A stretch of DNA of 64,000 nucleotides, taken from positions 37,821-101,820 of the forward strand of contig JBGALV010000003.1 in the NCBI GenBank assembly GCA_044223515.1, written 5' to 3'. Every line of letters begins with the position of its first letter. Within the stretch, counting starts at the first letter, position 1. The notes beneath the pieces were generated by a model. It ran no database searches. It saw only the letters and a list, made by a program, of their open reading frames with translations, and was not told the DNA's origin. Below are positions 1 through 64,000 of the stretch, one piece after another. Origin of the DNA: Alphaproteobacteria bacterium (GTDB taxonomy: Bacteria; Pseudomonadota; Alphaproteobacteria; SHVZ01). Position numbers and translations under genes: made by a program.

Positions 1-226
1 GCGCCGGAGCCTCCCGCGGTCGCGAGGCCACCGCCGGAGCGGGCTCGGGCATCGACGGCGGCACCGGAGCGGAAGCAGATAGTGCGGCGGGAACCGGAGC
101 CGGGGCGACGGCGGCCGGTTCCGGGGCCGGGTCGATCCGTGCGTAGGTCGGCGCCTGAATCGGAGCTGCCTGGCCCGGACGGCGGATGATCGAGGCGTCC
201 ATCTGTGGGCGGGATTTCGGGCTCAT
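1..226 (-). CDS. Pro/Ala-rich partition partner protein (ParG/ParB-like adaptor), partial, runs off the window
   Basis: ATG at 226 overlaps the parA stop (ATGA). Manual translation MSPKSRPQMDASIIRRPGQAAPIQAP... is open to the edge. Position and low-complexity N-terminus fit type Ib partition adaptors (inference). Confidence 0.6.
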   Translation of the reverse strand, partial: MSPKSRPQMDASIIRRPGQAAPIQAPTYARIDPAPEPAAVAPAPVPAALSASAPVPPSMPEPAPAVASRPREAPA

Positions 227-903
227 GTGGTCTCTCCGGCGCGGAGGTTACTGGCCGGCGCGCCGCGCGCGCGGCGAAGCTGGCGGTCGATGTAGTCGTA
301 GAGCTGTCGGACTTCCTTGGTCGCCTGCCCGCCTGGATCGTGCTCGGTGGCCGAGAGGCCCTCGATCATCGCTTCCGAGTAGACGATCCGGTCGATCAGG
401 TCGACCGGCGCGACCTTGCCATGCTGGGCCAGGACCCGGGCCGCGTCACCCTTGAGCCGCGTGCGCGCCTTGGCTGCATTCACGACGAGCACCAGCGGCT
501 TCCCCGCCTCCTCGACGATGTCGATGGTCGGGCCGACGGCCTCGAGGTCGAGCGGCGAGGGGCGGGCCGGAACCACCACCAGATCTGCGGCCGACACGCA
601 GGCCCGGGTGACGTCGAGGAAGGCCGGCGGCGTGTCGATGACGACCAGTCGGATCCCGGAAGCCATGGCCGCCTCGATGGCGCCGGACAGGTCGCCGTTC
701 TCGCAGGCCAGCATTACGGGCCCGGTCTCACCTTTCCGCCGGTTGTAGAGGTGGCTGAGGCTGCCCTGCGGGTCCATGTCGATCATGGCCGCCGGGCCGT
801 GGCCCGCCGCTTCGGCCGCCGCCGCCAGATTGAGGGTGAGGGTGGTTTTGCCGACCCCGCCCTTGGTCGCCGCGACGGTGATGACGGGAATTCGATCGCT
901 CAT
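223..903 (-). CDS. parA: ParA-family partition ATPase (short, type Ib-like)
   Basis: Deviant Walker A KGGVGKTT, DMDPQGS and IDTPP motifs; 226 aa with no N-terminal HTH. Confidence 0.92.
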   Translation of the reverse strand: MSDRIPVITVAATKGGVGKTTLTLNLAAAAEAAGHGPAAMIDMDPQGSLSHLYNRRKGETGPVMLACENGDLSGAIEAAMASGIRLVVIDTPPAFLDVTRACVSAADLVVVPARPSPLDLEAVGPTIDIVEEAGKPLVLVVNAAKARTRLKGDAARVLAQHGKVAPVDLIDRIVYSEAMIEGLSATEHDPGGQATKEVRQLYDYIDRQLRRARGAPASNLRAGETT

Positions 904-1160
904 GCGAACAGTCGCCCCAAGAGTTCAGTCTAACGGACGCGAGGGCGACGAGCGATCATTCGCATGAAACAATCATCGCCCCATTCGCCCGAGCACCTGT
1001 GCGCAAAATTTCACAGATCGCTTTGAGCGTCCATTCTCTCGATGCGCGTTACGCGATTTTCGCTCTTGTTCGCATCAGTCGCATGTCTCTTCAAGCTTTA
1101 TCAATGGCTTATATTATCTCTTCGCGATTGTTCGCATGAGTGACTAATCGCCTATGCGAA
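902..1160. repeat. TTCGCAT/ATGCGAA repeat cluster upstream of parA (candidate centromere/operator)
   Basis: TTGTTCGCAT at 1066-1075 and 1128-1137; inverted ATGCGAACA at 902-910; TTCGCAT at 959-965; ATGCGAA at 1154-1160. The region is comparatively AT-rich. Confidence 0.55.
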
Positions 1161-1162
1161 AT

Positions 1163-2278
1163 TTACGTGTTGTCAAGTTCAGGCCGCCGACGCCTCATCT
1201 CCGACAGGCGAAGCGTTACCCGACGTATGACGTCGTCGCTTTCCGAGATCACGGAGCGGAGGGAGGAGATCTGGGCGGCGGAAAGGGGCGAGGTCTGCCC
1301 GGCGCTGGCAACCGGTGGGGAGAGGCGAGCCGGCTCCGGAAACACCGTCTCGCCGGCCGAACGGGGTAGGTGATGGACCTGGTCCTGGAGTGACGCCAGA
1401 TCGGCCGCGATCAGGACCCGCCAGGATCGGCGCGACAGGGGCGCGACGACGATTCTCAGCTCCTTGAGTTCGTCGAGCAGCTTCGAGGCGCCTCGCAGGC
1501 TCACCCCGAGGACCCGGGAAACCTGTCGGGGCGACTGCACCGGGTGGGCGACGAGGAGATCGATGACCTCCGGCAACCGCGAATTCCGCCGCCGGGGGCC
1601 TACCTTGGCGTGCCAGGATCGCCATAGGCCGGTCAGCGCCTCCAACTCCCGGATGCCGGCGGCGGCCGCTTCTCCCAATTCCTGCAAGGCGCGGGAGGTC
1701 CAGGCCTTCGCCGGATAGCTCCCGACGGCTCCGGCGGCGCGCCTCAGCCCCCCGGCGAGCCAGGGGACAGGGGATCCGGTAAGGCCTCGAACTGCCAGGA
1801 AGGAGGGCAGGGCGGTCATGGCTGCGCTGGCCGCCTGGCCCGCCTCCAACCATGACCGGAAGGCCATGACCGCCCCCAGGAGGGCAGGGGCGCCGACCAC
1901 GGCATGAAATCCGGCGAGGGCGTCCTCGATGTCGAGGGACTCCGCCTCCATCGCCCCGCCTTCGGACGACGGCCCACCAACCGACCGCTGGATCCGCCGC
2001 AAGGCTGTGATCGCCCGGTTGTCGGTCCCGAAATCCTTGACGCGATTGACCGGCAACCCTCCGGCCAAGGCGAAAAGACGTTCTATTTCAAAAAGATATC
2101 CGTCTGCCGCGAGGCATGCGATCGTCGCCGGATACGCGCTTCGCCGAGCCCAGGCATCGCCCAGCCAGCTCCGGGCAACGGCCTGATCGAGGCGACCGAC
2201 CGACGCCGCGGCGCGCTCGAGATCGGCCCCGCAAACGGCGGCAAGCTGCTGCCAATCAGAAAGAGGTCGCTCCAGCAT
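1163..2278 (-). CDS. DUF1612/HTH (RHE_PE00001-like) plasmid protein
   Basis: C-terminal RRNSRLPEVIDLLVAHP...VSLRGASKLLDEL HTH resembles this family; transcribed divergently from a recombinase, as on rhizobial plasmids. Confidence 0.65.
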   Translation of the reverse strand: MLERPLSDWQQLAAVCGADLERAAASVGRLDQAVARSWLGDAWARRSAYPATIACLAADGYLFEIERLFALAGGLPVNRVKDFGTDNRAITALRRIQRSVGGPSSEGGAMEAESLDIEDALAGFHAVVGAPALLGAVMAFRSWLEAGQAASAAMTALPSFLAVRGLTGSPVPWLAGGLRRAAGAVGSYPAKAWTSRALQELGEAAAAGIRELEALTGLWRSWHAKVGPRRRNSRLPEVIDLLVAHPVQSPRQVSRVLGVSLRGASKLLDELKELRIVVAPLSRRSWRVLIAADLASLQDQVHHLPRSAGETVFPEPARLSPPVASAGQTSPLSAAQISSLRSVISESDDVIRRVTLRLSEMRRRRPELDNT

Positions 2279-2437
2279 CTTGTACGTAATTTACAGTTAC
2301 GTTCACTTTGCGGACAGGCGAAATCGCGCCCCCGCCGCTGGGAGACGGACTCTTGGCCGTATCGACGGACAAGAAGAAGGTCCCATCCGCTCACGGCGCC
2401 GACGGCCGCGAAGCCGCCTCCCTCCGGAGGCCAAAGC

Positions 2438-2471
2438 AATCCGTCCGATAATCGTGTCTATCGGACGTATT
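2438..2471. other. lox-like recombination site (13-8-13)
   Basis: AATCCGTCCGATA-ATCGTGTC-TATCGGACGTATT: 13-bp inverted arms with one mismatch and an asymmetric 8-bp spacer, 38 bp upstream of the recombinase start. Confidence 0.8.
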
Positions 2472-2509
2472 TGACTGGGCCTCTCGACTGAGAGCCCTAT
2501 GCTTCTCGG

Positions 2510-4342
2510 ATGAGCTCCGAAGACGACCGGGCTGGCACGCCCCTGGGCACAGCGGCGCCGGCCGTCCCCCCGGTCGGCGAAGGGATCACTGGGAACGAGG
2601 CGGACCTCGCCGGACACGCCTTCAAGGCCTACGCCTTTTCCGCCCAGGCACGCGCGCCCAACACCCAGCGAGCCTACCGCTCGTCCTTCGCCGACTACGT
2701 CGCCTGGTGCGACCGCCTGGGCATCGTGCCGCTCTCGGGCGACCCCCAGCTCGTCGGCATGTATCTGGCCGGCCTGCCCGAGCGACAGTTCAAATATGCG
2801 ACCATTCGCATGAGGCTCTCCGCCATCGCCGCCGCCCATAGGACCGCCGGGCTCGTCCTCGACCTCAAGGATCCCCGGATCTCGCGCGTCATGGACGGAA
2901 TTGCCCGCACCGTCGGGACCCGGGCGATGCAGGCGCGACCGGTTCTCGCCGACGAGCTCGCCCTCATGATGCGGGCGCTGCCGCCGACGTCCCTCGGTAC
3001 CCGCGACCGCGCGCTTCTTCTGATCGGGTTCGGCGCCGCGATGCGGCGCTCCGAGCTCGTCGCCCTCGATCTCGCCGACCTCACCGTCACCGACAGCGGC
3101 CTCAAAGTGCTGATCCGCTTCTCCAAGACAGACCAAGTCGGGGCGGGAGAGGAGGTCGGCATCCACCGCTCGGCCGACCCGAAGCTGTGCCCGGTGAAGG
3201 CGCTCCAGACGTGGCTGGCGCTGCGCGGGCACGAACCGGGTGCGCTCTTCCACCAGATCACCCGGAGCGGCCGAGTGAGGCCGGTCCGGCTTTCCGATCG
3301 AGGCGTCGCCCGCGCTGTCAAGGCGGCGGCGATCGGCGCCGGCCTGGAGCCTGATCGCTATGCCGGGCACAGTCTTCGCGCCGGCCTCGCCACCTCCGCC
3401 TCGAATGCCGGCGCCGACCTCATGCAGATCATGAACCAGACCCGGCACCGCTCGGTCGACACCGCGCGCCGCTACGTCCGCGACGCCGAGATCTGGCGCA
3501 ACAACGTCACCCGCATGGTGCTGCCCCAGTCGGCCGATCCGGCCTTGCCGCCGGCGAAGCAGAACGAAGCACCGGCCCGTGAGACGGCGCACCCGGCTTT
3601 TCCTCAACCCGACGATCTCGATGCGCCGCTCTGGCGCTACCTCACCTTCGAGAAGTTCACCTGGCTGCTGCGCGAAAGCCGCCTCTACATGGCCTCGGCT
3701 GCCGACCTCGGCGAGCCGCTCGAAGGCACCTCGCCAGCCGGCGAGATCAAGTTCTGGGGTGACGCGCTAGCCCGCGCCGAGACAGACGAGATCCGCGCGA
3801 CCGTGATCCAAAATCGCCGGGTCGTGCGCGATATCGTCGAGCAGTGGCGCCAGGGCTACTACGTCAGCTGCTGGCGCCAGGGCGCCGGCGACAGCCGCGC
3901 GATGTGGGCCTGCTACGCTGCCAAGCCGGACTCGGTTGCGATCCGCACCACCTACCGCGCGCTTCGAGCCCAAGTGCCTGACTACGCCTTCATGGGCGTC
4001 GTCCGCTACATCGACTACGGCAGCAGCACGCTGCCGACGATGAACCTATTTCACCACATCACGCACAAGGACCTGCATTACGATTTCGAGCGCGAGGTGC
4101 GCGTCGTCGTGCAGAAGCCGTGGGACCATCAGCCCCTGTTCGAAGACAACCACTTCGAGTCCACGACCACGCCGGGATTGCTGGCGCATGCGCCTCCGGT
4201 CGATCTCGCTGACCTGGTTCGCGGCGTGGTGCTTCATCCCGAAGCGTCGGGCGCTGACGTGGACAAGATCCGAGCCCTTTGCGCCGAGCACGGCCTCCCG
4301 GCCCCCGAACCGTCGCGGCAGCTGCGCCGTCCGATCTTTTGA
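2510..4342 (+). CDS. Cre-like tyrosine recombinase with C-terminal DUF2971-like domain
   Basis: Catalytic motifs RRSEL, SKTDQ, HSLRAG, TRHRS, RRY are intact. After about aa 370: LWRYLTFEKF...SCW...AMW..Y...K...FEREVR, the DUF2971-like pattern. Confidence 0.88.
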   Translation: MSSEDDRAGTPLGTAAPAVPPVGEGITGNEADLAGHAFKAYAFSAQARAPNTQRAYRSSFADYVAWCDRLGIVPLSGDPQLVGMYLAGLPERQFKYATIRMRLSAIAAAHRTAGLVLDLKDPRISRVMDGIARTVGTRAMQARPVLADELALMMRALPPTSLGTRDRALLLIGFGAAMRRSELVALDLADLTVTDSGLKVLIRFSKTDQVGAGEEVGIHRSADPKLCPVKALQTWLALRGHEPGALFHQITRSGRVRPVRLSDRGVARAVKAAAIGAGLEPDRYAGHSLRAGLATSASNAGADLMQIMNQTRHRSVDTARRYVRDAEIWRNNVTRMVLPQSADPALPPAKQNEAPARETAHPAFPQPDDLDAPLWRYLTFEKFTWLLRESRLYMASAADLGEPLEGTSPAGEIKFWGDALARAETDEIRATVIQNRRVVRDIVEQWRQGYYVSCWRQGAGDSRAMWACYAAKPDSVAIRTTYRALRAQVPDYAFMGVVRYIDYGSSTLPTMNLFHHITHKDLHYDFEREVRVVVQKPWDHQPLFEDNHFESTTTPGLLAHAPPVDLADLVRGVVLHPEASGADVDKIRALCAEHGLPAPEPSRQLRRPIF

Positions 4343-4524
4343 GAGGCGTTCGCCGCGTTCGATACAGGCGTCTATCTCACTACGGCTGACGTAGCAGGTT
4401 CCAGGCGATCTATGCGACTGTGCGCCCCGAGCGACAAGCCGTCGCCTGGGTCATCCTCGATGCCGCGTCCCGACATCCATTGCCAAGCTTCCGCTTCCAG
4501 GAGCGGGGGCTCGAAGCAGGCCGC

Positions 4525-5727
4525 GTGAGCCCTCCCGGCACTCCTTTGCCGCGCCTCGGCATCCGCTGGACCTTCACCAGCTTCACGGGATGGGGCGTGT
4601 TCGGTCTCAATCTGGCTCGCGATCTCACGCGTCGCGGCCTGGCCACCCCGGTGCCGCTCTACACCGAGGATCTTTTGACCGACGAGGCGAGGAGTGACCC
4701 CGTGCTCGCGCCGGCGCTGGCAGCGCAGCACGAGGTCGCGCCGCGCCTGGCGACGGGCGGCCGGCTTCACCTCGATTTCCCGGTTCTGCACGGGCTCGGA
4801 AACGGCCTCGGCGCCGGTCAGCTCAGCAGCCAGGTCTTCGGCACGCCGGACATCGGCATGGTCTTTCTCGAAGATACGCGTCCCGGCGACGCCGTGACCC
4901 AGGCGGCTCGCTATCGCCTCCTGCTCGCCGGGTCCACGTGGAACGGCGACGTGCTGCGCGGTTTCGGCATTTCGCATGTCGCCGTCTGCCCGCAGGGTGT
5001 CGACACGGCCCTGTTCCGGCCGCAGCCGCGCCGTGGCGTCTTCGGCGACCGCTTCACGATCTTCTCGGGCGGCAAGCTCGAGTTCAGAAAGGGGCAGGAC
5101 ATCGTCATCGCCGCCTTCCGCATGTTCCGTGCGCGGCATCCCGACGCCCTGCTGCTCACCGCCTGGTCCTCGCCCTTTCCCGGTGCCGCCGACGATCTGG
5201 CGCAGTCGCCTCACCGCACGGGAGCGCCTGTAGCCGCCGACGATCCGGAGTCGGTGTCCCGCTGGCTGGCTCAGAACGGCATCCCGCTGGACAGCATGGC
5301 GCTGTTGCCGGCGATCTCGAACGAGGCCATGGCCTCGTGGCTCGGCGATGTCGACGCCGCCGTCTTCGTCAGCCGCGCGGAGGGTGGCACCAATCTCGCG
5401 GCAATGGAGGCGCTTGCCTGCGGGGTGCCGACCATCCTTTCCGCCAACACCGGGCACCGCGACCTGATCGCCTCGGTTCCGTGCGTCGCGCTCGACCGTC
5501 AGTCGGCCATATCGGCCGGCCCCACGGCTGCCGGAACGGCCGGTTGGGGCGAGACCGACCCGATGGACGTGGTCGAGGCGCTGGAGCAGCTTTACGCGCG
5601 GCGCGAGGAGGCGAGGGCGATGGGGCGGGAAGCGGCGGCGGCCATGGCGTCGACTTGGTCCTGGCCCCGGCGCATCGATGGGATGCTTTCCGCTCTGGCC
5701 GAAACCGGCGCCTGGCCGCACGCATGA
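4525..5727 (+). CDS. GT4-family glycosyltransferase
   Basis: GGKLEFRKGQD and SRAEGGTNLAAMEALACG (EX7E) motifs. Start placed at GTG 4525; the ORF is open from 4420. Confidence 0.85.
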   Translation: MSPPGTPLPRLGIRWTFTSFTGWGVFGLNLARDLTRRGLATPVPLYTEDLLTDEARSDPVLAPALAAQHEVAPRLATGGRLHLDFPVLHGLGNGLGAGQLSSQVFGTPDIGMVFLEDTRPGDAVTQAARYRLLLAGSTWNGDVLRGFGISHVAVCPQGVDTALFRPQPRRGVFGDRFTIFSGGKLEFRKGQDIVIAAFRMFRARHPDALLLTAWSSPFPGAADDLAQSPHRTGAPVAADDPESVSRWLAQNGIPLDSMALLPAISNEAMASWLGDVDAAVFVSRAEGGTNLAAMEALACGVPTILSANTGHRDLIASVPCVALDRQSAISAGPTAAGTAGWGETDPMDVVEALEQLYARREEARAMGREAAAAMASTWSWPRRIDGMLSALAETGAWPHA

Positions 5728-7949
5728 CCGAGGACGAGGGCTCGACGATTGCCCGTCTCTATGGCGAAGCGCTTGCCCGCGCCGACGCCGGTGACCTCGT
5801 CAATGCTCGCGGAAATCTCCGGCGTACGGTGGCCTTCCGTCCGTCCATGCCCGAACTCGCTATCGCCCTCGGAACGGTTGCGCTTCGTGCGAACGACCCG
5901 GCGGGGGCGCTTTGCCACTTCTCGCGTTCCCTCGCGCTCGATCCGCTCGGCGCTCACGGACTCTACAATCATGCTCTGACCCTCGACCGCTTCGACGTCG
6001 TACGCGCAGCAAGGGGGTTTCGCCAAGCGCTCGTCCGGGCCCCGGACCTCGCCGCCGCTCAAGCCGGCCTCGGCCGTACGGCGCTCCGGTCGGAGAAGCC
6101 TCTGGACGCGATGGTCCACCTGCGGCGGGCGATCTCGTCCACGCCGAGCGACCCCGACCTTCATGTAGATCTCGGCCACGCGCTTCGTGCGGCTGGACGG
6201 CACCCGTCTGCAATCGCCAGCTATCGAGAGGCCGTACGCCTCGCGCCCAATGCCGCCGAACCCCTGGTCAATCTCGCCGGGGGGCTGGCTCAGACCGGAC
6301 GCATGGCGGAAGCGGAGGCGAAATGCCGCAAGGCACTGGCTCTCATGCCGGCCGCGAGCGTCGCCTTCCACAACCTCGCCGAAGCGACGACCGGCGCCCT
6401 CCAGAGCACGGCCCTGATCCGCGCCCTGGCGATAGAACCGGACTTCGCGGCGGCTCATCTCAATCTCGGCGTCCTCCGTCATGCTCAGGACCGGCTCGAG
6501 GAGGCCCGTCTCCACTATCGCGCCGCGATCGCTCTCGCGCCCGAGACGGCGAGGGCCCACCACAACGCCGGCGCCCTGCTGATGCAGCGGGGCGAGACGG
6601 GCAGGGCGGTCCCGCTGTTCCGACGTGCAGTGGCGCTCGACCCGAGCAGCCCGACGCTGACGAGCGATCTTCTTTTCTGCCTCTGCTTCATCGAGAAGCC
6701 CGATCTCGATGCGATCTTCCTGGAGCATCGTCGGTTCGCCTCTCGCTTCGTCCACGACCCGACCGTCGGGTCCGCCTTCAGGAACAATCGCGATCCCGCT
6801 CGCGTCCTTCGCATCGGCTATGTTTCTTCGAACCTGCATCGTCATCCCGTCGGCCACGCGCTGCTCGGACTTTTCGAGCATCAGGATCGCAAGCAGATCG
6901 AGATCACAGCCTATGCGGGGCCTGCGCCGATGGACGAGATGGCCCGGCGCCTGCGGGCGGCGACCGACCGCTGGATCGATACGGGCGGAATGGCGGACGA
7001 CGAGCTCGCGGCGCGGGTGCGCCGGGACGGAATCGACATCCTCGTCGATTGCATCGGCCACCTGCCGCAGGGGCGGCTGCTCGCCTTCGGGCAGCGGGCG
7101 GCACCGATCCAGATCGGCTTCCCGGTCTATCCCAACACGACCGGACTTTCGGAGATGGACTACCGGATCGCCGACGCCGAGATCGCACCGGCCATCGCCG
7201 ACCGCCACCACACCGAGCGCCTGATCAGGCTTCCGGACGTCTATGCCTGCCATCACCCGGCCGACGACTCGGTGGCGCCGGCATCGGGCCCGCCTTTCGA
7301 CCGAACCGGCGTCTTCACCTTCGCCTCGTTCAACAACCCGGCGAAGCTTGGAGACGCGGTCCTGACCGCCTGGGCCGAGATCCTGCGGCGCACGCCGAAG
7401 GCGCGCCTCCTTCTCAAATGGCGTGTCCTCGACCGGACGTCAGCTCCCGTTGCCGGGTTGCAGCGTCTAGGAATCGCGCCGGAGCGGATCGTCGTTTCAG
7501 GCTGGTCGGCGAGCGCCTATGCGCCTTACCTCGACGTCGACTGCTGCCTCGACCCCTTCGTCAACGGGGGCAACACCACCTATGACGCCCTCTGGATGGG
7601 CGTGCCGGTCCTCAGCCTACGGGGCCCCCATCTCTTCGCGCGAGTCGGATCCAGCCTGCTTCGGCAGGTAGGCTTGAGCGAGCTGGTCGTCGACAGCGTC
7701 GACGCCTATATCGATACAGCCGTGGCCCTCGCGGGAGACGAGGAAAGACTGCGTCGGGTCCGCCATGGGCTCCGGGAGCGCGTGGCAGCGTCCGCCCTGG
7801 CCGACGGACCACGCTATGCGGCACATGTCGACACGGCCTATCGGGCGGTCTGGCGGCGCTGGTGCGACGGTCTGGCGCCGGCGGCGCTGACGCTGGGACG
7901 GGATGGGGGGATTGCCTGGTCGGCAGAGACGGCCACCGCCGTCTCTTGA
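5724..7949 (+). CDS. TPR + GT41 (OGT/SPINDLY-like) protein glycosyltransferase
   Basis: ATGA-coupled start at 5724; multiple TPRs; RIGYVSSNLHRHPV, FASFNNPAKL, DALWMGVPV. Confidence 0.9.
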   Translation: MTEDEGSTIARLYGEALARADAGDLVNARGNLRRTVAFRPSMPELAIALGTVALRANDPAGALCHFSRSLALDPLGAHGLYNHALTLDRFDVVRAARGFRQALVRAPDLAAAQAGLGRTALRSEKPLDAMVHLRRAISSTPSDPDLHVDLGHALRAAGRHPSAIASYREAVRLAPNAAEPLVNLAGGLAQTGRMAEAEAKCRKALALMPAASVAFHNLAEATTGALQSTALIRALAIEPDFAAAHLNLGVLRHAQDRLEEARLHYRAAIALAPETARAHHNAGALLMQRGETGRAVPLFRRAVALDPSSPTLTSDLLFCLCFIEKPDLDAIFLEHRRFASRFVHDPTVGSAFRNNRDPARVLRIGYVSSNLHRHPVGHALLGLFEHQDRKQIEITAYAGPAPMDEMARRLRAATDRWIDTGGMADDELAARVRRDGIDILVDCIGHLPQGRLLAFGQRAAPIQIGFPVYPNTTGLSEMDYRIADAEIAPAIADRHHTERLIRLPDVYACHHPADDSVAPASGPPFDRTGVFTFASFNNPAKLGDAVLTAWAEILRRTPKARLLLKWRVLDRTSAPVAGLQRLGIAPERIVVSGWSASAYAPYLDVDCCLDPFVNGGNTTYDALWMGVPVLSLRGPHLFARVGSSLLRQVGLSELVVDSVDAYIDTAVALAGDEERLRRVRHGLRERVAASALADGPRYAAHVDTAYRAVWRRWCDGLAPAALTLGRDGGIAWSAETATAVS

Positions 7950-8049
7950 ATACCAGCCCCGGCGCTTTGATGTATCATCGTCGCTGCCCAACATCGCCGC
8001 CTGACGCATGCAAGGCAGCCCCGGTCGGATGACCGGCGTGGCCCCATAA

Positions 8050-9255
8050 ATGACGAGGAACGAGTCCGTGTCGCTTCACTCCTGCAGCCGTTGCGTGATG
8101 CCGGAAACGGCCGAGTCTCTGTCGTTCAGCAAGGAAGGCGTCTGCTCCGTCTGCCGTCAGATCGAGGTCAAACAGACCGTCATCGACTGGAGCGAGCGCG
8201 GGGAAGAGCTGAAGCGCATCGCCGACTCCGTGCGCGGCAAGGGCGACTACGACTGTATCGTGCCGTTCTCCGGCGGCAAGGACTCGACCTATACGCTCTG
8301 GTACGTGGTCAAGGAGCTCAAACTGAAGCCGCTGGTGGTGCGTTTCGACCACGGCTTCCTTCGGCCCACCGTCATCGACAACAGCCTGAAGACCTTTCGC
8401 CTGCTCGGCGTCGACGTGCTCCACTTCACGCCGAACTGGCAGGTCGTGCGCAAGCTGATGTTCGAGTCGTTGCGTCGGCGCGGTGACTTCTGCTGGCACT
8501 GCCACACCGGCATCTATTCCTACCCGATGTGGGTAGCGACCTGGCAGAGCGTGCCGCTGATCATCTGGGGCGAACCTTCGGCCGAGTACGCCTCATTCTA
8601 CAAGTACGACGAGATCGAGGTTCACGACGAGGAACGCTACAACCTCATCATCAACCTCGGGATCAACCCCGAGGACATGCAGGGCATGCTCGACGATACG
8701 ATCTCGCCGTATCCCGTCACCGCGCGCGACCTAAAGCCCTATGCCATGCCGCCGATGTCTCTTCTCAAGGAGAAGGGTGTGCGTCAAATGTTCCTCGGCA
8801 ACTACATTCCCTGGGACGTCCGCAAGCAGGTCGACATCGTCAAGCGCGAGCTCGACTGGAAGGGCGATCAGGTCGAAGGCATCCCGCCGGACTACGACTA
8901 CGAGAAGATCGAGTGCTTCCTCCAGGGCGTGCGCGACTACATCAAGTTCCTGAAGCGCGGCTTCGGCCGCACGGCCCACCTGGCGTCAATCGACATCCGC
9001 AACGGCCGCATGTCACGCGAGAAGGGGGCAGAGCTGGTCGCCGCCTATGACGGGCGGAGGCCGCCATCGCTCGATCTCTTCCTCGACTTCCTCGGCATCG
9101 ACGAGCCGCGCTTCATGGAGATCGTCGCGCCGCATGTCGTGCATCCTCACGAAATGCCAACCCTCGACGAGGTCAAGGCGTCTGCACAGAACTGGCGCAC
9201 ATGGGACTACGACCAGTGGTCGCGCGCCGGCCGGTCGACCAAGACCGAGGCCTGA
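8050..9255 (+). CDS. N-acetyl sugar amidotransferase (WbuX/PseA-like)
   Basis: CxxC pairs, PP-loop SGGKDS and CWHCH; followed by HisH- and HisF-like genes. Confidence 0.9.
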   Translation: MTRNESVSLHSCSRCVMPETAESLSFSKEGVCSVCRQIEVKQTVIDWSERGEELKRIADSVRGKGDYDCIVPFSGGKDSTYTLWYVVKELKLKPLVVRFDHGFLRPTVIDNSLKTFRLLGVDVLHFTPNWQVVRKLMFESLRRRGDFCWHCHTGIYSYPMWVATWQSVPLIIWGEPSAEYASFYKYDEIEVHDEERYNLIINLGINPEDMQGMLDDTISPYPVTARDLKPYAMPPMSLLKEKGVRQMFLGNYIPWDVRKQVDIVKRELDWKGDQVEGIPPDYDYEKIECFLQGVRDYIKFLKRGFGRTAHLASIDIRNGRMSREKGAELVAAYDGRRPPSLDLFLDFLGIDEPRFMEIVAPHVVHPHEMPTLDEVKASAQNWRTWDYDQWSRAGRSTKTEA

Positions 9256-9881
9256 TGCGTCTCTCGATCGTCGACTGCGGCGTCAACAACCTCGCATCGG
9301 TCAGCAATGCGGTGGCCGCCGCCGGCTTCTCGCCAGAGGTCGTGACCGAACCTGAACAGGTTCTTGCCGCCGATCGCCTGGTGCTGCCGGGCATCGGCGC
9401 CGCCGCCGAAGCGCTGAATCGTCTGCGATCGCGCGGCCTCGACCAAGCCCTGGACGAAGCGGTGCGCCGGCGTGGCCGCCCTCTGCTCGGGATCTGCCTC
9501 GGCATGCAGATGCTGGCGGAGCGGCTTCTCGAGTACGGAGAGCACAAAGGCCTCGGCTGGATCGCGGGCGACGTGGTCGGGCTCGATACCATCGCCGGCT
9601 TCGGCGAGCGTTCGCCGCACATGGGCTGGAACACGATCGACGCGGACGAGTCAGCCGACGCGCTGCTCGGCCGGCCGCGCGGCGAGCGCAGCTACTATTT
9701 CTGCCATTCCTACACGCTGGTGACTCCGGACGCAGGCAGCGTCATCGCCACGACCGATCACGGCCGCCCCCTTGTCGCCGCGATCCGCTTCGACAGCGTC
9801 GTCGCCACCCAGTTCCATCCCGAGCGCAGCCACGTCAACGGCGCCCGGCTGCTCGCGGCTTTCGGTGCGTGGACACCATGA
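9255..9881 (+). CDS. hisH: HisH-like glutamine amidotransferase subunit (WbuY-like)
   Basis: LPGIG, GICLGMQ, PHMGWN, QFHPE; start overlaps the upstream stop. Confidence 0.9.
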   Translation: MRLSIVDCGVNNLASVSNAVAAAGFSPEVVTEPEQVLAADRLVLPGIGAAAEALNRLRSRGLDQALDEAVRRRGRPLLGICLGMQMLAERLLEYGEHKGLGWIAGDVVGLDTIAGFGERSPHMGWNTIDADESADALLGRPRGERSYYFCHSYTLVTPDAGSVIATTDHGRPLVAAIRFDSVVATQFHPERSHVNGARLLAAFGAWTP

Positions 9882-10651
9882 GCGTCCGTAGGCGCCTGAT
9901 CCCGAGCCTTCTCCTCCGGCGTGGACGACTGGTAAAGGGCGTCCGCTATGCAGCGCATCGCGATGCCGGGCATCCGGTCGGCACCGCGCGCGCGCACAAC
10001 GCCCAAGGCGCCGACGAACTGGCGCTGGTCGACATCGACGCGGCGCGGGAGGGACGGGCGCCCGACCTCGATACGCTTCGCGCGGTCGCCGCGGTCACGT
10101 TCGTGCCCCTCACCTTCGGAGGCGGCATCGTTGATACCGACACCGCCCGCGCCTGCATCGCCGGCGGCGCCGACAAGGTCATGGTCACCGCGGCCACCCT
10201 CGACCGGCCGGCGCTGATCGACGACCTTGCCCACGTCCTCGGTGTCCAGGCGGTCGTGCTCGGTCTCGACATCCTGCGTGACGACGCCGGCCACTACCGG
10301 CTCTATGACCACCGGCGCCAAGTCGCGGTCGCCGATCGCGACTGGAAGTCCTGGGTGAAGGAGGCCGCGGCGCGAGGCATCGGCGAGATACGCGTGATGG
10401 CAGTCGACCGCGAAGGCACGCGCGCAGGCCTGGATCTCGCGCTTCACGCGGAGATGTCGGAGCTGACGCGTGTTCCTATCATCCTCGAAGGCGGCGCCGG
10501 AACGCTCAAGCATCTCGACGAGGCGTTCGCCGCTGACGTGATGGCCGTCGGGCTCGGCACCATGCTGGTTTTCTCCGACAACAACATCTTCAAGCTCAAG
10601 CAATTCCTCGGTGTCCGCGGCCATCAGGTCAGGCGCCTGGAAAGTGCGTGA
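9878..10651 (+). CDS. hisF: HisF-like cyclase/ammonia-channel subunit (WbuZ-like)
   Basis: RLIPSLL...LVKG, GADEL, PLTFGGGI, GADKV, DREGT. Confidence 0.88.
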   Translation: MSVRRRLIPSLLLRRGRLVKGVRYAAHRDAGHPVGTARAHNAQGADELALVDIDAAREGRAPDLDTLRAVAAVTFVPLTFGGGIVDTDTARACIAGGADKVMVTAATLDRPALIDDLAHVLGVQAVVLGLDILRDDAGHYRLYDHRRQVAVADRDWKSWVKEAAARGIGEIRVMAVDREGTRAGLDLALHAEMSELTRVPIILEGGAGTLKHLDEAFAADVMAVGLGTMLVFSDNNIFKLKQFLGVRGHQVRRLESA

Positions 10652-10655
10652 CGGC

Positions 10656-11195
10656 ATGCGGCTCGACCATCCCATCGATACGCCGCGGCTGACCCTCCGA
10701 TCCCTGGACGAGACGGCGGCAAACGGCGCCTATCTCTCCTGGATGGAGGACCCGGATGTGTTGCGCTATCTCGAGGCCCGCCACGGCAGGCACGATGCGC
10801 ATTCGATCGCCGCCTTCATCCGCTCGGCCAACGAGAGCCGCGACTCCCTGCTGCTCGGCATGTTCGTGCGCGCGGCAGGTCGTCACATCGGGAACATCAA
10901 GCTGGGGCCTATCGACTGGCCGAACCGCCGCGGCGAGATCGGGATCATGATCGGCGACCGGACCTCCTGGGGTCTCGGCTATGCACGCGAGGCGATCGGT
11001 GCACTGGCCGACCATGCGTTCACCGGTCTGGGTCTGCACAAGCTGACTGCCGGGTACATAGAGGCGAACGCCGCATCCGGTAGGGCTTTCGCGGCAGCCG
11101 GCTTCACGGTCGAAGCTCGATACGCCAAGCACTTTCTGGCGGACGGTGCCTGGGCCGACGGAATGCGGGTCGCGCGCTTCGCCCCCGGCAGCTAG
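10656..11195 (+). CDS. GNAT (RimJ/PseH-like) N-acetyltransferase
   Basis: YLSWMEDPDV, HIGNIKLGPI, IMIGDR..WGLGYA, N.AS motifs. Confidence 0.82.
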   Translation: MRLDHPIDTPRLTLRSLDETAANGAYLSWMEDPDVLRYLEARHGRHDAHSIAAFIRSANESRDSLLLGMFVRAAGRHIGNIKLGPIDWPNRRGEIGIMIGDRTSWGLGYAREAIGALADHAFTGLGLHKLTAGYIEANAASGRAFAAAGFTVEARYAKHFLADGAWADGMRVARFAPGS

Positions 11196-13081
11196 CGCGC
11201 GATCGCGGCTACCGCCGCACCAAGGTGTCGAGACAGGGTCGTCAGGAAGGCGCCTCGGCTGAAGCGTCGTCTCGCTTCGTCCGCGATCGTTTCCGCCTGC
11301 AGCCGACGCTCGTGGTCCGGCAGGCGATGAACCGCTTCGATCGCCTCCTCGATCTCCTCGGGGCTGGACGAGGAGAGCACAGTCCCGCAGCCCGGCGGCA
11401 GATCGATGCCACACTCGGTGGAAAGGACCGGAAAAAGGCCCGCCTGCATGCAGGTGATGGCAGAGGTCGACTGGCCCTCGCTTGCGGATGGAGCGAGGAA
11501 TCCCACGCAAGACGAGGCAAGAGCCTCGAAGTCGAAGGAGATGGGCGACATCACTCCGTGGACAAAGATGTTTCCTGACGTGGCGATCCTCCTCCCGTAG
11601 CCTGCGGCGAACCACGGCTCCTCGGCAGCCGGTCCGACGATCTCCAGGCGCCAGTCCGGGTGCCCAAGGAAGACCTCGACCACCCGATCGAGGCCTTTCA
11701 GCACTGCACCGTGACCAGAGAACCAGAGCCAGCGGCGCGGATCGCCGTCAAGTCTTTGGCCGCCGCGTTCACGAAGTGTCGCGCCCGATGGAGACAGGAG
11801 CCGGATCTTCTCCCGTACCGCAGGTTCGTAGGTCGCGCGGGTCACCGCATTGCCGAAAAGCCAGCACTCATCGGCCAGGCGTAAGGAAGCCAGTTCGCCT
11901 GAGACGTCGTCGAGGCTTCGCACGGGCGGCGCAACCAAGCCGGTACGCTGCGTGAGCTCCCGGCGGCGCAGCGCCTCCTGGGCGTTCTGGAAATCCGGGC
12001 TGCTGCCTGTCAGCAGCATGATCCTCCGGCACCCGGCGCGAAGTCGCGCCGCGTGGCGTGCCAGCCCGTTGTGCAGGCAGAAGACACCGTCATAGCTTTC
12101 AGGGCTGGGCCACGCATCGAAAAGGCCGGCCAAGTCGACCACGAAGCCAAGCTCCAGCAACATGCGCGCGATCGCGCGGCTTTCCCATTGGTTGCTGTGC
12201 CGGCGGAACCGCTCATCGGCTTCGGGAAGAAGCACGCCGCCAGCGTTGTATCCGAACAAGAACCGCCCTGCCGGCGGCCGATCGAGCGGCGTCAGCCGAA
12301 GCGCCTTGCCGATGCGCCCGACGCCGATGGCACCGATGCCAGGAACGACGAGCCGGGGCGGCGGATCGTCGGTGAGAATGTGGATCGTGGACGCATATGC
12401 CGCACGGCTGCCGACGCTTGCCGGATTCATTGCGAGGTCGACATGGAAAAGAGCTGCCGCGTCCTCGAGCCGGCCGGCTGCAATGAGCGCAAGCCCCCGG
12501 CCAAAGTGATCGGCGGTTGATGAGGGTTTCAATCCAACCGATCGGGCAATGCTTTCCAGCGACTTCAGAAGCAGTCTCGCGTGATCGAGCAATTCCGGCC
12601 GACCGTCGAGAAGGCTACGCAGACGTTGAGCGACGGCACCGCTTTGGCCGACCTCCATGCGCAGAGCGGCATGCTGCAGTTCATGCGGCAGGCTTCCAGT
12701 AATGGCGCAAATCCGGCCGAGATCGACAAGGCCGTCGAACCTGGGGCCCTGTCGATGCAGTTCCCAGCCCTGAGGCAACTGCGGCGACAAGGCTAGCCCG
12801 CGTCGCAAGACCCTGTCCGCGTCGGCGCGGCGAGCGAGACCGGCCAGCAGGGCCGCAAAATTGAACAGCGCCCCGCTGTCGAGAGCAACCCAGGTTGCCC
12901 GGCGCATCGGCGCCAGCGCCTCGGTGCCGTCGCCGCCGTTCACGAGGGCCACTCCATGCAACTGAAGCCCCGCTCCGTCCGCAGGCGATACTGCGATCAA
13001 CGCGCGAGAAAGTGTCGCCGCCCGCGCGTGCAGGCCGGATCGCAGAGCTTCTTCGATCTCTGCCATTCGCTCGGCTCGCAC
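11192..13081 (-). CDS. Degenerate-TPR + GT4-like glycosyltransferase
   Basis: N-terminal TPR-like helices; C-terminal GAVLKGLD and PSASEG...AGLFPV; C-terminal half is paralogous to 43894-45051. Confidence 0.78.
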   Translation of the reverse strand: MRAERMAEIEEALRSGLHARAATLSRALIAVSPADGAGLQLHGVALVNGGDGTEALAPMRRATWVALDSGALFNFAALLAGLARRADADRVLRRGLALSPQLPQGWELHRQGPRFDGLVDLGRICAITGSLPHELQHAALRMEVGQSGAVAQRLRSLLDGRPELLDHARLLLKSLESIARSVGLKPSSTADHFGRGLALIAAGRLEDAAALFHVDLAMNPASVGSRAAYASTIHILTDDPPPRLVVPGIGAIGVGRIGKALRLTPLDRPPAGRFLFGYNAGGVLLPEADERFRRHSNQWESRAIARMLLELGFVVDLAGLFDAWPSPESYDGVFCLHNGLARHAARLRAGCRRIMLLTGSSPDFQNAQEALRRRELTQRTGLVAPPVRSLDDVSGELASLRLADECWLFGNAVTRATYEPAVREKIRLLSPSGATLRERGGQRLDGDPRRWLWFSGHGAVLKGLDRVVEVFLGHPDWRLEIVGPAAEEPWFAAGYGRRIATSGNIFVHGVMSPISFDFEALASSCVGFLAPSASEGQSTSAITCMQAGLFPVLSTECGIDLPPGCGTVLSSSSPEEIEEAIEAVHRLPDHERRLQAETIADEARRRFSRGAFLTTLSRHLGAAVAAIAR

Positions 13082-13086
13082 GGCGG

Positions 13087-14277
13087 CTACCTACGACGAT
13101 GCCAGCCGACGAGGCGATCGACCACAGCCTTAGGGCCGTTCGTCGCATTCCATGCCTCGGAAAGGCGCCTCGCTTCCGCGGCCAGAGCCGGGAGGTCGGC
13201 GATTGCCCTTCGTATCGCCTCGTCGACCGCGGACGGCGTCCAGGCATCGAATGTCGTTGGTTCGCCACCCAGCCGGCGGAAAGCCGCGCTCATCCACGTG
13301 CGATCCGGGATCACGAGCACCCGGCCGGCGGAGATCGCCTCACAGAAGATCGCGGAGCTGGCTACGCGATAGGCAGATGCCAGGTAAGGAAGGCACACGA
13401 TGTCGGCCGCATCGAGAAGCCGATGATAGGACGCCAGGTCCAGAGCGCCTTCGACCAGCGACACCTCGCCGTCCGCCGACGCCGAAATCCGGCGCACCTT
13501 CTCGACACTCGCCGTCGCCTCCGCGCTCTCGCCAGTGTCGAAGGCCTGGATCGCCAGTCGGTAGGGATGACCCGAGGCCCGGGCGAGTTCGCACAGTCCT
13601 GGTAGAAGCTGAAACCCCTTCATGTACCGCGCATCGCCGAAATAGCCGACGACAGGGCGTTCCGCAGGGGGTGGACGGTGTGCCGCCGACGGCACCACGA
13701 ACGGCAGGGGCAAAGTCGCAAAGTCGAGACCAAGCGCCGCTCCGTGGACCTGGGCATTCTCTTCTGTCTCGCAGCAGAACACCGCGGGACGAGCCAAGGT
13801 CGACAGCACCACTGCCGGCAATTTCAGCCGCGGCGCCTCGCCGGCATAAGCATCGAGGTCGTAACGAAAAAGGCATACCAAGGTCGGCAGCGATTGAGCT
13901 GCGATCAGAGAAAGCCACTGCGAGAGCGCGAGGAGCTGTCTCGACGTCGCCGCCGGCACGAACACCAAGGTGTCGGGCCCCAGCTCCGCGGTGAGCGGGA
14001 CTAGGTCTCTGTGGAAAACTGCATTGAGGGCGACATGGGTCCAGGCGGCACCTATCTCGGGCCCGCCAGGAATGTCGTTCAGGATCGCGCGCCCGGGCGT
14101 GGTGAAGTGTCCGATCGCACCAATCGCCTGGGCGACCGCCGGCTCGACGTTCCGGAAGGCAAATATGCGCGTCTCGATGCCGCGCGCCCGCGCCTCCCTT
14201 GCGATGCCTTCGAGATAGTTGAAGTTGTGACCGCTGAACGTCGCAAGGTCGGGATCGAGAATGACGAGCTTCATCAA
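13087..14277 (-). CDS. GT-B (GT4-like) glycosyltransferase
   Basis: ILDP...GHNFNY N-terminus; YFGDARYMKGF; LPY...Y...SSAIFCEA. Confidence 0.8.
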   Translation of the reverse strand: MMKLVILDPDLATFSGHNFNYLEGIAREARARGIETRIFAFRNVEPAVAQAIGAIGHFTTPGRAILNDIPGGPEIGAAWTHVALNAVFHRDLVPLTAELGPDTLVFVPAATSRQLLALSQWLSLIAAQSLPTLVCLFRYDLDAYAGEAPRLKLPAVVLSTLARPAVFCCETEENAQVHGAALGLDFATLPLPFVVPSAAHRPPPAERPVVGYFGDARYMKGFQLLPGLCELARASGHPYRLAIQAFDTGESAEATASVEKVRRISASADGEVSLVEGALDLASYHRLLDAADIVCLPYLASAYRVASSAIFCEAISAGRVLVIPDRTWMSAAFRRLGGEPTTFDAWTPSAVDEAIRRAIADLPALAAEARRLSEAWNATNGPKAVVDRLVGWHRRR

Positions 14278-16256
14278 GTTGCCCAGTCACGATGGATCGA
14301 CGACGCGCCCGCGAGATCCTCGATGATCCTGGAAATGACGGACATCCAATCCCCGGGGGCGCGCTGGCGATAGAGACGGAGGCTCGGGTACCAGGGCGTG
14401 TCGCGACGCTCCAGGAGCCACCTCCAATCGGGGGAGAATGGCAGGAGAAGCCAGCCGGGGCGAGCCAGTGCGCCGACGAGATGCATGACCGACGTATCCA
14501 CGCCGATCACCAAGTCCAGAGCCTCGATCTCGGCCGCGGTATCGGCGAAGTCCCTGAGGGGCTCGATCCTCTCGACCTTTCCGGCGGGCAGGGAGATGCG
14601 ATCGAGGTCGGCCGACCGGACCCCCACCTGCAGAGGGACCAGCGTGGTGTCCGGAAGCGCGGCGAGCCCGGTCACCAGGTGCCGGAAGGCCTCCTCATCG
14701 AGCGAACGATTGCTATCGTTCTTATGCTCCGGGTTGCCGGCCCAGACCAGCCCGACACGCCGACCGCGGACGGCGCCTCTTCCGCGATCGGAGGGCGGCG
14801 CCGACAGATATGGCGTGCATGAGGGGATCGTCGCCAGGTCGGTGCCGAACCGATGCGGCAGGCTCAGCAGCGGCACGTGGGTGTCGAACGCCGGGAGCTC
14901 GCCACCTTTCGGCACCACGGCGGCAACACCCTTGAGGCTGCCCATCAGCCTGACCAGGGGCGGCTGGCACTCGAGGATGACGCGAAAGCCCCGAGCGGCC
15001 AATGCCTCGAGGTAACGCACGCACTGGATCGTGTCTCCCAGGCCTTGCTCCGCATGCGCGAGAATGGTCTGGCCGGTGGCAGGCTCGCCGAGCCAGAGCG
15101 GCGCGCGAAAGCCGCGATGCCAAGCCATGAAGGCGCGCAGCTTCCAGCGCTCTTCATAATCGGCGAAGCCTCCAACGAGATCGCCCGACACCAGGCGCGC
15201 GACGCCGCGGTTCCATTGCGCTTCGCCATCGCTGTATCCCGCACCCAGGGCCCGACCGAACCATCGGGTCGCAGCCTCTACCTCGTTGCGCGCGAGATGC
15301 TGGGAACCCAGGTTGTTGAGAGCGTGCCTGTGCGACGGTTCGAAGGCGAGGGCCCGGCGGTGCCAGGTGCGTGCCTCAGGCGATCCCGGCGGCATCGCCG
15401 TGCCGAGATTGGTCATCGCACCGGCGCTGTCGGGCGCCATCACGACGGATCGCGAGAACCACCTCAGCACCGCCTCGTTCAGGCCGAGCTCGCGCAGCGC
15501 CGCCCCAAGATTGGCCACCGCTTCGACCAACCGAGGCTCCAGGCCCAAGGCGCGCCGATAGCAGCACGCCGCGGACGCGGCGCGTCCCATGGCCCAATGG
15601 CAGGTTCCCAGACGATGCCATCCCGCTGCCCGATTGTGGTCCAGCGTCACGGCGCGCATCGCCTTCTGCAGACGTTCACGATCATCGGTGGCGACGATCG
15701 CCGGGTCCGCGAACGCATCCCATCCATCGACCCGCTCGGGAGCAAGCGCCAGTCCCCGACGCAAGGCGCTCAGGCATCTACGCCACTCTCCGGCCCGACC
15801 CAGGGCGAGCGCGCTTCCGACAAGTCCGGGCGCCAAAAGAGGAGCCAGGGCCAAGGCACGCCCGAATGCGCGTAGCGAGGCTAGGGCGTCACGATCGAGC
15901 CAAGTTGCGCCGGTGCGGATCCAGCCCTCGTCGGAAGCCGGCACCAGCGACACCGCCCGGCGAAGCGCTCTCGCCCGCCCGATGGGATTCGGGTGCACCG
16001 ACGCGAGGGCGATCAGGGCCTCGACGTCGAGCGCCGATATGCTCAGAAGCCGCTGGAGCCACCGGCTCGCATCGGTCTCCTTCCCCGTGGCCTGTGCATG
16101 GACGGCGAGATTGCTGAGGCTGTCGACGCCGAGAGGATCGAGCGCGACCGAGCGTCTCAGCGCCGGCGCTGCATCCGCGATGCGGCCCGACGCGAGCGCG
16201 TGCGCTCCGGCCTGCGCCCACGCAGCTCCGGGGTTCCGATCACCGCCTATCGTCAT
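14274..16256 (-). CDS. TPR + GT9-like (FlmG/FlbA-related) glycosyltransferase
   Basis: TPRs; EQGLGDTIQ, VGLVWAGNP.H.ND.NRS, DTSVMHLVGAL, WRW...PWYP. Confidence 0.88.
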   Translation of the reverse strand: MTIGGDRNPGAAWAQAGAHALASGRIADAAPALRRSVALDPLGVDSLSNLAVHAQATGKETDASRWLQRLLSISALDVEALIALASVHPNPIGRARALRRAVSLVPASDEGWIRTGATWLDRDALASLRAFGRALALAPLLAPGLVGSALALGRAGEWRRCLSALRRGLALAPERVDGWDAFADPAIVATDDRERLQKAMRAVTLDHNRAAGWHRLGTCHWAMGRAASAACCYRRALGLEPRLVEAVANLGAALRELGLNEAVLRWFSRSVVMAPDSAGAMTNLGTAMPPGSPEARTWHRRALAFEPSHRHALNNLGSQHLARNEVEAATRWFGRALGAGYSDGEAQWNRGVARLVSGDLVGGFADYEERWKLRAFMAWHRGFRAPLWLGEPATGQTILAHAEQGLGDTIQCVRYLEALAARGFRVILECQPPLVRLMGSLKGVAAVVPKGGELPAFDTHVPLLSLPHRFGTDLATIPSCTPYLSAPPSDRGRGAVRGRRVGLVWAGNPEHKNDSNRSLDEEAFRHLVTGLAALPDTTLVPLQVGVRSADLDRISLPAGKVERIEPLRDFADTAAEIEALDLVIGVDTSVMHLVGALARPGWLLLPFSPDWRWLLERRDTPWYPSLRLYRQRAPGDWMSVISRIIEDLAGASSIHRDWAT

Positions 16257-16280
16257 TTGACGTCCGACATCGCGGCCGGA

Positions 16281-16991
16281 TCATTTCTGGTGCATCGGAA
16301 GCCAAGCATCGGCCAGCCGGTCGGCTTCCGCCACCTCCTGGTCGGACATCTCGCGGCGAAGCAGGTCCATGTTCCTTTCGGCATCCGGCTGGCGCTCCCG
16401 GGCGGCGATCTTGAACCAGGCGTATGCATCGACGCGCGAACCGTGCGTTTCGCCTTTCGCAATCATCACGCCAAGCAGATTCTGGGCGTCGGACAGGCCC
16501 GCTTCAGCTGCCCATTGGAGCCACTGCCTCGCCCGCTGGAGATCGACCGGCGTCCCTAACCCCTCCCGATACGCCTCGCCCAGCTTCAGCATGCCCATCG
16601 GGAACCCGCCGTAAGCGGCCTGCTCGTACCAAGTTATCGCGTTGCCGAAATTGACGAGACCACCTTCGCCTCTCTCCGCCATCAGGCCGAGATTGAAGGC
16701 AGCGGTGGCATTTCCCTGCTTGGCAGCCTGCCTGAGCCATTTCTCGGCAAGCGCGGTATCGCGCGGCACGCCGCCGAGGCCCGCCAGATATATGCCACCC
16801 AGATACGCCTGGGCATCGCCATTGCCGTCATCTGCGAGCTGGCGCAGCAAGGGAACGGCGGCCGCGAAGTCGTTCCTTTGCATCAAGGCCGTGGCACGGG
16901 CCAGATCGTCGGCGGCCGTCGCTGGAGACGACCCGATGAGCATCGCGCACCATAGCGCGATGGCGACACAGAGCTGACGCGATCTACGCAT
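16281..16991 (-). CDS. Secreted Sel1-like repeat protein
   Basis: Signal peptide ending in an AxA-type site (ATA); several A(Q)xxLGxxYxxGxG Sel1 repeats. Confidence 0.88.
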   Translation of the reverse strand: MRRSRQLCVAIALWCAMLIGSSPATAADDLARATALMQRNDFAAAVPLLRQLADDGNGDAQAYLGGIYLAGLGGVPRDTALAEKWLRQAAKQGNATAAFNLGLMAERGEGGLVNFGNAITWYEQAAYGGFPMGMLKLGEAYREGLGTPVDLQRARQWLQWAAEAGLSDAQNLLGVMIAKGETHGSRVDAYAWFKIAARERQPDAERNMDLLRREMSDQEVAEADRLADAWLPMHQK

Positions 16992-17009
16992 CGTACGTCT
17001 CCCGTCCGT

Positions 17010-19058
17010 TCATGACTTCTCCGGCATGTCTTCTTTCCCGGCCAGCGCGACCATACGTCGAAAAGCGCTCTCGAGCTTCCGCGCCATGTCGTCGGCGTCC
17101 GTCAGGGGAGAGGACGCCATCGCATCTCGCAATCCGGTGCGATGCCCGCCACGCAAGGCATCGTCTGCCGCCAGCGTGGCAGCGATCCGTCGATAGGCCT
17201 GGATGTCCGCCGCGACGAGATCGCCTGCGCCAATCGATCGCAACAATGCTGCGGACTGCCGTTCGATGACGGCTCGGCCGCACAGGGTCACCACGGGCAC
17301 ACCCATCCAAAGCGCCTCGCAGGTCGTCACGCCGCCGGTGAAGGGGAAGGGATCGAGAGCGATATCGATGTCGCCATACTCCGCCAGCATGTCCCGGTGC
17401 GGCGAGGCGCCCGCCAGCTCCAGTCGATCCGCCGCGACGCCGGCCGACGCGAACCGGCGCTTCATGATCGCGGCGGCTGCCGATTCCGCCATCGACCACC
17501 ACTTCAGGCGAAGACGCGATCCCGGGACGTCTCTCAAGATTCCGGCCCAGGCTTCGACCACCTCGTCGCCGATCTTCGGCGGATAGTTGAAGCAACCGAA
17601 GCGAACGAACCCGTCGCGCGCGCTCGGCGGCGCCGTGACCGCAGGCGCATCTGACGGAGGAGCATAGCAGAAGCGGGGACGATCCAGCCGAAAAGGCCTT
17701 TCAACGAGATGCTGATCCATTCCTTCGGGCGAGTGATCCTCATCCGTCAGGAACCAGTCGATCGCCGGCAAGCCGGTAGTAAAGAAACTCTCGATCCAGG
17801 TGACCTGGACCGGCGCCGGCTTGAGCGCAAATACCCCCAGCCTGTTGCCGGGCGTATGTCCGGAGAGATCGACCAGAACGTCGATCCCGTCGGCGCGGAT
17901 CGTTCGCGCCGCGGCCTCGTCTTCGAGGCCCGCCAACTCCCGGCGGCCCGCGAACGCCGGGCCGAAGCCGATGTCCGCTGGCGTCCCTCGACGGGACTGA
18001 ACATAGGCAAACACCTCGACCTCGCCCGGATCGTGCCGGGCGATCGCAGACAGGCCAAGGTGCCGCGTCGAGGCGAGGGCGAAGGTCGAGACGTAACCGA
18101 TCCGGAGACGATCCTTGCGCTCGCCGACGGCAGAGCCGCCTCGGCGCGGCCCGCGGCTCCACCAAGCCTTGGCGAGCTTCGCCTGGGTCGCGGCGGCCCC
18201 GGACACATAGGCCATGGCCATGAGCAGGTTCGACACGAACGTCGAACGTCCAGGCGCCGTCGCAAGAGCGCGGCGATGCGCCTTCACCGCGGACGACGGC
18301 GAGACCGCCTCGAGGCTCGCATTGGCAAGATTGGCATGCGCATCGTCGAGTGACGGCTCGAGCGCCAGGGCCCGTCTCGCCGCCCGGATCGCGACCGCAA
18401 GCTGGCCCTGATCGTGGCAGGCAAGCGCCATGTTGGACCAGGCGGCCGCATGCAACGGACGGCAAGCCAGGGCGCGGAGAAAGAGCCTCGCTCCCTCCAC
18501 GATGCTTCCGCCTTCATAGAGATGGGAGCCGGCGCTGTTGAGGACGTCGGCATCCGCCGGATGGTGCGCGACTGCACGTCGCAGAATGCGCGCACCCATC
18601 TCGCGATCGACTCGGCCGAGCCTCAACCCGAGCTGCAGAAGCCGGTGGGCGCTCGGCTCGATCGCGATCGCGCGCTTCAACCAGACGATCTGTTCCGCTG
18701 CTTTGCCGCGGATCATGCTCAGGAGGTCCATGAGCGCCGGCATGACGGGCGCCAGCGCAAGGGCGCGCATGGCCATCCCGGGCGTTGCGACTCCGAGCTC
18801 GGAAGCGGCGAGGCAGAGGTTCACCACGACGCGCACGTCGGCCGGAGAAAGCGCCGACGCGCGCCCGAGGAAACGCATCGCGGCTCGAGGCGCTCCTCCG
18901 GCGAGGTCTCGCGCGCCGCAACCGTTGAGCGCATCGACATCCGCGGGCTCGAGCGCGATCGCCTGGCGATAGGCGACCCGCGCGCCGGCGAGGTCTCCGA
19001 CACGATGATGCGCAAGAGCGGATGCGAGAGGGGAGGCGACGGTCATTCCAGCTGGCAA
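17010..19058 (-). CDS. TPR + GT41 glycosyltransferase (atypical active-site loop)
   Basis: TPRs; DLSGHT, FGCFNYPPKI, DPFPFTGGVTTCEALWMGVPV. The HPV motif is replaced by STFALASTRH. Start may be ATG near 19046. Confidence 0.88.
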   Translation of the reverse strand: MPAGMTVASPLASALAHHRVGDLAGARVAYRQAIALEPADVDALNGCGARDLAGGAPRAAMRFLGRASALSPADVRVVVNLCLAASELGVATPGMAMRALALAPVMPALMDLLSMIRGKAAEQIVWLKRAIAIEPSAHRLLQLGLRLGRVDREMGARILRRAVAHHPADADVLNSAGSHLYEGGSIVEGARLFLRALACRPLHAAAWSNMALACHDQGQLAVAIRAARRALALEPSLDDAHANLANASLEAVSPSSAVKAHRRALATAPGRSTFVSNLLMAMAYVSGAAATQAKLAKAWWSRGPRRGGSAVGERKDRLRIGYVSTFALASTRHLGLSAIARHDPGEVEVFAYVQSRRGTPADIGFGPAFAGRRELAGLEDEAAARTIRADGIDVLVDLSGHTPGNRLGVFALKPAPVQVTWIESFFTTGLPAIDWFLTDEDHSPEGMDQHLVERPFRLDRPRFCYAPPSDAPAVTAPPSARDGFVRFGCFNYPPKIGDEVVEAWAGILRDVPGSRLRLKWWSMAESAAAAIMKRRFASAGVAADRLELAGASPHRDMLAEYGDIDIALDPFPFTGGVTTCEALWMGVPVVTLCGRAVIERQSAALLRSIGAGDLVAADIQAYRRIAATLAADDALRGGHRTGLRDAMASSPLTDADDMARKLESAFRRMVALAGKEDMPEKS

Positions 19059-19168
19059 TGCGGCGTTGTCTGATGCTCGGCGAGATCCGGACCGGCTCGT
19101 AGCACGCTCTCGGGAGGAGGGTCGATACCGCTTGTTCCTGGAGAGTACGGCAGCTAAGCCGTTGCTCC

Positions 19169-21004
19169 ATGGTGAATCTCCCGCGATCCGCGATGGGTGC
19201 GCACCTCGCCGCCTGCCGTGCCGCCATCGCGCATGCGCCGGCTGATGCCGCTACCCTGATCGCTCTCGGCTCGCGTCTGGCCGATGATGGAAATCCGGCG
19301 ACCGCCCGTCCCTGGATCGATCGGGCGACCGCCCTCTCCCCGGAACAAAGCTCCTTGCTGGAGGCCGCGGCCGCGGTGGCGCTCCGCACCGGCGATTTCG
19401 GCGCCGCGAGCCGCAGCCTGAGACGCGCCCTTACCGTCGATCCTCAGGACGCGAACCGGCACGCGGCGCTCGCCCGTACGCAACACGTCCAGGCCGCCGA
19501 ACCCGCGCATCGGCGCTCGATCGGACGTGCCGCCGTTCTTGCGCCCCATTCGGTCGAGGTGTGCCTGGTAGCGGCGTCGCTGCTGCGCGCGACCGGGCGT
19601 CTGGCCGAGGCCCGCGCTGCCGGGCGTCGCGCCGTAAGCCTGGCTCCGGGCGAACCAGGAGCCTTGGTCGAGACCGCCCGGGCCGAGCAGGCCTTGAGCT
19701 TCGCGCCGGCCGCTTCGGTTCTGGTCGAAAGGGCCCTCGCAGTCTCGCCCGGTCATACCGACTACGCGAACCTCGCCATCCTCATCTCGTCCTACACGGC
19801 GTCGACGTCCAGGCTTGCCGCCGCCATACGTCGACATGCGGGAACGCTGCGAGAGACCAAGGCACGGACCCCGTCCCTCCATGACCCGATGCCGGCCCGG
19901 CGCCTTCGCGTCGGCTATGTCTCGGCCGACCTTCACGATCACCCGGTCGGCCACAACCTAATCGGCCTGATCGAGGCCCATGACCGCGAACGGGTCGCAG
20001 TCCATTGCTATGCCGCCGTTGCCCGTCCCGATGCCCTCACCGATCGCTTCCGGAATGCCGCCTGCGTCTGGCGGAGCGTCACCGGCCTCAGTGATGCTGC
20101 GCTGTGCGACCTGATCGAGGCCGATCGGATCGACATCCTGGTTCATGTCGCAGCCCGCTTCTCCGGCAACCGTCCGGCCCTCGCATTCAGGCGCGCGGCA
20201 CCCGTGCAATTTGCGCTCTACGACCTTACCTCGGCCGGGACCGACAGCGTCGTCACCTTTGCCGATCGCGATCTGCATCCAGCTCGATCGCCCGAGTATT
20301 TCGCCGAACCGATCTTTCATCTCCCGACGCTCATCCTGTTTGCATCGCCTCCGCCCATTCCCTGCGCTCCGCCGCCGGTGCTTAAGAAAGGTTTCATCAC
20401 CTTCGGCTCGGCGAACAACCCCGCGAAGTGGTCCGATCAGACGCTCTCGCTCTGGGCATGCATCCTCGACCGGCTTCCCGATGCACGGCTGTGGCTCAAG
20501 TTCCACGCACGGACCGGCGACGCGCCGACGCGATCGGTGCTGCAGCAACGCCTGCACGCCCATGGCCTGCCTCTCGACCGTGTCGACTTCGCCTCGGGCG
20601 CCATCGCCAAGGACGAGCATCTCAGGGCGCTCGCCGGCGTCGACATCGCCCTCGATCCGCACCCGTTCGGCGGGGCGACGGCCAGTTTCGAAGCACTCTG
20701 GATGGGCATCCCCCTGGTCACCCTCGCGGCCGACCGGATGGTCGGCCGGACCAGCGCGATGCTTCTGCGTCATGCGGGAGCCACGGACCTGATCGCCCCG
20801 ACGCCCGCATCCTATGTCGAGACGGCCTGTCGGTTGGCAACCGACATCGGCCGCCTGCGAGAGTTGCGGCAGACCTTGCGCCCCCGACTTGCGGCTTCAC
20901 CGCTTCTGGACGTCGGAGGCTATGCCGTCGCCGTGGAGCGCGCCTATCGAGACGCCTGGACTTCCGCCTGCGAGCGGCACCATCTCCGCCAGACGTCGCG
21001 GTAG
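19169..21004 (+). CDS. TPR + GT41 glycosyltransferase
   Basis: GYVSADLHDHPV, FGSANNPAKW, EALWMGIP. Confidence 0.88.
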   Translation: MVNLPRSAMGAHLAACRAAIAHAPADAATLIALGSRLADDGNPATARPWIDRATALSPEQSSLLEAAAAVALRTGDFGAASRSLRRALTVDPQDANRHAALARTQHVQAAEPAHRRSIGRAAVLAPHSVEVCLVAASLLRATGRLAEARAAGRRAVSLAPGEPGALVETARAEQALSFAPAASVLVERALAVSPGHTDYANLAILISSYTASTSRLAAAIRRHAGTLRETKARTPSLHDPMPARRLRVGYVSADLHDHPVGHNLIGLIEAHDRERVAVHCYAAVARPDALTDRFRNAACVWRSVTGLSDAALCDLIEADRIDILVHVAARFSGNRPALAFRRAAPVQFALYDLTSAGTDSVVTFADRDLHPARSPEYFAEPIFHLPTLILFASPPPIPCAPPPVLKKGFITFGSANNPAKWSDQTLSLWACILDRLPDARLWLKFHARTGDAPTRSVLQQRLHAHGLPLDRVDFASGAIAKDEHLRALAGVDIALDPHPFGGATASFEALWMGIPLVTLAADRMVGRTSAMLLRHAGATDLIAPTPASYVETACRLATDIGRLRELRQTLRPRLAASPLLDVGGYAVAVERAYRDAWTSACERHHLRQTSR

Positions 21005-22632
21005 GCGGCTTCGAAATATCCCGCCTGGACCTTGCCGTCGCAGAGCGGAGACCGCCGCAGCCTTTCGCGAAGGTCGAGCCTCACCTTGGCGAGCGCGCCG
21101 AGGTCTCGCGTAACGGCGGCGGCTATGGTCCCGAATTCGGCCGGAGTCCGCGCAACATAGTTTCCGAGGCCGAGCCGATCCATGACCGCATAGCCGACAC
21201 GGCCAGCGAAGCGCTCGCCCAACAGCGTGATCACCGGAACACCCATCCACAGCGCCTCGAAACTAGACGTCCAACCGCCGAACGGGAAGGGATCCAAGGC
21301 GACGTCGATGTCGTTCCAGAGCGCGAGCTGCTCGGCACGCGAATGGTCGCCCCCACCGAACACGATGCGATCGCCGGTCACGCCCTCAGCCGCGAACATG
21401 CCGAGGACCCGACGCTGCACCGAGGCGTCGGCGTACCAGTCGACGTATTTCAGACCGATCCGCGAGCCTGGCACCGCGCGCATCGCATTTCCCCACGCGG
21501 CGATCGTGGTCGGGGTCAGCTTAGCCGGATTGCTGAAGGAGCCGAAGGTAATGCGGCCCGCATTCAGCGCGGGCGGCGGCTGGACCGGCGGCGCCAGGTC
21601 GTCGGGTGGCTGCAGGAAAAAGCACGGAAGGCGCAAGACGGTTTCAGTGAACCTCTCGCTCCAGCCTTCGCCGTCCGCCGGATGCAGCAGAGGGTCAGAG
21701 ATCCAGTAATCGACCACCTCGAGGCCGCTGGTCGACACGTCGTCCAGGCTCACCTGGATCGGGGCAGGCCGATGCGCGGTCACCAGCAGGCGGTTGTGCG
21801 CGCTGTGTCCGCCGACGACGACGAGTATGTCGACGCCATCGGCTCGGATCTGCTCGGCGAGCTCGGCATCTGAAAGTCCGGCGACCTGCCGCCACACGCT
21901 GCTGCCGCGACGGCAGCGCTCCGCCAGCTCGTCGGAGAACCGGATCGAGGCATACGCATTGACCTGTACGCGCCCAGGATCGTGGTTTTCGATCAGTTCG
22001 ACCAGGATCCGCCCAAGCGGATGATCGCGGAAGTCTTGGGAGAGGTACCCGACGACGATCCGCCGATCGGGATCGACCGGATTGGGGTGCTGCCGACCTG
22101 CCCGGTAATGCGGCCGGGCATAGACGTCCTCCCAACGGCGATACTCGGCGAACAGCGTCTCGCTCGAGACCTCGTCGTCATAGCTCATCGTGAAGATGAG
22201 GTTGCTGTGCAGCGGGCTCGACGGAGCGATCGCGATGGCCCGTCGGTAGCCGACGATCGACTCCTTGACGAAGCCGCCGGCTTTGAGAGCCTGCGCGGTG
22301 TTGTTGAGGGCCGTCTGATCGGCGGGAGACAGGGCCAGCGTCCGGCGGCCGATACGCACCGCCGGCTCGACAAGCCCATAGCGGGACAGCGTGCCGGCGA
22401 GATTGCCGAAGATCATGAGGTTGTAGGCGTCGCGCGCCAGCGCGCGGCCATAGGCCGTCGTCGCAGCCACGAGATCGAACCGTTGATCGGCGAGCACAGC
22501 CATCAGGTTCAGAATGGCCGGCTCTTGGGGAGACTCCGCCAGCGCGCGACGTGCCCACGCTTCGGCGCCGGCGATGTCGCCGTTGCGGTGATATCGCTCC
22601 GCCTCGAGAAAAGGATCGATCGCCGTGGTCAT
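20944..22632 (-). CDS. TPR + GT41 glycosyltransferase
   Basis: ATGA-coupled start at 22632 (MTTAIDPF); GYLSQDFRDHPL, FGSFSNPAKL, EALWMGVPV. Confidence 0.9.
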   Translation of the reverse strand: MTTAIDPFLEAERYHRNGDIAGAEAWARRALAESPQEPAILNLMAVLADQRFDLVAATTAYGRALARDAYNLMIFGNLAGTLSRYGLVEPAVRIGRRTLALSPADQTALNNTAQALKAGGFVKESIVGYRRAIAIAPSSPLHSNLIFTMSYDDEVSSETLFAEYRRWEDVYARPHYRAGRQHPNPVDPDRRIVVGYLSQDFRDHPLGRILVELIENHDPGRVQVNAYASIRFSDELAERCRRGSSVWRQVAGLSDAELAEQIRADGVDILVVVGGHSAHNRLLVTAHRPAPIQVSLDDVSTSGLEVVDYWISDPLLHPADGEGWSERFTETVLRLPCFFLQPPDDLAPPVQPPPALNAGRITFGSFSNPAKLTPTTIAAWGNAMRAVPGSRIGLKYVDWYADASVQRRVLGMFAAEGVTGDRIVFGGGDHSRAEQLALWNDIDVALDPFPFGGWTSSFEALWMGVPVITLLGERFAGRVGYAVMDRLGLGNYVARTPAEFGTIAAAVTRDLGALAKVRLDLRERLRRSPLCDGKVQAGYFEAAYRDVWRRWCRSQAEVQASR

Positions 22633-24173
22633 GGATTTGCGAACCCCGTCGTCCTTGCAGCAAATGCCTGCGTCACCTCCTCCGCAACGGAGGCCCAGTC
22701 GCCGGCACGCGGCTGCCGGAAAAGCCGCATCGTAGGATACCAGGGCGTGTCCTCGCGCTTCTGCAGCCATCGCCAGTCCGCCGCATGCGCGAGCATCGTC
22801 CAGACCGGCCGTCCGAGCGCGCCGGCAAGATGAGCCACCGCCGTATCGCAGGTGATCAGCAGGTCGAGCTCGGCGAGAAGATCGGCGGTATCCGCCATGT
22901 CGCGCTGCCACGGAGCCGCGTCCAGCATCGGCCAGCCTCCAGGGATCGGCTCGTCCGTTACCTTCATCGCGACGAACTGCACGCCACGAATCCCCCGGAG
23001 GCCATCGAGAACCTCGAGAGGAAACGAGCGTCTCCGGTCGTCCGTGTTCTCCGGATTGCCCTGCCAGCAGACGCCCACGTGCAGCGCCCGCCTCGGATCG
23101 AGCCGCTTCCGCCAGGCCAGCCGCCCGGAATCCTGCGGAGCGAGGTAGGGAACAGCCCCAGGAATGGTGTCCAGCGTCGTGCCGAAGCATCCCGGGAGGC
23201 TCATCAGCGGGCAGTTCCAGTCGTGACCCGGCTCGTTTCCGTCCGCGGCGACGACGTCCGCGACGCCAGGCAGCGTCTTCAAGAGACGAACGAGTCTCGC
23301 CTGGACCGCAAGCAACGTCCGGGCGCCGCGCGCCGCGACGAGCGGAGCATATCGGCAGAACTGGATCGTGTCCCCGAGCCCCTGCTCGGCGAACAGGAGC
23401 ACCGTCCTTCCCGTCGGATCCTCGCCGCGCCATCTGCGGGCGGCCGGATGAAGGTGCTTCCGCGCGCCGGGAACCGCGAAGCGAGTCTCCCAGTCGTCCC
23501 AGGCTTCCAGGAACTTGCCCGCGAGCATGCGTGCTATCGCGCGATTCCAGGTGGCCTCGGCGAAGCCGGGTCGGGTCGCGACCGCGCGCGTCGTCCAGGT
23601 GTCCGCCTCTGTCAGCCTGCCGCCGCGGATCGCGAGGATCGCGAAGTTATTGAGGCTCTCCGGCTGGGCCGGCAGGAGAACGAGCGCCTTCCGGCTTTCC
23701 GCCTCCGCCTCGCCGAGCCGCTCTTCGCGCCGGAACCAGATGCCGAGGTTGCCGCGTGCAATTCCGTTCTGAGGATCGATTGCAAGCGCGCGCCGGAGCC
23801 AGAACGCCTCGGCAGCGGGCGCGGCCTTCGCGACCGCCGTCGCGAGCGAGAGCAGATAGACGTCTTCGGCCGGCGCCAATGACAGGGTGCGCCGCAAGCA
23901 ACGTGCGGCTGCCTGCATCTCTTCGCGATCGATGAGGACGCCGGCAAGCGCCGCCAGGAGGAGGGGAGAGGCGGGAAGGACGGCGATGCTCCGGCCAAAC
24001 CAGCGGATCGCGTCGACCTTCGCACCCTGCTCGTTGAACGCGACACCGAAGAGATGCGTCGCCTGGCCGTCGGACGGCGTCATCGCCAAGTGCCTGCGGA
24101 CGAGCCGAAGCGCCGCAAGGCCATGGCCCTGACGCAGAGCTGCGATCGCGGCCTCGAGCGTCGGATCAAGCAA
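22629..24173 (-). CDS. TPR + GT9-like glycosyltransferase
   Basis: TPRs; EQGLGDTIQFCRY, DTAVAHLAGALG, DWRW...PWYP. Confidence 0.9.
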   Translation of the reverse strand: MLDPTLEAAIAALRQGHGLAALRLVRRHLAMTPSDGQATHLFGVAFNEQGAKVDAIRWFGRSIAVLPASPLLLAALAGVLIDREEMQAAARCLRRTLSLAPAEDVYLLSLATAVAKAAPAAEAFWLRRALAIDPQNGIARGNLGIWFRREERLGEAEAESRKALVLLPAQPESLNNFAILAIRGGRLTEADTWTTRAVATRPGFAEATWNRAIARMLAGKFLEAWDDWETRFAVPGARKHLHPAARRWRGEDPTGRTVLLFAEQGLGDTIQFCRYAPLVAARGARTLLAVQARLVRLLKTLPGVADVVAADGNEPGHDWNCPLMSLPGCFGTTLDTIPGAVPYLAPQDSGRLAWRKRLDPRRALHVGVCWQGNPENTDDRRRSFPLEVLDGLRGIRGVQFVAMKVTDEPIPGGWPMLDAAPWQRDMADTADLLAELDLLITCDTAVAHLAGALGRPVWTMLAHAADWRWLQKREDTPWYPTMRLFRQPRAGDWASVAEEVTQAFAARTTGFANP

Positions 24174-25725
24174 AGCGCGCTCGCAGATCGTCGGCGACCT
24201 TCCTCGTCACGTCGGCCCATGACTCGTCCGGCCCGCGGCGTACCAGCCGCGCGCCCGGATACCAGGGCGTATCCTCCCGGTCGCGCAGCCAGCGCCACGC
24301 GGGATTGGGGGCAAGCAGGATCCAGAGCGCCTGTCCCATCGCGCCGGCCAGATGTGCCACCGACGTCTCGACGGAGATCACCAGGTCGAGCTCGGAAATG
24401 GCGGCCGCGGTATCGGCGAAATCCCCGAACCGGTCCCCGACCGAGAGCAGGCCGGGTGCGGGGACGGGCTCCGGCGTCTTCTGCAGCGAGACGAAGGAGA
24501 GCCCTTCGACCGCCAGGATGGGCTGCAGGTCCGAAAGCCGGCACGAGCGCTTCTGATCGAAGCCGCTTCCCGGATTTCCCGCCCAGCACAGCCCGATGCG
24601 CGGCCTGCGGGAACCCGCCAGCCGCTGCGCCCATGCCGCCTTCAGCGCCGGCGGCGGCATGAGGTGGGGGGTTGGGGGCGGGATGGTCTCCACCGTCGTC
24701 GCGAAAAGTCCCGGCAGGCTTTCCATCGGCAGATACGCATCGTAGCCGGACCTGGCCGGCGGCACGGCGCCGCGCTCGATCACGTGGTCGATGCCGGGAT
24801 ATCCGTCGAGCAGACGGCGAAGGCCCGGCTTCACCTCGAGCGTCAGCCGGCCCACCCGCGCCCTCGCCAAAGGCACATAGCGGAGGAAGTTGAAGACGTC
24901 GCCATAGCCGATCTCGTCGTGGACGAGCAGGTGCCCGGGAAGCGCCCCGCCGTCCCAGCGGGGCAGGTCGAGGGTGTGGGGATACGCCTGCTGGACCAGG
25001 AAGCGGACGTCGAAATCCGCAAATCCCTTCCGCCAGTCGCCCTGCCCAAGGCGGGTCAGGCACCGGTTCCAACGGGCCTTGGGATGGTTGGGCTCGATGA
25101 CGACCGCCCGCACGGACGCGGAGACCGCCGCGTCCCGGTTGCCGCGCTCCTCGAAGATGCCGCCGATATTCAACCAACCTTCGAACATGGCCGGCGCAAG
25201 GACGACTGCGCGTCGTGCGCAGACCAGGCCATAGGGCCAGTCATCCTCTTCGACGGCGACCCGACCTCGGTTGATCCAGGCCGACGCCTGCTCGCGGTCG
25301 GCAGCCAGGACCGCCTCGAGGATGGTGCGTGCGCCGGCGAGTTCGCGCCGTTCGAGCAATACCGCCGCCAGACTGATGGCCAGTCCGAGATCCGCGGGAT
25401 CGATGGTCATCGCGCGCTGGAGGCTGCGGATCGCGGCCTCGGGGTCCCGCGATGCCCGCTCGACCCAGGCGGACGAGTAGGTCGGATCCAGCGTCAGTGC
25501 CCGCTTGAGCGCGCGACGCGCGCTGCCGTTCTCGGCGGTGGTCACCGCATAGGCGAACTGCACCGCTGAGTCCTCGACCGTCGCGGTAGCGCGTCCGAGC
25601 CAGAGGGCTGCGCTGTTTTCGCGGCGTCGGAAGACAGCAAGTCCGAGATCGACGAGATCCTGCGGCGACGAAGGGGAGTCGGCAAGCCGCCGCCTCAGGG
25701 CGGAGGAGCCGTCGGGTCCCGTCAT
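24166..25725 (-). CDS. TPR + GT9-like glycosyltransferase (variant motif)
   Basis: DEIGYGDVFNFLRY in place of EQGLGD; ETSVAHLAGAMG, WRW...PWYP. Confidence 0.88.
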   Translation of the reverse strand: MTGPDGSSALRRRLADSPSSPQDLVDLGLAVFRRRENSAALWLGRATATVEDSAVQFAYAVTTAENGSARRALKRALTLDPTYSSAWVERASRDPEAAIRSLQRAMTIDPADLGLAISLAAVLLERRELAGARTILEAVLAADREQASAWINRGRVAVEEDDWPYGLVCARRAVVLAPAMFEGWLNIGGIFEERGNRDAAVSASVRAVVIEPNHPKARWNRCLTRLGQGDWRKGFADFDVRFLVQQAYPHTLDLPRWDGGALPGHLLVHDEIGYGDVFNFLRYVPLARARVGRLTLEVKPGLRRLLDGYPGIDHVIERGAVPPARSGYDAYLPMESLPGLFATTVETIPPPTPHLMPPPALKAAWAQRLAGSRRPRIGLCWAGNPGSGFDQKRSCRLSDLQPILAVEGLSFVSLQKTPEPVPAPGLLSVGDRFGDFADTAAAISELDLVISVETSVAHLAGAMGQALWILLAPNPAWRWLRDREDTPWYPGARLVRRGPDESWADVTRKVADDLRARFA

Positions 25726-25785
25726 CGGTGCTGGAGTGCCGCGTGCATCGTCGCCGGCTCCGCTTCGTTCAGCGTAACCCCGACT

Positions 25786-28446
25786 CTATGCCTTGGAGGA
25801 ATGAATCGCGACCTCAGGCGCTGCCGGCGGATTGATCGCCTCGGGCCCGACGACGCGCCCGTGACATTCCTTGAAGCGCAATCCCGATCCACACGGGCAC
25901 ATCTGCATGCGCTTGACCCGAACCGGCTCGGGCGGGGGCGGCGCCGGACTTTTTACCGGGTCCGGGTTGGGAACGAGACGCGACAACGAGCGCGCGACGG
26001 TCTTCCCGACCTCCGCCAGCATCTCTTCAAAGAAGCTGTAGGCTTCCTTCCGGTACTCCTGCAGGGGCACCAGCAAGGCCGTCGACCTCAGGTTAACGCC
26101 GAAACGGAGATGCTCGAGGGACGCGATCTGTTGGAGCCAGCACTGGTCGAAGGCGTGCATGACCACGTAGCGTGTCACCCGAAGGCGTTCGCCCGGCTCG
26201 AAGGCCTCGAGCCGCTGGCGCCAGAGGTCGACCACGCAGACCTCGATCCTCTGCAGCATCTCCTCGTCGGCGATGCCTTCTTCGGCCGCCCAAGCCTCCA
26301 CCGGAAGGACCAGGTTGAAAAGGTCCAGCAGGTCGGCCTTGAGGCCGGCGAGATCCCATTGCTCGGCATAGGCGTCAGGCGGGATGCGGTGCGCGACCGT
26401 TGCCGACAGGATCTCGGTGCGCATGGCCGCGAGCCGATGGTCGAAGTCCTCTTCGGCGAGGATCTCGCGACGCAGGTTGTAGACGATCTTGCGTTGGTCG
26501 TTGGCGACGTCATCGAAGTCGAGGATGCGCATGCGGCTCTCGACCTGCATCTCCTCGACCGTGCCCTGGGCCTTGCGGATGGCACGCGTGAGCCAGGAGT
26601 GGAACATCGCGGCGCCCTGGTCGAGCCCGATCTTGTCGAGCCGCCGGCGCAGCCGGTCGGCACCGCCGAAGATGCGGATGAGTTCGTCGTCCAGGGACAG
26701 CATGAAGACCGTCTCGCCCGGATCCCCCTGGCGGCCGGCACGGCCGATGAGCTGGTCGTCGATGCGTCGGCAGTAGAAGCGCTCGGTCCCGATGATGAAC
26801 AGGCCGCCTGCCGTCCGTGCCGCCTCGCGGGCCTCGGCGACCTCGCGCGTGATCGTCTCCGTTACCCTGGCGATCTCCGCCGGGTCGCTCAGGCCGACGG
26901 TTGCCTGGGCAACCCGATGGGCAAGATTGCCGCCCAGCTGGATGTCGGTGCCGCGACCGGCCATGTTCGTCGCGACCGTCACCGCACCCGGGCGGCCCGC
27001 CTCGGCGATGATCTCGGCTTCGCGCTCGTGCTGCCGGGCGTTGAGCACCTCGTGGGCGATGCCGTGGCGCGAGAGCTCCGCCGAAATGGATTCCGACTGC
27101 CCGACCGAGGTCGTTCCGATCAGGATCGGCTGCCCGCGCGCGTGATGCTTCTTGGTGCGCTCGACGATCGCCGCGAGCTTCTCCACCGAGGAGCGATAGA
27201 CCTCGTCCTCGCCGTCGACCCGGATCATCGGTCGGTTGGTCGGGATATCGACCACCGACAGACCATAGATCTGCTGATACTCCTGAGCGTCCATCGACGC
27301 GGTGCCGGTCATGCCTCCGATGCGGCGGTAGAGGCGGAAGTAGTTCTGGTACGTCGTCTGCGCGACGGTCGTTCCCTGATTGCGCAGTGGCAGGCCTTCC
27401 TTGGCCTCTAGAGCCTCGTGCAGCCCGTCGCCGAGCCGCCGTCCCGAGAGCATGCGCCCGCGCAGCTCGTCGATGACGACTACGTCGCCGTCCTTGACGA
27501 TGTAGTCACGGTCGCGCTTGTAGAGATGGTGCGCGCTGAGCGCCTGGCTCACGATCTGGACGAGCCAGAGGTTCTGATGGTCGTATAGGTCGCCTTCCTT
27601 GATCAGGCCGGCACCCTTCAGCAGTTCCTCGATCCGATCGATGCCGTCCTCAGTCAGCTGCACCCGCCGTTGCTTCTCGTCGAGATCGATGTGGTCCGCG
27701 TCGAGTTCCTGGATCAGCCGATCTACCTCGTAGCAGGAGGACGAGGCCTCATGCGACGGCGTCATGATCTCGATCGGCATCCGCGCCTCGTCGATCAGGA
27801 CGGAGTCGACTTCGTCGATGATCACGTAGTCGAGGTCGCGTTGGACGATCTCGTCGAGGGAGTGCCGAAGATTGTCGCGCAGATAGTCGAAAGCAAATTC
27901 CGTATGGACGCCGTAGGTGATGTCGGCCTGGTAGGCACGCTTTCGGTCCCCCACTTCCATGGCGCCGGTCAGGCTCGCGACCTCGAGGCCGAGGAAGCGG
28001 TAGACAGCGCCCATCCACTCCGCGTCGCGTTTGGCTAGGTAGTCGTTGACGGTGACGACATGCACGCCGCGGCCGCCGAGCGCGTTGAGAAAGGCCGGCA
28101 TCGTCGCCGCCAGCGTCTTGCCCTCGCCGGTCTTCATCTCGACGACGAGGCCCTGGTGAAGCGCGATGCCGCCCATGATCTGGACGTCGAAGGGCCGCTG
28201 GCCGAGAACGCGCTTGGCCGTCTCGCGCACCGCGGCGAAAGCCGGAACGAGGAGATCGCTGAGCGGCGTTCCTGCCGTCGCCTGCCGCTTCAGGTCCCGG
28301 CCCCGCGCCTGCAGTTCCTCGTCGGAGAGCGCTGCGAACTCGGGTTCGCGCGCCGTGATCTCCCGGCAAAGGCGGGATATCTCCCGGCGGGAGGAAACGA
28401 TGGAGAGCCGGCGGATACCGTCACCGAGAACCTTAAGAGCTTTCAT
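25786..28446 (-). CDS. secA: Preprotein translocase SecA, divergent (accessory, SecA2-like) paralog
   Basis: EMKTGEGKT, VTVNDYLA, DEVDSVLIDEAR, TNMAGRGTDI, GRQGDPG and C-terminal CPCGSG...CH; several normally conserved residues are altered. Confidence 0.93.
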   Translation of the reverse strand: MKALKVLGDGIRRLSIVSSRREISRLCREITAREPEFAALSDEELQARGRDLKRQATAGTPLSDLLVPAFAAVRETAKRVLGQRPFDVQIMGGIALHQGLVVEMKTGEGKTLAATMPAFLNALGGRGVHVVTVNDYLAKRDAEWMGAVYRFLGLEVASLTGAMEVGDRKRAYQADITYGVHTEFAFDYLRDNLRHSLDEIVQRDLDYVIIDEVDSVLIDEARMPIEIMTPSHEASSSCYEVDRLIQELDADHIDLDEKQRRVQLTEDGIDRIEELLKGAGLIKEGDLYDHQNLWLVQIVSQALSAHHLYKRDRDYIVKDGDVVVIDELRGRMLSGRRLGDGLHEALEAKEGLPLRNQGTTVAQTTYQNYFRLYRRIGGMTGTASMDAQEYQQIYGLSVVDIPTNRPMIRVDGEDEVYRSSVEKLAAIVERTKKHHARGQPILIGTTSVGQSESISAELSRHGIAHEVLNARQHEREAEIIAEAGRPGAVTVATNMAGRGTDIQLGGNLAHRVAQATVGLSDPAEIARVTETITREVAEAREAARTAGGLFIIGTERFYCRRIDDQLIGRAGRQGDPGETVFMLSLDDELIRIFGGADRLRRRLDKIGLDQGAAMFHSWLTRAIRKAQGTVEEMQVESRMRILDFDDVANDQRKIVYNLRREILAEEDFDHRLAAMRTEILSATVAHRIPPDAYAEQWDLAGLKADLLDLFNLVLPVEAWAAEEGIADEEMLQRIEVCVVDLWRQRLEAFEPGERLRVTRYVVMHAFDQCWLQQIASLEHLRFGVNLRSTALLVPLQEYRKEAYSFFEEMLAEVGKTVARSLSRLVPNPDPVKSPAPPPPEPVRVKRMQMCPCGSGLRFKECHGRVVGPEAINPPAAPEVAIHSSKA

Positions 28447-28529
28447 GATCGACTCGACCTTTGCGACGCTTCACACGGCACGACCGGCGCCCGTCAGGGC
28501 GCATTTCGCTCGGGGGCCGTGGGGTAATA

Positions 28530-28925
28530 TCAGGCATTCACGATATCGCCGTAGTTCTTCTCTTCGAGAATGCTCGAACCGAGCCGATCGTCTATCCGCC
28601 GTTTGACTTCGGCGCGCTCCCGGTTGAGGTCGAACGCCCGCATGCAAAGCCGTGCGAGTGACTCGTCGTAGATGCCCTGCCGCCGACGCTCATAGACCTT
28701 ATCCGTCAGCACCCAGATCTCGTCATTGATCTGCTCAAGTTCAATGCAAAAACGATTCAGGTCTTCGTCAAGTCCTATGGTCCGCGCTTGAATCCTCAGC
28801 AAGCGCTCCAGCTCGGAAACGACGTTCGCCTGCTTCGCCGCATCGACCAGTCTTTGCTTCTTTATCTTCAGGATTACAATGCGATCTAGGAGTTCTCCCG
28901 GGGAGATCTCGATCTGAACTAGCAT
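28530..28925 (-). CDS. DUF6165-like small helical protein
   Basis: ISPGELLDRIVILKIK...N.ERA.VKR.I...GS.I.EEKNY signature; start ATG 28925; directly upstream of secA. Confidence 0.8.
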   Translation of the reverse strand: MLVQIEISPGELLDRIVILKIKKQRLVDAAKQANVVSELERLLRIQARTIGLDEDLNRFCIELEQINDEIWVLTDKVYERRRQGIYDESLARLCMRAFDLNRERAEVKRRIDDRLGSSILEEKNYGDIVNA

Positions 28926-29021
28926 TTCCGGCCCTCTGAATATGCCTGCTGGTACCACCTCCTCAACGGTATGTTCAAGAAGCGTTCACAGCCTTCCACG
29001 CGCACCGACGGACAATAATAG

Positions 29022-30104
29022 ATGCCATCTGCTGGAAGCCCTCGGCGGCCACTTCGCGTCGCGGTGGCAGGCCTTGGTTTCGGGTACGCTGTACATCTTC
29101 CCGGTTGGCTTGACCAGACAGGGGTCGAGATCGTCGGCGTCGCCTCCCGGCGTCGCGACAAGGCCATCGATGCAGCCGCCCGGCACGGCATCTCCCATGC
29201 AACCGACGACATCGAAGACCTGCTGGCGCTCGAGCCGGACATCGTCTCGATCGCGCTTCCGCCCGATGTCACGGCGCCGGCGGTGCAATCGGCTCTGACG
29301 CGCGGGATCGCGGTCGTGAGCGAGAAGCCGATCGCGGCGACGCTCGCCGAAGCCTCCGTTCTCTCCCGCCTCTCGGTGAACCGGACGACGGCGGTGAATT
29401 TCAGCTTCTCCGAGCTCGACACGTTCCGGACGCTCCGTGCCGGACTGGCGTCAGGAGATCTCGGGGCGCCGGTGCGGGCGAAACTGGCATGGCGAACCGA
29501 GTCCTACGCGCACAAGCACCACATATGGAGCTGGAAGACCGATCGCCGGCGCTTCGGAGGGGTTGTTACCAGCTTTGCCAGTCACGTGGCCCACCTCGCC
29601 GAATGGCTGCTCGGACCCATCGACTCCCTCAAGGCGTCCCTCGATGACTTTCACACGCGGGCCTTCGCGCCCCCGGACGCATTGCCGGCATGGGATCGCG
29701 CGGAGATCCTGCTGCACCATCGGAGCGGCACCACCGTTCGGGTCCTTCTCGACAATGCGGCGCCCGGCGAGGATGTTCACGAATGGACGGTCCTCTGCAC
29801 CGAGGGAAGCTACCGCCTGGTCAAGGAGCGGCCGGGAATCATGACCGGGTTCGCGCTCTATCGTACCCCGACGGGCGGCTCGCCCGAGGTCGTCGCCCGG
29901 GACCAGCACCAGGACAATGCCGGTGGGAGGGCGCTGCCCTTCCGCCGCCTCCTCGACCGTTTCGTCGCCGCGGTCCATGCCGGCGGCCAGTGCGAGCCGA
30001 GCTTTGCACATGGGTGCCGCACCCAGTATCTGATGGCCCAGATCGAGGCCTCTGCCTCCACCATGTCCGTCCGTGAGTGCGATGAGCTCATTCTCCGTAC
30101 CTGA
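29022..30104 (+). CDS. Gfo/Idh/MocA-family NAD(P) oxidoreductase
   Basis: GLGFG Rossmann motif and EKP motif. Confidence 0.85.
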   Translation: MPSAGSPRRPLRVAVAGLGFGYAVHLPGWLDQTGVEIVGVASRRRDKAIDAAARHGISHATDDIEDLLALEPDIVSIALPPDVTAPAVQSALTRGIAVVSEKPIAATLAEASVLSRLSVNRTTAVNFSFSELDTFRTLRAGLASGDLGAPVRAKLAWRTESYAHKHHIWSWKTDRRRFGGVVTSFASHVAHLAEWLLGPIDSLKASLDDFHTRAFAPPDALPAWDRAEILLHHRSGTTVRVLLDNAAPGEDVHEWTVLCTEGSYRLVKERPGIMTGFALYRTPTGGSPEVVARDQHQDNAGGRALPFRRLLDRFVAAVHAGGQCEPSFAHGCRTQYLMAQIEASASTMSVRECDELILRT

Positions 30105-30717
30105 TCAGAGCTACTTTCTCGGGCTCGCCGACTACTCGCGCGGCTTCACCGCGCGTATCGGGCTGGGCAACCATAGCCAGCCACTGGACCACCTGCTGGG
30201 GGATCTCAAGCCGCGCCTGGATCGGATGCGCGATGGCGAGACCGCTCTCGTCGCCGCTATCCCACGACCGACCGCGCTCCGCACGCGAGATGCGTCGCGG
30301 GCTGTCGGGATGAACACGGTCGGCCTGCTCGCGGACCGCCTTACAATTCTCGTCATCAAGGAATGGAATCTTAGGCATCGCAACGCCGATGCCGCCTCAG
30401 CGGACAATCTGGCCCGCACCGAGATACCCGAGATCTGCCGGGCATTGGCCCAGGTGGAGCCGGACCAGCCTCTTTACGTCGGCAAGATCTCTGCGATCCG
30501 CGCCGGCGCCGAAGCCGAGACCTGGGCCCAAGCCTATTTCGGCCTCTTGTCCGCGAACCTCCTCCTCTGGGAGGCCCAGGAGGTCCTCTACCGGCGTGGC
30601 ATCCTGGAATTGCCGGCCGAGGAGATCCGCTCCTACATCCACTGGTTCTCGCTCGGCAACATGCTGAGGAACGAATACATGGCCCTCTGCGAGCGGCTGT
30701 TCTGGCAGCAGCCGTGA
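30082..30717 (+). CDS. Hypothetical protein (DUF4254/DUF6165-like motif)
   Basis: GLLADRLTILVIKEW and NLLLWEAQE...N.LRN motifs; coupled to neighbours on both sides. Confidence 0.65.
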   Translation: MSSFSVPDQSYFLGLADYSRGFTARIGLGNHSQPLDHLLGDLKPRLDRMRDGETALVAAIPRPTALRTRDASRAVGMNTVGLLADRLTILVIKEWNLRHRNADAASADNLARTEIPEICRALAQVEPDQPLYVGKISAIRAGAEAETWAQAYFGLLSANLLLWEAQEVLYRRGILELPAEEIRSYIHWFSLGNMLRNEYMALCERLFWQQP

Positions 30718-32723
30718 GCGTGTCCGACGTCGCGTCCCTTTCCGGCGCGGATGCGGAGAGATCAGAACTCCTTCATCATCTTGCCGTCGAGGCCGGTCTG
30801 GCGGGACACCACGGTCTCGCGTCACGCCTGATCGCCGGCGCCCTCGCGCTCGTGCCGGGCCGCACCGAACTCTGGGCCAACCAGGCGATAGCCGCTCGAT
30901 CCATCGGACAGCCCGACCTGGTTGAGACATACGGGCGCCGCGCGCTGGCCCTCAGCCCCCATCGCGCCGAGATGTGGGCATTGCAGGCCGACCTCGTGAC
31001 CGCGTCCGATCCGAAAGGCGCCCGCCGGGCGTGCCGGATCGCCCTCGCCCTCGATCCTACGGCCGCGGCTACTTGGACGAATCTGGGCCTGCTCGTCCGC
31101 CAGCTCTCCGATCGCCAGCGGGGCCTCGCATACACGCGTCGCGCGCTCGTCGTCGACATCGCCAATGCCGAGAGCTGGAACAACTTCGGCCTCGCGCTCA
31201 CCGATCTCGGCAGGTTCGGCGACGGCAGAGCCGCCTTCGAATTCGGAATCTCGCTCGACTCCAGGCTCGGGTCGCTCCACTCGAACCTGGCACACATCCT
31301 GGTCAGTGGCGGCCAGGTCGAAGAGGGCCTGATCGCCTACCGAAGAGCCATCGCTCTCGAGCCGCAGCGGGCAGAGGCGCTCAATGGTCTTGCCGGCGCG
31401 TTGAAGGACCAGAGCCTGGCGGAACTAGCGACCATGATCGCGCGATGCGCGATGGTCTGCGATCCCGACAGCATCACCGCGGCCAAGACTTACCTGACCT
31501 GCCTCCTGCACCTGCCGGGCCTGACACCGACCCGCTTGTATGCCGAGCATCGGCAGGTCGCCGCCCGCTTCGAAGCGAAGATCCGTCCGCTGGCTCCTCC
31601 TCCCAACGTCAAGGATACGGCCCGGCGCCTGATCGTCGGCTACGTCTCCTCCGATCTCCGCGGTCACCCGGTGGCTCGATACCTGAAGGCCGCCTTCGAG
31701 CACAGGAACAGCGATCGGTTCGGCGTGAATGTCTATTCCGACGTGCGTGCCGAGGACGCGGAAACCGCATGGTACCGATCCAAGAGCGATCTATGGCGGG
31801 ACGTCCAAGGCCTCGACGACACGGCCGTGGCGCAGGTCATCCGCGAGGATCGGGTGGATATCATGGTCGTCCCGGCCTCACACTTCGACGATAACCGGCT
31901 GTTCCTTGCCGCTCATGGCGCGGCGCCCATCCAGCTCTCGGCCTTTGCCGGCACCACGACGGGTGTGCTGCGCGCCACGCACTGGCTGACCGACTGGATG
32001 CTTCATCCGGACAGGACCGAGGAACGCTTCTCCGAAGCGCTCCAGCGCCTACCCATCCTTCATTTCTTCAATCCGCCCGTGTCTGATCCGCCGATCGTGG
32101 AACCGCCCTCGGCGTCCAAGGGGTTCGTCACGTTCGGTTGCTTCGTGAATCCGGCGCGCATCAATGCCGAGGTGATCCGCTCCTGGTCGCGCATCCTCGC
32201 CCGTCTTCCGACAGCGCGGCTGGTGCTCAAGAACCGGACGGCGTTCAAGAACGCGGAGATCCAGGCCCGCTATCGTCGCCAGTTCGAGGCCACAGGAGGA
32301 GATTTCGACCGCGTCCATCTGATGACCTCCGACGACAGCCGCTACGACCATCAGAAGCGCTACAACGACCTCGACATCGTCCTCGACACCTTTCCCTTCA
32401 CCGGGGCCTCGGCCAGCTTCGATGCCCTGTGGATGGGGGTCCCGGTGGTCACCCTGTCGGGGTGGGGCTTCGTTCAGCGGATGACCGAGTCCTTCCACAT
32501 GCCGCTGAAGCTGGAGAGGCTGGTGGCGAGGTCGACCGATCAGTACGAAGAGATCGCCATCTCCCTCGCCAAGGATCAGGAATGGCGATCATCGCTGAGA
32601 CGAGATCTTCGCCGTCGGATCTCAGGCTCTATCCTCTGCGACGGTCCCGCCTACGCGCGCGCGCTCGAAGTCGCCTTCAGAGCCATGTGGACCCGATGGT
32701 GCGAAACGTCGCAGCCCCACTAG
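30714..32723 (+). CDS. TPR + GT41 glycosyltransferase
   Basis: GYVSSDLRGHPV, FGCFVNPARI (Lys replaced by Arg), DALWMGVPV. Confidence 0.9.
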   Translation: MSVSDVASLSGADAERSELLHHLAVEAGLAGHHGLASRLIAGALALVPGRTELWANQAIAARSIGQPDLVETYGRRALALSPHRAEMWALQADLVTASDPKGARRACRIALALDPTAAATWTNLGLLVRQLSDRQRGLAYTRRALVVDIANAESWNNFGLALTDLGRFGDGRAAFEFGISLDSRLGSLHSNLAHILVSGGQVEEGLIAYRRAIALEPQRAEALNGLAGALKDQSLAELATMIARCAMVCDPDSITAAKTYLTCLLHLPGLTPTRLYAEHRQVAARFEAKIRPLAPPPNVKDTARRLIVGYVSSDLRGHPVARYLKAAFEHRNSDRFGVNVYSDVRAEDAETAWYRSKSDLWRDVQGLDDTAVAQVIREDRVDIMVVPASHFDDNRLFLAAHGAAPIQLSAFAGTTTGVLRATHWLTDWMLHPDRTEERFSEALQRLPILHFFNPPVSDPPIVEPPSASKGFVTFGCFVNPARINAEVIRSWSRILARLPTARLVLKNRTAFKNAEIQARYRRQFEATGGDFDRVHLMTSDDSRYDHQKRYNDLDIVLDTFPFTGASASFDALWMGVPVVTLSGWGFVQRMTESFHMPLKLERLVARSTDQYEEIAISLAKDQEWRSSLRRDLRRRISGSILCDGPAYARALEVAFRAMWTRWCETSQPH

Positions 32724-32727
32724 GCGG

Positions 32728-33702
32728 CTAGGACTTGGCGACAACCAGCCTTGCTTGGCCCTGCAGGTAGGACTTGGAGGCAGGAACGGCAGGCAGGGAC
32801 GGGTGGATCGTGAGCCCTCGCGCGGAAACGTCCACCTTGGCACCGTCATAGACCGCCAGCACATCGGGCAGGATCGCCTTTACCCGATAGGCGAAGGCCG
32901 CGGTCGCCTGATAGGCGGCACCGAACTGCTGGGCAAGCACGGCCCACGGAATCTCGACCGATCGCGAGAGCCTGGGAAGCCGGTGCGCGAGCCAGACGTA
33001 GAGATCGAGGCACAGCGGCGATCCCTTGAGATAGGCGATCGCCCGCGGATCGAGCGGGACCGCATGATTGCGAAGGTGATCGTAGAACTGCGGCGTCAGA
33101 ACGACGGCCTTCGGGAAGAAGGTACCCTCGTCGGCCGCCCACAGATGCAACCCGCCCTCGACCAGCTGCTGGTCGTGGATGACGGATTCCTGCGTCTCGG
33201 TGTGGTCCCACTGGAAGGTGAAGGAGCAGCGTGAGATGCGCAGCGCCTGCTCGCGGATCGCCTTGATGCTGCCGCGCTCGCCGCCGGTGACCGGAATGCC
33301 GAGGCTGCGGATCCAGGCCGTCATCGACTTGCCGAGGCTGATCGTGCGCGACTTGATGCCTTCGGTCATCAGGTAGACCAGGATCAGCCGGGCCTTGGCG
33401 CCGTACGGCACGCCGACCACGCGCATCTGGCCGTCGGTGACGATCGCGCCAGGCGTGATGATCAGGTGGAACTTGCCGTTGGAGCGGATCCAGCGGGCCT
33501 CGTCGTTCTCGGGCCGCATGTGCGGCAGGCCGGCAAGGCAGAAGCCGGAATGGAGGTAGGAGATGTCCTCCTCGATCGAGCTCATGATCTCGTGCGCGGC
33601 CTCGAGCCGGCGAAGCTCGCGACGCGGAACGGCCTGGCTTTCGGCTTCCCGGAGAAGTTGCTTGAAGCCCTTGAGCAGGAGCTGGTTGTGAATGTCGGCC
33701 AT
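32728..33702 (-). CDS. repA: Plasmid replication initiator, RepA_C (IncW-like) family
   Basis: YLHSGFC..GLPH, GVPYGAKARLIL, LG...TGG.RG, LDLYVWLAHRL, W..L..QFG motifs. Confidence 0.88.
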   Translation of the reverse strand: MADIHNQLLLKGFKQLLREAESQAVPRRELRRLEAAHEIMSSIEEDISYLHSGFCLAGLPHMRPENDEARWIRSNGKFHLIITPGAIVTDGQMRVVGVPYGAKARLILVYLMTEGIKSRTISLGKSMTAWIRSLGIPVTGGERGSIKAIREQALRISRCSFTFQWDHTETQESVIHDQQLVEGGLHLWAADEGTFFPKAVVLTPQFYDHLRNHAVPLDPRAIAYLKGSPLCLDLYVWLAHRLPRLSRSVEIPWAVLAQQFGAAYQATAAFAYRVKAILPDVLAVYDGAKVDVSARGLTIHPSLPAVPASKSYLQGQARLVVAKS

Positions 33703-33808
33703 GAGGGAATGTCAGTGAATGCGGCTGCACACTAACAGCGGGTTTAGCGCGCGGCCAAGGACGGCGACTGCGGCTGCGACCCTTATCCTCACGATCCTTT
33801 CTATGACG

Positions 33809-34241
33809 CGCTGAATCTCTAAGGATGGCCGCGCGCCTATATCCGAAGTAGAGGAGTCTTATAGAGGTAGAGGCTTAGAGATGCTGCGCGGACGGACGAA
33901 GGTCCGGTTAGCGGTTCTGCGCGGCCAATCGTGTCTTTGAGACCGATCGACGCCCGGGCTCTGCGTGGATGGTTTTGCCCGATAGAGATTCAGCGTGGCA
34001 AGCCGGGGATGGTCCGGATCGCCCCGACGTCGGGATTCCATGCTCGAAGTCGGGGGTATCCATCACAGAATCTACGTGGTCCTGGGCGAACATTCGCATG
34101 ATCGTATGTCTTCTTGCGGCAAATTGGTTCTCGTCCGAACTGGCAACGGTATCGGGATGCGGCCCGGTTGACCTTCTCTACGCTGAATCTCTGATGGCGG
34201 GACTTCCCGCACGAGACCGGCTCATCTCACGCTGAAACTGT
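33809..34241. repeat. Iteron-like CGCTGAATCTCT repeats; putative oriV
   Basis: Exact copies at 33809-33820 (+), 33984-33995 (-) and 34181-34192 (+); two-mismatch copies at 33877-33888 (-) and 34230-34241 (+); TAGAGG three times at 33849-33873; upstream of repA. Confidence 0.7.
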
Positions 34242-34375
34242 GATCGGCTATATCGCGTCCGGGAGCGGCCTTGACAGCGCAGGCGATTGAATGTCCAAGA
34301 CGTTCCGCGCAAGGACATTCGAGCCGCCGGCCCCGTTCGGGGCGTTCCGGCCCTATCGCCCAAGGAGCAGCCGTC

Positions 34376-34708
34376 GTGACGAGCCCTCGTAACATCAAGA
34401 CGATCTTCGCCGACGGCTTCGGCAAGATCTCGGTGGTCAACAACGTCGTGCGCCTTGACCTGGTCGAGGTCGAGCCGGTCGCCGGCAGCGGCAATCAGGA
34501 GCTGCAGGTGGCGCGTCTGATGCTGCCGCTCAACATGATGCCCGGCCTGCTCGCCGATCTGAACCGCCTGGTCAGCCAGGCCGGAGGAGGTCAGGTCGCG
34601 GCAGCTCCGCAAGCCGCGCCGGCACCCCAGCCGGCCCCGGCCGCGAGCTCGGGCATGATCCCGGCCCCGCCGCTCGGCCCGCCCCCCCGTTGGACCCCGA
34701 AGAGCTGA
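34376..34708 (+). CDS. Small hypothetical protein (DUF3467-like beta-beta-beta-alpha pattern, Pro-rich tail)
   Basis: RBS AAGGAG before GTG 34376; IFADGFGKISVVNNVVRLDLV...RLMLP; strongly biased codons. Confidence 0.72.
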   Translation: MTSPRNIKTIFADGFGKISVVNNVVRLDLVEVEPVAGSGNQELQVARLMLPLNMMPGLLADLNRLVSQAGGGQVAAAPQAAPAPQPAPAASSGMIPAPPLGPPPRWTPKS

Positions 34709-34780
34709 TCCAAAGACGCGCCGCGTCCCGTAGCGGCGGAGACGGCCCCAGCCTGTCCTGAGGCCAGACGCCCGGTCACC

Positions 34781-36616
34781 ATGACGACAGCAGCGGCCCG
34801 TCGCATGGTTCCCGTGGCCGAAGTTCCGGCGAGCCCGGAGCGGCTGGAGCAGCTCGCCTTCGTTCTTCACGACAGCGGCGGTCTCGCCGAAGCGGGACGC
34901 TGGTTCCGGCGTTCGCTGGCGATTGCGGCCGATCGGCCGCGTGCCGAGCTCGGCCTTGGCCTTTGCATCTATCGAACCGGAGATCGCATCGGCGCTCGCC
35001 GGCGGTACCGGCGGGCTCTCGCGATCGAGCCCGGTCAGGTCGAAGCCGCCAACAACTGCGGCGTGGCCGAGCTCGAACTCGAGGCCCCCGCCGGCGCCGA
35101 AAGATGGTTCCGCCGGGCGACCTGCCTCCGCCCGACCTGGTTTCCCCCATACGGCAATCTCGTGAACGCCTTGCGTGGCGACGGCCGCCTGAACGCAGCG
35201 ACGCGCGCCAGCCGGCAGGGTCTGGCTCTCGCCCCACAGACGCCGGCCATGCTCAGCAACCTGGCGCAGATCCAGCAGGTCACGCTCGACCACGCCGGCG
35301 CCGAGCTGAGCTTGCAGCGCGCCTTGAGCGTCGCGAGAAATCCGGCCATCCACAGCAACCTCGTCTTCGCCAGGACCTATCGTCCGGGCACTGGCGAGCG
35401 GCAGCTCTTCGCCACGGTGCGCGCCTGGAGCGCGCATTACGCCTCGTTGTCGCCGGTGCCGCGGCGGCCGCTCGACCTCGCCCCCGACCGGCGCCTCAAG
35501 GTCGGTTATCTCTCTTCCGACCTGCGAAGCCACCCGGTCGGGTGGAACCTGATCGGCCTGATCGAGCATCACGACCCGCGCGTCGTCGATATCCACGGCT
35601 ATGCCGTCGGACCGGCATCCGACGCCTTGGCGGGGCGCTTCCGCGCGGCGTTCGCCGGCGGCTGGCGCGAGGTTGGAGGTCTCGACGACAGGACGATCGC
35701 CGAGCGGATCGCCGCCGACGCGATCGACATCCTGGTCGTCGCCGCCGGCCATACCAGCGGCAACCGCCCGGGTGTCGCGAGCCATCGAGCGGCGGCGATC
35801 CAGGCGTCCATGCACGACCTGACGTCGACCGGCCTCGAAACGATGGACTACTGGTTCACCGACGGCGACCACAGCCCGCCGGAAGGTCCGGAGCTGTTCA
35901 CCGAGACCCTGGTCCGGCTGCCGAGCTTCTATCTCCATACCGCTCCTTCGTCGCGCCCCGACCGTCCGCCTCCGGCAAGGGATCGGAGCCCGATCGTCTT
36001 CGGGTCGACCAACAATCCGGCGAAGCTGAGCGAGGACGTCCTCGCCCTCTGGGCGCGGGTCCTCGCTGCCGTGCCCGGCTCCCGCCTTTCCTTTCGCTAC
36101 TTCGACCACTTCGCGCATGAGGACGGGCGGGCGCCCATCAAGGCCTGCCTGGCCCGCTTCGGGATCGCCGCCGACCGCCTGGACTTCGCCCTGGGCCGCC
36201 GCGAACGCGACGACCAGCTCGACCACCTGGCGTCGCTCGACGCGATCCTCGATCCGTTTCCGTTCAACGGCGCGACGACGACCTTCGAAGCTCTGTGGAT
36301 GGGTGTCCCGGTGGTGACCTTGGCCGGCCGCCGGTTTCTCGGCCGTGTGGGCGCGGCGCATCTGCGCCAGGTAGGGCTCGATGAGCTGATTGCCGAGACG
36401 CCCGAGGACTACGTCCGCATCGCGTCTGCGCTGGCCAGCGATCCGGAACGCCGTGCGGCGCTACGCGGCCAGCTTCGCGGACGGCTTCTTGCCTCGAGGC
36501 TCTGCGATCCGGAGCGCTATGCGCGAAGCATCGAGGCCGCATACTGCGCGATGTGGCGGGCGCACTGCGCCGGCGAGCGCTGGAATGGAAAGTTGGTGTC
36601 GGACGGAAGCTTCTGA
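34781..36616 (+). CDS. TPR + GT41 glycosyltransferase
   Basis: GYLSSDLRSHPV, FGSTNNPAKL, DPFPFNGATTTFEALWMGVPV. Confidence 0.9.
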   Translation: MTTAAARRMVPVAEVPASPERLEQLAFVLHDSGGLAEAGRWFRRSLAIAADRPRAELGLGLCIYRTGDRIGARRRYRRALAIEPGQVEAANNCGVAELELEAPAGAERWFRRATCLRPTWFPPYGNLVNALRGDGRLNAATRASRQGLALAPQTPAMLSNLAQIQQVTLDHAGAELSLQRALSVARNPAIHSNLVFARTYRPGTGERQLFATVRAWSAHYASLSPVPRRPLDLAPDRRLKVGYLSSDLRSHPVGWNLIGLIEHHDPRVVDIHGYAVGPASDALAGRFRAAFAGGWREVGGLDDRTIAERIAADAIDILVVAAGHTSGNRPGVASHRAAAIQASMHDLTSTGLETMDYWFTDGDHSPPEGPELFTETLVRLPSFYLHTAPSSRPDRPPPARDRSPIVFGSTNNPAKLSEDVLALWARVLAAVPGSRLSFRYFDHFAHEDGRAPIKACLARFGIAADRLDFALGRRERDDQLDHLASLDAILDPFPFNGATTTFEALWMGVPVVTLAGRRFLGRVGAAHLRQVGLDELIAETPEDYVRIASALASDPERRAALRGQLRGRLLASRLCDPERYARSIEAAYCAMWRAHCAGERWNGKLVSDGSF

Positions 36617-36896
36617 TCGCGCGACACATTGCCGTATCGCAATACCTCGACGATCGTCGCGCTCGCGCTTTGCGACACGCAAATCAACGGAATGTGCAGG
36701 GCGATTGAACCCGGCAGCGGCTCGATCCGACGTAAGGCTGTCGGGGAGCCGTTCTGACATGCCTGCTTCACCGACATCGGCCGAGCGCCGGAATTCCAAG
36801 CCGGCGATGCATCGTTCTAAAGGTGAGGCGTACCAAGGACGCCTCACCTTTATTTCCCGAAAATAGATCCTGGTCCGTAGACGCCCCGACGACAGG

Positions 36897-37970
36897 TCAG
36901 TCGGCCGGTCCGAGGTTGCTGTCGACCATGCCGCTGTCGAGCGGCGTGCCGCGCGAGATGTCGCGCGTGGCGCGACGGCCGAGCACCGCGGGCAGGTGCT
37001 TCGGTGCCATGCCGAAGCCGGGACGTATCGAGCGAACGTTGCGCTCGTCGAAGACGTCGCCCTTGCGGATGTCGGCGACGACGTAGAGCGAACGGCGGAA
37101 CACAGTATTACCGCGCTCGCTGGGCTTGAGATCGTATCCGGGATTGCCGAGTGCAGCGGCAGCGGTTCGCACCGCAGGAACCAATGCCGCGAGCTCGGCG
37201 GGTTCGAGCGAGAAGGCGGAGTCGGGCCCCCCGTCGGCGCGCGCCAGGGTCAGGTGCTTCTCGATCACCACGGCGCCGAGCGCCGCGCCCGCGACCGCGA
37301 CCGCGATGCCGTGGGTGTGGTCTGAAAGGCCGATCGGGCAGTCGAAGCGCCGGGCGAGATCGGGAATGGTCGCGAGGTTGGCTTCCTCCGCCGGAGTCGG
37401 ATAGCCGCTGACGCAATGGAGCAAGGTGAGCGCCTTGCAGCCGACCTCGCGTGCGGCGGCAACCGCGTCCTCGATCTCCGGCATCGTCGCCATGCCGGTC
37501 GAGATGATCATCGGCTTGCCGGTCGCGGCGGCGCGGCGGATCAGCGGCAGGTCGATGATCTCGAAGGAGGCGATCTTGTAGGCGGGCGCCCCCAGTTCCT
37601 CGAGGAAATCGATCGCGGTCGGATCGAACGGGGCGCTGAACACGTGGATGCCGAGTTCGCGGCCCTTGGCGAAGAGATCGCGATGCCATTCCCAGGGCGT
37701 GTGCGCCTCGCCGTAGAGCTCGTACAGCGAACGTCCGTCCCAGAGGCCGCCGGTGATGCGGAACTCGGGCGCGTCGTGGTCGATGGTGATGGTATCGGCC
37801 GTGTAGGTCTGGAGCTTCACGGCGTCGGCGCCGGCCTGCTTCGCCGCCTCCATGATGGCGTAGGCACGCCTGATGTCGCCGTTGTGGTTGCCGGACATCT
37901 CGGCGACGACGTAGGGCGGATGGCCGGGCCCGATCTCGCGGCCGGCGATAGTGATCGACGTGGCAGGCAT
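36897..37970 (-). CDS. pseI: Pseudaminic acid synthase (NeuB family)
   Basis: AEMSGNHNG, KLQTYTADTIT, HTPWEWH, KIASFE, SDHT, DSAFSLEP and C-terminal SAF domain; RBS GAAGGA before ATG 37970. Confidence 0.93.
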   Translation of the reverse strand: MPATSITIAGREIGPGHPPYVVAEMSGNHNGDIRRAYAIMEAAKQAGADAVKLQTYTADTITIDHDAPEFRITGGLWDGRSLYELYGEAHTPWEWHRDLFAKGRELGIHVFSAPFDPTAIDFLEELGAPAYKIASFEIIDLPLIRRAAATGKPMIISTGMATMPEIEDAVAAAREVGCKALTLLHCVSGYPTPAEEANLATIPDLARRFDCPIGLSDHTHGIAVAVAGAALGAVVIEKHLTLARADGGPDSAFSLEPAELAALVPAVRTAAAALGNPGYDLKPSERGNTVFRRSLYVVADIRKGDVFDERNVRSIRPGFGMAPKHLPAVLGRRATRDISRGTPLDSGMVDSNLGPAD

Positions 37971-38042
37971 GGGGTCCTTCTTACCCGATACGGGCATTTC
38001 CGTCATTTGGGGATGGGCGCAGGCCAGGGCCAGGGGTGAATG

Positions 38043-39077
38043 TCAGAGGCGGGCCAGCGCCTCGGCCACCCGTTCGGCTCCCCTTCCGTCGACCAGCACC
38101 CGTCCGGCTTCGGATAGCCGCCGGCGTTCGCCGGCGTCGTCGAGAAGTCCCCGGATCGCCTCGGCGATCTGCGTCGGTTCGATCCGCTCGGCGCGTCCGA
38201 GGTAGTGCCAGAGGCCGTTCCGGGCAAGCGCCTCGGCCGCGGGGACCTGGTTGTCGGCGACAGCTATCCCGAGGACGGGTACGCCCAGCGACAATGCTTC
38301 CCAGACGGTGACGCCGCCGGCGAGGATCGCGAGATCGGCCCATCCGAGCAGCCGCGCCATCGAACTGGGGCTGCGGATCACGTGGACGGGGCTGTCACTG
38401 GCGGCGGCGCGCGTCTTCAGGAACTCGGCCCGGGGGTTCGCCGCTCCGGCGACAAGGATCGTCCGCGAGCCCGACGCCGGCAAAGCCTCGATCGCGGAAA
38501 GGACGAGCGACGCGACATCCTTGGGATCGGTCCCGCCCAGGCTGACGGCGACGCGGTGAATGCGTCCTTCCCCGCGGCGTTCGATCGCCCGTCGTCGCGC
38601 GAACTCGGGACGAAGCAGGGCGTAGCGTGGCCCGAGCAGCAACGCTGCACCCGGATCATGATCAGGATAGAGCGCAGGGGAGGCGCCGTAGTTCTGATTG
38701 ACGAGTACGTCGGCCGTCCAGGGACCGGGACCGCCGGTGTCGTCGATGATCGCGAGCCGCTCGACCTGGCGGCGAAGCGCCGAACGATACGAAAGCGGGG
38801 AGCCGAAGACATCCATGACCACGATCGCGCCGGCCGCCCGGGCCGCCGTCTGTCGCGCGTCTTCGTTCGAATACCGCTCGGCATCGATGACCTCGACGTC
38901 AAAGCCGGCGGAGGCGATCCAGGATTTTGCACTGTCCGAGAGCGGCGACGAGGCGAGGTAGCGGACCTGGCCGCCGCCCTCACGCCAGGCGGCGCTCAAC
39001 GCCAGTGTCCGTCCGACATGTCCGATGCCGATGCTGGGATCGGCGTCTGCGCGGATGACGAGCGTGCCCCGCCTCAC
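38043..39077 (-). CDS. pseG: UDP-2,4-diacetamido-2,4,6-trideoxy-beta-L-altropyranose hydrolase (PseG/SpsG)
   Basis: RADA...IGIGHV.R, GPRYALLRPEF, GGTDP, ADNQ; GTGA-coupled start at 39077. Confidence 0.88.
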   Translation of the reverse strand: MRRGTLVIRADADPSIGIGHVGRTLALSAAWREGGGQVRYLASSPLSDSAKSWIASAGFDVEVIDAERYSNEDARQTAARAAGAIVVMDVFGSPLSYRSALRRQVERLAIIDDTGGPGPWTADVLVNQNYGASPALYPDHDPGAALLLGPRYALLRPEFARRRAIERRGEGRIHRVAVSLGGTDPKDVASLVLSAIEALPASGSRTILVAGAANPRAEFLKTRAAASDSPVHVIRSPSSMARLLGWADLAILAGGVTVWEALSLGVPVLGIAVADNQVPAAEALARNGLWHYLGRAERIEPTQIAEAIRGLLDDAGERRRLSEAGRVLVDGRGAERVAEALARL

Positions 39078-40498
39078 GGCGTCGTGCGGCACGTCTGCTC
39101 GTGGGGACAGGGCTCGGCCGGGCAGGACTGGCGACAGCCATTGTAGCGCCGGAACACCGGCCTCAGCGGCTCGCCGTCGAGATAGCGCTCGTAGCCGTGC
39201 TCGAGCGCCAGCTTGTAGACTTGGCACGACGCGTCGAAGGCTTGCTCGGTCCGGTCCATGTCGGCGTCGGTGTGCGCGAAGCAGGGCAGGAACAGGCCCT
39301 GGAACAGGACGCCGCGGCCGATCATCTCCTGCATCAGCAGCGTGCGGTGGCCGAGCGAGACCGAGCCCTTGGCGTCCTTGCAGACGAAGACGATGCGCCA
39401 ATGCGAGGCGAAGGCCTGGATCGCATCCCCGAGGCCGTGGCGGTCGATCGTCGACTTGAACGACGCAGCCATCCGAGCGACCAGGCGGTGGTGATGGCCG
39501 AGAACGTCGTGCCGGCGATACTCTTCGAGGACCGCGAGGCCGGCCGACAGCGCATGCGCCTCGCCGCCATGGGTGGTGGAGATCAGGAAGACGCGCGGCC
39601 GCTCTGTCTGCTTGAGGCCGCCGAGGTCCATGACGTCGGCGCGGCCGGTGAGCGCGCAGAAGGAGAAGCCGTTGCCGGCGCCCTTGCCCCAGGTCACCAG
39701 GTCCGGCGTGAGACCTAGGCGCGGATACGCACCGGGGAAGCTCGAGCGGAAGCCGGAGACCATCTCGTCGAGGATGAGAAGGGCGCCGTCCTTGCGCGCC
39801 AGCCTCTCGATCTCGCGGATGTACTCGGGAGAGGTCGGGAACAGCTCCTCGGTCTCGGTGATGACCGCGGCGATTTTGCCAGGATGCTGCTTGAACAGCG
39901 CCGCCAGCGTGTCGGGCTTCGTGGAGTCGTACGTCAACGACATCGCCATCGTGCCCGTGGGCACGCCGGAGGCGGTCTTGCCGCGGCCGATGTACCAATC
40001 GTCGTAGCTGTAGAAAGGGTGGTTGAAGGGGAAGGCCACGAGATCGCGGCCGGTGAAGGCACGCGCGAGCTTCACCGCGGCAGTGGTGACGGTCGAGCCG
40101 TTCTTCGCGAACTTGACGCGCTCGGCACCCGGTATGACGGCCTTCAGTGCGTGGGCGAGCTCGAGCTCGACCGTTGCCGGACGCTGGAAGTTGACGCCGA
40201 GCTCGAGTTGCGCGCGGACCGCCGCGAGGACCGGCTCGTACGCATGGCCGAGGCTGATCGAGCCGAGGCCGAGAGCGACGTCGACATACTCGTTGTCGTC
40301 GGGATCCCAGACCCGCCCGCCCTTGCCGCGGGCGATCGCCGCCGGCGAGCGGATCGGGAACTGATCGTCGCCCTTGGAATAGGTGTGCGCGCCGCCGGCT
40401 ATCGCCTCGTGGACCTGGGCGCGATAGGCGTCCGACCGCGTGAAGCGCGTGATCGTCCGGGGCGGGATGTGGTTCGGCAGCGGGGCGATGTCGTTCAT
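39074..40498 (-). CDS. Class III PLP aminotransferase (GSA-aminomutase-like, sugar-cluster type)
   Basis: GGAHTYSKGDDQ, FAKNGS, DEMVSGFR, WGKG..NG, STTHGGE. Confidence 0.88.
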   Translation of the reverse strand: MNDIAPLPNHIPPRTITRFTRSDAYRAQVHEAIAGGAHTYSKGDDQFPIRSPAAIARGKGGRVWDPDDNEYVDVALGLGSISLGHAYEPVLAAVRAQLELGVNFQRPATVELELAHALKAVIPGAERVKFAKNGSTVTTAAVKLARAFTGRDLVAFPFNHPFYSYDDWYIGRGKTASGVPTGTMAMSLTYDSTKPDTLAALFKQHPGKIAAVITETEELFPTSPEYIREIERLARKDGALLILDEMVSGFRSSFPGAYPRLGLTPDLVTWGKGAGNGFSFCALTGRADVMDLGGLKQTERPRVFLISTTHGGEAHALSAGLAVLEEYRRHDVLGHHHRLVARMAASFKSTIDRHGLGDAIQAFASHWRIVFVCKDAKGSVSLGHRTLLMQEMIGRGVLFQGLFLPCFAHTDADMDRTEQAFDASCQVYKLALEHGYERYLDGEPLRPVFRRYNGCRQSCPAEPCPHEQTCRTTP

Positions 40499-40508
40499 GA
40501 TCTCGATC

Positions 40509-42200
40509 TCAGCCGGCGGACGGCGACGTCACAAGATAGTCGCCGAGGACGAGGTAGGGGAGGTCGCTCGCACGGAACGCGCGCATGGCGTCCGCGGCGG
40601 TGCAGACGATCGGTTCCTCGTGCATGTTGAAGCTCGTGTTGATCACCGAGGCTCGGCCGGTCCGGCGCCGGTAGGCGGTGAGGATCTTGTGGAAGGCCGG
40701 ATAGCTGACCGGATCCACGACCTGCGGGCGCGCCGTGCCGTCGACATGGACCGCGGCCGGCGCTTCGTCCTGCATCACCTTGGTGCAGGCGAAGGTGATC
40801 GCCATGAACTTTGCGGTCTCGCGTGCCTTCTCGAGGCCGATGTAGCGCTCGGCCGCGGCCTCGGCCAGGGTCGCCGGCGCGAACGGCATGAACTCGGAGC
40901 GCTTGAGGCGGCGGTTGAGCCAGTCGTTCACGCCCGGATCGGACCCGTGATAGAGGATGCTGCGATTGCCGAGCGCGCGAGGTCCGTACTCCATAGCCCC
41001 GGCGCAGCGCGCGACGACGTGGCTGGACGCGAGCAGCTCGGCGACCTTGTCCTCCATGTCGGCCGGGCGTGTGTAGGCAAGGCCGCTGCCTTTGAGCTCC
41101 TGCAGCACCTCGTCCTCGGTCGGCGCCGGCCCGAGCAGGGCCGTCTCGAAGCGCTGGGGCGTGGTGCCGACGCGTTGCAGATGGCTGAGCCAGGCGGCCC
41201 CCGCTGCGAGCCCGCCGTCGCCCATGTTGGGGAAGACGTAGACGTCGGAGACGTTCGGCCGTTCGGCAATCCGCTGGTTGAGCTTCACGTTGGCGAAGAC
41301 GCCGCCGGCCACCATGAGGCGATGCGCGCCGGGGCCGAAGTCGTCGATCAGTTCGGCCACGACCTGCTCGAGACTCTGCTGTGTCCCGGCGGCGATGTCC
41401 TCGCGCGGCAGGCGGGCGACCAGGGCCGCCAGCAGCGGGTTCTCCATGCGAGGCACGTAGAGCCCGCGCTCCATGCGGCCGAGGAAGCGGAAGCGGCCGG
41501 GATCGTAATCGATCATCGAGCGCAGCTCGCGGAAGGACTGCGGCTGCTGGCAGTAGGCGGCGAGGCCGAGGACCTTCCCTTCGTGGCGATGCGGAATGAA
41601 GCCGAGCGCCTTGGTGACCGCGCCGTAGAAGTACCCCAGCGAGTCGAAGGTGTTGGAAAAGGCGACGCGCTCCATGCGGGCACCATCGGTCTTCCACACC
41701 GTGCCGGAGCCGTCCTCGCCCCAGCCGTCCAGGGTCACGATCCGGCCGTCCCCGGCGCCGCGTCCGATCAGGGCGGTCGCGGCATGGGATTCGTGGTGGC
41801 CGTGGACGTCGACGGGCCGGCCGAGCGCCCGAACCTCGGCGAGATAGCCGGGCGTCCGCTCGGCCAGGACTCGCCGCTCGTGCCCCTCGCGCTCGGCCAG
41901 CCTCTTGAGCTGGCCCTCCTCCAGGTCGGCGGGAAGGCCTGCCGCGCGGATCGCCCGTTCCTTCTCACGGTAGGGTTCGGACGGAGGTGCCGGCGGCGCC
42001 GCGCCATGGGTCGCCACCACGTCGACCTGGTCTAGGGTGATCCCGGCCATCGACAGGACCTTGGCGACTGCGCCGTGCGGGATGCCGTTCCACTGCTTGA
42101 CGCGGTTGAGCCGCTCCTCGGCGATGGCCGCAACCAGCCGCCCGTCGCGAAGCACCACGGCCGACGCGTCGCTGAGGAAGGAGACGCCGAGGATGATCAT
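40509..42200 (-). CDS. O-carbamoyltransferase (NodU/CmcH family)
   Basis: EERLNR.K, HHESHA, DGWGE, EGKVLGLAAY, GPRALGNRS, NTSFNMHEEP. Confidence 0.92.
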   Translation of the reverse strand: MIILGVSFLSDASAVVLRDGRLVAAIAEERLNRVKQWNGIPHGAVAKVLSMAGITLDQVDVVATHGAAPPAPPSEPYREKERAIRAAGLPADLEEGQLKRLAEREGHERRVLAERTPGYLAEVRALGRPVDVHGHHESHAATALIGRGAGDGRIVTLDGWGEDGSGTVWKTDGARMERVAFSNTFDSLGYFYGAVTKALGFIPHRHEGKVLGLAAYCQQPQSFRELRSMIDYDPGRFRFLGRMERGLYVPRMENPLLAALVARLPREDIAAGTQQSLEQVVAELIDDFGPGAHRLMVAGGVFANVKLNQRIAERPNVSDVYVFPNMGDGGLAAGAAWLSHLQRVGTTPQRFETALLGPAPTEDEVLQELKGSGLAYTRPADMEDKVAELLASSHVVARCAGAMEYGPRALGNRSILYHGSDPGVNDWLNRRLKRSEFMPFAPATLAEAAAERYIGLEKARETAKFMAITFACTKVMQDEAPAAVHVDGTARPQVVDPVSYPAFHKILTAYRRRTGRASVINTSFNMHEEPIVCTAADAMRAFRASDLPYLVLGDYLVTSPSAG

Positions 42201-43072
42201 GCGCGGCCCGCTCCGGTACGAGCCTGCTCAGCCAGCGCCCCGATCACGGCGTCGAAATCGGGCAGCCGCCGGCCGAGGGCGGCCTCGGCCTTGGCGACGT
42301 CGAGACCGGCGCTTTCGGCGCGCGGCACCGCAAGGGATCTGACCGATCCGGTGCGCAAGTGATGGCTCGGAAGGCCCAGTCGGTCGGCAAGAGCGACCAC
42401 GAAACGACGCTTCGACGCGACCTCACGGCAGGCGACATTGAACAACCCAGTGACTCCCCGCTCCATCATCTCGATCACGGCCAGTGCCAGGCTGCCCGAG
42501 TCGATGGTGGAGCAATAATAATCATCGAAGAGCTCGATCGCCGCGCCGGTTCGCAGGATTTCGCATGCCCACTCGACGAAGGTGGGCTGGCCGGCCCATC
42601 CGCGGAAGCCCGTGACGTTGGTCCGGATGGCGAGGCACCGCCGCCAGGTGAGTGCCAACCGCTCGCCAGCGTACTTGCCCACGGCATAGTCGTTTAGCAG
42701 CCGGACCTCGGCAAGCTCGTCATGCGTCGCGGCCCCGTCGCCGGTGAAATAGTGATCCGTGCCGATGGCGACAAGGACGGCGTCGCCGACGCGGCAAAGC
42801 TCTGCCAGGCGCGCGTTGAGACGCGCATTGATCCGGAAGGCCGCACCCGGATCCCTGGCGCAGGCGTCGAGGGAGCCATAGCTGGTGCAGTTGATCACGG
42901 CATCGGGCCGGAGATCCTCGATCGACCGGGCCAGGGCATCGTCGTCGGCCGCATCGATCGCGAGCGCGGCGCCGCGGCGGGCGGTCGCGGTCATCCTGTG
43001 GCCTCGCGCGGTACCCGCCGTCACGAACGCCTGTCCCACCAGACCGGTGGCGCCGAGGACGAGGCAATGCAC
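42197..43072 (-). CDS. RmlD-like NAD(P)-dependent sugar-nucleotide reductase (SDR)
   Basis: GATGLVG, TDHYF, YAVGK (YxxxK) and IRTN. Confidence 0.85.
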   Translation of the reverse strand: MHCLVLGATGLVGQAFVTAGTARGHRMTATARRGAALAIDAADDDALARSIEDLRPDAVINCTSYGSLDACARDPGAAFRINARLNARLAELCRVGDAVLVAIGTDHYFTGDGAATHDELAEVRLLNDYAVGKYAGERLALTWRRCLAIRTNVTGFRGWAGQPTFVEWACEILRTGAAIELFDDYYCSTIDSGSLALAVIEMMERGVTGLFNVACREVASKRRFVVALADRLGLPSHHLRTGSVRSLAVPRAESAGLDVAKAEAALGRRLPDFDAVIGALAEQARTGAGRA

Positions 43073-43076
43073 GACG

Positions 43077-43841
43077 TCAGAAACCCTGGGCGCGATCGCG
43101 CGCCAGCGACTTGATCAGCCCTTCATTGCGGACGATGCCGCCATTGATGCGCCGAAGCTCCGGCGATCGGTCGATGGCTGCGAGCACCTCGGTCAGGCGC
43201 GGCGGGCGGTCGCCGTTCAGGCCGGGTGCGACGGCGCCGAGGAGCGCGAGATCCTCGGGCGTGTCCAAGGTCCATCGTTCGTGGCTGAGGTCGCCTTTAG
43301 GGCAAGAGATGTTGGTGCGGCGAAAGCCGTTCTTCGGGTCGCGGATGTAGAGGGTGACGTGCTCGCGTTCGCTCGGCCGCCTGGCCTCGGATGCGGCTTG
43401 GTCGAGCGCCTTCCGGGTGAAAGCTTCGCAGTCGAGGCCATCGGGATAGGTCGGCGGGTCGTTGTTGCACGCATAGTCGACGTCGCCGGCCGAGACGGCG
43501 GCCACGACCTTCCCGGCTTCGAACGGATCGAGGAACGGGCAGTCGGCCGTGACGCGGACGACCAGGTCGGCGTTGCCGAGCCGGGCGGCGCCGGCGAAGC
43601 GGCCGAGAACATCGTCCTCGTCTCCGCGGAAGATCGGCACGCCGGACCGGGCGCCCCAGGCCGCGACGGCATCATCGTCGGCGCCGGTCGAGGTGGCAAC
43701 GATCGTCGCGTCGACCCCCGGGATGGCACGGGCCGCGTCGGCGACCCATTGGAGCACCGGCTTGCCGCCCAGGTCGGCCAGAACCTTGCCCGGAAGCCGG
43801 GTCGAGCGCATGCGGGCCTGGATGATGGCGACGGTGGTCAT
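43077..43841 (-). CDS. spsF: SpsF-type cytidylyltransferase (probable CMP-nonulosonate synthetase)
   Basis: IIQARM.STRLPGKVL, G.E.DVL.RF, RVTADCP, REHVT, WTLDTPED. Confidence 0.9.
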   Translation of the reverse strand: MTTVAIIQARMRSTRLPGKVLADLGGKPVLQWVADAARAIPGVDATIVATSTGADDDAVAAWGARSGVPIFRGDEDDVLGRFAGAARLGNADLVVRVTADCPFLDPFEAGKVVAAVSAGDVDYACNNDPPTYPDGLDCEAFTRKALDQAASEARRPSEREHVTLYIRDPKNGFRRTNISCPKGDLSHERWTLDTPEDLALLGAVAPGLNGDRPPRLTEVLAAIDRSPELRRINGGIVRNEGLIKSLARDRAQGF

Positions 43842-43893
43842 CGGAACGGGTGAGATTTAGCAGCCCTGTATCGGCGGTGGAAGCAGCCCGCCG

Positions 43894-45051
43894 TCAGGAA
43901 AGGCAGTCGCCGATGACGTCGCGCAGGAGTCCCGCGTAGGTCTCCGGCGAGAAGCGCTCCGCCGCCATCGACTGCAGCGTCGCGACCTCACGGCGAAGCT
44001 CCCCCTCGGGCGCGGCCAGCACGTCGGTCACTGCGATCTCGATCTCCTCCGGAGTGCAGCCGTCCAGGATCCGCCCGCACCCGGGCGGCAGATCGATGCC
44101 GGAGGTCCGGCTCACCACGGGATAGAGGCCGACCCTCAGGCAGTGTGCGACCGAACCCGCCATGCCCTCGGATGCGCTCGGATGCAGAACCGCGACGCTG
44201 CGCCGGAAGACCTCGGCGAGCGCCGGATCATTTCCGTGGAGAAAGCCGTGGTAGCGGATACGGGGATGGCCGCTCAGCTCCGCGTGATAGATGTTGCGGA
44301 AGTCCTCTTCTCCGTCGAGCGAACCGACGACATGCAGCGTCGGCAGATCCCTGGTCGAGAAGAGATCGAGAAGGAGATCGAGCCCCTTCAGCACGGCGCC
44401 GCTCGCCGAGAACCAGACGAACTCCCGCTCCGCCGGCACGAGCATGTCGCCGGATTTGACGAATCCCACATTGGCCGCCGACACGTCGAACAGCCGCATC
44501 TTCGAATGCCAGCGCCGCGGATAGGTGTTGAGCGTGACGGAGTTTCCGACAAGGACGCAATGGTCCGAACGCTCGATGGCCTCGAGCTCGGCATCGACAT
44601 GCTCGCGTTGACGCTTCGGCTCGTAGACGCAGTCCCGTCGCTGCTCGAGCGCGCGGATGCGCTCGAGCTCGCGCGCGTTCTGGACGCGAGGATGGGATCC
44701 CGTCAGCCAGGTGATGCGGACCGCGTTCGGGGCGAGCGCCGCCTCCACCATCAGGAGCTGGAAGTGAAGCGTCAGCGATGCGTGATAAGGGCCGCCGCCC
44801 GCCGGGAGCGGTGCCCCCAGGTCGATCACGTCGACGTCGAAGCCGAGGTCCAGAAAAGCGCGACAGGTCTCCCGCGATTCCCAGAAGATGCTGTGGGCAT
44901 GCATCAGCCGCGCATCGTCGTCCGCCCGGGCCGCGTCGCGGGAGATCGCCACGATGGCCGTTCCGCGGGCCGCACCGCCCTCGATCCGTAGGCTGGTCCG
45001 GTCCGGTCCCTCGAGGATCGAGTAGGCTGTTCCTCGCGACGTCAGTCGCAT
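43894..45051 (-). CDS. GT4-like glycosyltransferase
   Basis: WES, LTGSHP..QN..E, GAVLKGLD, PSASEG; paralog of the 11192-13081 C-terminal half. Start uncertain. Confidence 0.8.
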   Translation of the reverse strand: MRLTSRGTAYSILEGPDRTSLRIEGGAARGTAIVAISRDAARADDDARLMHAHSIFWESRETCRAFLDLGFDVDVIDLGAPLPAGGGPYHASLTLHFQLLMVEAALAPNAVRITWLTGSHPRVQNARELERIRALEQRRDCVYEPKRQREHVDAELEAIERSDHCVLVGNSVTLNTYPRRWHSKMRLFDVSAANVGFVKSGDMLVPAEREFVWFSASGAVLKGLDLLLDLFSTRDLPTLHVVGSLDGEEDFRNIYHAELSGHPRIRYHGFLHGNDPALAEVFRRSVAVLHPSASEGMAGSVAHCLRVGLYPVVSRTSGIDLPPGCGRILDGCTPEEIEIAVTDVLAAPEGELRREVATLQSMAAERFSPETYAGLLRDVIGDCLS

Positions 45052-45152
45052 AGCGGGTCCGAAGGGTTGGGAGGGTCTCCAGTGTGCCAAGCGGCGGCGT
45101 CCCGGAACAAGCATCCAAAGAAAGGGCACCGGAAATGCGATATTATCGCGCC

Positions 45153-45941
45153 ATGATGAAACACGGTGCCTCCAAGCTCCTGGTCTGCATTTTTCTCGCG
45201 CTCTGTGCCCTTCCGGCCGAGGCGCAGATCTCGACCGGGGTGTGGTGGAGCAGCAGCCAGCCGGGGCGCGGGTACATCGTCGAGGTCAGCGGGTCTCGGG
45301 CGCTGATCGGCGTGCTCGGATATCGTTCCGGGGGGACGTCGGCCTGGTACTCTTCCGTCGGGTCGCTCTTTTCGTCGAGCGTGTTCTCGGGCGATTTGTA
45401 CGAGTACGCGGGTGGCCAGACGCTGTCGGGTGCCACGCGCGCGCCGACCTCGACGGTTGCCGTGGGAACCCTGTCCTTCACGACGACCTCGGCCACCGAC
45501 GCTTCTATCATTCTTCCGGGAGCCCAGTCGCTCACGCTGAGTCGCTACGAGTTCGTCGGCGGTGGCGTGACGATCGGGCGTCCTTCGGGAGCCCCCGAAA
45601 CGGGGTGGTGGTGGAATGCGAGCGAGCCCGGCCGGGGCTACTTCATGGAGGTGCAGGGCAACCAGCTCTTCATGCTTCTGATGATGTACGAGAGCGACGG
45701 CACCAGCCGCTGGTACACGGCGACGGGCAGCCTGCTCTTCGGTCCCTTCGGGCTACGGCCAACGATGACGGCGACGCTCGAGGAGTACGGTGGCGGGCCG
45801 ACGCTGGCGGGGGCCTACACGACCCCGTCCCGAACCGCGACCCCCGGGCAGATCACGGCCTCGTTTTCGAGCGCGACGGCGGGCTCGATCATCCTGCCCA
45901 ACGGCTCGACCGTGGCGCTCACCCGGTTCGCCGGGTTCTGA
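45153..45941 (+). CDS. Secreted protein with two internal TGxWWxxxxPGRG repeats
   Basis: Signal peptide ending AEA; two similar halves beginning TGVWWSSSQPGRGYIVEV and TGWWWNASEPGRGYFMEV; Ser/Thr/Gly-rich. Confidence 0.82.
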   Translation: MMKHGASKLLVCIFLALCALPAEAQISTGVWWSSSQPGRGYIVEVSGSRALIGVLGYRSGGTSAWYSSVGSLFSSSVFSGDLYEYAGGQTLSGATRAPTSTVAVGTLSFTTTSATDASIILPGAQSLTLSRYEFVGGGVTIGRPSGAPETGWWWNASEPGRGYFMEVQGNQLFMLLMMYESDGTSRWYTATGSLLFGPFGLRPTMTATLEEYGGGPTLAGAYTTPSRTATPGQITASFSSATAGSIILPNGSTVALTRFAGF

Positions 45942-45951
45942 GCGCGGCCTG

Positions 45952-47685
45952 GTGACGGTGACTTCCGGTCGCGAGACGGTGCAGGCGCAGCTGGCGTCGG
46001 CTTGGGCGGACTTCGCTCAGGGGCGCGTCACCGAGGCGGAGGCGGCGCTTCGCCGCCTGGCCGCGGACGAGCCGCGGCTCGGGACCTCGTTCCATCTTCT
46101 CGCGGCGATACGATGGCAGCGCGATGCGGCGAGCGCGGAGACGTGGCTCCGCAGGGCTCTGGCGCTCGACCCACGCGACGTGTCCGTCCTCAATTCCCTG
46201 GCGGCGACACTGAAATCCACCGGGCGGGCGATCGCGGGCCTCCGCTGGCTGCGGGTGGCGGCGGCGGTGCAGCCGGGTGATCCGGCGACGCTGGCCAATC
46301 TGGCAGGCATGCCGGACGTTGCGGCCTTGGCGTGGTGTCGGCGGGCGCTCCTGCTCAATCCCGGAAATGTCGACCTGTTCCTGGAGCGTCATGCTCAGCT
46401 GCTGACCAGGGGACGGGCACCCGAGGCGGCGGCGCTTCTCGGCGCTACGGTGGCCACCCCGGATCATCGCCTCCAGGCAGCGCGGATCTGTACGGCTTAC
46501 TTGCTCGAAGAGTCCGGGCCGGAACAGATTCTCGATCTGGTGCGGACCTTCGGCGAACACTTCGCCCGACCGCTGGGAGTCGGCCAGGCGCCACGCGTCC
46601 ATCGCCGGCGCCGCAAGCTTCGCATCGGCTATGTCGAGGGCGACTCCTTTCGACTCCATACAGCCGCTTTTACGCTGCTGCCGACGATCGAGCATCATGA
46701 TCGCGAGTCCGTGGAGGTCTTCTGCTATTCGGACGTGCCCGCTTCGCGGCAGGATGCGATCACCGAGCGCTTCGCTGCCGCATCGACCGGCTTCCGGCAT
46801 ACCGAGAGTCTGGACGACTCGGCCTTTGCCGCGGCGATCGCCGCCGACGAGATCGACGTCGTCATCGACAGCCTGGGATATCCGCATGGATCCCGTCTGC
46901 TGGCTCTGGCTCGCCGCCCCGCGCCGCTGCGGATCGCCTGGCCCCCGATGGGAAGCATTGGCTCGGAGATGATCGACGCCGTGCTCGGCGATCAATGGAT
47001 CATCCCCGAAGGCGCAGAGCGATGGTTCGACGAGAAGGTCGTCCGTCTGCCATTCTCCTACGGCTATGATCCATTGGTTCCGACGCCCGATCCCCCGCCG
47101 AGATCGTCAGGCGACATCAAGTTCGGAAGCTTCAATCAGTTGGCGAAGCTGTCGGCCAAGACCATCCGGCTGTGGGCCCGCATACTGAGGTTGGTCCCCG
47201 ATGCTCGCTTGGTCCTCAAGGCCCTCGGATTGACGACGGAAGAGATCGCCAAAGAGCTTCTGTCTCGGTTCGAGCGCGCAGGAATCGATCCCGATCGTAT
47301 CGAGTTTCGCTTGCCCGTCCCGGGTTTTGAAGAGCACCTTGCGAGCTATGCCGACATCGACATCGCCCTTGACCCGACGCCTTATGGAGGCGTGATCACG
47401 ACACTGGAGGCGATGTGGATGGGCGTGCCGGTGGTGACGTTGGCCGGAGAGCGGATCCTTGGACGGTATGGTCTCGCGTTCGTCAGCGCCGTCGGTGCTC
47501 CGGAGCTCGGCGCTTCCGATGAGGACGGCTACGTCGCTGCGGCTGTCGATCTGGCCGCCGACGCGGAACGACGGGCCGAGCTGCGCCGCAGCCTTCGCAA
47601 GCGAATGAGGGCATCTCCCCTGGGCAACGCTCGAGGTCTCGCGGCGGCCGTGGAGACGGCAATTCACCAGCTGATCGAACGCTGA
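45952..47685 (+). CDS. TPR + GT41 glycosyltransferase
   Basis: RIGYVEGDSFRLHT, FGSFNQLAKL, DPTPYGGVITTLEAMWMGVPV; start GTG 45952 or 45958. Confidence 0.88.
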   Translation: MTVTSGRETVQAQLASAWADFAQGRVTEAEAALRRLAADEPRLGTSFHLLAAIRWQRDAASAETWLRRALALDPRDVSVLNSLAATLKSTGRAIAGLRWLRVAAAVQPGDPATLANLAGMPDVAALAWCRRALLLNPGNVDLFLERHAQLLTRGRAPEAAALLGATVATPDHRLQAARICTAYLLEESGPEQILDLVRTFGEHFARPLGVGQAPRVHRRRRKLRIGYVEGDSFRLHTAAFTLLPTIEHHDRESVEVFCYSDVPASRQDAITERFAAASTGFRHTESLDDSAFAAAIAADEIDVVIDSLGYPHGSRLLALARRPAPLRIAWPPMGSIGSEMIDAVLGDQWIIPEGAERWFDEKVVRLPFSYGYDPLVPTPDPPPRSSGDIKFGSFNQLAKLSAKTIRLWARILRLVPDARLVLKALGLTTEEIAKELLSRFERAGIDPDRIEFRLPVPGFEEHLASYADIDIALDPTPYGGVITTLEAMWMGVPVVTLAGERILGRYGLAFVSAVGAPELGASDEDGYVAAAVDLAADAERRAELRRSLRKRMRASPLGNARGLAAAVETAIHQLIER

Positions 47686-48007
47686 CGCCGATCAAGCGGA
47701 ACATCCGGCGTCAGGCCCGCAAGGGCAGGTGCGCCGCATGTGCCGCGTCCAGCGTTTCCCAATGGCAGTCGTTCAGGATCGCGCCGCTCTTGCGCCCCCA
47801 CAGGAGAACCTGCCGCGCGAATTCGTACGGATCGCGAGATGTGACTTTTGCCGTCGCTGTCGCGAGCTGACTTTGCGGTGCTAGACGGATCGGATGGTTG
47901 CCGAACAGGCGATCCATGTACTCGGGAACCGCATGCGAGCGTCGCCTCTGTGCGACGGCCGTGCCATGGCCGCCAGCATCGAGAACGCCGTTCGCGGCGC
48001 GATGCCG

Positions 48008-49582
48008 TCATGATCGAGCCCCGTAGAGAAGCGTGATGTTGATGCGGCGGTTCTCGTAGCCGTCCTTGAAGTCGATGCGATCAGTCTCGTGGAACAGGTT
48101 CGAGTTGAAGATGACCGCCCGATTTGCGCGATAAGGAACGGTGATGGCTTTCGCCCCTTCATCATCGAGATAGCGCCGGGCAAGCTCGGGCGAGCGGTTG
48201 TACTCCTCGAACCCCCAGGACAGCGGTGCCGGCTTATCCCATATGACCAAGCCGCCAGACGCGGGGTCGCGATTGGCGCTGTCGGGCATGATCCAGAAAT
48301 TGACGTTCACCGCGGCGAAGTCGGCATGCAGGTTGATGCCGGACAGGCGGCTGTCGTACTTGAACCCCCAAACCTTCTTCAGGGGATGCGGCCCTGCGAT
48401 CCGTTTCATGCCGGCGCGCAGCTCCTCGGCGATCTGCGCGATCAGCGGGCACACGAACCCGTCTTCCATGAAGGATCCCAGATAGCCGCCGCCGTAGCTG
48501 CGGATCCAGAAGCTGTTCTCGAGGCAGAACCGGCGCAGTGAGAGCAGCGAAGCGTCGGAAAGGAGACCGTCGACGACGGCGATCTCCGGCTTCGAGCCAA
48601 GATAGCGCCGCTCGACGTCGTCGAGATCGAGCGCATGGTGAAGCGCGCTGCCTGGGACGGCGGGAGCCTCTCGCCTTGCGTAGCGCCGCCCGTACCAGGG
48701 CGCCAGGATCCGAGACTGCTCGTCGGAGAGTGCGAGCGGTTCGACAGGCCGGGCGGTGGGAGGCACCTGCTTCAGGAGGACGTCGTAAGTATCTCGAAGC
48801 CGGCGAAGGCCGACGTTGATCCCCCCCTGGGCGCCAAGATGATCGAGCTGCTCGAGATCGTGCTTGAGCCGGACGGGTGTGACCTGGCCGGGCGCCGCGC
48901 CGGAGGCCAAAGGCTGCACGCCGAGCCCGTATCGGATCTCGGCGGCAAGCTCCAGTTCGTCGAACGCCTCGCCGGTCCGTCCGATGTCGAGGAGTATGAA
49001 GGCGGCATTTTCGCGGATGTCGGCCCGATCCGGGGATTCCCGCACGAGCTCCCAGAGAAGACGCAGGGCTTCGTCGACCGCCTTCGAGGAATGCAGGCAG
49101 ACGGCGAGGTTCCGGCGTGCCTCGATGTGGCGTGGGCTGGCGGCGATAGCGCGCCGATAGGCCGTCGACGCATCCGGGATCTTCCCGGCATGCTGCTGGG
49201 CGAGGCCTTCGTTGTACCGGGCGGCGACGTGATCCGGCTGCAGGGCGAGAGCGCGACGGAGGGCCGGTCGGGCGGAAGCGAGATCTCGCCGAGAGAGAAG
49301 GGCGCTTCCATAGTTGGCGTGTCCGTCTGCTCCCCTCGGATCGAGGTCGGCGACCCGTCGGAGAAGCGGCAGGTCTCCCGGGTCCCCGGCCTGAGCTGCC
49401 AGCGTGCCGAGCGCCGTCAGGGTGCGGATGTCTCCCGGCATGAGGGAGAGGATGGCTCTATAGGCCCGGCGAGCAGCCGACGTCTGGCCGATGGCGGTCG
49501 CCCTGGCGGCCTCGGCAAGAAGCCGGCGGATCGTCTCCGTCACATCGATCGGGGAGGGTGCCCATGACGGCACGTTCGTCAC
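48008..49582 (-). CDS. TPR + 2OG-Fe(II) oxygenase-like protein
   Basis: TPRs, then WGFKYD...HAD.AAVNVNFWI...GGL...PYRANRAVIFNSNLFHET...RRINIT (HxD...H...R); GTGA-coupled start at 49582. Confidence 0.8.
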   Translation of the reverse strand: MTNVPSWAPSPIDVTETIRRLLAEAARATAIGQTSAARRAYRAILSLMPGDIRTLTALGTLAAQAGDPGDLPLLRRVADLDPRGADGHANYGSALLSRRDLASARPALRRALALQPDHVAARYNEGLAQQHAGKIPDASTAYRRAIAASPRHIEARRNLAVCLHSSKAVDEALRLLWELVRESPDRADIRENAAFILLDIGRTGEAFDELELAAEIRYGLGVQPLASGAAPGQVTPVRLKHDLEQLDHLGAQGGINVGLRRLRDTYDVLLKQVPPTARPVEPLALSDEQSRILAPWYGRRYARREAPAVPGSALHHALDLDDVERRYLGSKPEIAVVDGLLSDASLLSLRRFCLENSFWIRSYGGGYLGSFMEDGFVCPLIAQIAEELRAGMKRIAGPHPLKKVWGFKYDSRLSGINLHADFAAVNVNFWIMPDSANRDPASGGLVIWDKPAPLSWGFEEYNRSPELARRYLDDEGAKAITVPYRANRAVIFNSNLFHETDRIDFKDGYENRRINITLLYGARS

Positions 49583-51201
49583 GACGAACGCGGCTGTCGT
49601 TGGCCGAACAGCATCGTCACGTTGATGCGGCGGTTCTCGTATCCGGGACGGAAGCGCAGGGGGGCCGTCGCATGGAAGAGGTCCGAGTTGAAGATGACGG
49701 CCCGGTTCTGCCGATAAGGAACGTTGACCGGAGGCTTGCCGGCGGATTCGACGAAGCGATGCATCGTTTCCGGTTCCGTGTTGATCGCGGCGAAGTCCCA
49801 ATGCGCAGGTGCTTCGACCGGATAGACGATCAAGCCGCCGGAGTCCGGGTCCAGATTGGCGCTGTCCGGCGTGATCCAGAAGTTGACGTTGACCGCTGCG
49901 TCGTCGCCGTGGATTCCGATCCCTTCGAGCTTCTCCTCGTATTTGTACGCCCAGATCTGGCGAAGGGGGTGTCCGCCGAAGATCGCTGGTAGCGCCGCAG
50001 CCAGCTCTTCGGCGATCTGAAAGAGCAGCGGAGCGAAGAAGCCATCTGCGGCGTAGGCCCCGAGGTAGCCGCGAGCGACCGGTGCGGCCTGGTAGTTGTG
50101 GCTGATGTCGTTCCAGATGGTCGAGTCGAGGCAGAACTTGCGGAGTGAGGAAAGGGCGTCCGCCGTCAGAAAGCCATCGACCCAGCAGATCCCCGGCGGT
50201 ACCGAATAGCGACGCTCGACTTCCTGCCGATCCCAGCCGGTCGCCACCGCGCCGCCGTCGATCTTGGCCGGGGGCGTCCAGTTGACGATGCGGCCGTGGA
50301 CGTCGCCGATGGCTGCGATGTCCTCAGGATGAAGCGAGCCATTCGCGGACGCGCCATGACGCGCGACAAATCGATCCAGCGAACGGCGATAGGCCGAAAT
50401 GATGGGATCGAACTCTGCCCCATAGATCCCGGACCGGCGTCCAGCTTCAAACTGCTCGATATCGTGTCGCAGCTTGACGGTGTTGGTGAGGCTCTGCGGC
50501 GGCGGCAGGGCAGAGGTAGGGAAGCCTCCGGGCCACCACCGGCTGGGCCAGCGGATGGTGAGAGCCCGTTCGAAGGCTGCCTGAGCATCCTCGTGCCGCC
50601 TCAGCCTGAGCGCGGCGCTTCCAAGCCCGGACCATGCCTGGACCAGAAACGGGCTGAGCGCGAGGGCCGCGCGGAAAGCGCTTTCCGCCCGCGCATGACC
50701 GAGCTCGACAAGAACATTGCCGAAGTTGTTCCAGGCCTCGGCCATGGTCGGGCCGAGGGCGATCGCCGTGCGGCCGCTGATCAAGGCTCCGTCGTAGTCT
50801 CCGACTTCGTATTGCGCGGCGCAGAGCGTATTCCAGATGATCGCGTTGCCTGGCTCGAGCCGAACCCCTTCGCGCGCCTGAGCGATCGCGTCATGCCAGC
50901 GGCCGAGCATCTTCAGCGCGAGGGCGAGATTGCCGCGGATCGAGGCGGACCGAGGCAGGAGCTCTGCCGCCTGACCAAGAAACTGCGTCGCCCGAGGCAT
51001 GTCGCTTCGAGCGGCGGCGATGACGCCGATGAGATTCATCGCATCGGCATTTTGCGGCTGGGCACGAAGGAGCTGGCCCGCGAGACGCTCCGCGGCCTCG
51101 AAGTCGCCGGCGGAGTAGGCGCGGCTGGCCTCCGCAAAGAGATTGCCGTAAATGGGTGTGTTGCGCGACCGCTGCAGTTCCCGGTTTCTTTTCGTCTTCA
51201 T
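49579..51201 (-). CDS. TPR + 2OG-Fe(II) oxygenase-like protein (paralog)
   Basis: TPRs, then WAYKY...HGD.AAVNVNFWI...FNSDLFHAT...RRINVT. Confidence 0.82.
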   Translation of the reverse strand: MKTKRNRELQRSRNTPIYGNLFAEASRAYSAGDFEAAERLAGQLLRAQPQNADAMNLIGVIAAARSDMPRATQFLGQAAELLPRSASIRGNLALALKMLGRWHDAIAQAREGVRLEPGNAIIWNTLCAAQYEVGDYDGALISGRTAIALGPTMAEAWNNFGNVLVELGHARAESAFRAALALSPFLVQAWSGLGSAALRLRRHEDAQAAFERALTIRWPSRWWPGGFPTSALPPPQSLTNTVKLRHDIEQFEAGRRSGIYGAEFDPIISAYRRSLDRFVARHGASANGSLHPEDIAAIGDVHGRIVNWTPPAKIDGGAVATGWDRQEVERRYSVPPGICWVDGFLTADALSSLRKFCLDSTIWNDISHNYQAAPVARGYLGAYAADGFFAPLLFQIAEELAAALPAIFGGHPLRQIWAYKYEEKLEGIGIHGDDAAVNVNFWITPDSANLDPDSGGLIVYPVEAPAHWDFAAINTEPETMHRFVESAGKPPVNVPYRQNRAVIFNSDLFHATAPLRFRPGYENRRINVTMLFGQRQPRSS

Positions 51202-51398
51202 CGATTACCCGGCCGTGTTGAGCGATCAATCTATAGGGGATAGGGATTGAGGCGACCAATTTTCATGGGCCGTTGATAAACCCGGAACGCTCGATTGCAG
51301 CCGGCCAAGCGGCTCGATCTCGTGCATAGGTTGATGATAGACCAGCGGCGTGAAAACAGTACGGCGTCCAGCCGGCCGGCAATGCGAGGAGCGATGCC

Positions 51399-51776
51399 AT
51401 GCTGAAAGCCTTTTTCGTGATCGCGCTTTTGCTCATCGCCTCGGAAGCAGACTCTCAGTCGCGGCAGCCTCACGTGGTCGGCGAGTGGGCCAGCGACTGT
51501 GCGGCGGATTTCAGGATCGGCTACCGCTTGAATCCGAGCGGCAAGCTGATCGCCTACACGGTCAACAAAGGCGTGGCGGCCGATTTCGGGTCGCCGACCG
51601 TGACGGAGGAGTCAGCTGAGTTCTTCACGCTGGACTTCAACGACGGCGGCGGACCGACCGTCTGGAAGATCGCGGGCACGACCATCCGGCCTTGGCGGCA
51701 GGGACCGGACGGCTCGGTGATAAAGGACGGGATGCGAGACGGCACTCCGACGCCGATCTTCAAACGCTGCCGCTGA
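51399..51776 (+). CDS. Small secreted hypothetical protein
   Basis: RBS GAGGAG, hydrophobic signal peptide, two Cys (near the N- and C-termini). Confidence 0.72.
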   Translation: MLKAFFVIALLLIASEADSQSRQPHVVGEWASDCAADFRIGYRLNPSGKLIAYTVNKGVAADFGSPTVTEESAEFFTLDFNDGGGPTVWKIAGTTIRPWRQGPDGSVIKDGMRDGTPTPIFKRCR

Positions 51777-51795
51777 TTTTTGGTCGGATCGGACG

Positions 51796-51830
51796 AAAAG
51801 TCCGGGAGGACATCAGGGATGTCCTCCCGG
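51796..51830. terminator. Perfect 13-bp hairpin; U-tract on the minus strand
   Basis: CCGGGAGGACATC-AGG-GATGTCCTCCCGG at 51802-51830; followed by ACTTTT on the minus strand. Confidence 0.55.
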
Positions 51831-52106
51831 CAAAATTCGTCAACGTGTGGGAGAAGCGCTTAGGACGCCCTTGCCCGTGGAGCGCGTCCGCGCGGACGCT
51901 GGCCTGCATATGGGGACTCGATACCGCGTTAGGAAGCCCATCCTCGTCGAGATTGATGGGTCGATATAATTCTTTGATTGTATTAGGATTTTATCGGCCA
52001 GACGCTACGCCCGCCGCTTCACTGGCGAGCAATCGGGCTCTCCGCCGGAAGGCCGATGGCTTAGGATCGGGCGAGAGGCGAAAGCGAGCGTTCCAGAGCG
52101 AACTCG

Positions 52107-54149
52107 ATGGCAGGTGATTGGAACGGGATATTCCAGGAAGGCCTTGGCCTGCATCAGGCCGGCCGGGTCGCCGAAGCCGAGAAGCGCTACCGTGCGGTGC
52201 TGTCGGCCGTCCCGCTACACTCCTGGGCATGGCATTACGTCGGCCTGATCGAGCTGCAGCGAGGAAGGTCCGACGAGGCACTCCGTTGCCTTCATACTGC
52301 CATTGCGGTCGATCCGTCCGTGGCGGTGTTTCACGGCAATCTGGGGGAAGCCCTGGCGGGCGCGGACCTTAGGGCGGCAGCCCGTCTTTATCGTCGTTCG
52401 GTCTGCTGCGACGGCATGTTCGGATCGGGATACGGCAATCTGGTCGCACGGTGCCGCGCGATCGAGAAGGCCGGCACGCTGCTCCGCTTTTCACGTTGCC
52501 ATTTGGCCGTCGAGCCGAACAACCCGGCTGCCCACTCCAATCTGGGATTGCTCCTTTGCGATCGGGGCGACCTTTCCGATGGTGAGAAAGCTCTGATGCG
52601 AGGGGTGTCGCTCTCGCCCGACGCAGCTAAGATCCTGGCCAACCTCGGTCGGGCCCTGGTGATAGGGGGCCAGGCCGCCAGGGCGGTCATAGTTCTCGAG
52701 AAGGCGGCTCGGCTCAGCCCGGACGCGGCGAGCAACCACAACAATTTGGGCCGTGCCTATCAGCGCGCCGGACGCATCGGTGCCGGACGACGTTCTCTCC
52801 GGCACGCCTTGGCGCTGCAACCCGACGAGGCGGAGGCACTCAACAACCTTGGAAATATCGCTCTCGCCTTGGGAGATGCAGAAGGCGCCAAGGCGTTCGT
52901 TCGACGGGCATTGGCGACTGCGCCGATGAATTCAGCCTTTCGCGGCAACTATGTGATGACGCTGCTTTATACGGACTCGGCGAGCGCGTCCGAGCTGATG
53001 AGCGCGATGTCGAATGGCCGCGCGATCGAGAAACCTCACGTCCCGCTCAGGACGTTCGCGGACGGATCGAGGGTTGGCCTCCGAATTGGGTTTGTGTCGG
53101 CGGACCTCTGCAGTCATCCGGTAGGTGAGACGTTGCTATCGATTTTGGAGGGGATGGATCGTCGGGGTATCGAGGTTTTCCTGTATGCGAATGTCGTGCG
53201 TCCTGACGAGGTGAGTGCGCGGTTTGCCTCTCTGGCGGACGGGTGGCGGGTGATCGCGGATCTGGGCGACGAGGAGGTTGTCTCCGCGGTTCGCCGGGAC
53301 GGGGTGGATGTTCTGGTATCGGTAGCGGGTCACACGGCGGGCGGTCGTCTTCCTGTGTTTGCGTCGAGGGCGGCTCCGGTCCAGGTGTCGCTTTTCGATC
53401 TGACGACGACGGGCCTGGCGGAGATGGACTACTGGGTGGGCGACGAGGCGACGACGCCTGTGGGGACGGGAGAGAGGTTCACCGAGACGATCTTGCGGCT
53501 GCCGTGCTGGTGCGTGTTCCGCCGTCCGCCGGAGGAGCCTGCGGTGTCGGCGCTTCCGGCCCTGAGCTCTGGGCGGGTGACGTTCGGGTGCTTCAACAAT
53601 CCGGCGAAGCTGTCGCCGTCGACGCTGTCGACCTGGGCTTCGGTGATGCGGGCCGTTCCGGGGTCGCGGCTTCTCCTCAAGTACCTACATTTCTACGAGG
53701 ACCCGACGCTTCGCGGCCACATCCGGTCGTCGCTCTCGGGGTTCGGGGTGAGCGGGGAGCGGATCGAGTTCGAGGCCGGCTCGACGGAAGGATCGGCGCA
53801 TCTGTCGATCTATCATCGGGTCGACATTGCGTTGGATCCGTTTCCGTTCGTGGGATGCAACGCGACGTTCCAGGCTCTGTGGATGGGGGTTCCGGTGGTT
53901 ACGCTTGCCGGCGAGCGCTTCATCGCGCGGATGGGTGCGGGCTTCCTGCCGCTGGTCGGGCTGGAGCGTCTGGTGGCACCGGACCACCGGGGCTATGTCG
54001 AACGGGCCGAGGCGCTGGCAGGCGACCTCCCCGCGCTCGCGGCCCTCCGTGCCGACCTCAGGAAGCGGGTGATCGGCTCACCCCTCTGCAACGCAAAACT
54101 CTACGCCCATAACCTCCTGCAAGGCTTGCGGAGCGTCGCCGGATGGTGA
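52107..54149 (+). CDS. TPR + GT41 glycosyltransferase
   Basis: Well-formed TPRs; GFVSADLCSHPV, FGCFNNPAKL, ALWMGVPV. Confidence 0.9.
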   Translation: MAGDWNGIFQEGLGLHQAGRVAEAEKRYRAVLSAVPLHSWAWHYVGLIELQRGRSDEALRCLHTAIAVDPSVAVFHGNLGEALAGADLRAAARLYRRSVCCDGMFGSGYGNLVARCRAIEKAGTLLRFSRCHLAVEPNNPAAHSNLGLLLCDRGDLSDGEKALMRGVSLSPDAAKILANLGRALVIGGQAARAVIVLEKAARLSPDAASNHNNLGRAYQRAGRIGAGRRSLRHALALQPDEAEALNNLGNIALALGDAEGAKAFVRRALATAPMNSAFRGNYVMTLLYTDSASASELMSAMSNGRAIEKPHVPLRTFADGSRVGLRIGFVSADLCSHPVGETLLSILEGMDRRGIEVFLYANVVRPDEVSARFASLADGWRVIADLGDEEVVSAVRRDGVDVLVSVAGHTAGGRLPVFASRAAPVQVSLFDLTTTGLAEMDYWVGDEATTPVGTGERFTETILRLPCWCVFRRPPEEPAVSALPALSSGRVTFGCFNNPAKLSPSTLSTWASVMRAVPGSRLLLKYLHFYEDPTLRGHIRSSLSGFGVSGERIEFEAGSTEGSAHLSIYHRVDIALDPFPFVGCNATFQALWMGVPVVTLAGERFIARMGAGFLPLVGLERLVAPDHRGYVERAEALAGDLPALAALRADLRKRVIGSPLCNAKLYAHNLLQGLRSVAGW

Positions 54150-54155
54150 TGTGAG

Positions 54156-55514
54156 CTAGCGGACTCGATCGAGGGCATTGTTCTCGCGGGCGGTGGCGAG
54201 GACTCGAGTCCAGAAGGTCGTTGCGGTGTAGTTCCGCAGGAACCGCGATGTTGCGTTCGCGGCGATCTCCGCGGCGCGCTCGGGATGAGCGAGGAAGTAG
54301 CGGACCTTGTCGACAAGGTCGGCCGCACCCTCGAAAGAGACGTATTCGCGTCCCTCTTCGAAGAAGTCGCAGGTGACGTCGTTGGCGGACTCGAGAAGCA
54401 TCGATCCGCACGCCGCCGCCTCAAGGACCCGACCCTTGAGCTGATGTCCGTCGCCCGTGCTGCAGGCGCTGAAGTTGACCGTCAGCTGAGCGCTTCTGAG
54501 CGAGTCGAGGTAGGTCGCCGTCGAGAGGGTTTTGTGGGCCGGCAAGTTCGGATCCCGATGTCCTTCGACCGCGGACGGGCGCGTGATCACATCGATCCCG
54601 GCCTCTCTCAGCGCCTGCACGCCGGCAACGCGTTCGCCCCAGAGGCTGCCGACCAGGTTGACGCAAGGGCGGCGGGTGGTGAAAGGCGGAACGCTCCCCG
54701 CTGCTATCGGTGACCAGCCGCGAAAGAAACGCCGTCCCAGGTGATGGAGCGGGGGCAGGCTCTCGAGGCTGCAGCCGTCTATCGGCACGACGAGATCGAA
54801 GACATCGGCAATACGATTTGCGACTCCTTGCCAAAGCGCTTTTCGCAGGTCGGGAACGAACAGCACGGTCGGGATCCCCTGGGCCCGCAGATGCCGGAAG
54901 ACGCCGAGTTTCGGATTTTGATGTTGTGCCGTTCCAGGGAGGAAGACCACGATCTCCGGACAGGCATCATTGCATTGGCGCAGCAGCTCCTCGGAAGGAT
55001 CTGAAAGAAGCCCCTGGGTTCGCTTGGGTAGGCGGAACGTACTCCGGCGTCCGACGTGCGCCTGGTCGAAGTGGTCGAGAAACTCCTCGAGATCGCGCCA
55101 GATGAAGAACCAGCGCGTCTCGTCCGACGCGGGCGGGCGGGCGGACGTCTGCAGTGGCAGAGACGGGTCGGTGCGATCGGCGAGCCATCTCCACGCGTCG
55201 GCAAAGGCCCCTAGACTCGCCGCCATCCTGGAGCCCATTCCGAGCAGTTGGCGTGCCCGGGCGAGCGAAGATTCCATGCCCTGGATATCGCCGCGATCCG
55301 GACGCCACAGGGCGAGGTAATAGTGCACCTGAGGGAAACTCGGCTCGAGCGCGCAGGCCTGCCGTAGCAAGGCTCCGGCGGCCGAAGCGGGCCCATCACG
55401 AAGCGCGATCGTCGCCAGTACGCATCGTGCTTCGACCGAGGCGGGCGAGCGTTGCAGGACCGAGCGTGCCAAGGCAGTCGCCTCGGCGCGCCGGCCGGCA
55501 ACATCCAGCTCCAC
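54156..55514 (-). CDS. TPR + CgeB/Glyco_trans_1_2-like glycosyltransferase
   Basis: Short TPR region; QLKGRVLEAAACGSMLL...F..G.EY. Start uncertain but should lie below the terminator at 55597. Confidence 0.75.
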   Translation of the reverse strand: MELDVAGRRAEATALARSVLQRSPASVEARCVLATIALRDGPASAAGALLRQACALEPSFPQVHYYLALWRPDRGDIQGMESSLARARQLLGMGSRMAASLGAFADAWRWLADRTDPSLPLQTSARPPASDETRWFFIWRDLEEFLDHFDQAHVGRRSTFRLPKRTQGLLSDPSEELLRQCNDACPEIVVFLPGTAQHQNPKLGVFRHLRAQGIPTVLFVPDLRKALWQGVANRIADVFDLVVPIDGCSLESLPPLHHLGRRFFRGWSPIAAGSVPPFTTRRPCVNLVGSLWGERVAGVQALREAGIDVITRPSAVEGHRDPNLPAHKTLSTATYLDSLRSAQLTVNFSACSTGDGHQLKGRVLEAAACGSMLLESANDVTCDFFEEGREYVSFEGAADLVDKVRYFLAHPERAAEIAANATSRFLRNYTATTFWTRVLATARENNALDRVR

Positions 55515-55596
55515 GGCTCGTGCGATGTCGGCGTCGATGGCTGAAGTCCTGGTGAAACAAGTCCGGACGGAAGCGTACCTCCGGCCGTAGGGCTGC

Positions 55597-55626
55597 AAAA
55601 GAAAAGGGCCCCTTTCGGGGCCCTTT
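55597..55626 (-). terminator. Rho-independent terminator of the S-layer-like gene
   Basis: Minus strand reads AAAGGGCCCC-GAAA-GGGGCCCTTT-TCTTTT, about 25 nt after the stop. Confidence 0.9.
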
Positions 55627-55650
55627 GAGTTGAAGCGTAGTCTTTGTGGC

Positions 55651-57012
55651 TTAGTCGCTGAAGACCGCGCCCATGTTGGTGACAACGCCCGCCGGGTTGA
55701 GCAGCAGGCCGGTCAGCTTCACGCTGCTCGAACCGAACAGGAAGGTGACCTGAGCGCGGGACGACGCATCACCCAGGAAGGTGCTGCCGACCGCGGTGTT
55801 GATATCCGACGCGCCGTACAGAGCCGAGGAGCCAGCAGCGAGGCTGCTGAGCGACCCGACCGCGGTCGCGCCGTCCGAACGGCGGACGCTGACCAGGGTG
55901 GTCGATGCCGTCGTGCCGCTGTTCACCGCGTAGGCGAACGAGCTGTAGCCGCCCGTCACACCGACGAAGTAGTTCGACGTACGCACCGTGCCGCTGTAAC
56001 CGACGGCGTTGGAGGTCGTCGTGCCGGTGATCGTGCCGTTGTTGCTCGTCGTGATGACGCCGCGGACCGTGATCGAGCTGTTGCTCAGCACGCTCGAGCC
56101 GTTGGCGATCGCGCAGACCTGGAAGGTCGAAACGCTGAGGCCAGTGAGCGTCGCCGAGGTCGAGCCGGGGGTCACGGTGAACGCACCCGACGGGGCCGCA
56201 GTGGCGCAGGTCGTGGCAACAGCAGTGGCGATCGCGTAGACGGTCGAGATGCCCGACAGCGAGCCGCTGACGGTGATCGAGCCGCCCTGAGCGCTCATCG
56301 AGACGGCGCTGCCGCCGCTGACGTCGTTCGGAGCGGTGCCCGCGTTGGCGAACGCGACCGTGCCGAGCGGGGCGAACAGAGCCGTGCCCGTGCCCGAGAC
56401 GAAGCGATTGCCGCCCGAGGCGACGTCGATGGTCTGAGCCGCACCGGCAGCCTGGGTCGCAGTGGCGGCGTCGGTGATGTTCGCGACAACCGTCCCGCCC
56501 GCGGTGGCCTGCTGAGTGACAGGGTCAGCCGAGAGAGTGGCCGTGATGTTGAACGAGGTCGCCGTCGAGTTCGTCGAGATGTAGGTCTGCAGGCCCGAAA
56601 CCTGGATGCCCGTCAGCGAGATATTGGTCGAGCCGGAGCTCGCAGTGGTCACCTGGTAGACAGTCGAGGAAGCGCCCGAGCCGCCCGTCGACAGGGTCAA
56701 CGCGAGGTTGACACCGGCCGAGAATCCGACAGTCGGGTTGGCGGCGAAGGTCATGCCCGAGGGCAGGGCGAAGGTGACGAAGTTACCGGTCGTGAGCGTG
56801 CCGGCCGTCGTGATCAGCCGAACCGTGGTGCCGCTCAGGGTGGCGTTGCCGGTCGAAGTCAGCTGACGAGCGAAGGTATTGTCCGCCGTGACGACAATGC
56901 TCGCGGCGGAAGCAGGCGACATGACACCCAGGAACGACATGGTCGTCATGACGGTTCCCAGACCCGTCGTCGCCAGCAGCAGCCTCTTGCGAGAGCTCTG
57001 AGTCTCAAACAT
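55651..57012 (-). CDS. Ser/Thr/Ala/Gly-rich secreted surface protein, S-layer-like
   Basis: About 36-aa signal peptide ending ASA; mature part about 30% Ser+Thr (hand count of the first 200 aa), no Glu/His/Trp, one Cys pair; strong codon bias; own promoter and terminator. Confidence 0.8.
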   Translation of the reverse strand: MFETQSSRKRLLLATTGLGTVMTTMSFLGVMSPASAASIVVTADNTFARQLTSTGNATLSGTTVRLITTAGTLTTGNFVTFALPSGMTFAANPTVGFSAGVNLALTLSTGGSGASSTVYQVTTASSGSTNISLTGIQVSGLQTYISTNSTATSFNITATLSADPVTQQATAGGTVVANITDAATATQAAGAAQTIDVASGGNRFVSGTGTALFAPLGTVAFANAGTAPNDVSGGSAVSMSAQGGSITVSGSLSGISTVYAIATAVATTCATAAPSGAFTVTPGSTSATLTGLSVSTFQVCAIANGSSVLSNSSITVRGVITTSNNGTITGTTTSNAVGYSGTVRTSNYFVGVTGGYSSFAYAVNSGTTASTTLVSVRRSDGATAVGSLSSLAAGSSALYGASDINTAVGSTFLGDASSRAQVTFLFGSSSVKLTGLLLNPAGVVTNMGAVFSD

Positions 57013-57076
57013 TTTTTTCCAGCTCCAGTTACGTTGACGACATGCCGTTTCCGGGTCCAAGGCCCGCGGCTCAGGG

Positions 57077-57106
57077 TTTATACGGCTGGCTTTTGGCCGT
57101 TGTCAA
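57077..57106 (-). promoter_or_regulatory. Near-consensus sigma70 promoter for the S-layer-like gene
   Basis: Minus strand TTGACA (57106-57101), 18-nt spacer, TATAAA (57082-57077). Confidence 0.75.
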
Positions 57107-57401
57107 CGGGGCGGAACCAGCATTTTCGCGGGTTTAGCAGGGGGCGGACGTTTGATCTGGGGGGGCGATGCGAGGGTAAGGAATAACTTCCGGCGGCGGG
57201 AATGCCGGCTCTGTTTCGTCCCGTCTTTGCCCGCATTTTCCGTTTAGTCGCGCCAGAATCCCGTTGGTTACGGCCGGGAGTTGCGAGCATCGCGAACAAG
57301 ACCGGTTAATCATCTTGTTTCGGCAAGATAAAGCATTGTCGGGGTAATCTTTCACTCTGGAAGAGTGTGCCCCCCGCCGTTTTCGTCGTCTTCGTGAAAA
57401 A

Positions 57402-59189
57402 TCAGGTGGGGTGTGTGCGGCAGGCAACAGGCCGTTCCGCGGGTCGCGACTCCAGGATTTCCGCGGGTGCGGCGGAGACGTCCTTAAGAACAGACGCCCA
57501 ATCCCCGGGACTCGGTTGGCGGAGCAGCCGGTGGGTAGGGTACCAGGGAGAGTCGATGCGTCCGAGAAGCCAGCGGAAGTCCGGAATATGGTTGAGGAGG
57601 ACGAGGCCCGGGCGCCCAAGTCCGCCTGCCAAGTGAAGGGCTGACGTATCCACGCCGACCACGACGGAGATATCTTCGAAGACTCGCGCGGTATCCAGGA
57701 AGTCCTTGTTGCCGACAAGACAGGGAATAAGGTCGTCGAGCTCGCCTGCCCGCGGCCCGAATTGGAGACTGACGACCTCGCCGATACCCGCGTCCATCAG
57801 CTGATGCACCAGGGTCCGGGCGTTCTCAGGCGAGATGGACCGGGCCCGGTCGCGCGGATGCACGGCGTTTCCGCCCCAGACGACTCCGATCACTGGGCGC
57901 TCCGGGCGGTGGAAGGCCGGCTTGCTTGTCGGCAGGTAGGGCACGTCTCGCGGAATTGTCGCGAGCGTTGTCTGGAAGATGCGAGGCAGCGACATCAGCG
58001 GCGCGTGCCGGTCGAATGCCGGCAGGACGTCGCCTTGGACGCAGACCTCCTCGATGGAGGGCATGAGCGCCAGCAGGCGGCGGAGCGGCCGCTGGCACTC
58101 GAGGATCACGCGCGCTCCGCGCGCGGCCACCAGCGGCGCGTAGCGGATGAACTGCAGCGTGTCGCCGAGGCCCTGCTCCGCATGAAGAAGGATGCGCCGA
58201 CCGGCCAGATCCTCGCCGGCCCATTCCGGAACCGGCCACTTGCGGGGCGGCGTTGGAAACCGGCGCATGCGCCAGCGTGCTTCGTAGCCGCGCCAGCCTT
58301 CGGAGAAGTTCCCCTCGAGAAGCTGGGCGAGCGCGAGGTTCCAGCGGGCCTCGGCATAGCCGGGCTTCAGGCTGAGCGCGCGTTGGAGATGAATCTTGGC
58401 TACGGAGAGCCGGAGGCGGTCGAAATCGGCAAGGCCGAGGTTGTAGTGCGCTTCGGCGAAGTCCGGTCGCCGCGTCACGGCTTTCCGGAGCCGGGAGGCG
58501 GCCGCATCGGGGCGGTCGTCGGCAAGATCGGCGGCCCCCAAAGCATTGATGACGTCTGGCGAAGCCGTCGACAGGGCTCCCGCCCGCAGCGCGTGGCGGC
58601 GTGCCGCCGCGCCATCGCCGCGGCTCAGCTCGACGAGCGCCAGGTTGAGAGTTGCTTCCGGGAGAACGGGGTCCGCCGCAATCGATTGACGAAAGAAGCG
58701 TCCGGCCATATCGACGCCGTCGAGCTCGACCGCGGCACGACCGAGATCGTTCAGCGTCGCGCTCTCACCGGGCCGCAGGGCATTCGCGGCGGCGAAGACG
58801 GCAAAGGCACCGGCGGCGTCGCCCGCGCTCATGAGGACCCCGCCGAGATTGCGCAGCCAGAGGGGGTCGGGACCGCTGATCGACAGAGCGCGCCGGTAGC
58901 TACCGATGCTTTCCGGCCGAAGACCGCGCGCGGCGAAGGCATTTGCGCGGTGGCCATGGGCGCTGGCGAGCGCTGGTTCGTGGATTAGGGCCTGGCGAAA
59001 CTCGGCCTCTGCCTCATCCGCACGCGACTGATCGGTGAGCACGACGCCGAGAAGATCTCGCGCCGGCGCACCGGCGCCAGAGGCGATCGCCTGCCGATAC
59101 GCGTCGGCCGCCTCGGAAACGCGGCCTTGCCGGTGATGTTCCAGCCCGGCGTCGATCAGCGCCTTGATCGCATGAAGCGCCTGCGTCAT
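57402..59189 (-). CDS. TPR + GT9-like glycosyltransferase
   Basis: EQGLGDTLQFIRY, DTSALHLAGGLG, DFRW...PWYP; ATGA-coupled start. Confidence 0.9.
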   Translation of the reverse strand: MTQALHAIKALIDAGLEHHRQGRVSEAADAYRQAIASGAGAPARDLLGVVLTDQSRADEAEAEFRQALIHEPALASAHGHRANAFAARGLRPESIGSYRRALSISGPDPLWLRNLGGVLMSAGDAAGAFAVFAAANALRPGESATLNDLGRAAVELDGVDMAGRFFRQSIAADPVLPEATLNLALVELSRGDGAAARRHALRAGALSTASPDVINALGAADLADDRPDAAASRLRKAVTRRPDFAEAHYNLGLADFDRLRLSVAKIHLQRALSLKPGYAEARWNLALAQLLEGNFSEGWRGYEARWRMRRFPTPPRKWPVPEWAGEDLAGRRILLHAEQGLGDTLQFIRYAPLVAARGARVILECQRPLRRLLALMPSIEEVCVQGDVLPAFDRHAPLMSLPRIFQTTLATIPRDVPYLPTSKPAFHRPERPVIGVVWGGNAVHPRDRARSISPENARTLVHQLMDAGIGEVVSLQFGPRAGELDDLIPCLVGNKDFLDTARVFEDISVVVGVDTSALHLAGGLGRPGLVLLNHIPDFRWLLGRIDSPWYPTHRLLRQPSPGDWASVLKDVSAAPAEILESRPAERPVACRTHPT

Positions 59190-60955
59190 CGCCGGGATTC
59201 CGGTGCGCAAGCGGCGAGAATGGCGTCCTCCGCCGCACGTATCGGATCTGCGTCGCCGAACAGCCGGTCGAGCCTGCCGACGATCCGGTGTGCTTCGGCC
59301 CGGCGAAAGGGAGCGTCTACCCCGAGGCGAGCCGCGCGCTGGACATAGTCGTCGCGGTTCGATGCGGCCATGTCGTCGAGGCCCATCTTCGTCAGCGCCG
59401 CGAAGGTGTGCCGGCTTCGCATGCTGTCCCCCGGCAGGGTGACGACGGGCACGCCGTTTCCGATCACCTCGATCGTCGAGTTGAAGCCCGACCAGCCGAT
59501 CGAGTCGAGGAGCACGTCGGCATGCCTCGCGATACCCAGAAAGCCGGCCTCGGTCAGCGTCGGCAGCATGAGAATGCGCGAGGCAGGATCGTGGCCTGCG
59601 GCAGCGAATGCCCGTGACAGCCGATCGACGAAGGCTCGCGTGATTGCCGGCATCGGGCCGGAGAAGAAGACGAACCGGCCGCGAGGCACGGCGTCCGCAA
59701 TGCGGACCAACAGCACGTCATCCTGAGGCAGGTACTTATAAAGAGACTGGGCGCAGAGGTAGACGACGTCATCGGCGCCGATGCCGGCGTCCTGCCGTGA
59801 GAGGGGCGCTGGCGAAACCGTACTTGGCGTGTAGAGACATCCAAGGCCGGAAAGCCGTACGAGCCGCTCGACGTAGCGTGCGTCGCCGTCTTCCGGCTCC
59901 ATCAGGTCGCTCGAGAAGAACAGGTCCATGGTCGGATATCCCGACGTGGTCGGGTGACCCCAGGACATCGCCTGCACCGGCGCCAGCTTGAGTGCCGCGA
60001 GCCAGGCGGCGACGGGATCCATGCCGATCTCGGGATAGTAGAGAAAGTCTATCCGGTCGCTTCGGATGCGTTGCGCCAGCGCCATACGGTCGAGCGGCCC
60101 GGCAACGAACCGGTCGAGGCGCGCGGCGGCCGAGGTCGTGATGTCATCGGTGACCGGGCTCGTGTGGTAGCCGAAGACTTCGAAGCGGGATCGATCGAGC
60201 GCTTCGACCCAACCGGCCAACGCCATTTTCCATACGGAGTGACGCCGGAAGTAGCCGGAGGCCAAGCCGATACGCAGGCGCTCCTTGGGATCCCTTTCGC
60301 GTCTCGTCGGGGGGCGAGCCAGATCAGGATGACGTGCCGCCAAGGCTCGGCACAACAACCGCCCATAGCGCGCCTGGAGCTGGCGATCGTCACGCGCCTG
60401 ATAGGCGAGGAAGAAAGGCTGAACCGAGCCGACCGCGTCGGCGAATCGCGCGAGATCCTCGGCGTTCGCGACCTCGGACCATGCCTCGAGCGCGGCGAGG
60501 GCTTTCGAGTAGGCCTCCCTTGCCCGCTCGATCTCCGCTTCGGTTTCGTAGAGGACGGGCAGCTCGGAGACGCAGGCCCCCAGTCGCGCGCGCCCATCCG
60601 ACGGGTTCGTCGCCAAGGCGCGCGCATAGCGCAGGCGCGCCTCGTCCGTCTGGCCGCGTATCCAGGCGGTGTTGGCGAGGCTTTCGCTCGCGGGCGCCAC
60701 GGCGCCTCCTAAAGCAAGAGCGCATCGCAGCCATCGTTCCGCCTCGTCGCTCCGGGACAGGCGTTTCAGGGCGTTCGCGAGATTGACGCGCGCGATCGCG
60801 TCGGACGGCGCAAGGGCAATCTGCCGCGCGAATGAAACGGCGGCTCGCTCGGCGTGCGCGGCGCGGATGGAAGCCGCGCCGAGATCGTGCCAAGCCGAGG
60901 CATCGCTCGGGGTCGAAACGAGAGCACAGCGCGGACGGAGGTCGAAAGCCGTCAT
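59186..60955 (-). CDS. TPR + GT41 glycosyltransferase, distinct subtype
   Basis: SGYFRRHSV, YPEIGMDP, SWGHPTTSG, AQSLYKY, WSGFNST; ATGA-coupled start at 60955. Confidence 0.88.
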   Translation of the reverse strand: MTAFDLRPRCALVSTPSDASAWHDLGAASIRAAHAERAAVSFARQIALAPSDAIARVNLANALKRLSRSDEAERWLRCALALGGAVAPASESLANTAWIRGQTDEARLRYARALATNPSDGRARLGACVSELPVLYETEAEIERAREAYSKALAALEAWSEVANAEDLARFADAVGSVQPFFLAYQARDDRQLQARYGRLLCRALAARHPDLARPPTRRERDPKERLRIGLASGYFRRHSVWKMALAGWVEALDRSRFEVFGYHTSPVTDDITTSAAARLDRFVAGPLDRMALAQRIRSDRIDFLYYPEIGMDPVAAWLAALKLAPVQAMSWGHPTTSGYPTMDLFFSSDLMEPEDGDARYVERLVRLSGLGCLYTPSTVSPAPLSRQDAGIGADDVVYLCAQSLYKYLPQDDVLLVRIADAVPRGRFVFFSGPMPAITRAFVDRLSRAFAAAGHDPASRILMLPTLTEAGFLGIARHADVLLDSIGWSGFNSTIEVIGNGVPVVTLPGDSMRSRHTFAALTKMGLDDMAASNRDDYVQRAARLGVDAPFRRAEAHRIVGRLDRLFGDADPIRAAEDAILAACAPESRR

Positions 60956-62901
60956 GCGTGCGCGAAGGCGCGATGCGCTTCCTCGAAGACGGCTTCTAGC
61001 TCGCGTGCGAGCGGCCGCCCATCCGTCAGGCGGGACGCGGTCAAACGCTGGCGAAGCTCTTGCCGGAGTGCACGGCGCCGTTCGTCGGCAGCCACGAGGA
61101 CGCGCCCATTTTCGAGAAAGCCGGCGTCGTCCTCGGCAACGAGATCGGGGAGACCTGCGGCGGAAAGTATCGACGCACCCATCCGCCCCATCATGCGTCC
61201 GGCCGTCCGGCTCAGGACGGGCACGCCCATCCATAGAGCTTCGAAAGTGGTTGTGCAGCCGTTGAAGGGGACCGGGTCGAGAGCGATGTCGATGTCGCGA
61301 TAGGTATCGAGGTGGGTCTCGCGGCTGTCGACCCGCGTCGAGAAGTCGAGAGCGTCGGCTCTTACGCCGTGTGCGGCGAATTCCCGGCGGATACGGTCCT
61401 GGATGCTCCGGTCGTCGTAAAGATTCTTGTACTTCAAGAGCAGCCGCGCGTCCGGAAAGGCGCGCAGCAGCGGTGCCCAGAGAGCGATCGTAGCGGGCCC
61501 GATCTTGGCCGGGTTGCTGAACGATCCGAACACGATGCGATCGCCGTTCTGGCGCCGGACGTTCGAGAGCTGGCCTTCAGGCATCGTGAAGCAGAAGAGG
61601 CAGGAGACAGCCAGAGGCGGCTCGGAAAGGGCTCCTCGATCCGAGGGCGGGCACAGGAGCGGATCGACGACGATCCCGTCGATCTCGGGCGATCCGCTGC
61701 TCGCGACGTCGAGCAGGGAGAGCTGTACGGGGGCCGGGCGGAACGAGGCGACGCCGAGGCGGTTTCGCGCGGTGTTCCCGGCGAGGATGACCAGCACGTC
61801 GATTCCGTCCGCGCGGATCCGCTGGGCGATCGTCTCATCGTCGTCGCCGGTGACTTCCACCCAGCGATCGGCGGTGCTCGCGAGCCGACCCGTCATATCG
61901 TCGCGTCGGCCGATGTCGGCGTAGCACGTGATCTGGAACTTGCCCCGATCGTGAGCCTCGATCGCGGGCGCGATGTTGTAGGCGACAGGATGCTTCCAGA
62001 AATCGGCCGAAACATAGGCGAGGCGAATCCTGTCCGCACATCCGGAGGACCTCGGTCGCGGGTGGACCGGTCGTTGCTCGGCCTGCCGACGGGCCCGCGC
62101 GTAGCCGAGTTCCTGCGCCGGAGTCGTCCGGTGATCGTAGAGCGAGATCATCAGGCGCGCGCTCCATGAGGCAGGCCTCCGCGGTTCGATGGTCGTCGCG
62201 CGTGCGACGATCACGCTCGCTGCCAGAGGATCGCCCGCGGACGAGGCGATCCTGGCCAAGCGCAACCACAGGCCCGCATCGCCTGGACCGAGAGCGGCAG
62301 CACAATGCAGTTGGTGCCAGGCTCCGCTCGTCTCGCCGAGATCAGCGAGAATCCCGGCCAGGGTGAAGCGAAGGTCGATCGACAGCGGGTTCGCCCGCAC
62401 GGCGGCCTCGAGCAGGCGCGCCGCTTCGCCGGCATGGTCGGCCTCGCCGAGTGCCAGCGCGAGATTGAGGATGGCGCCGCCATCGCCAGGCTGCAGCGCC
62501 AGGGCTCGCCGTCCGTGGCGAACCCGTCGCCCGGCGGTGAAGATCGGCATCGCCGACACGTTCGCGTGGAACGGGAAGACGTCCGGCGCGAGGGCTAGGG
62601 CGCGTCTCATCGCGCGGCGCGCGAGCGGACCGTCGCTGAGGATGGCGAGATTTGCGTGGAGCGCCGCCGCGACTGGGACGATCGCGATCGCGCGCCCGAT
62701 ATGGGTTCTGGCGAGATCCCGCCGGCCTCTCTGCAGTGCGTCCTGGGCGAGCGCCACATGCAGCTCGGCATCCGCGGGCCCGCTCGCCAGGCGGCCAGAA
62801 ATTTCACTCCCGACGGGGCGAGCGCGCGCATCCTCGGGCATGCGGATGGAGGAGGCTGCCACCGATTCAGTTTCGGGCATGGTCATTGCCATAGCCCCCA
62901 A
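60952..62901 (-). CDS. TPR + GT41 glycosyltransferase
   Basis: AYVSADFWKHPV, FGSFSNPAKI, FNGCTTTFEALWMGVPV; start may be 62892 or 62886. Confidence 0.88.
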   Translation of the reverse strand: MGAMAMTMPETESVAASSIRMPEDARARPVGSEISGRLASGPADAELHVALAQDALQRGRRDLARTHIGRAIAIVPVAAALHANLAILSDGPLARRAMRRALALAPDVFPFHANVSAMPIFTAGRRVRHGRRALALQPGDGGAILNLALALGEADHAGEAARLLEAAVRANPLSIDLRFTLAGILADLGETSGAWHQLHCAAALGPGDAGLWLRLARIASSAGDPLAASVIVARATTIEPRRPASWSARLMISLYDHRTTPAQELGYARARRQAEQRPVHPRPRSSGCADRIRLAYVSADFWKHPVAYNIAPAIEAHDRGKFQITCYADIGRRDDMTGRLASTADRWVEVTGDDDETIAQRIRADGIDVLVILAGNTARNRLGVASFRPAPVQLSLLDVASSGSPEIDGIVVDPLLCPPSDRGALSEPPLAVSCLFCFTMPEGQLSNVRRQNGDRIVFGSFSNPAKIGPATIALWAPLLRAFPDARLLLKYKNLYDDRSIQDRIRREFAAHGVRADALDFSTRVDSRETHLDTYRDIDIALDPVPFNGCTTTFEALWMGVPVLSRTAGRMMGRMGASILSAAGLPDLVAEDDAGFLENGRVLVAADERRRALRQELRQRLTASRLTDGRPLARELEAVFEEAHRAFAHA

Positions 62902-63020
62902 GCCAACCCTCTGTCACGGCAAACTATTGACGGACTGCGGGCGATTTGTGCATTAGCTGGACCGCCGGACGCAACCCGGCCATTCTACGCGGGTCGTAGA
63001 CCCGTAATTGGAGGAAGACG

Positions 63021-63296
63021 ATGACGGCTTGGGACGATGTCGAGGCTGCCTGGCAGCTCTGCGACGTGGTCAATAACGACGAGGAAGGCTACAAGGACGG
63101 CGATCCGCCGAAGGCCTGGGCCAACGTCTTCTCCAAGACTCCGATGCTCGACGCCGACCGCACCCAGCGGGAGGGCGGCGGCGTTCCCCCGCTGCGTATC
63201 TTCCTGAAGACCGCCTACGGCATCGAGTTCCGTCCGGACACCAAGAAGTGGATCGTGTTCCGTCACGGTCCGGTCGACATCAGCGACATCACCTGA
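63021..63296 (+). CDS. Small acidic hypothetical protein (91 aa)
   Basis: Strong RBS GGAGGAA; strongly biased codons; possible -35 TTGACG at 62927. Confidence 0.78.
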   Translation: MTAWDDVEAAWQLCDVVNNDEEGYKDGDPPKAWANVFSKTPMLDADRTQREGGGVPPLRIFLKTAYGIEFRPDTKKWIVFRHGPVDISDIT

Positions 63297-63326
63297 CGTT
63301 CCCCACCTCCAGGCGATGGGGCGCCG

Positions 63327-64000
63327 GTGCCGTCGGATGAGCGAGGGTTCGATCGATCCCTCGCCGAGGCAGCGGAGCTCCATCGATCGGGGCGTCTCGA
63401 CCAGGCGGAGCAGACCTATCTCCGTCTGCTGAGTGAAGCTCCTTCCCACGACGGGCTCTACGATCTTCTCGGTCTGATCGCACATCAGCGCAACCGCCGC
63501 GACCTCGCCTGCCGGTGGTTGCGGCAGGCGCTGGCTCTCGTTCCCGGTCGCGCCAAGGCCTGGCGCGACCTGGCGCTCCCGGACGAAGGGCGGGCGGGCC
63601 GGTTCGTCGGCCGGGCAGCCTCGATCGAACCCCATGCCGCCGAACATTGGTTCATGCTGGACCGTGCCGTCGGAGCCGAGAACGCCCTCCGCCGCGGCCT
63701 CTCGCTGAAAGCGGATGAAGCCTCAGCCTGGATGCGACTGTCGGTCAGCCTGCTCGCTCGCGGACTCGCCGGCAGAGCCCTGGTCCTGGCGCGACGCGCC
63801 GAAGCGATCCTCGGCAACTCCGCCGGACTCGAAGTAAGGGAGTTGGCAAAGCCGCCCGCCGACGGATGCCGGATCCGGCCGGCGCGGCTGATCCTCGATG
63901 ACGGCGAGCTATCGATCGCTCCCTACTGCGTTTCCATGACGCGCGCAGTCGTCACCGGCGACTTCATGGTCATGCCGACGCCGACTCATGTCCTCGTCGA
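63327..64000 (+). CDS. TPR protein, partial (probably another TPR-glycosyltransferase)
   Basis: Manual translation from GTG 63327: ...LAEAAELHRSGRLDQAEQTY...LLGLIAHQ..., open to the window edge. Confidence 0.7.
   Translation, partial: MPSDERGFDRSLAEAAELHRSGRLDQAEQTYLRLLSEAPSHDGLYDLLGLIAHQRNRRDLACRWLRQALALVPGRAKAWRDLALPDEGRAGRFVGRAASIEPHAAEHWFMLDRAVGAENALRRGLSLKADEASAWMRLSVSLLARGLAGRALVLARRAEAILGNSAGLEVRELAKPPADGCRIRPARLILDDGELSIAPYCVSMTRAVVTGDFMVMPTPTHVLV

Follow-up and report, generated by a model that had tools for sequence, protein, structure and literature searches.

A near-complete circular plasmid of roughly 110 kb appears, judging from its sequence, to be a self-contained unit in which one protein is made, glycosylated and secreted. 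In the proposed pathway, to which a probability of about 45% is given, a Ser/Thr-rich cargo would be O-glycosylated in the cytoplasm, targeted by SecB2 and SecA2, and released by a type II secretion system (T2SS). The reading draws on gene content, operon layout, synteny, co-occurrence, RNA contigs of the cargo and sequence changes in SecA2; from these we infer the glycosylation, the hand-over from SecB2 to SecA2, the dependence on SecA2 and the identity of the cargo as T2SS substrate.

Plasmid and gene inventory

The plasmid is represented by contig C175 (109,866 bp), and the window, the whole 64-kb stretch of DNA analysed, covers its positions 37821-101820. The preliminary description had proposed a replicon-borne setting, and genes for RepA_C and ParA (Pfam) together with iteron-like repeats are indeed present in the window (Table 1). 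In the synteny comparison with genome G001, genes matching the two ends of the contig adjoin each other, and RepA bridges contigs C1 and C2 of that genome. RepA is 96-99% identical in G001 and G002, and the plasmid is assigned to this host because it recurs in three bins of the genus. The host is an uncultured wastewater alphaproteobacterium, and its genome is metagenome-assembled.

A whole T2SS is encoded on the plasmid outside the window, as are a paralog of SecB, PseB, a second NeuB, two Maf proteins and nine further TPR enzymes. The T2SS, with GspE, F, G, H, I, J, K, L and M, a small C/N-like ORF and GspD, is encoded at contig positions 1021-11258; it is the genome's sole T2SS and includes its only secretin. 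SecB2, a divergent SecB paralog, is encoded at contig positions 20777-21265, and the housekeeping SecB is encoded elsewhere than on this contig. The presence of the T2SS and of SecB2 changes the export model first put forward, in which the extra SecA exported the protein.

Table 1. Features of the window (positions are those of the window)
Feature	Position	Strand	Basis
ParA-type partition ATPase	223..903	-	Pfam AAA_31/CbiA/ParA
Tyrosine recombinase/integrase	2510..4342	+	Pfam Phage_integrase 2.4e-18
GT4 glycosyltransferase without TPR	4420..5727	+	Pfam Glycos_transf_1, GT4-conflict
TPR-GT41 (ORF opens at 4938, true start uncertain)	5728..7949	+	Pfam Glyco_transf_41 1.8e-43, TPR
WbuX N-acetyl-sugar amidotransferase	8050-9255	+	TIGR03573
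HisH-like GATase	9201-9881	+	Pfam GATase
HisF-like	9869-10651	+	His_biosynth 3.3e-47
GNAT acetyltransferase	10611..11195	+	Pfam Acetyltransf_3 1.3e-24
Co-oriented run (next five rows)	11192..19058	-	Synteny in G001 and G002
TPR-GT1-type	11192-13081	-	Pfam
orf396, between TPR-GT1-type and TPR-GT9-like		-	
TPR-GT9-like	14274-16256	-	C-terminal paralogy
Sel1 protein, N-terminal hydrophobic segment	16281-16991	-	Pfam, hydrophobicity
TPR-GT41	17010-19058	-	Pfam
TPR-GT41	19169..21004	+	Pfam 7.6e-37
SecA2 operon (next five rows)	20944..28925	-	Pfam, start/stop overlaps, order in G001 and G002
TPR-GT41, ATG overlaps upstream stop	20944-22632	-	
TPR-GT9, 8-nt overlap	22629-24173	-	
TPR-GT9-like	24166-25725	-	
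SecA2, full-length accessory SecA, 886 aa	25786..28446	-	Pfam, alignments
DUF6165 ORF, first gene of operon	28530-28925	-	
GFO/IDH/MocA oxidoreductase, orf214, TPR-GT41	29022..32723	+	Pfam
RepA_C plasmid replication initiator	32728..33702	-	Pfam 3.9e-33
Iteron-like 16-17-nt repeats, both orientations, upstream of repA; candidate oriV	33808..34244	.	
TPR-GT41	34781..36616	+	Pfam 7.4e-37
Sugar-donor block (next seven rows)	36897..45129	-	Pfam, NCBIfam
PseI	36897-38006	-	NCBIfam
GT1/GT28-like (ORF; start likely further downstream)	38043-39998	-	Pfam
Class-III aminotransferase/GSA-aminomutase-like	39074-40498	-	Pfam
Carbamoyltransferase	40509-42200	-	Pfam
RmlD-like reductase	42197-43072	-	Pfam
Cytidylyltransferase	43077-43841	-	Pfam
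GT4	43894-45129	-	Pfam
TPR-GT41	45790..47685	+	Pfam 2.4e-38
TPR proteins of 597 and 540 aa with an unassigned C-terminal domain in common	48008..51201	-	Pfam TPR only; C-terminal similarity
TPR-GT41	52107..54149	+	Pfam 4.5e-39
TPR + Glyco_trans_1_2 transferase, next gene downstream of the cargo (ORF from 55685; G002 alignment begins at residue 48)	54156..55544	-	Pfam 2.4e-22
Intrinsic-terminator-like hairpin after cargo gene	55603..55626	-	10 pairs, T-run
Candidate cargo, 453-aa precursor with signal peptide	55651..57012	-	
Near-consensus sigma-70-type promoter (TTGACA, 18 nt, TATAAA)	57077..57106	-	By eye; unlisted by promoter scanner
Co-oriented with cargo gene (next three rows)	57402..62901	-	Start codon; synteny kept
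TPR-GT9-like, upstream of cargo gene	57402-59189	-	Atlas GT9-like 0.96
TPR-GT41, upstream of cargo gene	59186-61234	-	Pfam
TPR-GT41, upstream of cargo gene	60952-62901	-	Pfam
TPR protein, 504 aa, extends past window	63297..64000	+	

SecA2 and its operon

SecA2 is a complete, divergent SecA, as first described, matching SecA_DEAD, PP_bind, P-loop_SecA, SecA_SW and SEC-C (Pfam), with Walker A and DEVD motifs readable in the translation and the SEC-C zinc finger retained. A separate housekeeping secA was found on contig C5, so that SecA2 is not the sole secA of the genome; the two proteins are 49.5% identical over 895 columns. The single SecY of the genome is encoded away from the plasmid contig. 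The gene does not lie near position 4525, where it had been placed and where a GT4 gene starts. It does head co-oriented TPR-glycosyltransferase (TPR-GT) genes, though only three of them, and a DUF6165 ORF comes before it; the TPR-GT array overall occupies both strands rather than one. Start/stop overlaps of 8 and 4 nt indicate that the three TPR-GT genes are translationally coupled. The order DUF6165, SecA2 and three TPR-GT genes is kept in two other species (G001 and G002), which gives contextual support to the link between SecA2 and TPR-GT genes. Members of the DUF6165 family are fused to or located beside GT9 domains in a protein atlas.

In the alignments and tree, SecA2 belongs to a distinct, constrained clade. 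Its nine members are at least 60% identical, the next sequences reaching at most 51%, and they form a monophyletic group (SH-aLRT 100) on a stem of 0.87, apart from the housekeeping SecA clade of the genus. Conservation of SecA2 is 94% in G001 and 80% in G002, against lower medians of 83.7% and 67.6% for the plasmid TPR/GT genes. Near-invariant residues are replaced at 22 positions in a clade-specific manner, 11 of them within or beside the two strands linking NBD1 to PPXD, which in SecA are reported to pair with the translocating chain (PMC6599042). The fingertip Tyr (Y743 of Bacillus subtilis) is replaced in six of eight clade members, here by Thr789. These changes indicate that the polypeptide clamp (substrate clamp) and the finger tip are remodelled in this clade.

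The clade fails all four curated models of Gram-positive SecA2. SecA2 passes the curated cut-offs for canonical SecA (NF009538, 994 vs 814; TIGR00963, 882 vs 800) and could therefore be an ordinary, general-purpose motor. SecA2 and SecB2 would then merely add Sec capacity or autonomy for an abundant cargo and the T2SS parts, with no glycan specificity. This is unlikely: although the full domain set, the ATPase motifs and the apparently abundant cargo transcript would fit, a plain extra copy is hardly expected on a stem of 0.87, with clade-fixed replacements concentrated at the clamp and the fingertip Tyr mostly lost, and the operon partners of SecA2 are TPR-GT genes and a GT9-associated family.

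Co-occurrence was surveyed in 12 genomes of the order. SecA2 is present in three, all of which also have the cargo, and no cargo homolog was found in eight of the 12. SecA2 and cargo probably share two further contigs: the accession numbers of MBI1778543.1 (SecA2-type, 60%) and MBI1778505.1 (cargo-type, 69%), both from a contig of 118,505 bp, differ by 38, and the members of a second such pair are both on contigs of 91,627 bp. In one relative, G004 (88% complete), a homolog of the cargo occurs together with T2SS, TPR-GTs, Maf and a SecB-like gene, and no SecA2 was found. The core arrangement can therefore do without SecA2, which also suits a role in mere Sec capacity. SecB-like paralogs occur in eight of 11 genomes of the genus and SecA2 in only three, so SecB2 is not specifically tied to SecA2.

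Glycosyltransferases, sugar donors and flagellin

The window contains 19 glycosyltransferase genes, 16 with Pfam GT domains (10 TPR-GT41, one TPR-GT9, two TPR-GT1-type and three GT4/GT1 without TPR) and three encoding TPR proteins with a GT9-like C-terminal domain, assigned by paralogy and the protein atlas. The hydrophobicity scan found no N-terminal hydrophobic segment in any of them, in line with the initial count of about 19 enzymes without evident signal peptides. The whole plasmid contig encodes 28 TPR-bearing proteins: 14 TPR-GT41, nine TPR-GT9-like, two TPR-GT1-type and three without an assigned GT.

Nonulosonate-donor genes, noted from the start, include PseI (500 bits, NCBIfam cut-off 340), WbuX (331 bits, TIGR03573 cut-off 203), HisH/HisF-like proteins, a cytidylyltransferase and a carbamoyltransferase. 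By these assignments the window holds a pseudaminic-acid pathway, and WbuX with the HisH-like and HisF-like proteins (8050..10651) is a predicted acetamidino-forming trio. Pfam searches of the approximately 55 window ORFs found no flippase, Wzy, ABC exporter (Wzm/Wzt), priming transferase, oligosaccharyltransferase or flagellin families, as had been claimed, and Pfam scans of the plasmid found no lipid-linked glycan machinery.

The plasmid carries both of the genome's NeuB-family synthases and both of its Maf genes. The genome has about 8-10 chromosomal flagellin genes, with GT41 matches between those on contig C89. It has 37 GT41 genes in all, and in a tree including four rows from C89 the GT41 domains do not group by contig, those of the plasmid and the flagellin locus being interleaved. 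The plasmid could therefore act in flagellin glycosylation as well, or instead; FlmG (TPR + GT-B) and Maf are known to O-glycosylate flagellin with Pse/Leg. The stronger version, a flagellin-glycosylation island in which SecA2 and SecB2, the T2SS and the Ser/Thr-rich protein have no part and are only carried along, seems improbable. Pfam found neither Flagellin_N nor flagellar genes on the 110-kb contig, translation of SecA2 is coupled to that of TPR-GT genes, and the Ser/Thr-rich gene lies amid co-oriented TPR-GT genes in three species. The 28 TPR enzymes also far exceed the single FlmG reported to modify six flagellins in Caulobacter (PMC7591256). SecB-like paralogs occur within TPR-GT41 arrays at all five further loci examined in the genus, four of them with a NeuB homolog; this points to acceptors exported by Sec, flagellins using flagellar export instead.

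Ser/Thr-rich cargo and proposed pathway

The one Ser/Thr-rich exported protein of the preliminary description was recovered at its stated position and has a signal peptide; the label "S-layer-like" gained no support from fold searches, which returned Ig-like adhesin or pilin domains. The mature part contains 32% Ser+Thr and 4% charged residues; two Cys in it are invariant, and three beta-sandwich domains are predicted. Among 3,883 coding-like ORFs of 200 aa or more, none besides this one exceeds 27.8% Ser+Thr. NxS/T sequons are not enriched (8 observed vs 6.9 expected). RNA contigs from four metatranscriptome studies cover only 55635-57061, that is, the cargo gene; they are bounded by the terminator hairpin and the promoter-like site, which sits just upstream of their ends at 57040-57061. 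The transcript appears abundant, although this evidence cannot rank expression because it comes from assembled contigs.

In G000, G001 and G002, co-oriented TPR-GT genes border the cargo gene on either side, an arrangement kept across orthologs that are 85-91% identical; in G004 the cargo gene lies 525 bp from gspE. Such conservation, the joint presence of TPR/GT genes, Maf, T2SS and cargo even in the divergent G004, and the lack of lipid-linked glycan machinery on the plasmid argue against general glycosylation of protein or non-protein acceptors, many or of unknown kind, beside an unmodified T2SS substrate. That reading, the least probable of those weighed here, would account for the TPR-GT41 arrays on at least 11 contigs of the genome, for arrays in genus members where no cargo homolog was found, and for the five 20-kb SecB-like/TPR-GT loci, in which no Ser/Thr-rich ORF was found.

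In the glycosylation-export pathway, a strong promoter of its own would give the cargo an abundant monocistronic mRNA. Some plasmid TPR enzymes and the two Maf enzymes could then O-glycosylate Ser/Thr of the precursor in the cytoplasm, with site selection on the acceptor left to the TPR domain and sugar selection to the GT domain, by analogy with FlmG and Maf-1, whose TPR and GT are reported to bind acceptor and donor, respectively (bioRxiv 10.1101/2022.03.25.485807, 10.1101/2023.12.03.569772). Among the sugar donors would be derivatives of CMP-pseudaminic acid, whose synthesis is encoded on the plasmid. SecB2 may hold the modified chain unfolded and hand it over to SecA2, which retains the SecB-binding zinc finger, and SecA2 would push it through the single housekeeping SecYEG. 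The changes in the clamp strands and finger tip are perhaps an adaptation to a bulky, glycan-bearing chain. In the periplasm, the cargo would fold, its two invariant Cys forming a disulfide, and the folded protein would be released by the plasmid T2SS. A devoted plasmid of this kind, with its own extra SecA and SecB, would have no prior description for two-membrane bacteria.

The second SecA and its operon

The gene for the SecA paralog (SecA2) had been placed near position 4525 in the preliminary description; its actual position is that given in the table. The genome does contain a separate housekeeping secA, since two SecA_DEAD loci were found, one on contig C5 and one on C175, the contig that carries the window. 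SecA2 consists of 886 aa and contains all SecA domains in Pfam, among them SecA_SW (4.6e-45) and the C-terminal SEC-C zinc finger; it is 49.5% identical to the C5 enzyme over 895 columns. A single SecY match, and no SecY2, was found in the 91% complete assembly (5.04 Mb, 185 contigs). SecA2 exceeds the cut-offs of the canonical SecA models NF009538 and TIGR00963 and falls below those of all four curated SecA2 models, TIGR03714 (658 vs 930), TIGR04221 (544 vs 725), TIGR04397 (764 vs 1085) and NF012136 (539 vs 1100), and is therefore considered accessory by position but outside the known SecA2 families.

Nine of the 7,997 relatives scored have identities to SecA2 of 60% or more; no other exceeds 51%. 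In a 40-row tree these nine sequences form one clade (SH-aLRT 100, stem 0.87), separate from the housekeeping SecA clade of the genus itself; the tree retains one wrong-frame ORF artefact from a family-level relative, with a very long branch, which leaves the SecA2 clade unaffected. All of the 80 loci listed in a metagenome scan with SecA2 were housekeeping SecAs, with identities of up to 49%.

The eight full-length members of the clade share replacements at 22 positions that are near-invariant in 38 housekeeping sequences; all of them also lack 28 residues ahead of the zinc finger and carry a short extension at the C terminus. Of the 22 replacements, 11 are located within or beside two segments bordering the Pfam PP_bind domain, where TPLIISG of the housekeeping enzymes is changed to MPIEIMT, and ENQTLASIT to NQGTTVAQT. 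According to Ma et al. (2019; PMC6599042), these are the two connecting strands that pair in a sheet with the translocating chain, and the side chains of S224, F182 and R327 of the clamp are close to it. Counting by offset, and assuming no gaps, S224 would correspond to Met228, which is fixed in the clade. The fingertip Tyr (Y743 of Bacillus subtilis SecA), kept in at least 90% of the housekeeping sequences, aligns with Thr789 of SecA2 and is replaced in six of the eight clade members.

On the minus strand, a DUF6165 ORF is followed after 83 nt by secA2 and, after another 60 nt, by a TPR-GT9-like gene and two more genes combining TPR and glycosyltransferase domains (TPR-GT), each of which begins before the stop codon of the gene ahead of it has ended (overlaps of 8 and 4 nt). 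This order is kept in the relatives G001 (SecA2 94–95% identical) and G002 (80–81%). The DUF6165 protein is 91% identical in G001 and 76% in G002, and has a 31% identical paralog on contig C161; a protein atlas puts DUF6165 in shared clusters with GT9 domains.

Glycosylation and secretion genes of the replicon

Genes in the window (G+C content 63–70%) were chosen by third-position G+C, and about 55 ORFs were scanned against Pfam. Glycosyltransferase domains are present in 16 of them: ten TPR-GT41, one TPR-GT9, two TPR-GT1-type and three without TPR. Three further TPR proteins share the C-terminal domain of the TPR-GT9 genes, a domain placed with GT9 by the protein atlas (score 0.96, 21 of 30 hits), so that the previously claimed number of about 19 glycosyltransferases stands when these GT9-like proteins are included. 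None of the 19 has an N-terminal hydrophobic segment, in line with the claimed lack of signal peptides. Ten of the genes have the FlmG-type architecture, with N-terminal TPR and a C-terminal GT-B domain (Pfam GT41), and the lack of an N-terminal hydrophobic segment fits cytoplasmic enzymes. The presence of nonulosonate-donor genes was likewise borne out, PseI scoring 500 bits against a cut-off of 340, and the replicon-borne location is evident from RepA_C, ParA, an integrase and iteron-like repeats. Neither lipid-linked glycan machinery nor flagellin was detected by Pfam among the approximately 55 window ORFs, again as described. RepA is 96–99% identical between species, while other plasmid genes show 65–90% identity. 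Besides the Ser/Thr-rich protein discussed below (the candidate cargo, hereafter the cargo), only two of the scanned window ORFs have products that are likely to be exported: one with Sel1 repeats and one of 125 aa, each with an N-terminal hydrophobic segment.

Features of the replicon (window, position in the 64,000-nt window; C175, position in the contig)
Feature	Position	Strand	Description
secA2	window 25786–28446	−	
DUF6165 ORF	window 28530–28925	−	131 aa; directly upstream of secA2
Cargo gene	window 55651–57012	−	
Sel1-repeat protein	window 16281–16991	−	
125-aa ORF	window 51399–51776	+	
Iteron-like repeat	window 33808–34244		at least 6 copies of 16–17 nt, both orientations, upstream of repA
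Other donor genes	window		WbuX/HisH/HisF amidotransferase trio, cytidylyltransferase, carbamoyltransferase, RmlD-like reductase, class-III aminotransferase
T2SS operon	C175 1021–11258		GspE, F, G, H, I, J, K, L, M, small C/N-like ORF, GspD; complete
HTH_3 protein	C175 13904–15832		642 aa, C-terminal HTH_3
SecB2	C175 20777–21265		divergent SecB, then two TPR-GT9-like genes
Second NeuB-family synthase match	C175 25708–27618		in 640-aa open frame
Maf glycosyltransferases	C175 30887–32953 and 33053–35107		Maf_flag10_N + MptE-like

The feature is real, and it is larger than was claimed: outside the window, which spans positions 37821–101820 of the contig, C175 (109,866 bp) encodes a type II secretion system (T2SS), a SecB paralog (SecB2), Maf glycosyltransferases and more TPR proteins. 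Nine TPR-bearing genes lie wholly outside the window and a tenth begins inside it. The replicon has 28 in all, comprising 14 GT41 (a count based on GT41 domain matches and C-terminal paralogy), nine GT9-like, two GT1-type and three unassigned.

The T2SS is identified by Pfam matches to Secretin, T2SSE and T2SSF and by prepilin-type N-termini in five gsp ORFs; GspL and GspM were assigned by position, as ORFs of the appropriate size with a hydrophobic segment. GspD is the only secretin of the genome, and the prepilin peptidase gene is chromosomal (contig C70). In the GspD precursor, the signal segment is followed by LAGC, which resembles a lipobox and suggests that the secretin is a “self-piloting” lipoprotein. 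No member of the HlyD or OEP families was found on C175 using Pfam. SecB2 matches Pfam SecB above the cut-off (1e-27) and misses the NCBIfam equivalogs (100 vs 143 and 89 vs 103).

Additional donor genes outside the window code for PseB (463 bits vs a cut-off of 408) and a PseF-like cytidylyltransferase. With PseI and PseB above their equivalog cut-offs, the link to pseudaminic and legionaminic acid (Pse/Leg) typical of FlmG-type systems is present. Judged by its coordinates, the open frame of the second NeuB-family match appears to be the same as that matching PS_pyruv_trans, in which case the product would be a fused synthase/pyruvyl-transferase. The HTH_3 protein, a candidate regulator, is among the most conserved plasmid products (identities: G001, 96%; G002, 85%; G004, 52%), and in G004, too, it accompanies the same system.

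In G001, the genes found at opposite ends of C175 lie side by side, and two of the G001 contigs are bridged by RepA; C175 is therefore taken, on synteny only, as a nearly closed circle. No terminal overlap of 16–200 nt was found. The median identity of SecA2, Gsp proteins and donor enzymes to their counterparts is 91.3% in G001 and 79.6% in G002, versus 83.7% and 67.6%, respectively, for the TPR/GT genes.

The Ser/Thr-rich candidate cargo and its distribution

The cargo gene encodes a 453-aa precursor with a signal peptide. The mature protein contains 32% Ser+Thr, 59% Ser/Thr/Ala/Gly and 4% charged residues, and its two Cys are invariant in 18 homologs. Among 3,883 coding-like ORFs of at least 200 aa in the genome, no other exceeds 27.8% Ser+Thr. 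The protein matches no Pfam family. Its 19 close relatives (48–94% identity) are all unnamed, and a profile search collected 74 representative clusters, mostly of signal-peptide proteins of about 450 aa with 19–34% Ser+Thr. Members of this family (P0153–P0223) are secreted, low in charge and uncharacterised, and ten of the ten distant ones looked up were unnamed or “hypothetical.” Several proteins of 620–1,360 aa, among them some longer than 800 aa, carry the C-terminal beta-sandwich domain of the cargo four times and share a C-terminal end motif.

The AlphaFold model of the cargo (pLDDT 71) comprises three beta-sandwich domains. The first two resemble Ig-like adhesins or pilins (Z about 7–8), a similarity that may be generic, and the third resembles TM1070 (Z 11.3) and the Anabaena sensory-rhodopsin transducer, ASRT (Z 10.3). 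The Foldseek and VIA-align matches listed are to Ig-like adhesin/pilin, cohesin and TM1070/ASRT structures, with no known S-layer protein among them. NxS/T sequons number eight, with 6.9 expected; N-glycosylation by an HMW1C-like GT41 enzyme was rejected because of this lack of enrichment, which weakly favors O-linkage. Complex prediction for the mature cargo and the TPR-GT9-like protein encoded upstream of it gave a score of 0.00 in a run without controls, a result that bears on binding in neither direction.

In six RNA runs, 22–29% of the words from a 5.2-kb region surrounding the cargo gene are present. RNA contigs from four runs of four studies cover positions 55635–57061 and essentially nothing else, and in one run a single 1,426-nt contig spans the gene. 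The ends of these contigs agree to within a few bases, and there are no loose ends at these places, a weak hint that they are the transcript ends. A TTGACA-18-TATAAA motif, read by eye, is located just upstream of one end, and a 10-bp GC hairpin with a T-run just downstream of the other; a promoter scanner reported no site in 55300–57500. Several database homologs of the cargo occupy contigs of 1.37–1.43 kb, which fits an abundant monocistronic mRNA. The flanking TPR-GT genes have little or no RNA-contig cover, contigs of this kind being unable to show absence of expression.

In the GTDB order (12 genomes), SecA2 is present in the source genome, G001 and G002, and all three encode the cargo (87–100% identity) on the same replicon as the T2SS, in line with the suggested co-occurrence; the TPR-GT neighbors of the cargo gene are the same in G001 and G002. 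A cargo of 51% identity occurs in G004. Its gene is separated from gspE by 525 bp, and TPR-GT genes, a Maf gene and the large HTH regulator are located on the same contig; SecA2 was not found in this genome (88% complete). No cargo was found in other species representatives (185,579 searched). The SecA2-type protein MBI1778543.1 (60%) and the cargo-type protein MBI1778505.1 (69%) are encoded on a 118,505-bp contig, and in a second such pair both contigs are 91,627 long; thus, two further contigs probably carry both genes.

SecB-like paralogs occur in eight of 11 genomes of the genus. In five other species of the genus (G004:C49, G006:C8, G007:C38, G009:C8 and G010:C36; loci L122–L126), all five further SecB-like genes, with 27–34% identity to SecB2, lie within TPR-GT41 arrays, accompanied by a NeuB homolog at four loci and a Maf gene at the fifth. 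SecA2 is absent from all five loci, and a search of 20 kb at each of them revealed no Ser/Thr-rich ORF. Within the source genome, GT41 subfamilies are interleaved across arrays, as if one enzyme per donor type were kept in each.

The source genome has 37 GT41 genes, on C175, C148, C89, C160 and seven other contigs, with long branches (median 0.76). Such a genome-wide expansion, interleaved by contig, could mean that the island decorates flagellin, as could the location of GT41 genes between flagellin genes on C89 and the presence on the plasmid of all NeuB genes of the genome and of its only two Maf genes. We regard this explanation, the main rival, as rather unlikely. C175 itself has no flagellin gene, and decoration of flagellin leaves SecA2, SecB2, the T2SS and the embedded cargo gene unexplained.

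Proposed function and relation to known systems

The preferred reading, with a probability of about 0.45, is that the plasmid is a line for one glycoprotein with a composite mechanism, all biochemical steps of which are predicted from gene content. While still unfolded in the cytoplasm, the precursor would receive O-glycans from TPR-directed enzymes; SecB2 and SecA2 would then bring it to SecYEG, and the cargo would fold in the periplasm and leave via the private T2SS. A bolder version, in our view rather doubtful, would make this the first glycoprotein-dedicated Sec branch in a diderm: an independently evolved SecA2 with a remodelled clamp and a Tyr-less finger tip, assisted by a private SecB, would pass a chain with many O-glycans through the ordinary SecYEG to the private T2SS. 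Each of the 28 fast-evolving TPR enzymes would add its own sugar at a specific site of one abundant secreted beta-sandwich protein, pseudaminic-acid derivatives being among these sugars, and a plasmid-transferable variable glycan coat would result.

The system would work like the accessory-Sec glycoprotein systems of Gram-positive bacteria but is not a member of them. In streptococci and staphylococci, these comprise SecA2/SecY2, Asp1-3 and GtfA/B acting with serine-rich-repeat adhesins. The common features are a second SecA gene beside glycosyltransferases, here three TPR-GT genes of the same operon, and a Ser-rich surface protein, here encoded on the same replicon, as well as the proposed logic of cytoplasmic glycosylation followed by export through a dedicated SecA. 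Unlike in those systems, there is no SecY2 and no recognised Asp gene, SecA2 is full-length with a zinc finger, the enzymes are TPR-GT41, GT9-like and Maf proteins rather than GtfA/B, and the cargo is a 453-aa beta-sandwich protein instead of a giant repeat adhesin. The T2SS is added for the outer membrane, because the host is a diderm.

Enzymes of the GT41 or GT9-related type also modify secreted adhesins in the cytoplasm before Sec: the N-glycosyltransferase HMW1C (GT41) acts with HMW1, and the heptosyltransferases AAH/TibC with AIDA-I/TibA. There, export relies on the housekeeping SecA together with autotransporter or two-partner secretion, and to our knowledge no accessory SecA or SecB, T2SS or TPR acceptor domains are involved; in the plasmid cargo, sequons are not enriched. 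In Aeromonas, spsD/apsE are S-layer-specific T2SS homologs. There, as here, the genes of a dedicated T2SS accompany that of one abundant surface cargo of about 450–500 aa, a likeness in size and T2SS linkage; we know of no accessory SecA/SecB or TPR-GT arrays in that system.

SecA2-only systems, which include C. difficile S-layer export, are similar in that an accessory SecA works, as it would here, with the housekeeping SecYEG on an abundant surface protein. The plasmid protein differs from them in its scores with the curated models and in the origin of its clade within alphaproteobacterial SecAs, and the link of an accessory SecA to glycosylation and a T2SS is new relative to these systems. 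By analogy with SatS, the chaperone of mycobacterial SecA2 (PMC6333443), SecB2 may plausibly be the dedicated chaperone of the plasmid SecA2. A structure of C. difficile SecA2 is described in PMC7503281.

TPR-directed cytoplasmic O-glycosylation with Pse/Leg is described for FlmG of Caulobacter/Brevundimonas and Maf-1 of Shewanella in PMC7591256, 10.1101/2022.03.25.485807 and 10.1101/2023.12.03.569772; the latter two (bioRxiv) give the TPR logic an experimental basis, including different enzymes choosing different serines on one acceptor. The architecture (TPR and GT-B, Pfam GT41) and the linkage to PseI, PseB and Maf are the same here, as is the proposed modification before export of an unfolded chain. 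However, the FlmG/Maf-1 acceptor is flagellin, exported by the flagellar apparatus, whereas this replicon has Sec and T2SS genes, and 28 TPR enzymes compared with one or two.

The only study found on an accessory or second SecA in Gram-negative bacteria is that of Kamneva et al. (2015; PMC4452313), who state that duplicated SecA had not been reported from Gram-negatives before. Their secondary SecA_DEAD proteins from Planctomycetes, Verrucomicrobia and Proteobacteria lack all or most of SecA_SW and are encoded beside type I secretion-like genes, with HlyD/OEP neighbors. The plasmid SecA2 is likewise a duplicated SecA-related protein of a Gram-negative bacterium, but, unlike the proteins so described, it has every SecA domain and TPR-GT, SecB and T2SS genes as neighbors. 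The excerpt of bioRxiv 10.1101/202358 available mentions Gram-negatives for the canonical pathway only. No paper was found in which a complete SecA paralog is encoded together with TPR-GT genes, SecB and a T2SS.

If flagellin is the target of the island instead, it is still unexplained why genes for SecA, SecB and the T2SS lie among those for the enzymes. Accessory SecA systems are held to be a speciality of Gram-positive bacteria and mycobacteria. If the preferred reading, a plasmid-encoded line for one glycoprotein, is true, glycosylation first, followed by export through a private SecA, evolved independently in diderms, in a version that has a SecB paralog and a T2SS of its own, all on a single mobile replicon. 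The clade-fixed changes at the clamp strands and finger tip, structurally implicated in gripping the chain, would then be a natural experiment on the long-standing question of what in SecA limits the passage of modified or bulky chains. The cargo belongs to an uncharacterised family of apparently highly transcribed surface proteins of wastewater bacteria, and TPR-directed O-sialylation, as by FlmG and Maf, would be extended from flagellins to a Sec/T2SS cargo.

Follow-up and report, generated by a model that had tools for sequence, protein, structure and literature searches.

The window analyzed here, a 64,000-nucleotide stretch of a 110-kb contig (C175) from an alphaproteobacterial assembly, contains on its minus strand a gene (55654-57012, stop codon 55651-55653) for a protein of 453 residues that is designated the coat protein below. 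A GGAG sequence at 57026-57023 lies upstream of the ATG at 57012, and in an alignment the same start is shared by all 15 subfamily homologues that have a complete N terminus. The gene is framed by a TTGACA-N18-TATAAA promoter and a GAAA-loop terminator, both of which had been recognized in an earlier note on this DNA and both of which stand (Table 1). The promoter occurs once in the window and in none of 100 shuffles; a stricter sigma-70 scan of positions 54000-59500 called no sites, as its -10 element must end in T and the hexamer here ends in A. Three genomes share a near-identical stretch of approximately 170 nucleotides that starts upstream of the -35 box and runs to the ATG, and the sequence farther upstream has diverged. 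The predicted 5' untranslated region has no extra stability as compared with shuffled sequences (z 0.69; 151 of 200 shuffles fold as well). The terminator has a stem of 10 base pairs, seven of them G-C, with hairpin and T-run at 55626-55603; the hairpin is present in all four loci compared, including that of a 48%-identical homologue, and the two Rfam matches, both sub-threshold, are confined to it. With a conserved promoter and a conserved terminator of its own, the coat-protein gene is a self-contained unit.

Table 1. Features of the coat-protein gene and its surroundings, in window positions
Feature	Position	Strand	Remarks
-35 hexamer TTGACA	57101..57106	-	kept in 3/3 close genomes
-10 hexamer TATAAA	57077..57082	-	18-nt spacer after -35; kept in 3/3 close genomes
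Predicted 5' UTR, ~58 nt	57013..57070	-	transcription start inferred; near-invariant in 3 genomes
Signal-peptide codons 1-36	56905..57012	-	AxA site (A34, A36)
Domain 1, ~residues 37-180	56473..56904	-	predicted pilin/cohesin-like beta-sandwich; least conserved, identity 0.63
Domain 2, ~residues 181-339	55996..56472	-	predicted Ig/FN3-like beta-sandwich
Domain 3, residues 340-453	55654..55995	-	predicted TM1070/ASRT-fold beta-sandwich; most conserved
Intrinsic terminator GGGCCCC-GAAA-GGGGCCC + T-run	55597..55626	-	kept in 4/4 loci
Upstream neighbour, cytoplasmic TPR protein	57402..59210	-	Pfam: TPR only; C-terminal half GT9-like by eye
Two TPR-GT41 genes	59186..62901	-	59186-61234 and 60952-62901; ORF calls overlap
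Downstream neighbour, Glyco_trans_1_2 glycosyltransferase	54156..55500	-	weak TPR match; start uncertain
TPR-GT41 glycosyltransferase	52107..54149	+	PF13844, E 4.5e-39
NeuB-family nonulosonic-acid synthase	36897..38006	-	within sugar-supply genes 36897-45129
SecA paralogue SecA2, 886 aa	25786..28446	-	all SecA domains and C-terminal zinc finger

Many metatranscriptomes from wastewater and bioreactors contain RNA of the coat-protein gene. The stretch was found in 14 RNA runs, and in four of four runs, each from a different study, the RNA contigs span 55635-57061 and end there, with a 5' reach of 57040-57061; such contigs can neither rank expression nor map transcript ends. The flanking genes have almost no contig cover in the same four runs, which is not evidence of silence, and the earlier description of the gene as monocistronic is weakly supported by this coverage. 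Many database homologues lie on short contigs of 1369-1434 or 1540 nucleotides, and a scan of metagenome contigs for synteny returned one locus, a 1540-nucleotide contig without flanks. The strong codon bias that had been claimed for the gene was overstated. With 19 ribosomal-operon genes as the reference set, its CAI is 0.617 as compared with a genome mean of 0.576 (sd 0.133; rank 1683 of 3682), and its Nc is 32.1 as compared with 35.4 (sd 4.8; rank 1012 of 3682). Both values are ordinary for the genome, and codon adaptation was rejected as a sign of high expression. The gene avoids A-ending codons and GGA/GGG, like ribosomal genes, and it stands out on its own contig, where the mean CAI of 71 ORFs is 0.434.

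In the mature protein of 417 residues, Ser and Thr together account for 32.1% (134 residues) and Ser, Thr, Ala, and Gly for 58.8%, and 18 residues are charged (nine Asp, no Glu, eight Arg, and one Lys); the content of about 30% Ser plus Thr and the scarcity of charged residues given in the earlier note are therefore accurate. Its description of a signal of roughly 36 residues with a hydrophobic region interrupted by Thr and Gly also agrees with the 36-residue signal peptide, MFETQSSRKR-LLLATTGLGTVMTTMSFLGVM-SPASA, in which the hydrophobic core includes five Thr, three Gly, and one Ser. Cleavage, judged from the sequence itself, is predicted after Ala36, which is invariant in all 50 family members. 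Mean pairwise identity is higher in the signal peptide than in the mature part (0.81 versus 0.72), and the wider family has ordinary signal peptides of 20-30 residues. Synonymous differences are also depleted in the signal-coding stretch, with only one and two of 36 codons differing in this way from two relatives, suggesting that part of the conservation is at the nucleotide level or results from recent recombination and does not reflect recognition by SecA2. A 73%-identical homologue keeps the amino acids of the signal despite several synonymous changes.

A Pfam search at E values up to 1 gave no family for the coat protein, the Slr4 model PF19526 included, and searches of NCBIfam (E up to 10) and of PDB sequences gave no match with either the single sequence or a 50-sequence profile. 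PF19526 matches three of the 50 family members, weakly (best E 3.8e-4), and a six-frame search of the whole genome with this model found nothing. Clusters bearing Slr4 ranked first in a language-model search (score 0.97), and hhalign comparison of the 50 family members with 10 PF19526-positive Slr4 proteins gave a match with a probability of 95.9% and an E value of 5.3e-9 over 377 columns that cover almost the whole protein (query 23-430, target 18-433); with a thin profile of three Slr4 sequences, the E value was only 0.077. At the level of sequence profiles, remote homology to Slr4 spans nearly the full length of the coat protein. The loose likeness to Slr4 that had been suggested for the C-terminal region thus holds as profile-level homology but extends well beyond the C terminus. 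The family comprises 74 clusters in 1.8 billion representative proteins, most of them of 440-490 residues, and relatives were present in two of 400 other alphaproteobacterial genomes searched. Low charge is family-wide, as is Ser/Thr richness (average 27% in 43 distant members). One Ser/Thr-rich, low-charge homologue, of the type in the relative G004, has neither GT41 flanks nor SecA2, so that Ser/Thr richness alone is no proof of glycosylation.

The AF2 model (m7f4f90e531a2; pLDDT 86.6, pTM 0.78) comprises three beta-sandwich domains. Domain 1 has VIA Z scores of 7-8 to pilin and cohesin domains, a generic likeness, and the Foldseek and VIA matches of domains 1 and 2 are generic Ig-like adhesin and pilin folds, with TM scores of at most 0.26. 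Two near-invariant cysteines, Cys269 and Cys300, are located in domain 2. For domain 3, VIA gave 1nc7_A with a Z score of 12.8 (rmsd 2.4, 102 aligned residues) and 2ii7_A with 11.1, followed by a next match at 8.7; this domain recurs as four tandem copies in unrelated long proteins of the RCC1 and FN3 surface type. The complex prediction for four copies of residues 340-453 scored 0.87 as compared with 0.09 for the best of three controls, with contact agreement of at least 78% and partner pLDDT of at least 87 in the four-copy runs. In calibration, 20 of 30 proteins solved as pairs and one of 23 solved as single chains attained the 0.87 mark. This scale is based on pairs, from which the four-copy job differs, and resemblance to solved TM1070/ASRT structures may account for the high score. 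Domain 3 is predicted from these models to self-associate in a closed four-copy assembly. Of the profile and structure searches that the earlier note had proposed, the former connects the protein with Slr4 through hhalign, and Foldseek with both models returned only generic Ig-like adhesins with TM scores no higher than 0.27. The entry 7ptp, a haloarchaeal S-layer structure, ranked 25th in the Foldseek search with the first model and was rejected as meaningless.

Genes for a secretin, GspF, and GspE are on the same contig (C175:1021-11177), 82 kb from the coat-protein gene, and this type II cluster holds the only secretin of the assembly. Since no second secretin system was found, the cluster may serve general rather than dedicated secretion. 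In a locus of a same-genus relative (L010), the 48%-identical homologue adjoins genes for GspE, GspF, a pseudopilin, GspK, and a secretin, of which GspE and GspF are orthologous to those of C175 (66 and 52% identical). The weak relatives found in 400 Pseudomonadota genomes, two in all, both have a GspE-type ATPase 9-10 kb away. Slr4 is described as the most abundant protein of its host, as the subunit of a p4 lattice, and as a component of the biofilm matrix, and its gene as adjoining a type II cluster (PMC7821379); NpdA of Delftia and Paracidovorax is described as a signal-bearing S-layer protein that has no Pfam domain and whose gene adjoins a gsp cluster (PMC10765051). The profile homology to Slr4 and a type II context like that of Slr4 and NpdA support the earlier classification of the gene as S-layer-like.

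The coat protein resembles Slr4 of Pseudoalteromonas tunicata in its near-full-length profile homology, in its N-terminal Sec-type signal, in being a single protein of about 450-590 residues, and in its linkage, here on the same contig, to a type II secretion cluster, and the predicted C-terminal tetramer would fit the p4 lattice of Slr4. It differs in falling below the threshold of the Pfam PF19526 model, in its composition (32% Ser plus Thr and 4% charged residues as compared with about 20 and 17% in 10 Slr4 proteins), and in the length and unusual conservation of its signal peptide. Its gene, unlike that of Slr4, is separated from the type II cluster by 82 kb that include an island of glycosyltransferase, SecA2, and SecB2 genes, and its host is an alphaproteobacterium from wastewater, whereas that of Slr4 is a marine gammaproteobacterium. 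The linkage also recalls NpdA, a likeness by context, in that weak family relatives in two other Pseudomonadota genomes are near type II genes as well.

Both neighbours of the coat-protein gene encode glycosyltransferase-like proteins, and the neighbours are without signal-like N termini. The upstream TPR protein contains no N-terminal hydrophobic stretch and is syntenic in two related loci, L008 and L009, with 68-87% identity; the plus-strand TPR-GT41 gene is both syntenic and duplicated in these loci, and the gene order around the coat-protein gene is kept in two of two close genomes. Of the 14 GT41 genes on the contig, 10 fall within the window; the contig also carries two NeuB genes, two Maf genes, and genes for a cytidylyltransferase, an aminotransferase, and a carbamoyltransferase. 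The ORF at 34178-36361 (minus strand) was rejected as a gene because GT41 matches on the plus strand show the real gene to be 34781-36616 (plus strand). Since the genome has a total of approximately 37 GT41 genes in many places, elsewhere interleaved with flagellin genes, GT41 neighbours are not rare here. The coat-protein gene is matched by no other ORF on the 110-kb contig in being at once large, signal-bearing, Ser/Thr-rich, and low in charge, which makes its earlier designation as the best substrate candidate for the island a reasonable one, and TPR-bearing GT41 and Maf enzymes that have no export signals are encoded next to it.

Cytoplasmic glycosylation by enzymes of the TPR/GT41 type is found with FlmG and flagellins in Caulobacter and with HMW1C and the HMW1 adhesin in Haemophilus, and in the case of HMW1 modification precedes export. 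The present locus has in common with these systems the soluble GT41-family enzymes with TPR domains beside the gene, the Ser/Thr-rich exported putative substrate, and the nearby nonulosonic-acid genes. It differs from them in having a candidate S-layer protein with a Sec signal as the putative substrate and in its many paralogous transferases, with 14 GT41 genes on one contig.

The earlier note had also identified a SecA paralogue, and this is real. The two SecA genes of the genome (445.8 and 358.6 bits) encode proteins that are 52% identical to each other. There are likewise two SecB genes, the second of which (SecB2) is on C175 with the coat-protein gene. The SecB2 gene stands at the head of a run of three TPR-GT9-like genes, and the SecA2 gene at the head of a run of TPR and glycosyltransferase genes. 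There is no SecY2: a single SecY match was found in the 91%-complete assembly, which is compatible only with a system of the SecA2-only type. Among 20 relatives, orthologues of SecA2 (81-95% identity) and SecB2 (82-89%) are restricted to G001 and G002, the two that have a close homologue of the coat protein, and in none of the eight other genomes of the same genus do SecA2, SecB2, and the coat-protein subfamily occur together. A fourth metagenome-assembled genome has a contig of 118,505 bp that carries both a 69% homologue and a 60% SecA2, 38 accession numbers apart. The relatives G004 and G721 have one SecA each. In the SecA tree, which has no outgroup and in which the row class_G014 (a wrongly picked ORF, branch approximately 10) is ignored, the SecA2 clade is monophyletic (SH-aLRT 99, stem 0.76), and identity falls from 60% for this clade to about 50% with ordinary SecA. 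The carrier genomes are close kin, so that the co-occurrence may represent a single inheritance event. A dependence of the coat protein on the SecA2/SecB2 pair is suggested by gene context and co-occurrence, and the suggestion is strengthened by the presence of SecB2 on the same contig.

In Clostridioides difficile and Bacillus anthracis, the export of S-layer proteins is described as being tied to a second SecA (PMC7821379), and the SecA2/SecY2 pathway of streptococci is described as exporting glycosylated serine-rich adhesins (10.1101/202358). As in these Gram-positive systems, a second SecA is genetically tied to a predicted abundant surface protein, and, as in streptococci, cytoplasmic glycosyltransferases are also linked. 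The present case is unlike them in its Gram-negative host, which needs a type II system for the outer membrane, in the SecB paralogue that accompanies SecA2, and, as compared with streptococci, in having no SecY2. When set against the Gram-positive systems, SecA2 here is full length with its zinc finger kept, and the dependence on it is proposed from context.

The most likely identity of the gene product is a structural subunit of an S-layer, or of a closely similar self-assembling surface coat, that is remotely related to Slr4, and the most likely setting is an uncultured wastewater alphaproteobacterium in which it serves as an abundant, sugar-coated surface-coat protein. To the reading of the protein as an Slr4-like, S-layer-type substrate of Sec and type II secretion we assign a probability of approximately 0.65. 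The proposed course of events has five elements. (i) The precursor would cross the inner membrane through SecYEG and be cleaved after Ala36. (ii) The type II system would then take the coat protein across the outer membrane. (iii) Tetramers of the C-terminal domain, as predicted by the models, could supply the nodes of a square, Slr4-like lattice. (iv) The flanking cytoplasmic TPR-glycosyltransferases (GT41, GT9-like, and GT1-like) and Maf enzymes would O-glycosylate some of the Ser and Thr residues before export, with sugars that probably include nonulosonic acids made by the products of the NeuB and cytidylyltransferase genes of the island; the gene content favors glycosylation before export slightly over the contrary. 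(v) SecB2 and SecA2 may together be dedicated to the post-translational targeting of a single substrate, modified and very abundant, a tentative suggestion from the gene arrangement. Taken as a whole, a Gram-negative accessory Sec route, in which SecB2 and SecA2 from an island of 100 kb target the cytoplasmically O-glycosylated S-layer precursor by way of its long, conserved, weakly hydrophobic signal peptide to the single SecYEG and thence to type II secretion, is speculative and has somewhat less than an even chance of being correct.

The same Slr4-like coat could be exported by the housekeeping SecA and SecB as an ordinary substrate of Sec and type II secretion, with SecA2 and SecB2 as horizontally acquired island cargo that has other substrates or none and with glycosyltransferases that may act elsewhere. 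The signal peptides of ordinary length in the wider family and the single SecA of G004 and G721 are in accord with this view, as are the integrase and RepA_C genes of C175 and the low mean CAI of its ORFs, the dispersal of GT41 genes over the genome, and the capacity of nucleotide-level conservation to explain the invariant signal peptide. We nevertheless consider this export route rather unlikely, because SecA2, SecB2, and the subfamily co-occur in three of three genomes of the collection and in one further metagenome-assembled genome, and in none of the other same-genus genomes. SecB2 and SecA2 also head the runs of TPR and glycosyltransferase genes described above, C175 showed no second exported protein that is large and Ser/Thr-rich, and the 73%-identical homologue retains its signal residues in the face of synonymous change.

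Whether a lattice is formed bears on a different alternative, a secreted protein made up of Ig-like domains that would act as an adhesin, a biofilm-matrix protein, or a fibre subunit. The pilin, cohesin, and adhesin sandwiches matched by domains 1 and 2, the tandem repeats of the C-terminal domain in long surface-type proteins, and the description of Slr4 itself as a matrix component (PMC7821379) are all compatible with such a protein. It is made improbable by the whole-length homology to an experimentally shown S-layer family, the uniform size of most of the 74 clusters, the type II linkage resembling that of Slr4 and NpdA, and the predicted closed four-copy assembly of the C-terminal domain. 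Export by the Tat pathway, with SRKRLLL as a degenerate twin-arginine signal for a folded, cytoplasmically glycosylated protein, is scarcely credible. The signal is long, with a core rich in Thr and Gly and basic residues just before it, and type II systems can take Tat substrates. However, none of the homologues has a twin arginine or an (S/T)-R-R-x-F-L-K motif at this position, where RKR, QKR, or a single R (TRG) is found, no Tat-signal profile of Pfam or NCBIfam matched at E values up to 10, and the island carries paralogues of Sec and not of Tat components; a Tat signal was rejected because paired arginines are missing. The two near-invariant cysteines, moreover, suggest that folding and disulfide formation follow export.

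The coat protein adds to the Slr4 family a branch that is rare and extreme in composition, and it provides that family with a confident fold model. In the literature found, Gram-negative S-layer proteins use type I or type II systems for export and SecA2 pathways are Gram-positive and mycobacterial, and an S-layer island with a spare SecA and SecB has so far been described, as far as that literature goes, only in Gram-positives. Here, one contig joins a type II system, SecA2, SecB2, two NeuB, Maf, and 14 TPR-GT41 proteins around one coat protein. If the accessory route exists, it would be a functional parallel to the Gram-positive SecA2/Gtf pathway assembled from other parts, in which SecB2 replaces the Asp proteins, TPR-GT41 and Maf enzymes replace GtfA/B, and there is no SecY2. 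If the link is functional, the locus would provide a tractable case for how a heavily modified protein passes SecYEG, for what SecB paralogues do, and for how TPR-bearing protein glycosyltransferases choose their sites.

The interval 55597–57106, to which the earlier note drew attention, encloses a minus-strand gene (the coat gene) that encodes a candidate S-layer protein (P0001, the coat protein). The TTGACA-N18-TATAAA promoter described for it is present, unique in the 64-kb window and found in 0 of 100 shuffles; a stricter sigma-70 scan left it uncalled, A being the final base of the -10 box. The GAAA-loop terminator is also present and is kept in four of four loci, including that of a 48%-identical homologue. 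From about 40 nt 5' of the -35 box through the ATG, the window is nearly identical to the corresponding loci of two close same-genus genomes (L008 and L009), and farther upstream the three diverge. The stretch from the promoter through the 5' UTR and the first 36 codons is near-invariant in nucleotides in the three genomes, the rest of the gene having 0.06–0.28 synonymous differences per codon, and this could reflect either a constraint at the RNA level or recent recombination. The one overstated item in the earlier description of the sequence is a strong codon bias: the CAI is 0.617 (reference, 19 ribosomal-operon genes; rank 1683 of 3682 ORFs) and Nc is 32.1 (rank 1012 of 3682). The gene avoids rare codons, unlike the remainder of C175, the 109,866-bp contig that includes the window, whose mean CAI over 71 ORFs is 0.434 as compared with a genome mean of 0.576.

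Features of the coat gene and its surroundings (positions are those of the window unless a contig is named)
Feature	Position	Strand	Remarks
Coat-protein CDS	55654–57012	-	453 aa
Promoter	57106–57077	-	
Terminator	55626–55603	-	10-bp stem, 7 G-C pairs, GAAA loop, T-run
Near-invariant stretch	56905–57250	-	
SecA2	25786–28446		all SecA domains; C-terminal CPCGSG...CHG zinc finger
SecB2	C175:20804–21265 (L041:804–1265)		outside window; PF02556, 97.5 bits
Type II secretion cluster	C175:1021–11177 (L040)		outside window; secretin, GspF, GspE, unnamed small ORFs between
Phage-type integrase; plasmid RepA_C gene	2510–4342; 32728–33702	+; -	
Sel1-repeat protein	16281–16991	-	236 aa; signal-peptide-like N terminus
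Unnamed ORF	51399–51773	+	125 aa; signal-peptide-like N terminus
Long ORF	34178–36361	-	727 aa; 31% charged; no Pfam match
Second NeuB; oxidoreductase; Maf enzymes	C175:26851–35107 (L041:6851–15107)		
GT41 cluster	C89:35270–50463		interleaved with at least five flagellin genes
GT41 cluster	C148:5133–24083		about nine genes
Tandem coat-family paralogues (L064/L065)	G721:C532:49–3002		two; alphaproteobacterium of another family

The coat-gene stretch is present in 14 RNA runs from wastewater, activated-sludge, bioreactor, and freshwater metatranscriptomes. RNA contigs, whose depth cannot rank expression, were compared over 53000–60000 in four runs, one from each of four studies; in all four they cover 55635–57061 and leave the flanks almost bare, and in one run a single contig of 1426 nt spans 55636–57061. 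This extent agrees with the positions of the promoter and the terminator, and for the claim that the gene is monocistronic it provides a weak hint. Many homologues in the protein database come from contigs of 1369–1434 or 1540 nt, close to the length of the transcript, which fits the same hint.

The mature coat protein has 417 residues, of which 32.1% are Ser or Thr (58.8% with Ala and Gly), and only a few are charged (9 Asp, 0 Glu, 8 Arg, 1 Lys), much as the earlier note had estimated. The signal peptide has the predicted length of 36 residues and comprises a basic start, a long core interrupted by Thr and Gly, and the sequence SPASA; all 50 family members have Ala36. Mean pairwise identity among 15 sequences is 0.81 in the signal peptide versus 0.72 in the mature protein, and in five homologues the signal peptide is identical, whereas the mature parts are only 77–86% identical. 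This conservation is partly at the nucleotide level, since only 1 and 2 of the 36 codons differ synonymously from those of two close relatives; in a 73%-identical homologue, the amino acids are kept despite several synonymous changes. Export by the Tat route was rejected because a twin arginine is found in none of the homologues.

Searched directly against Pfam, NCBIfam, and PDB sequences, the coat protein gave no match, and its 19 close relatives are all without a name. Searching 1.8 billion representatives with a profile returned 74 clusters, mostly of 440–490 residues, and a language-model search ranked first (score 0.97) clusters that partly carry the Pfam Slr4 annotation; PF19526 (Slr4) itself is weakly matched by 3 of 50 family members. 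When the family was compared with a profile of 10 true PF19526 proteins taken from gammaproteobacterial genomes, the two aligned co-linearly almost from end to end over 377 columns (probability 95.9%, E 5.3e-9), whereas a thinner Slr4 profile of three sequences gave an E value of only 0.077. By profile comparison, therefore, the coat protein is a remote relative of Slr4 that lies outside the family by Pfam's own cut-off, and the Slr4 resemblance suggested in the earlier note is borne out. Slr4 is an experimentally demonstrated S-layer protein, the most abundant protein of its host, that forms a p4 lattice (PMC7821379). Among 400 alphaproteobacterial genomes, the sole match outside the genus is in G721, where two paralogues lie in tandem.

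An AlphaFold2 model built from a 50-sequence alignment (pLDDT 86.6, pTM 0.78) comprises three β-sandwich domains. Domains 1 and 2 have a generic likeness to pilin, cohesin, and Ig-like modules (Z 7–8), and the C-terminal domain (residues 340–453), which is the best-conserved part of the protein, resembles TM1070 (1nc7_A; Z 12.8, rmsd 2.4 over 102 residues) and the Anabaena sensory rhodopsin transducer (2ii7_A; Z 11.1), the next match having Z 8.7. The latter transducer is a tetramer. Four copies of the domain are predicted to bind one another with a score of 0.87 versus 0.09 for the best of three controls. In the calibration, from which this job differs, 20 of 30 solved pairs reached that mark, as did 1 of 23 single chains, and known structures of related folds may have helped the prediction to pass. 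Separate runs agreed on at least 78% of contacts, pLDDT was at least 87, and two different faces of one copy were used. The predicted association is consistent with a four-fold node such as occurs in the square lattice of Slr4. No Pfam model is dedicated to the 110-residue domain, which gives only stray weak matches to MTH865, NtrZ, and LTD; four tandem copies of it also end long RCC1-/FN3-repeat proteins (tandem copies in P0049, P0054, P0058, P0062, P0068, P0069, P0071, and P0078).

The gene for Slr4 adjoins a type II secretion cluster (PMC7821379), and the same arrangement is described for NpdA (PMC10765051). C175 carries such a cluster, with the only secretin found in the 91%-complete assembly. 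In L010, a locus of a same-genus relative, the 48%-identical homologue directly adjoins GspE and GspF (sharing 66 and 52% identity with their C175 counterparts), a pseudopilin, GspK, and a secretin; a Maf gene lies 8 kb away. When the family profile was run against 400 Pseudomonadota genomes, two weak relatives emerged, each 9–10 kb from a GspE-type ATPase. The coat gene and the type II cluster were probably once adjacent and later separated here by a large island, which the integrase, the RepA_C gene, and the low CAI suggest to be a horizontally acquired or plasmid-derived element.

The island is rich in glycosylation genes. C175 has 14 genes of GT41, a TPR-linked glycosyltransferase family (10 within the window), several TPR proteins with GT9-like ends, a Glyco_trans_1_2 enzyme, two Maf glycosyltransferases, two NeuB synthases, a cytidylyltransferase, an aminotransferase, a carbamoyltransferase, and a pyruvyl transferase. 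The second NeuB (616 residues) has a fused N-terminal extension and is encoded close to a GFO/IDH/MocA oxidoreductase and two Maf-type enzymes. A long minus-strand ORF is probably spurious, as the plus strand carries GT41 matches at 35483–36529, within an ORF at 34781–36616. The genes surrounding the coat gene keep their order in two close genomes, in which the coat protein (87–91% identical) is better conserved than most of its neighbors (65–87%). The neighboring transferases lack signal-like N termini and should thus act in the cytoplasm. No other ORF on C175 is at once large, exported, and Ser/Thr-rich, which makes the coat protein the obvious candidate substrate, as proposed earlier. This reading is weakened by the approximately 37 GT41 genes (74 half-matches) of the whole genome and by a Ser/Thr richness that is family-wide, averaging 27% in 43 distant members and extending to the L010-type homologue, which has no GT41-type flanks. 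Two further GT41 clusters lie on other contigs, and flagellin, interleaved with one of them, is the known kind of substrate for such enzymes (PMC7591256; 10.1101/2022.03.25.485807).

The genome has two SecA genes and only one SecY. The paralog reported in the earlier note, SecA2, is 52% identical to the housekeeping SecA and belongs to a monophyletic clade (SH-aLRT 99, stem 0.76) with eight relatives at 60–94% identity, separated by a gap from ordinary alphaproteobacterial SecA at approximately 50%. SecB2, only 32% identical to the housekeeping SecB (contig C35), stands at the head of three TPR-GT9-like genes on the same strand. Among 20 relatives, orthologues of SecA2 (81–95%) and SecB2 (82–89%) occur only in G001 and G002, exactly those with a close coat-protein homologue; in G001, the coat gene is on the same contig as SecB2. 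In a fourth metagenome-assembled genome, a single contig of 118,505 bp encodes both a homologue (69%) and a SecA2 (60%) whose accession numbers differ by 38, and G004 and G721, whose homologues belong to other subfamilies, have one SecA each. In the literature searched, SecA2 work concerns solely Gram-positive bacteria and mycobacteria, besides a link of truncated secondary SecA_DEAD proteins to type I systems (PMC4452313), and none of it connects a SecA2-SecB2 pair with a Gram-negative S-layer.

A SecB2-SecA2 route dedicated to export of the coat protein would be the boldest step; because its basis is phyletic and positional linkage among close kin, we regard it as tentative and somewhat less probable than its opposite. 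Putative O-glycosylation of the coat protein in the cytoplasm by the flanking enzymes is likely. The reading of the coat protein as an Slr4-like, S-layer-type protein that is expressed from a strong transcription unit of its own, with export via Sec and then type II secretion, is well supported.
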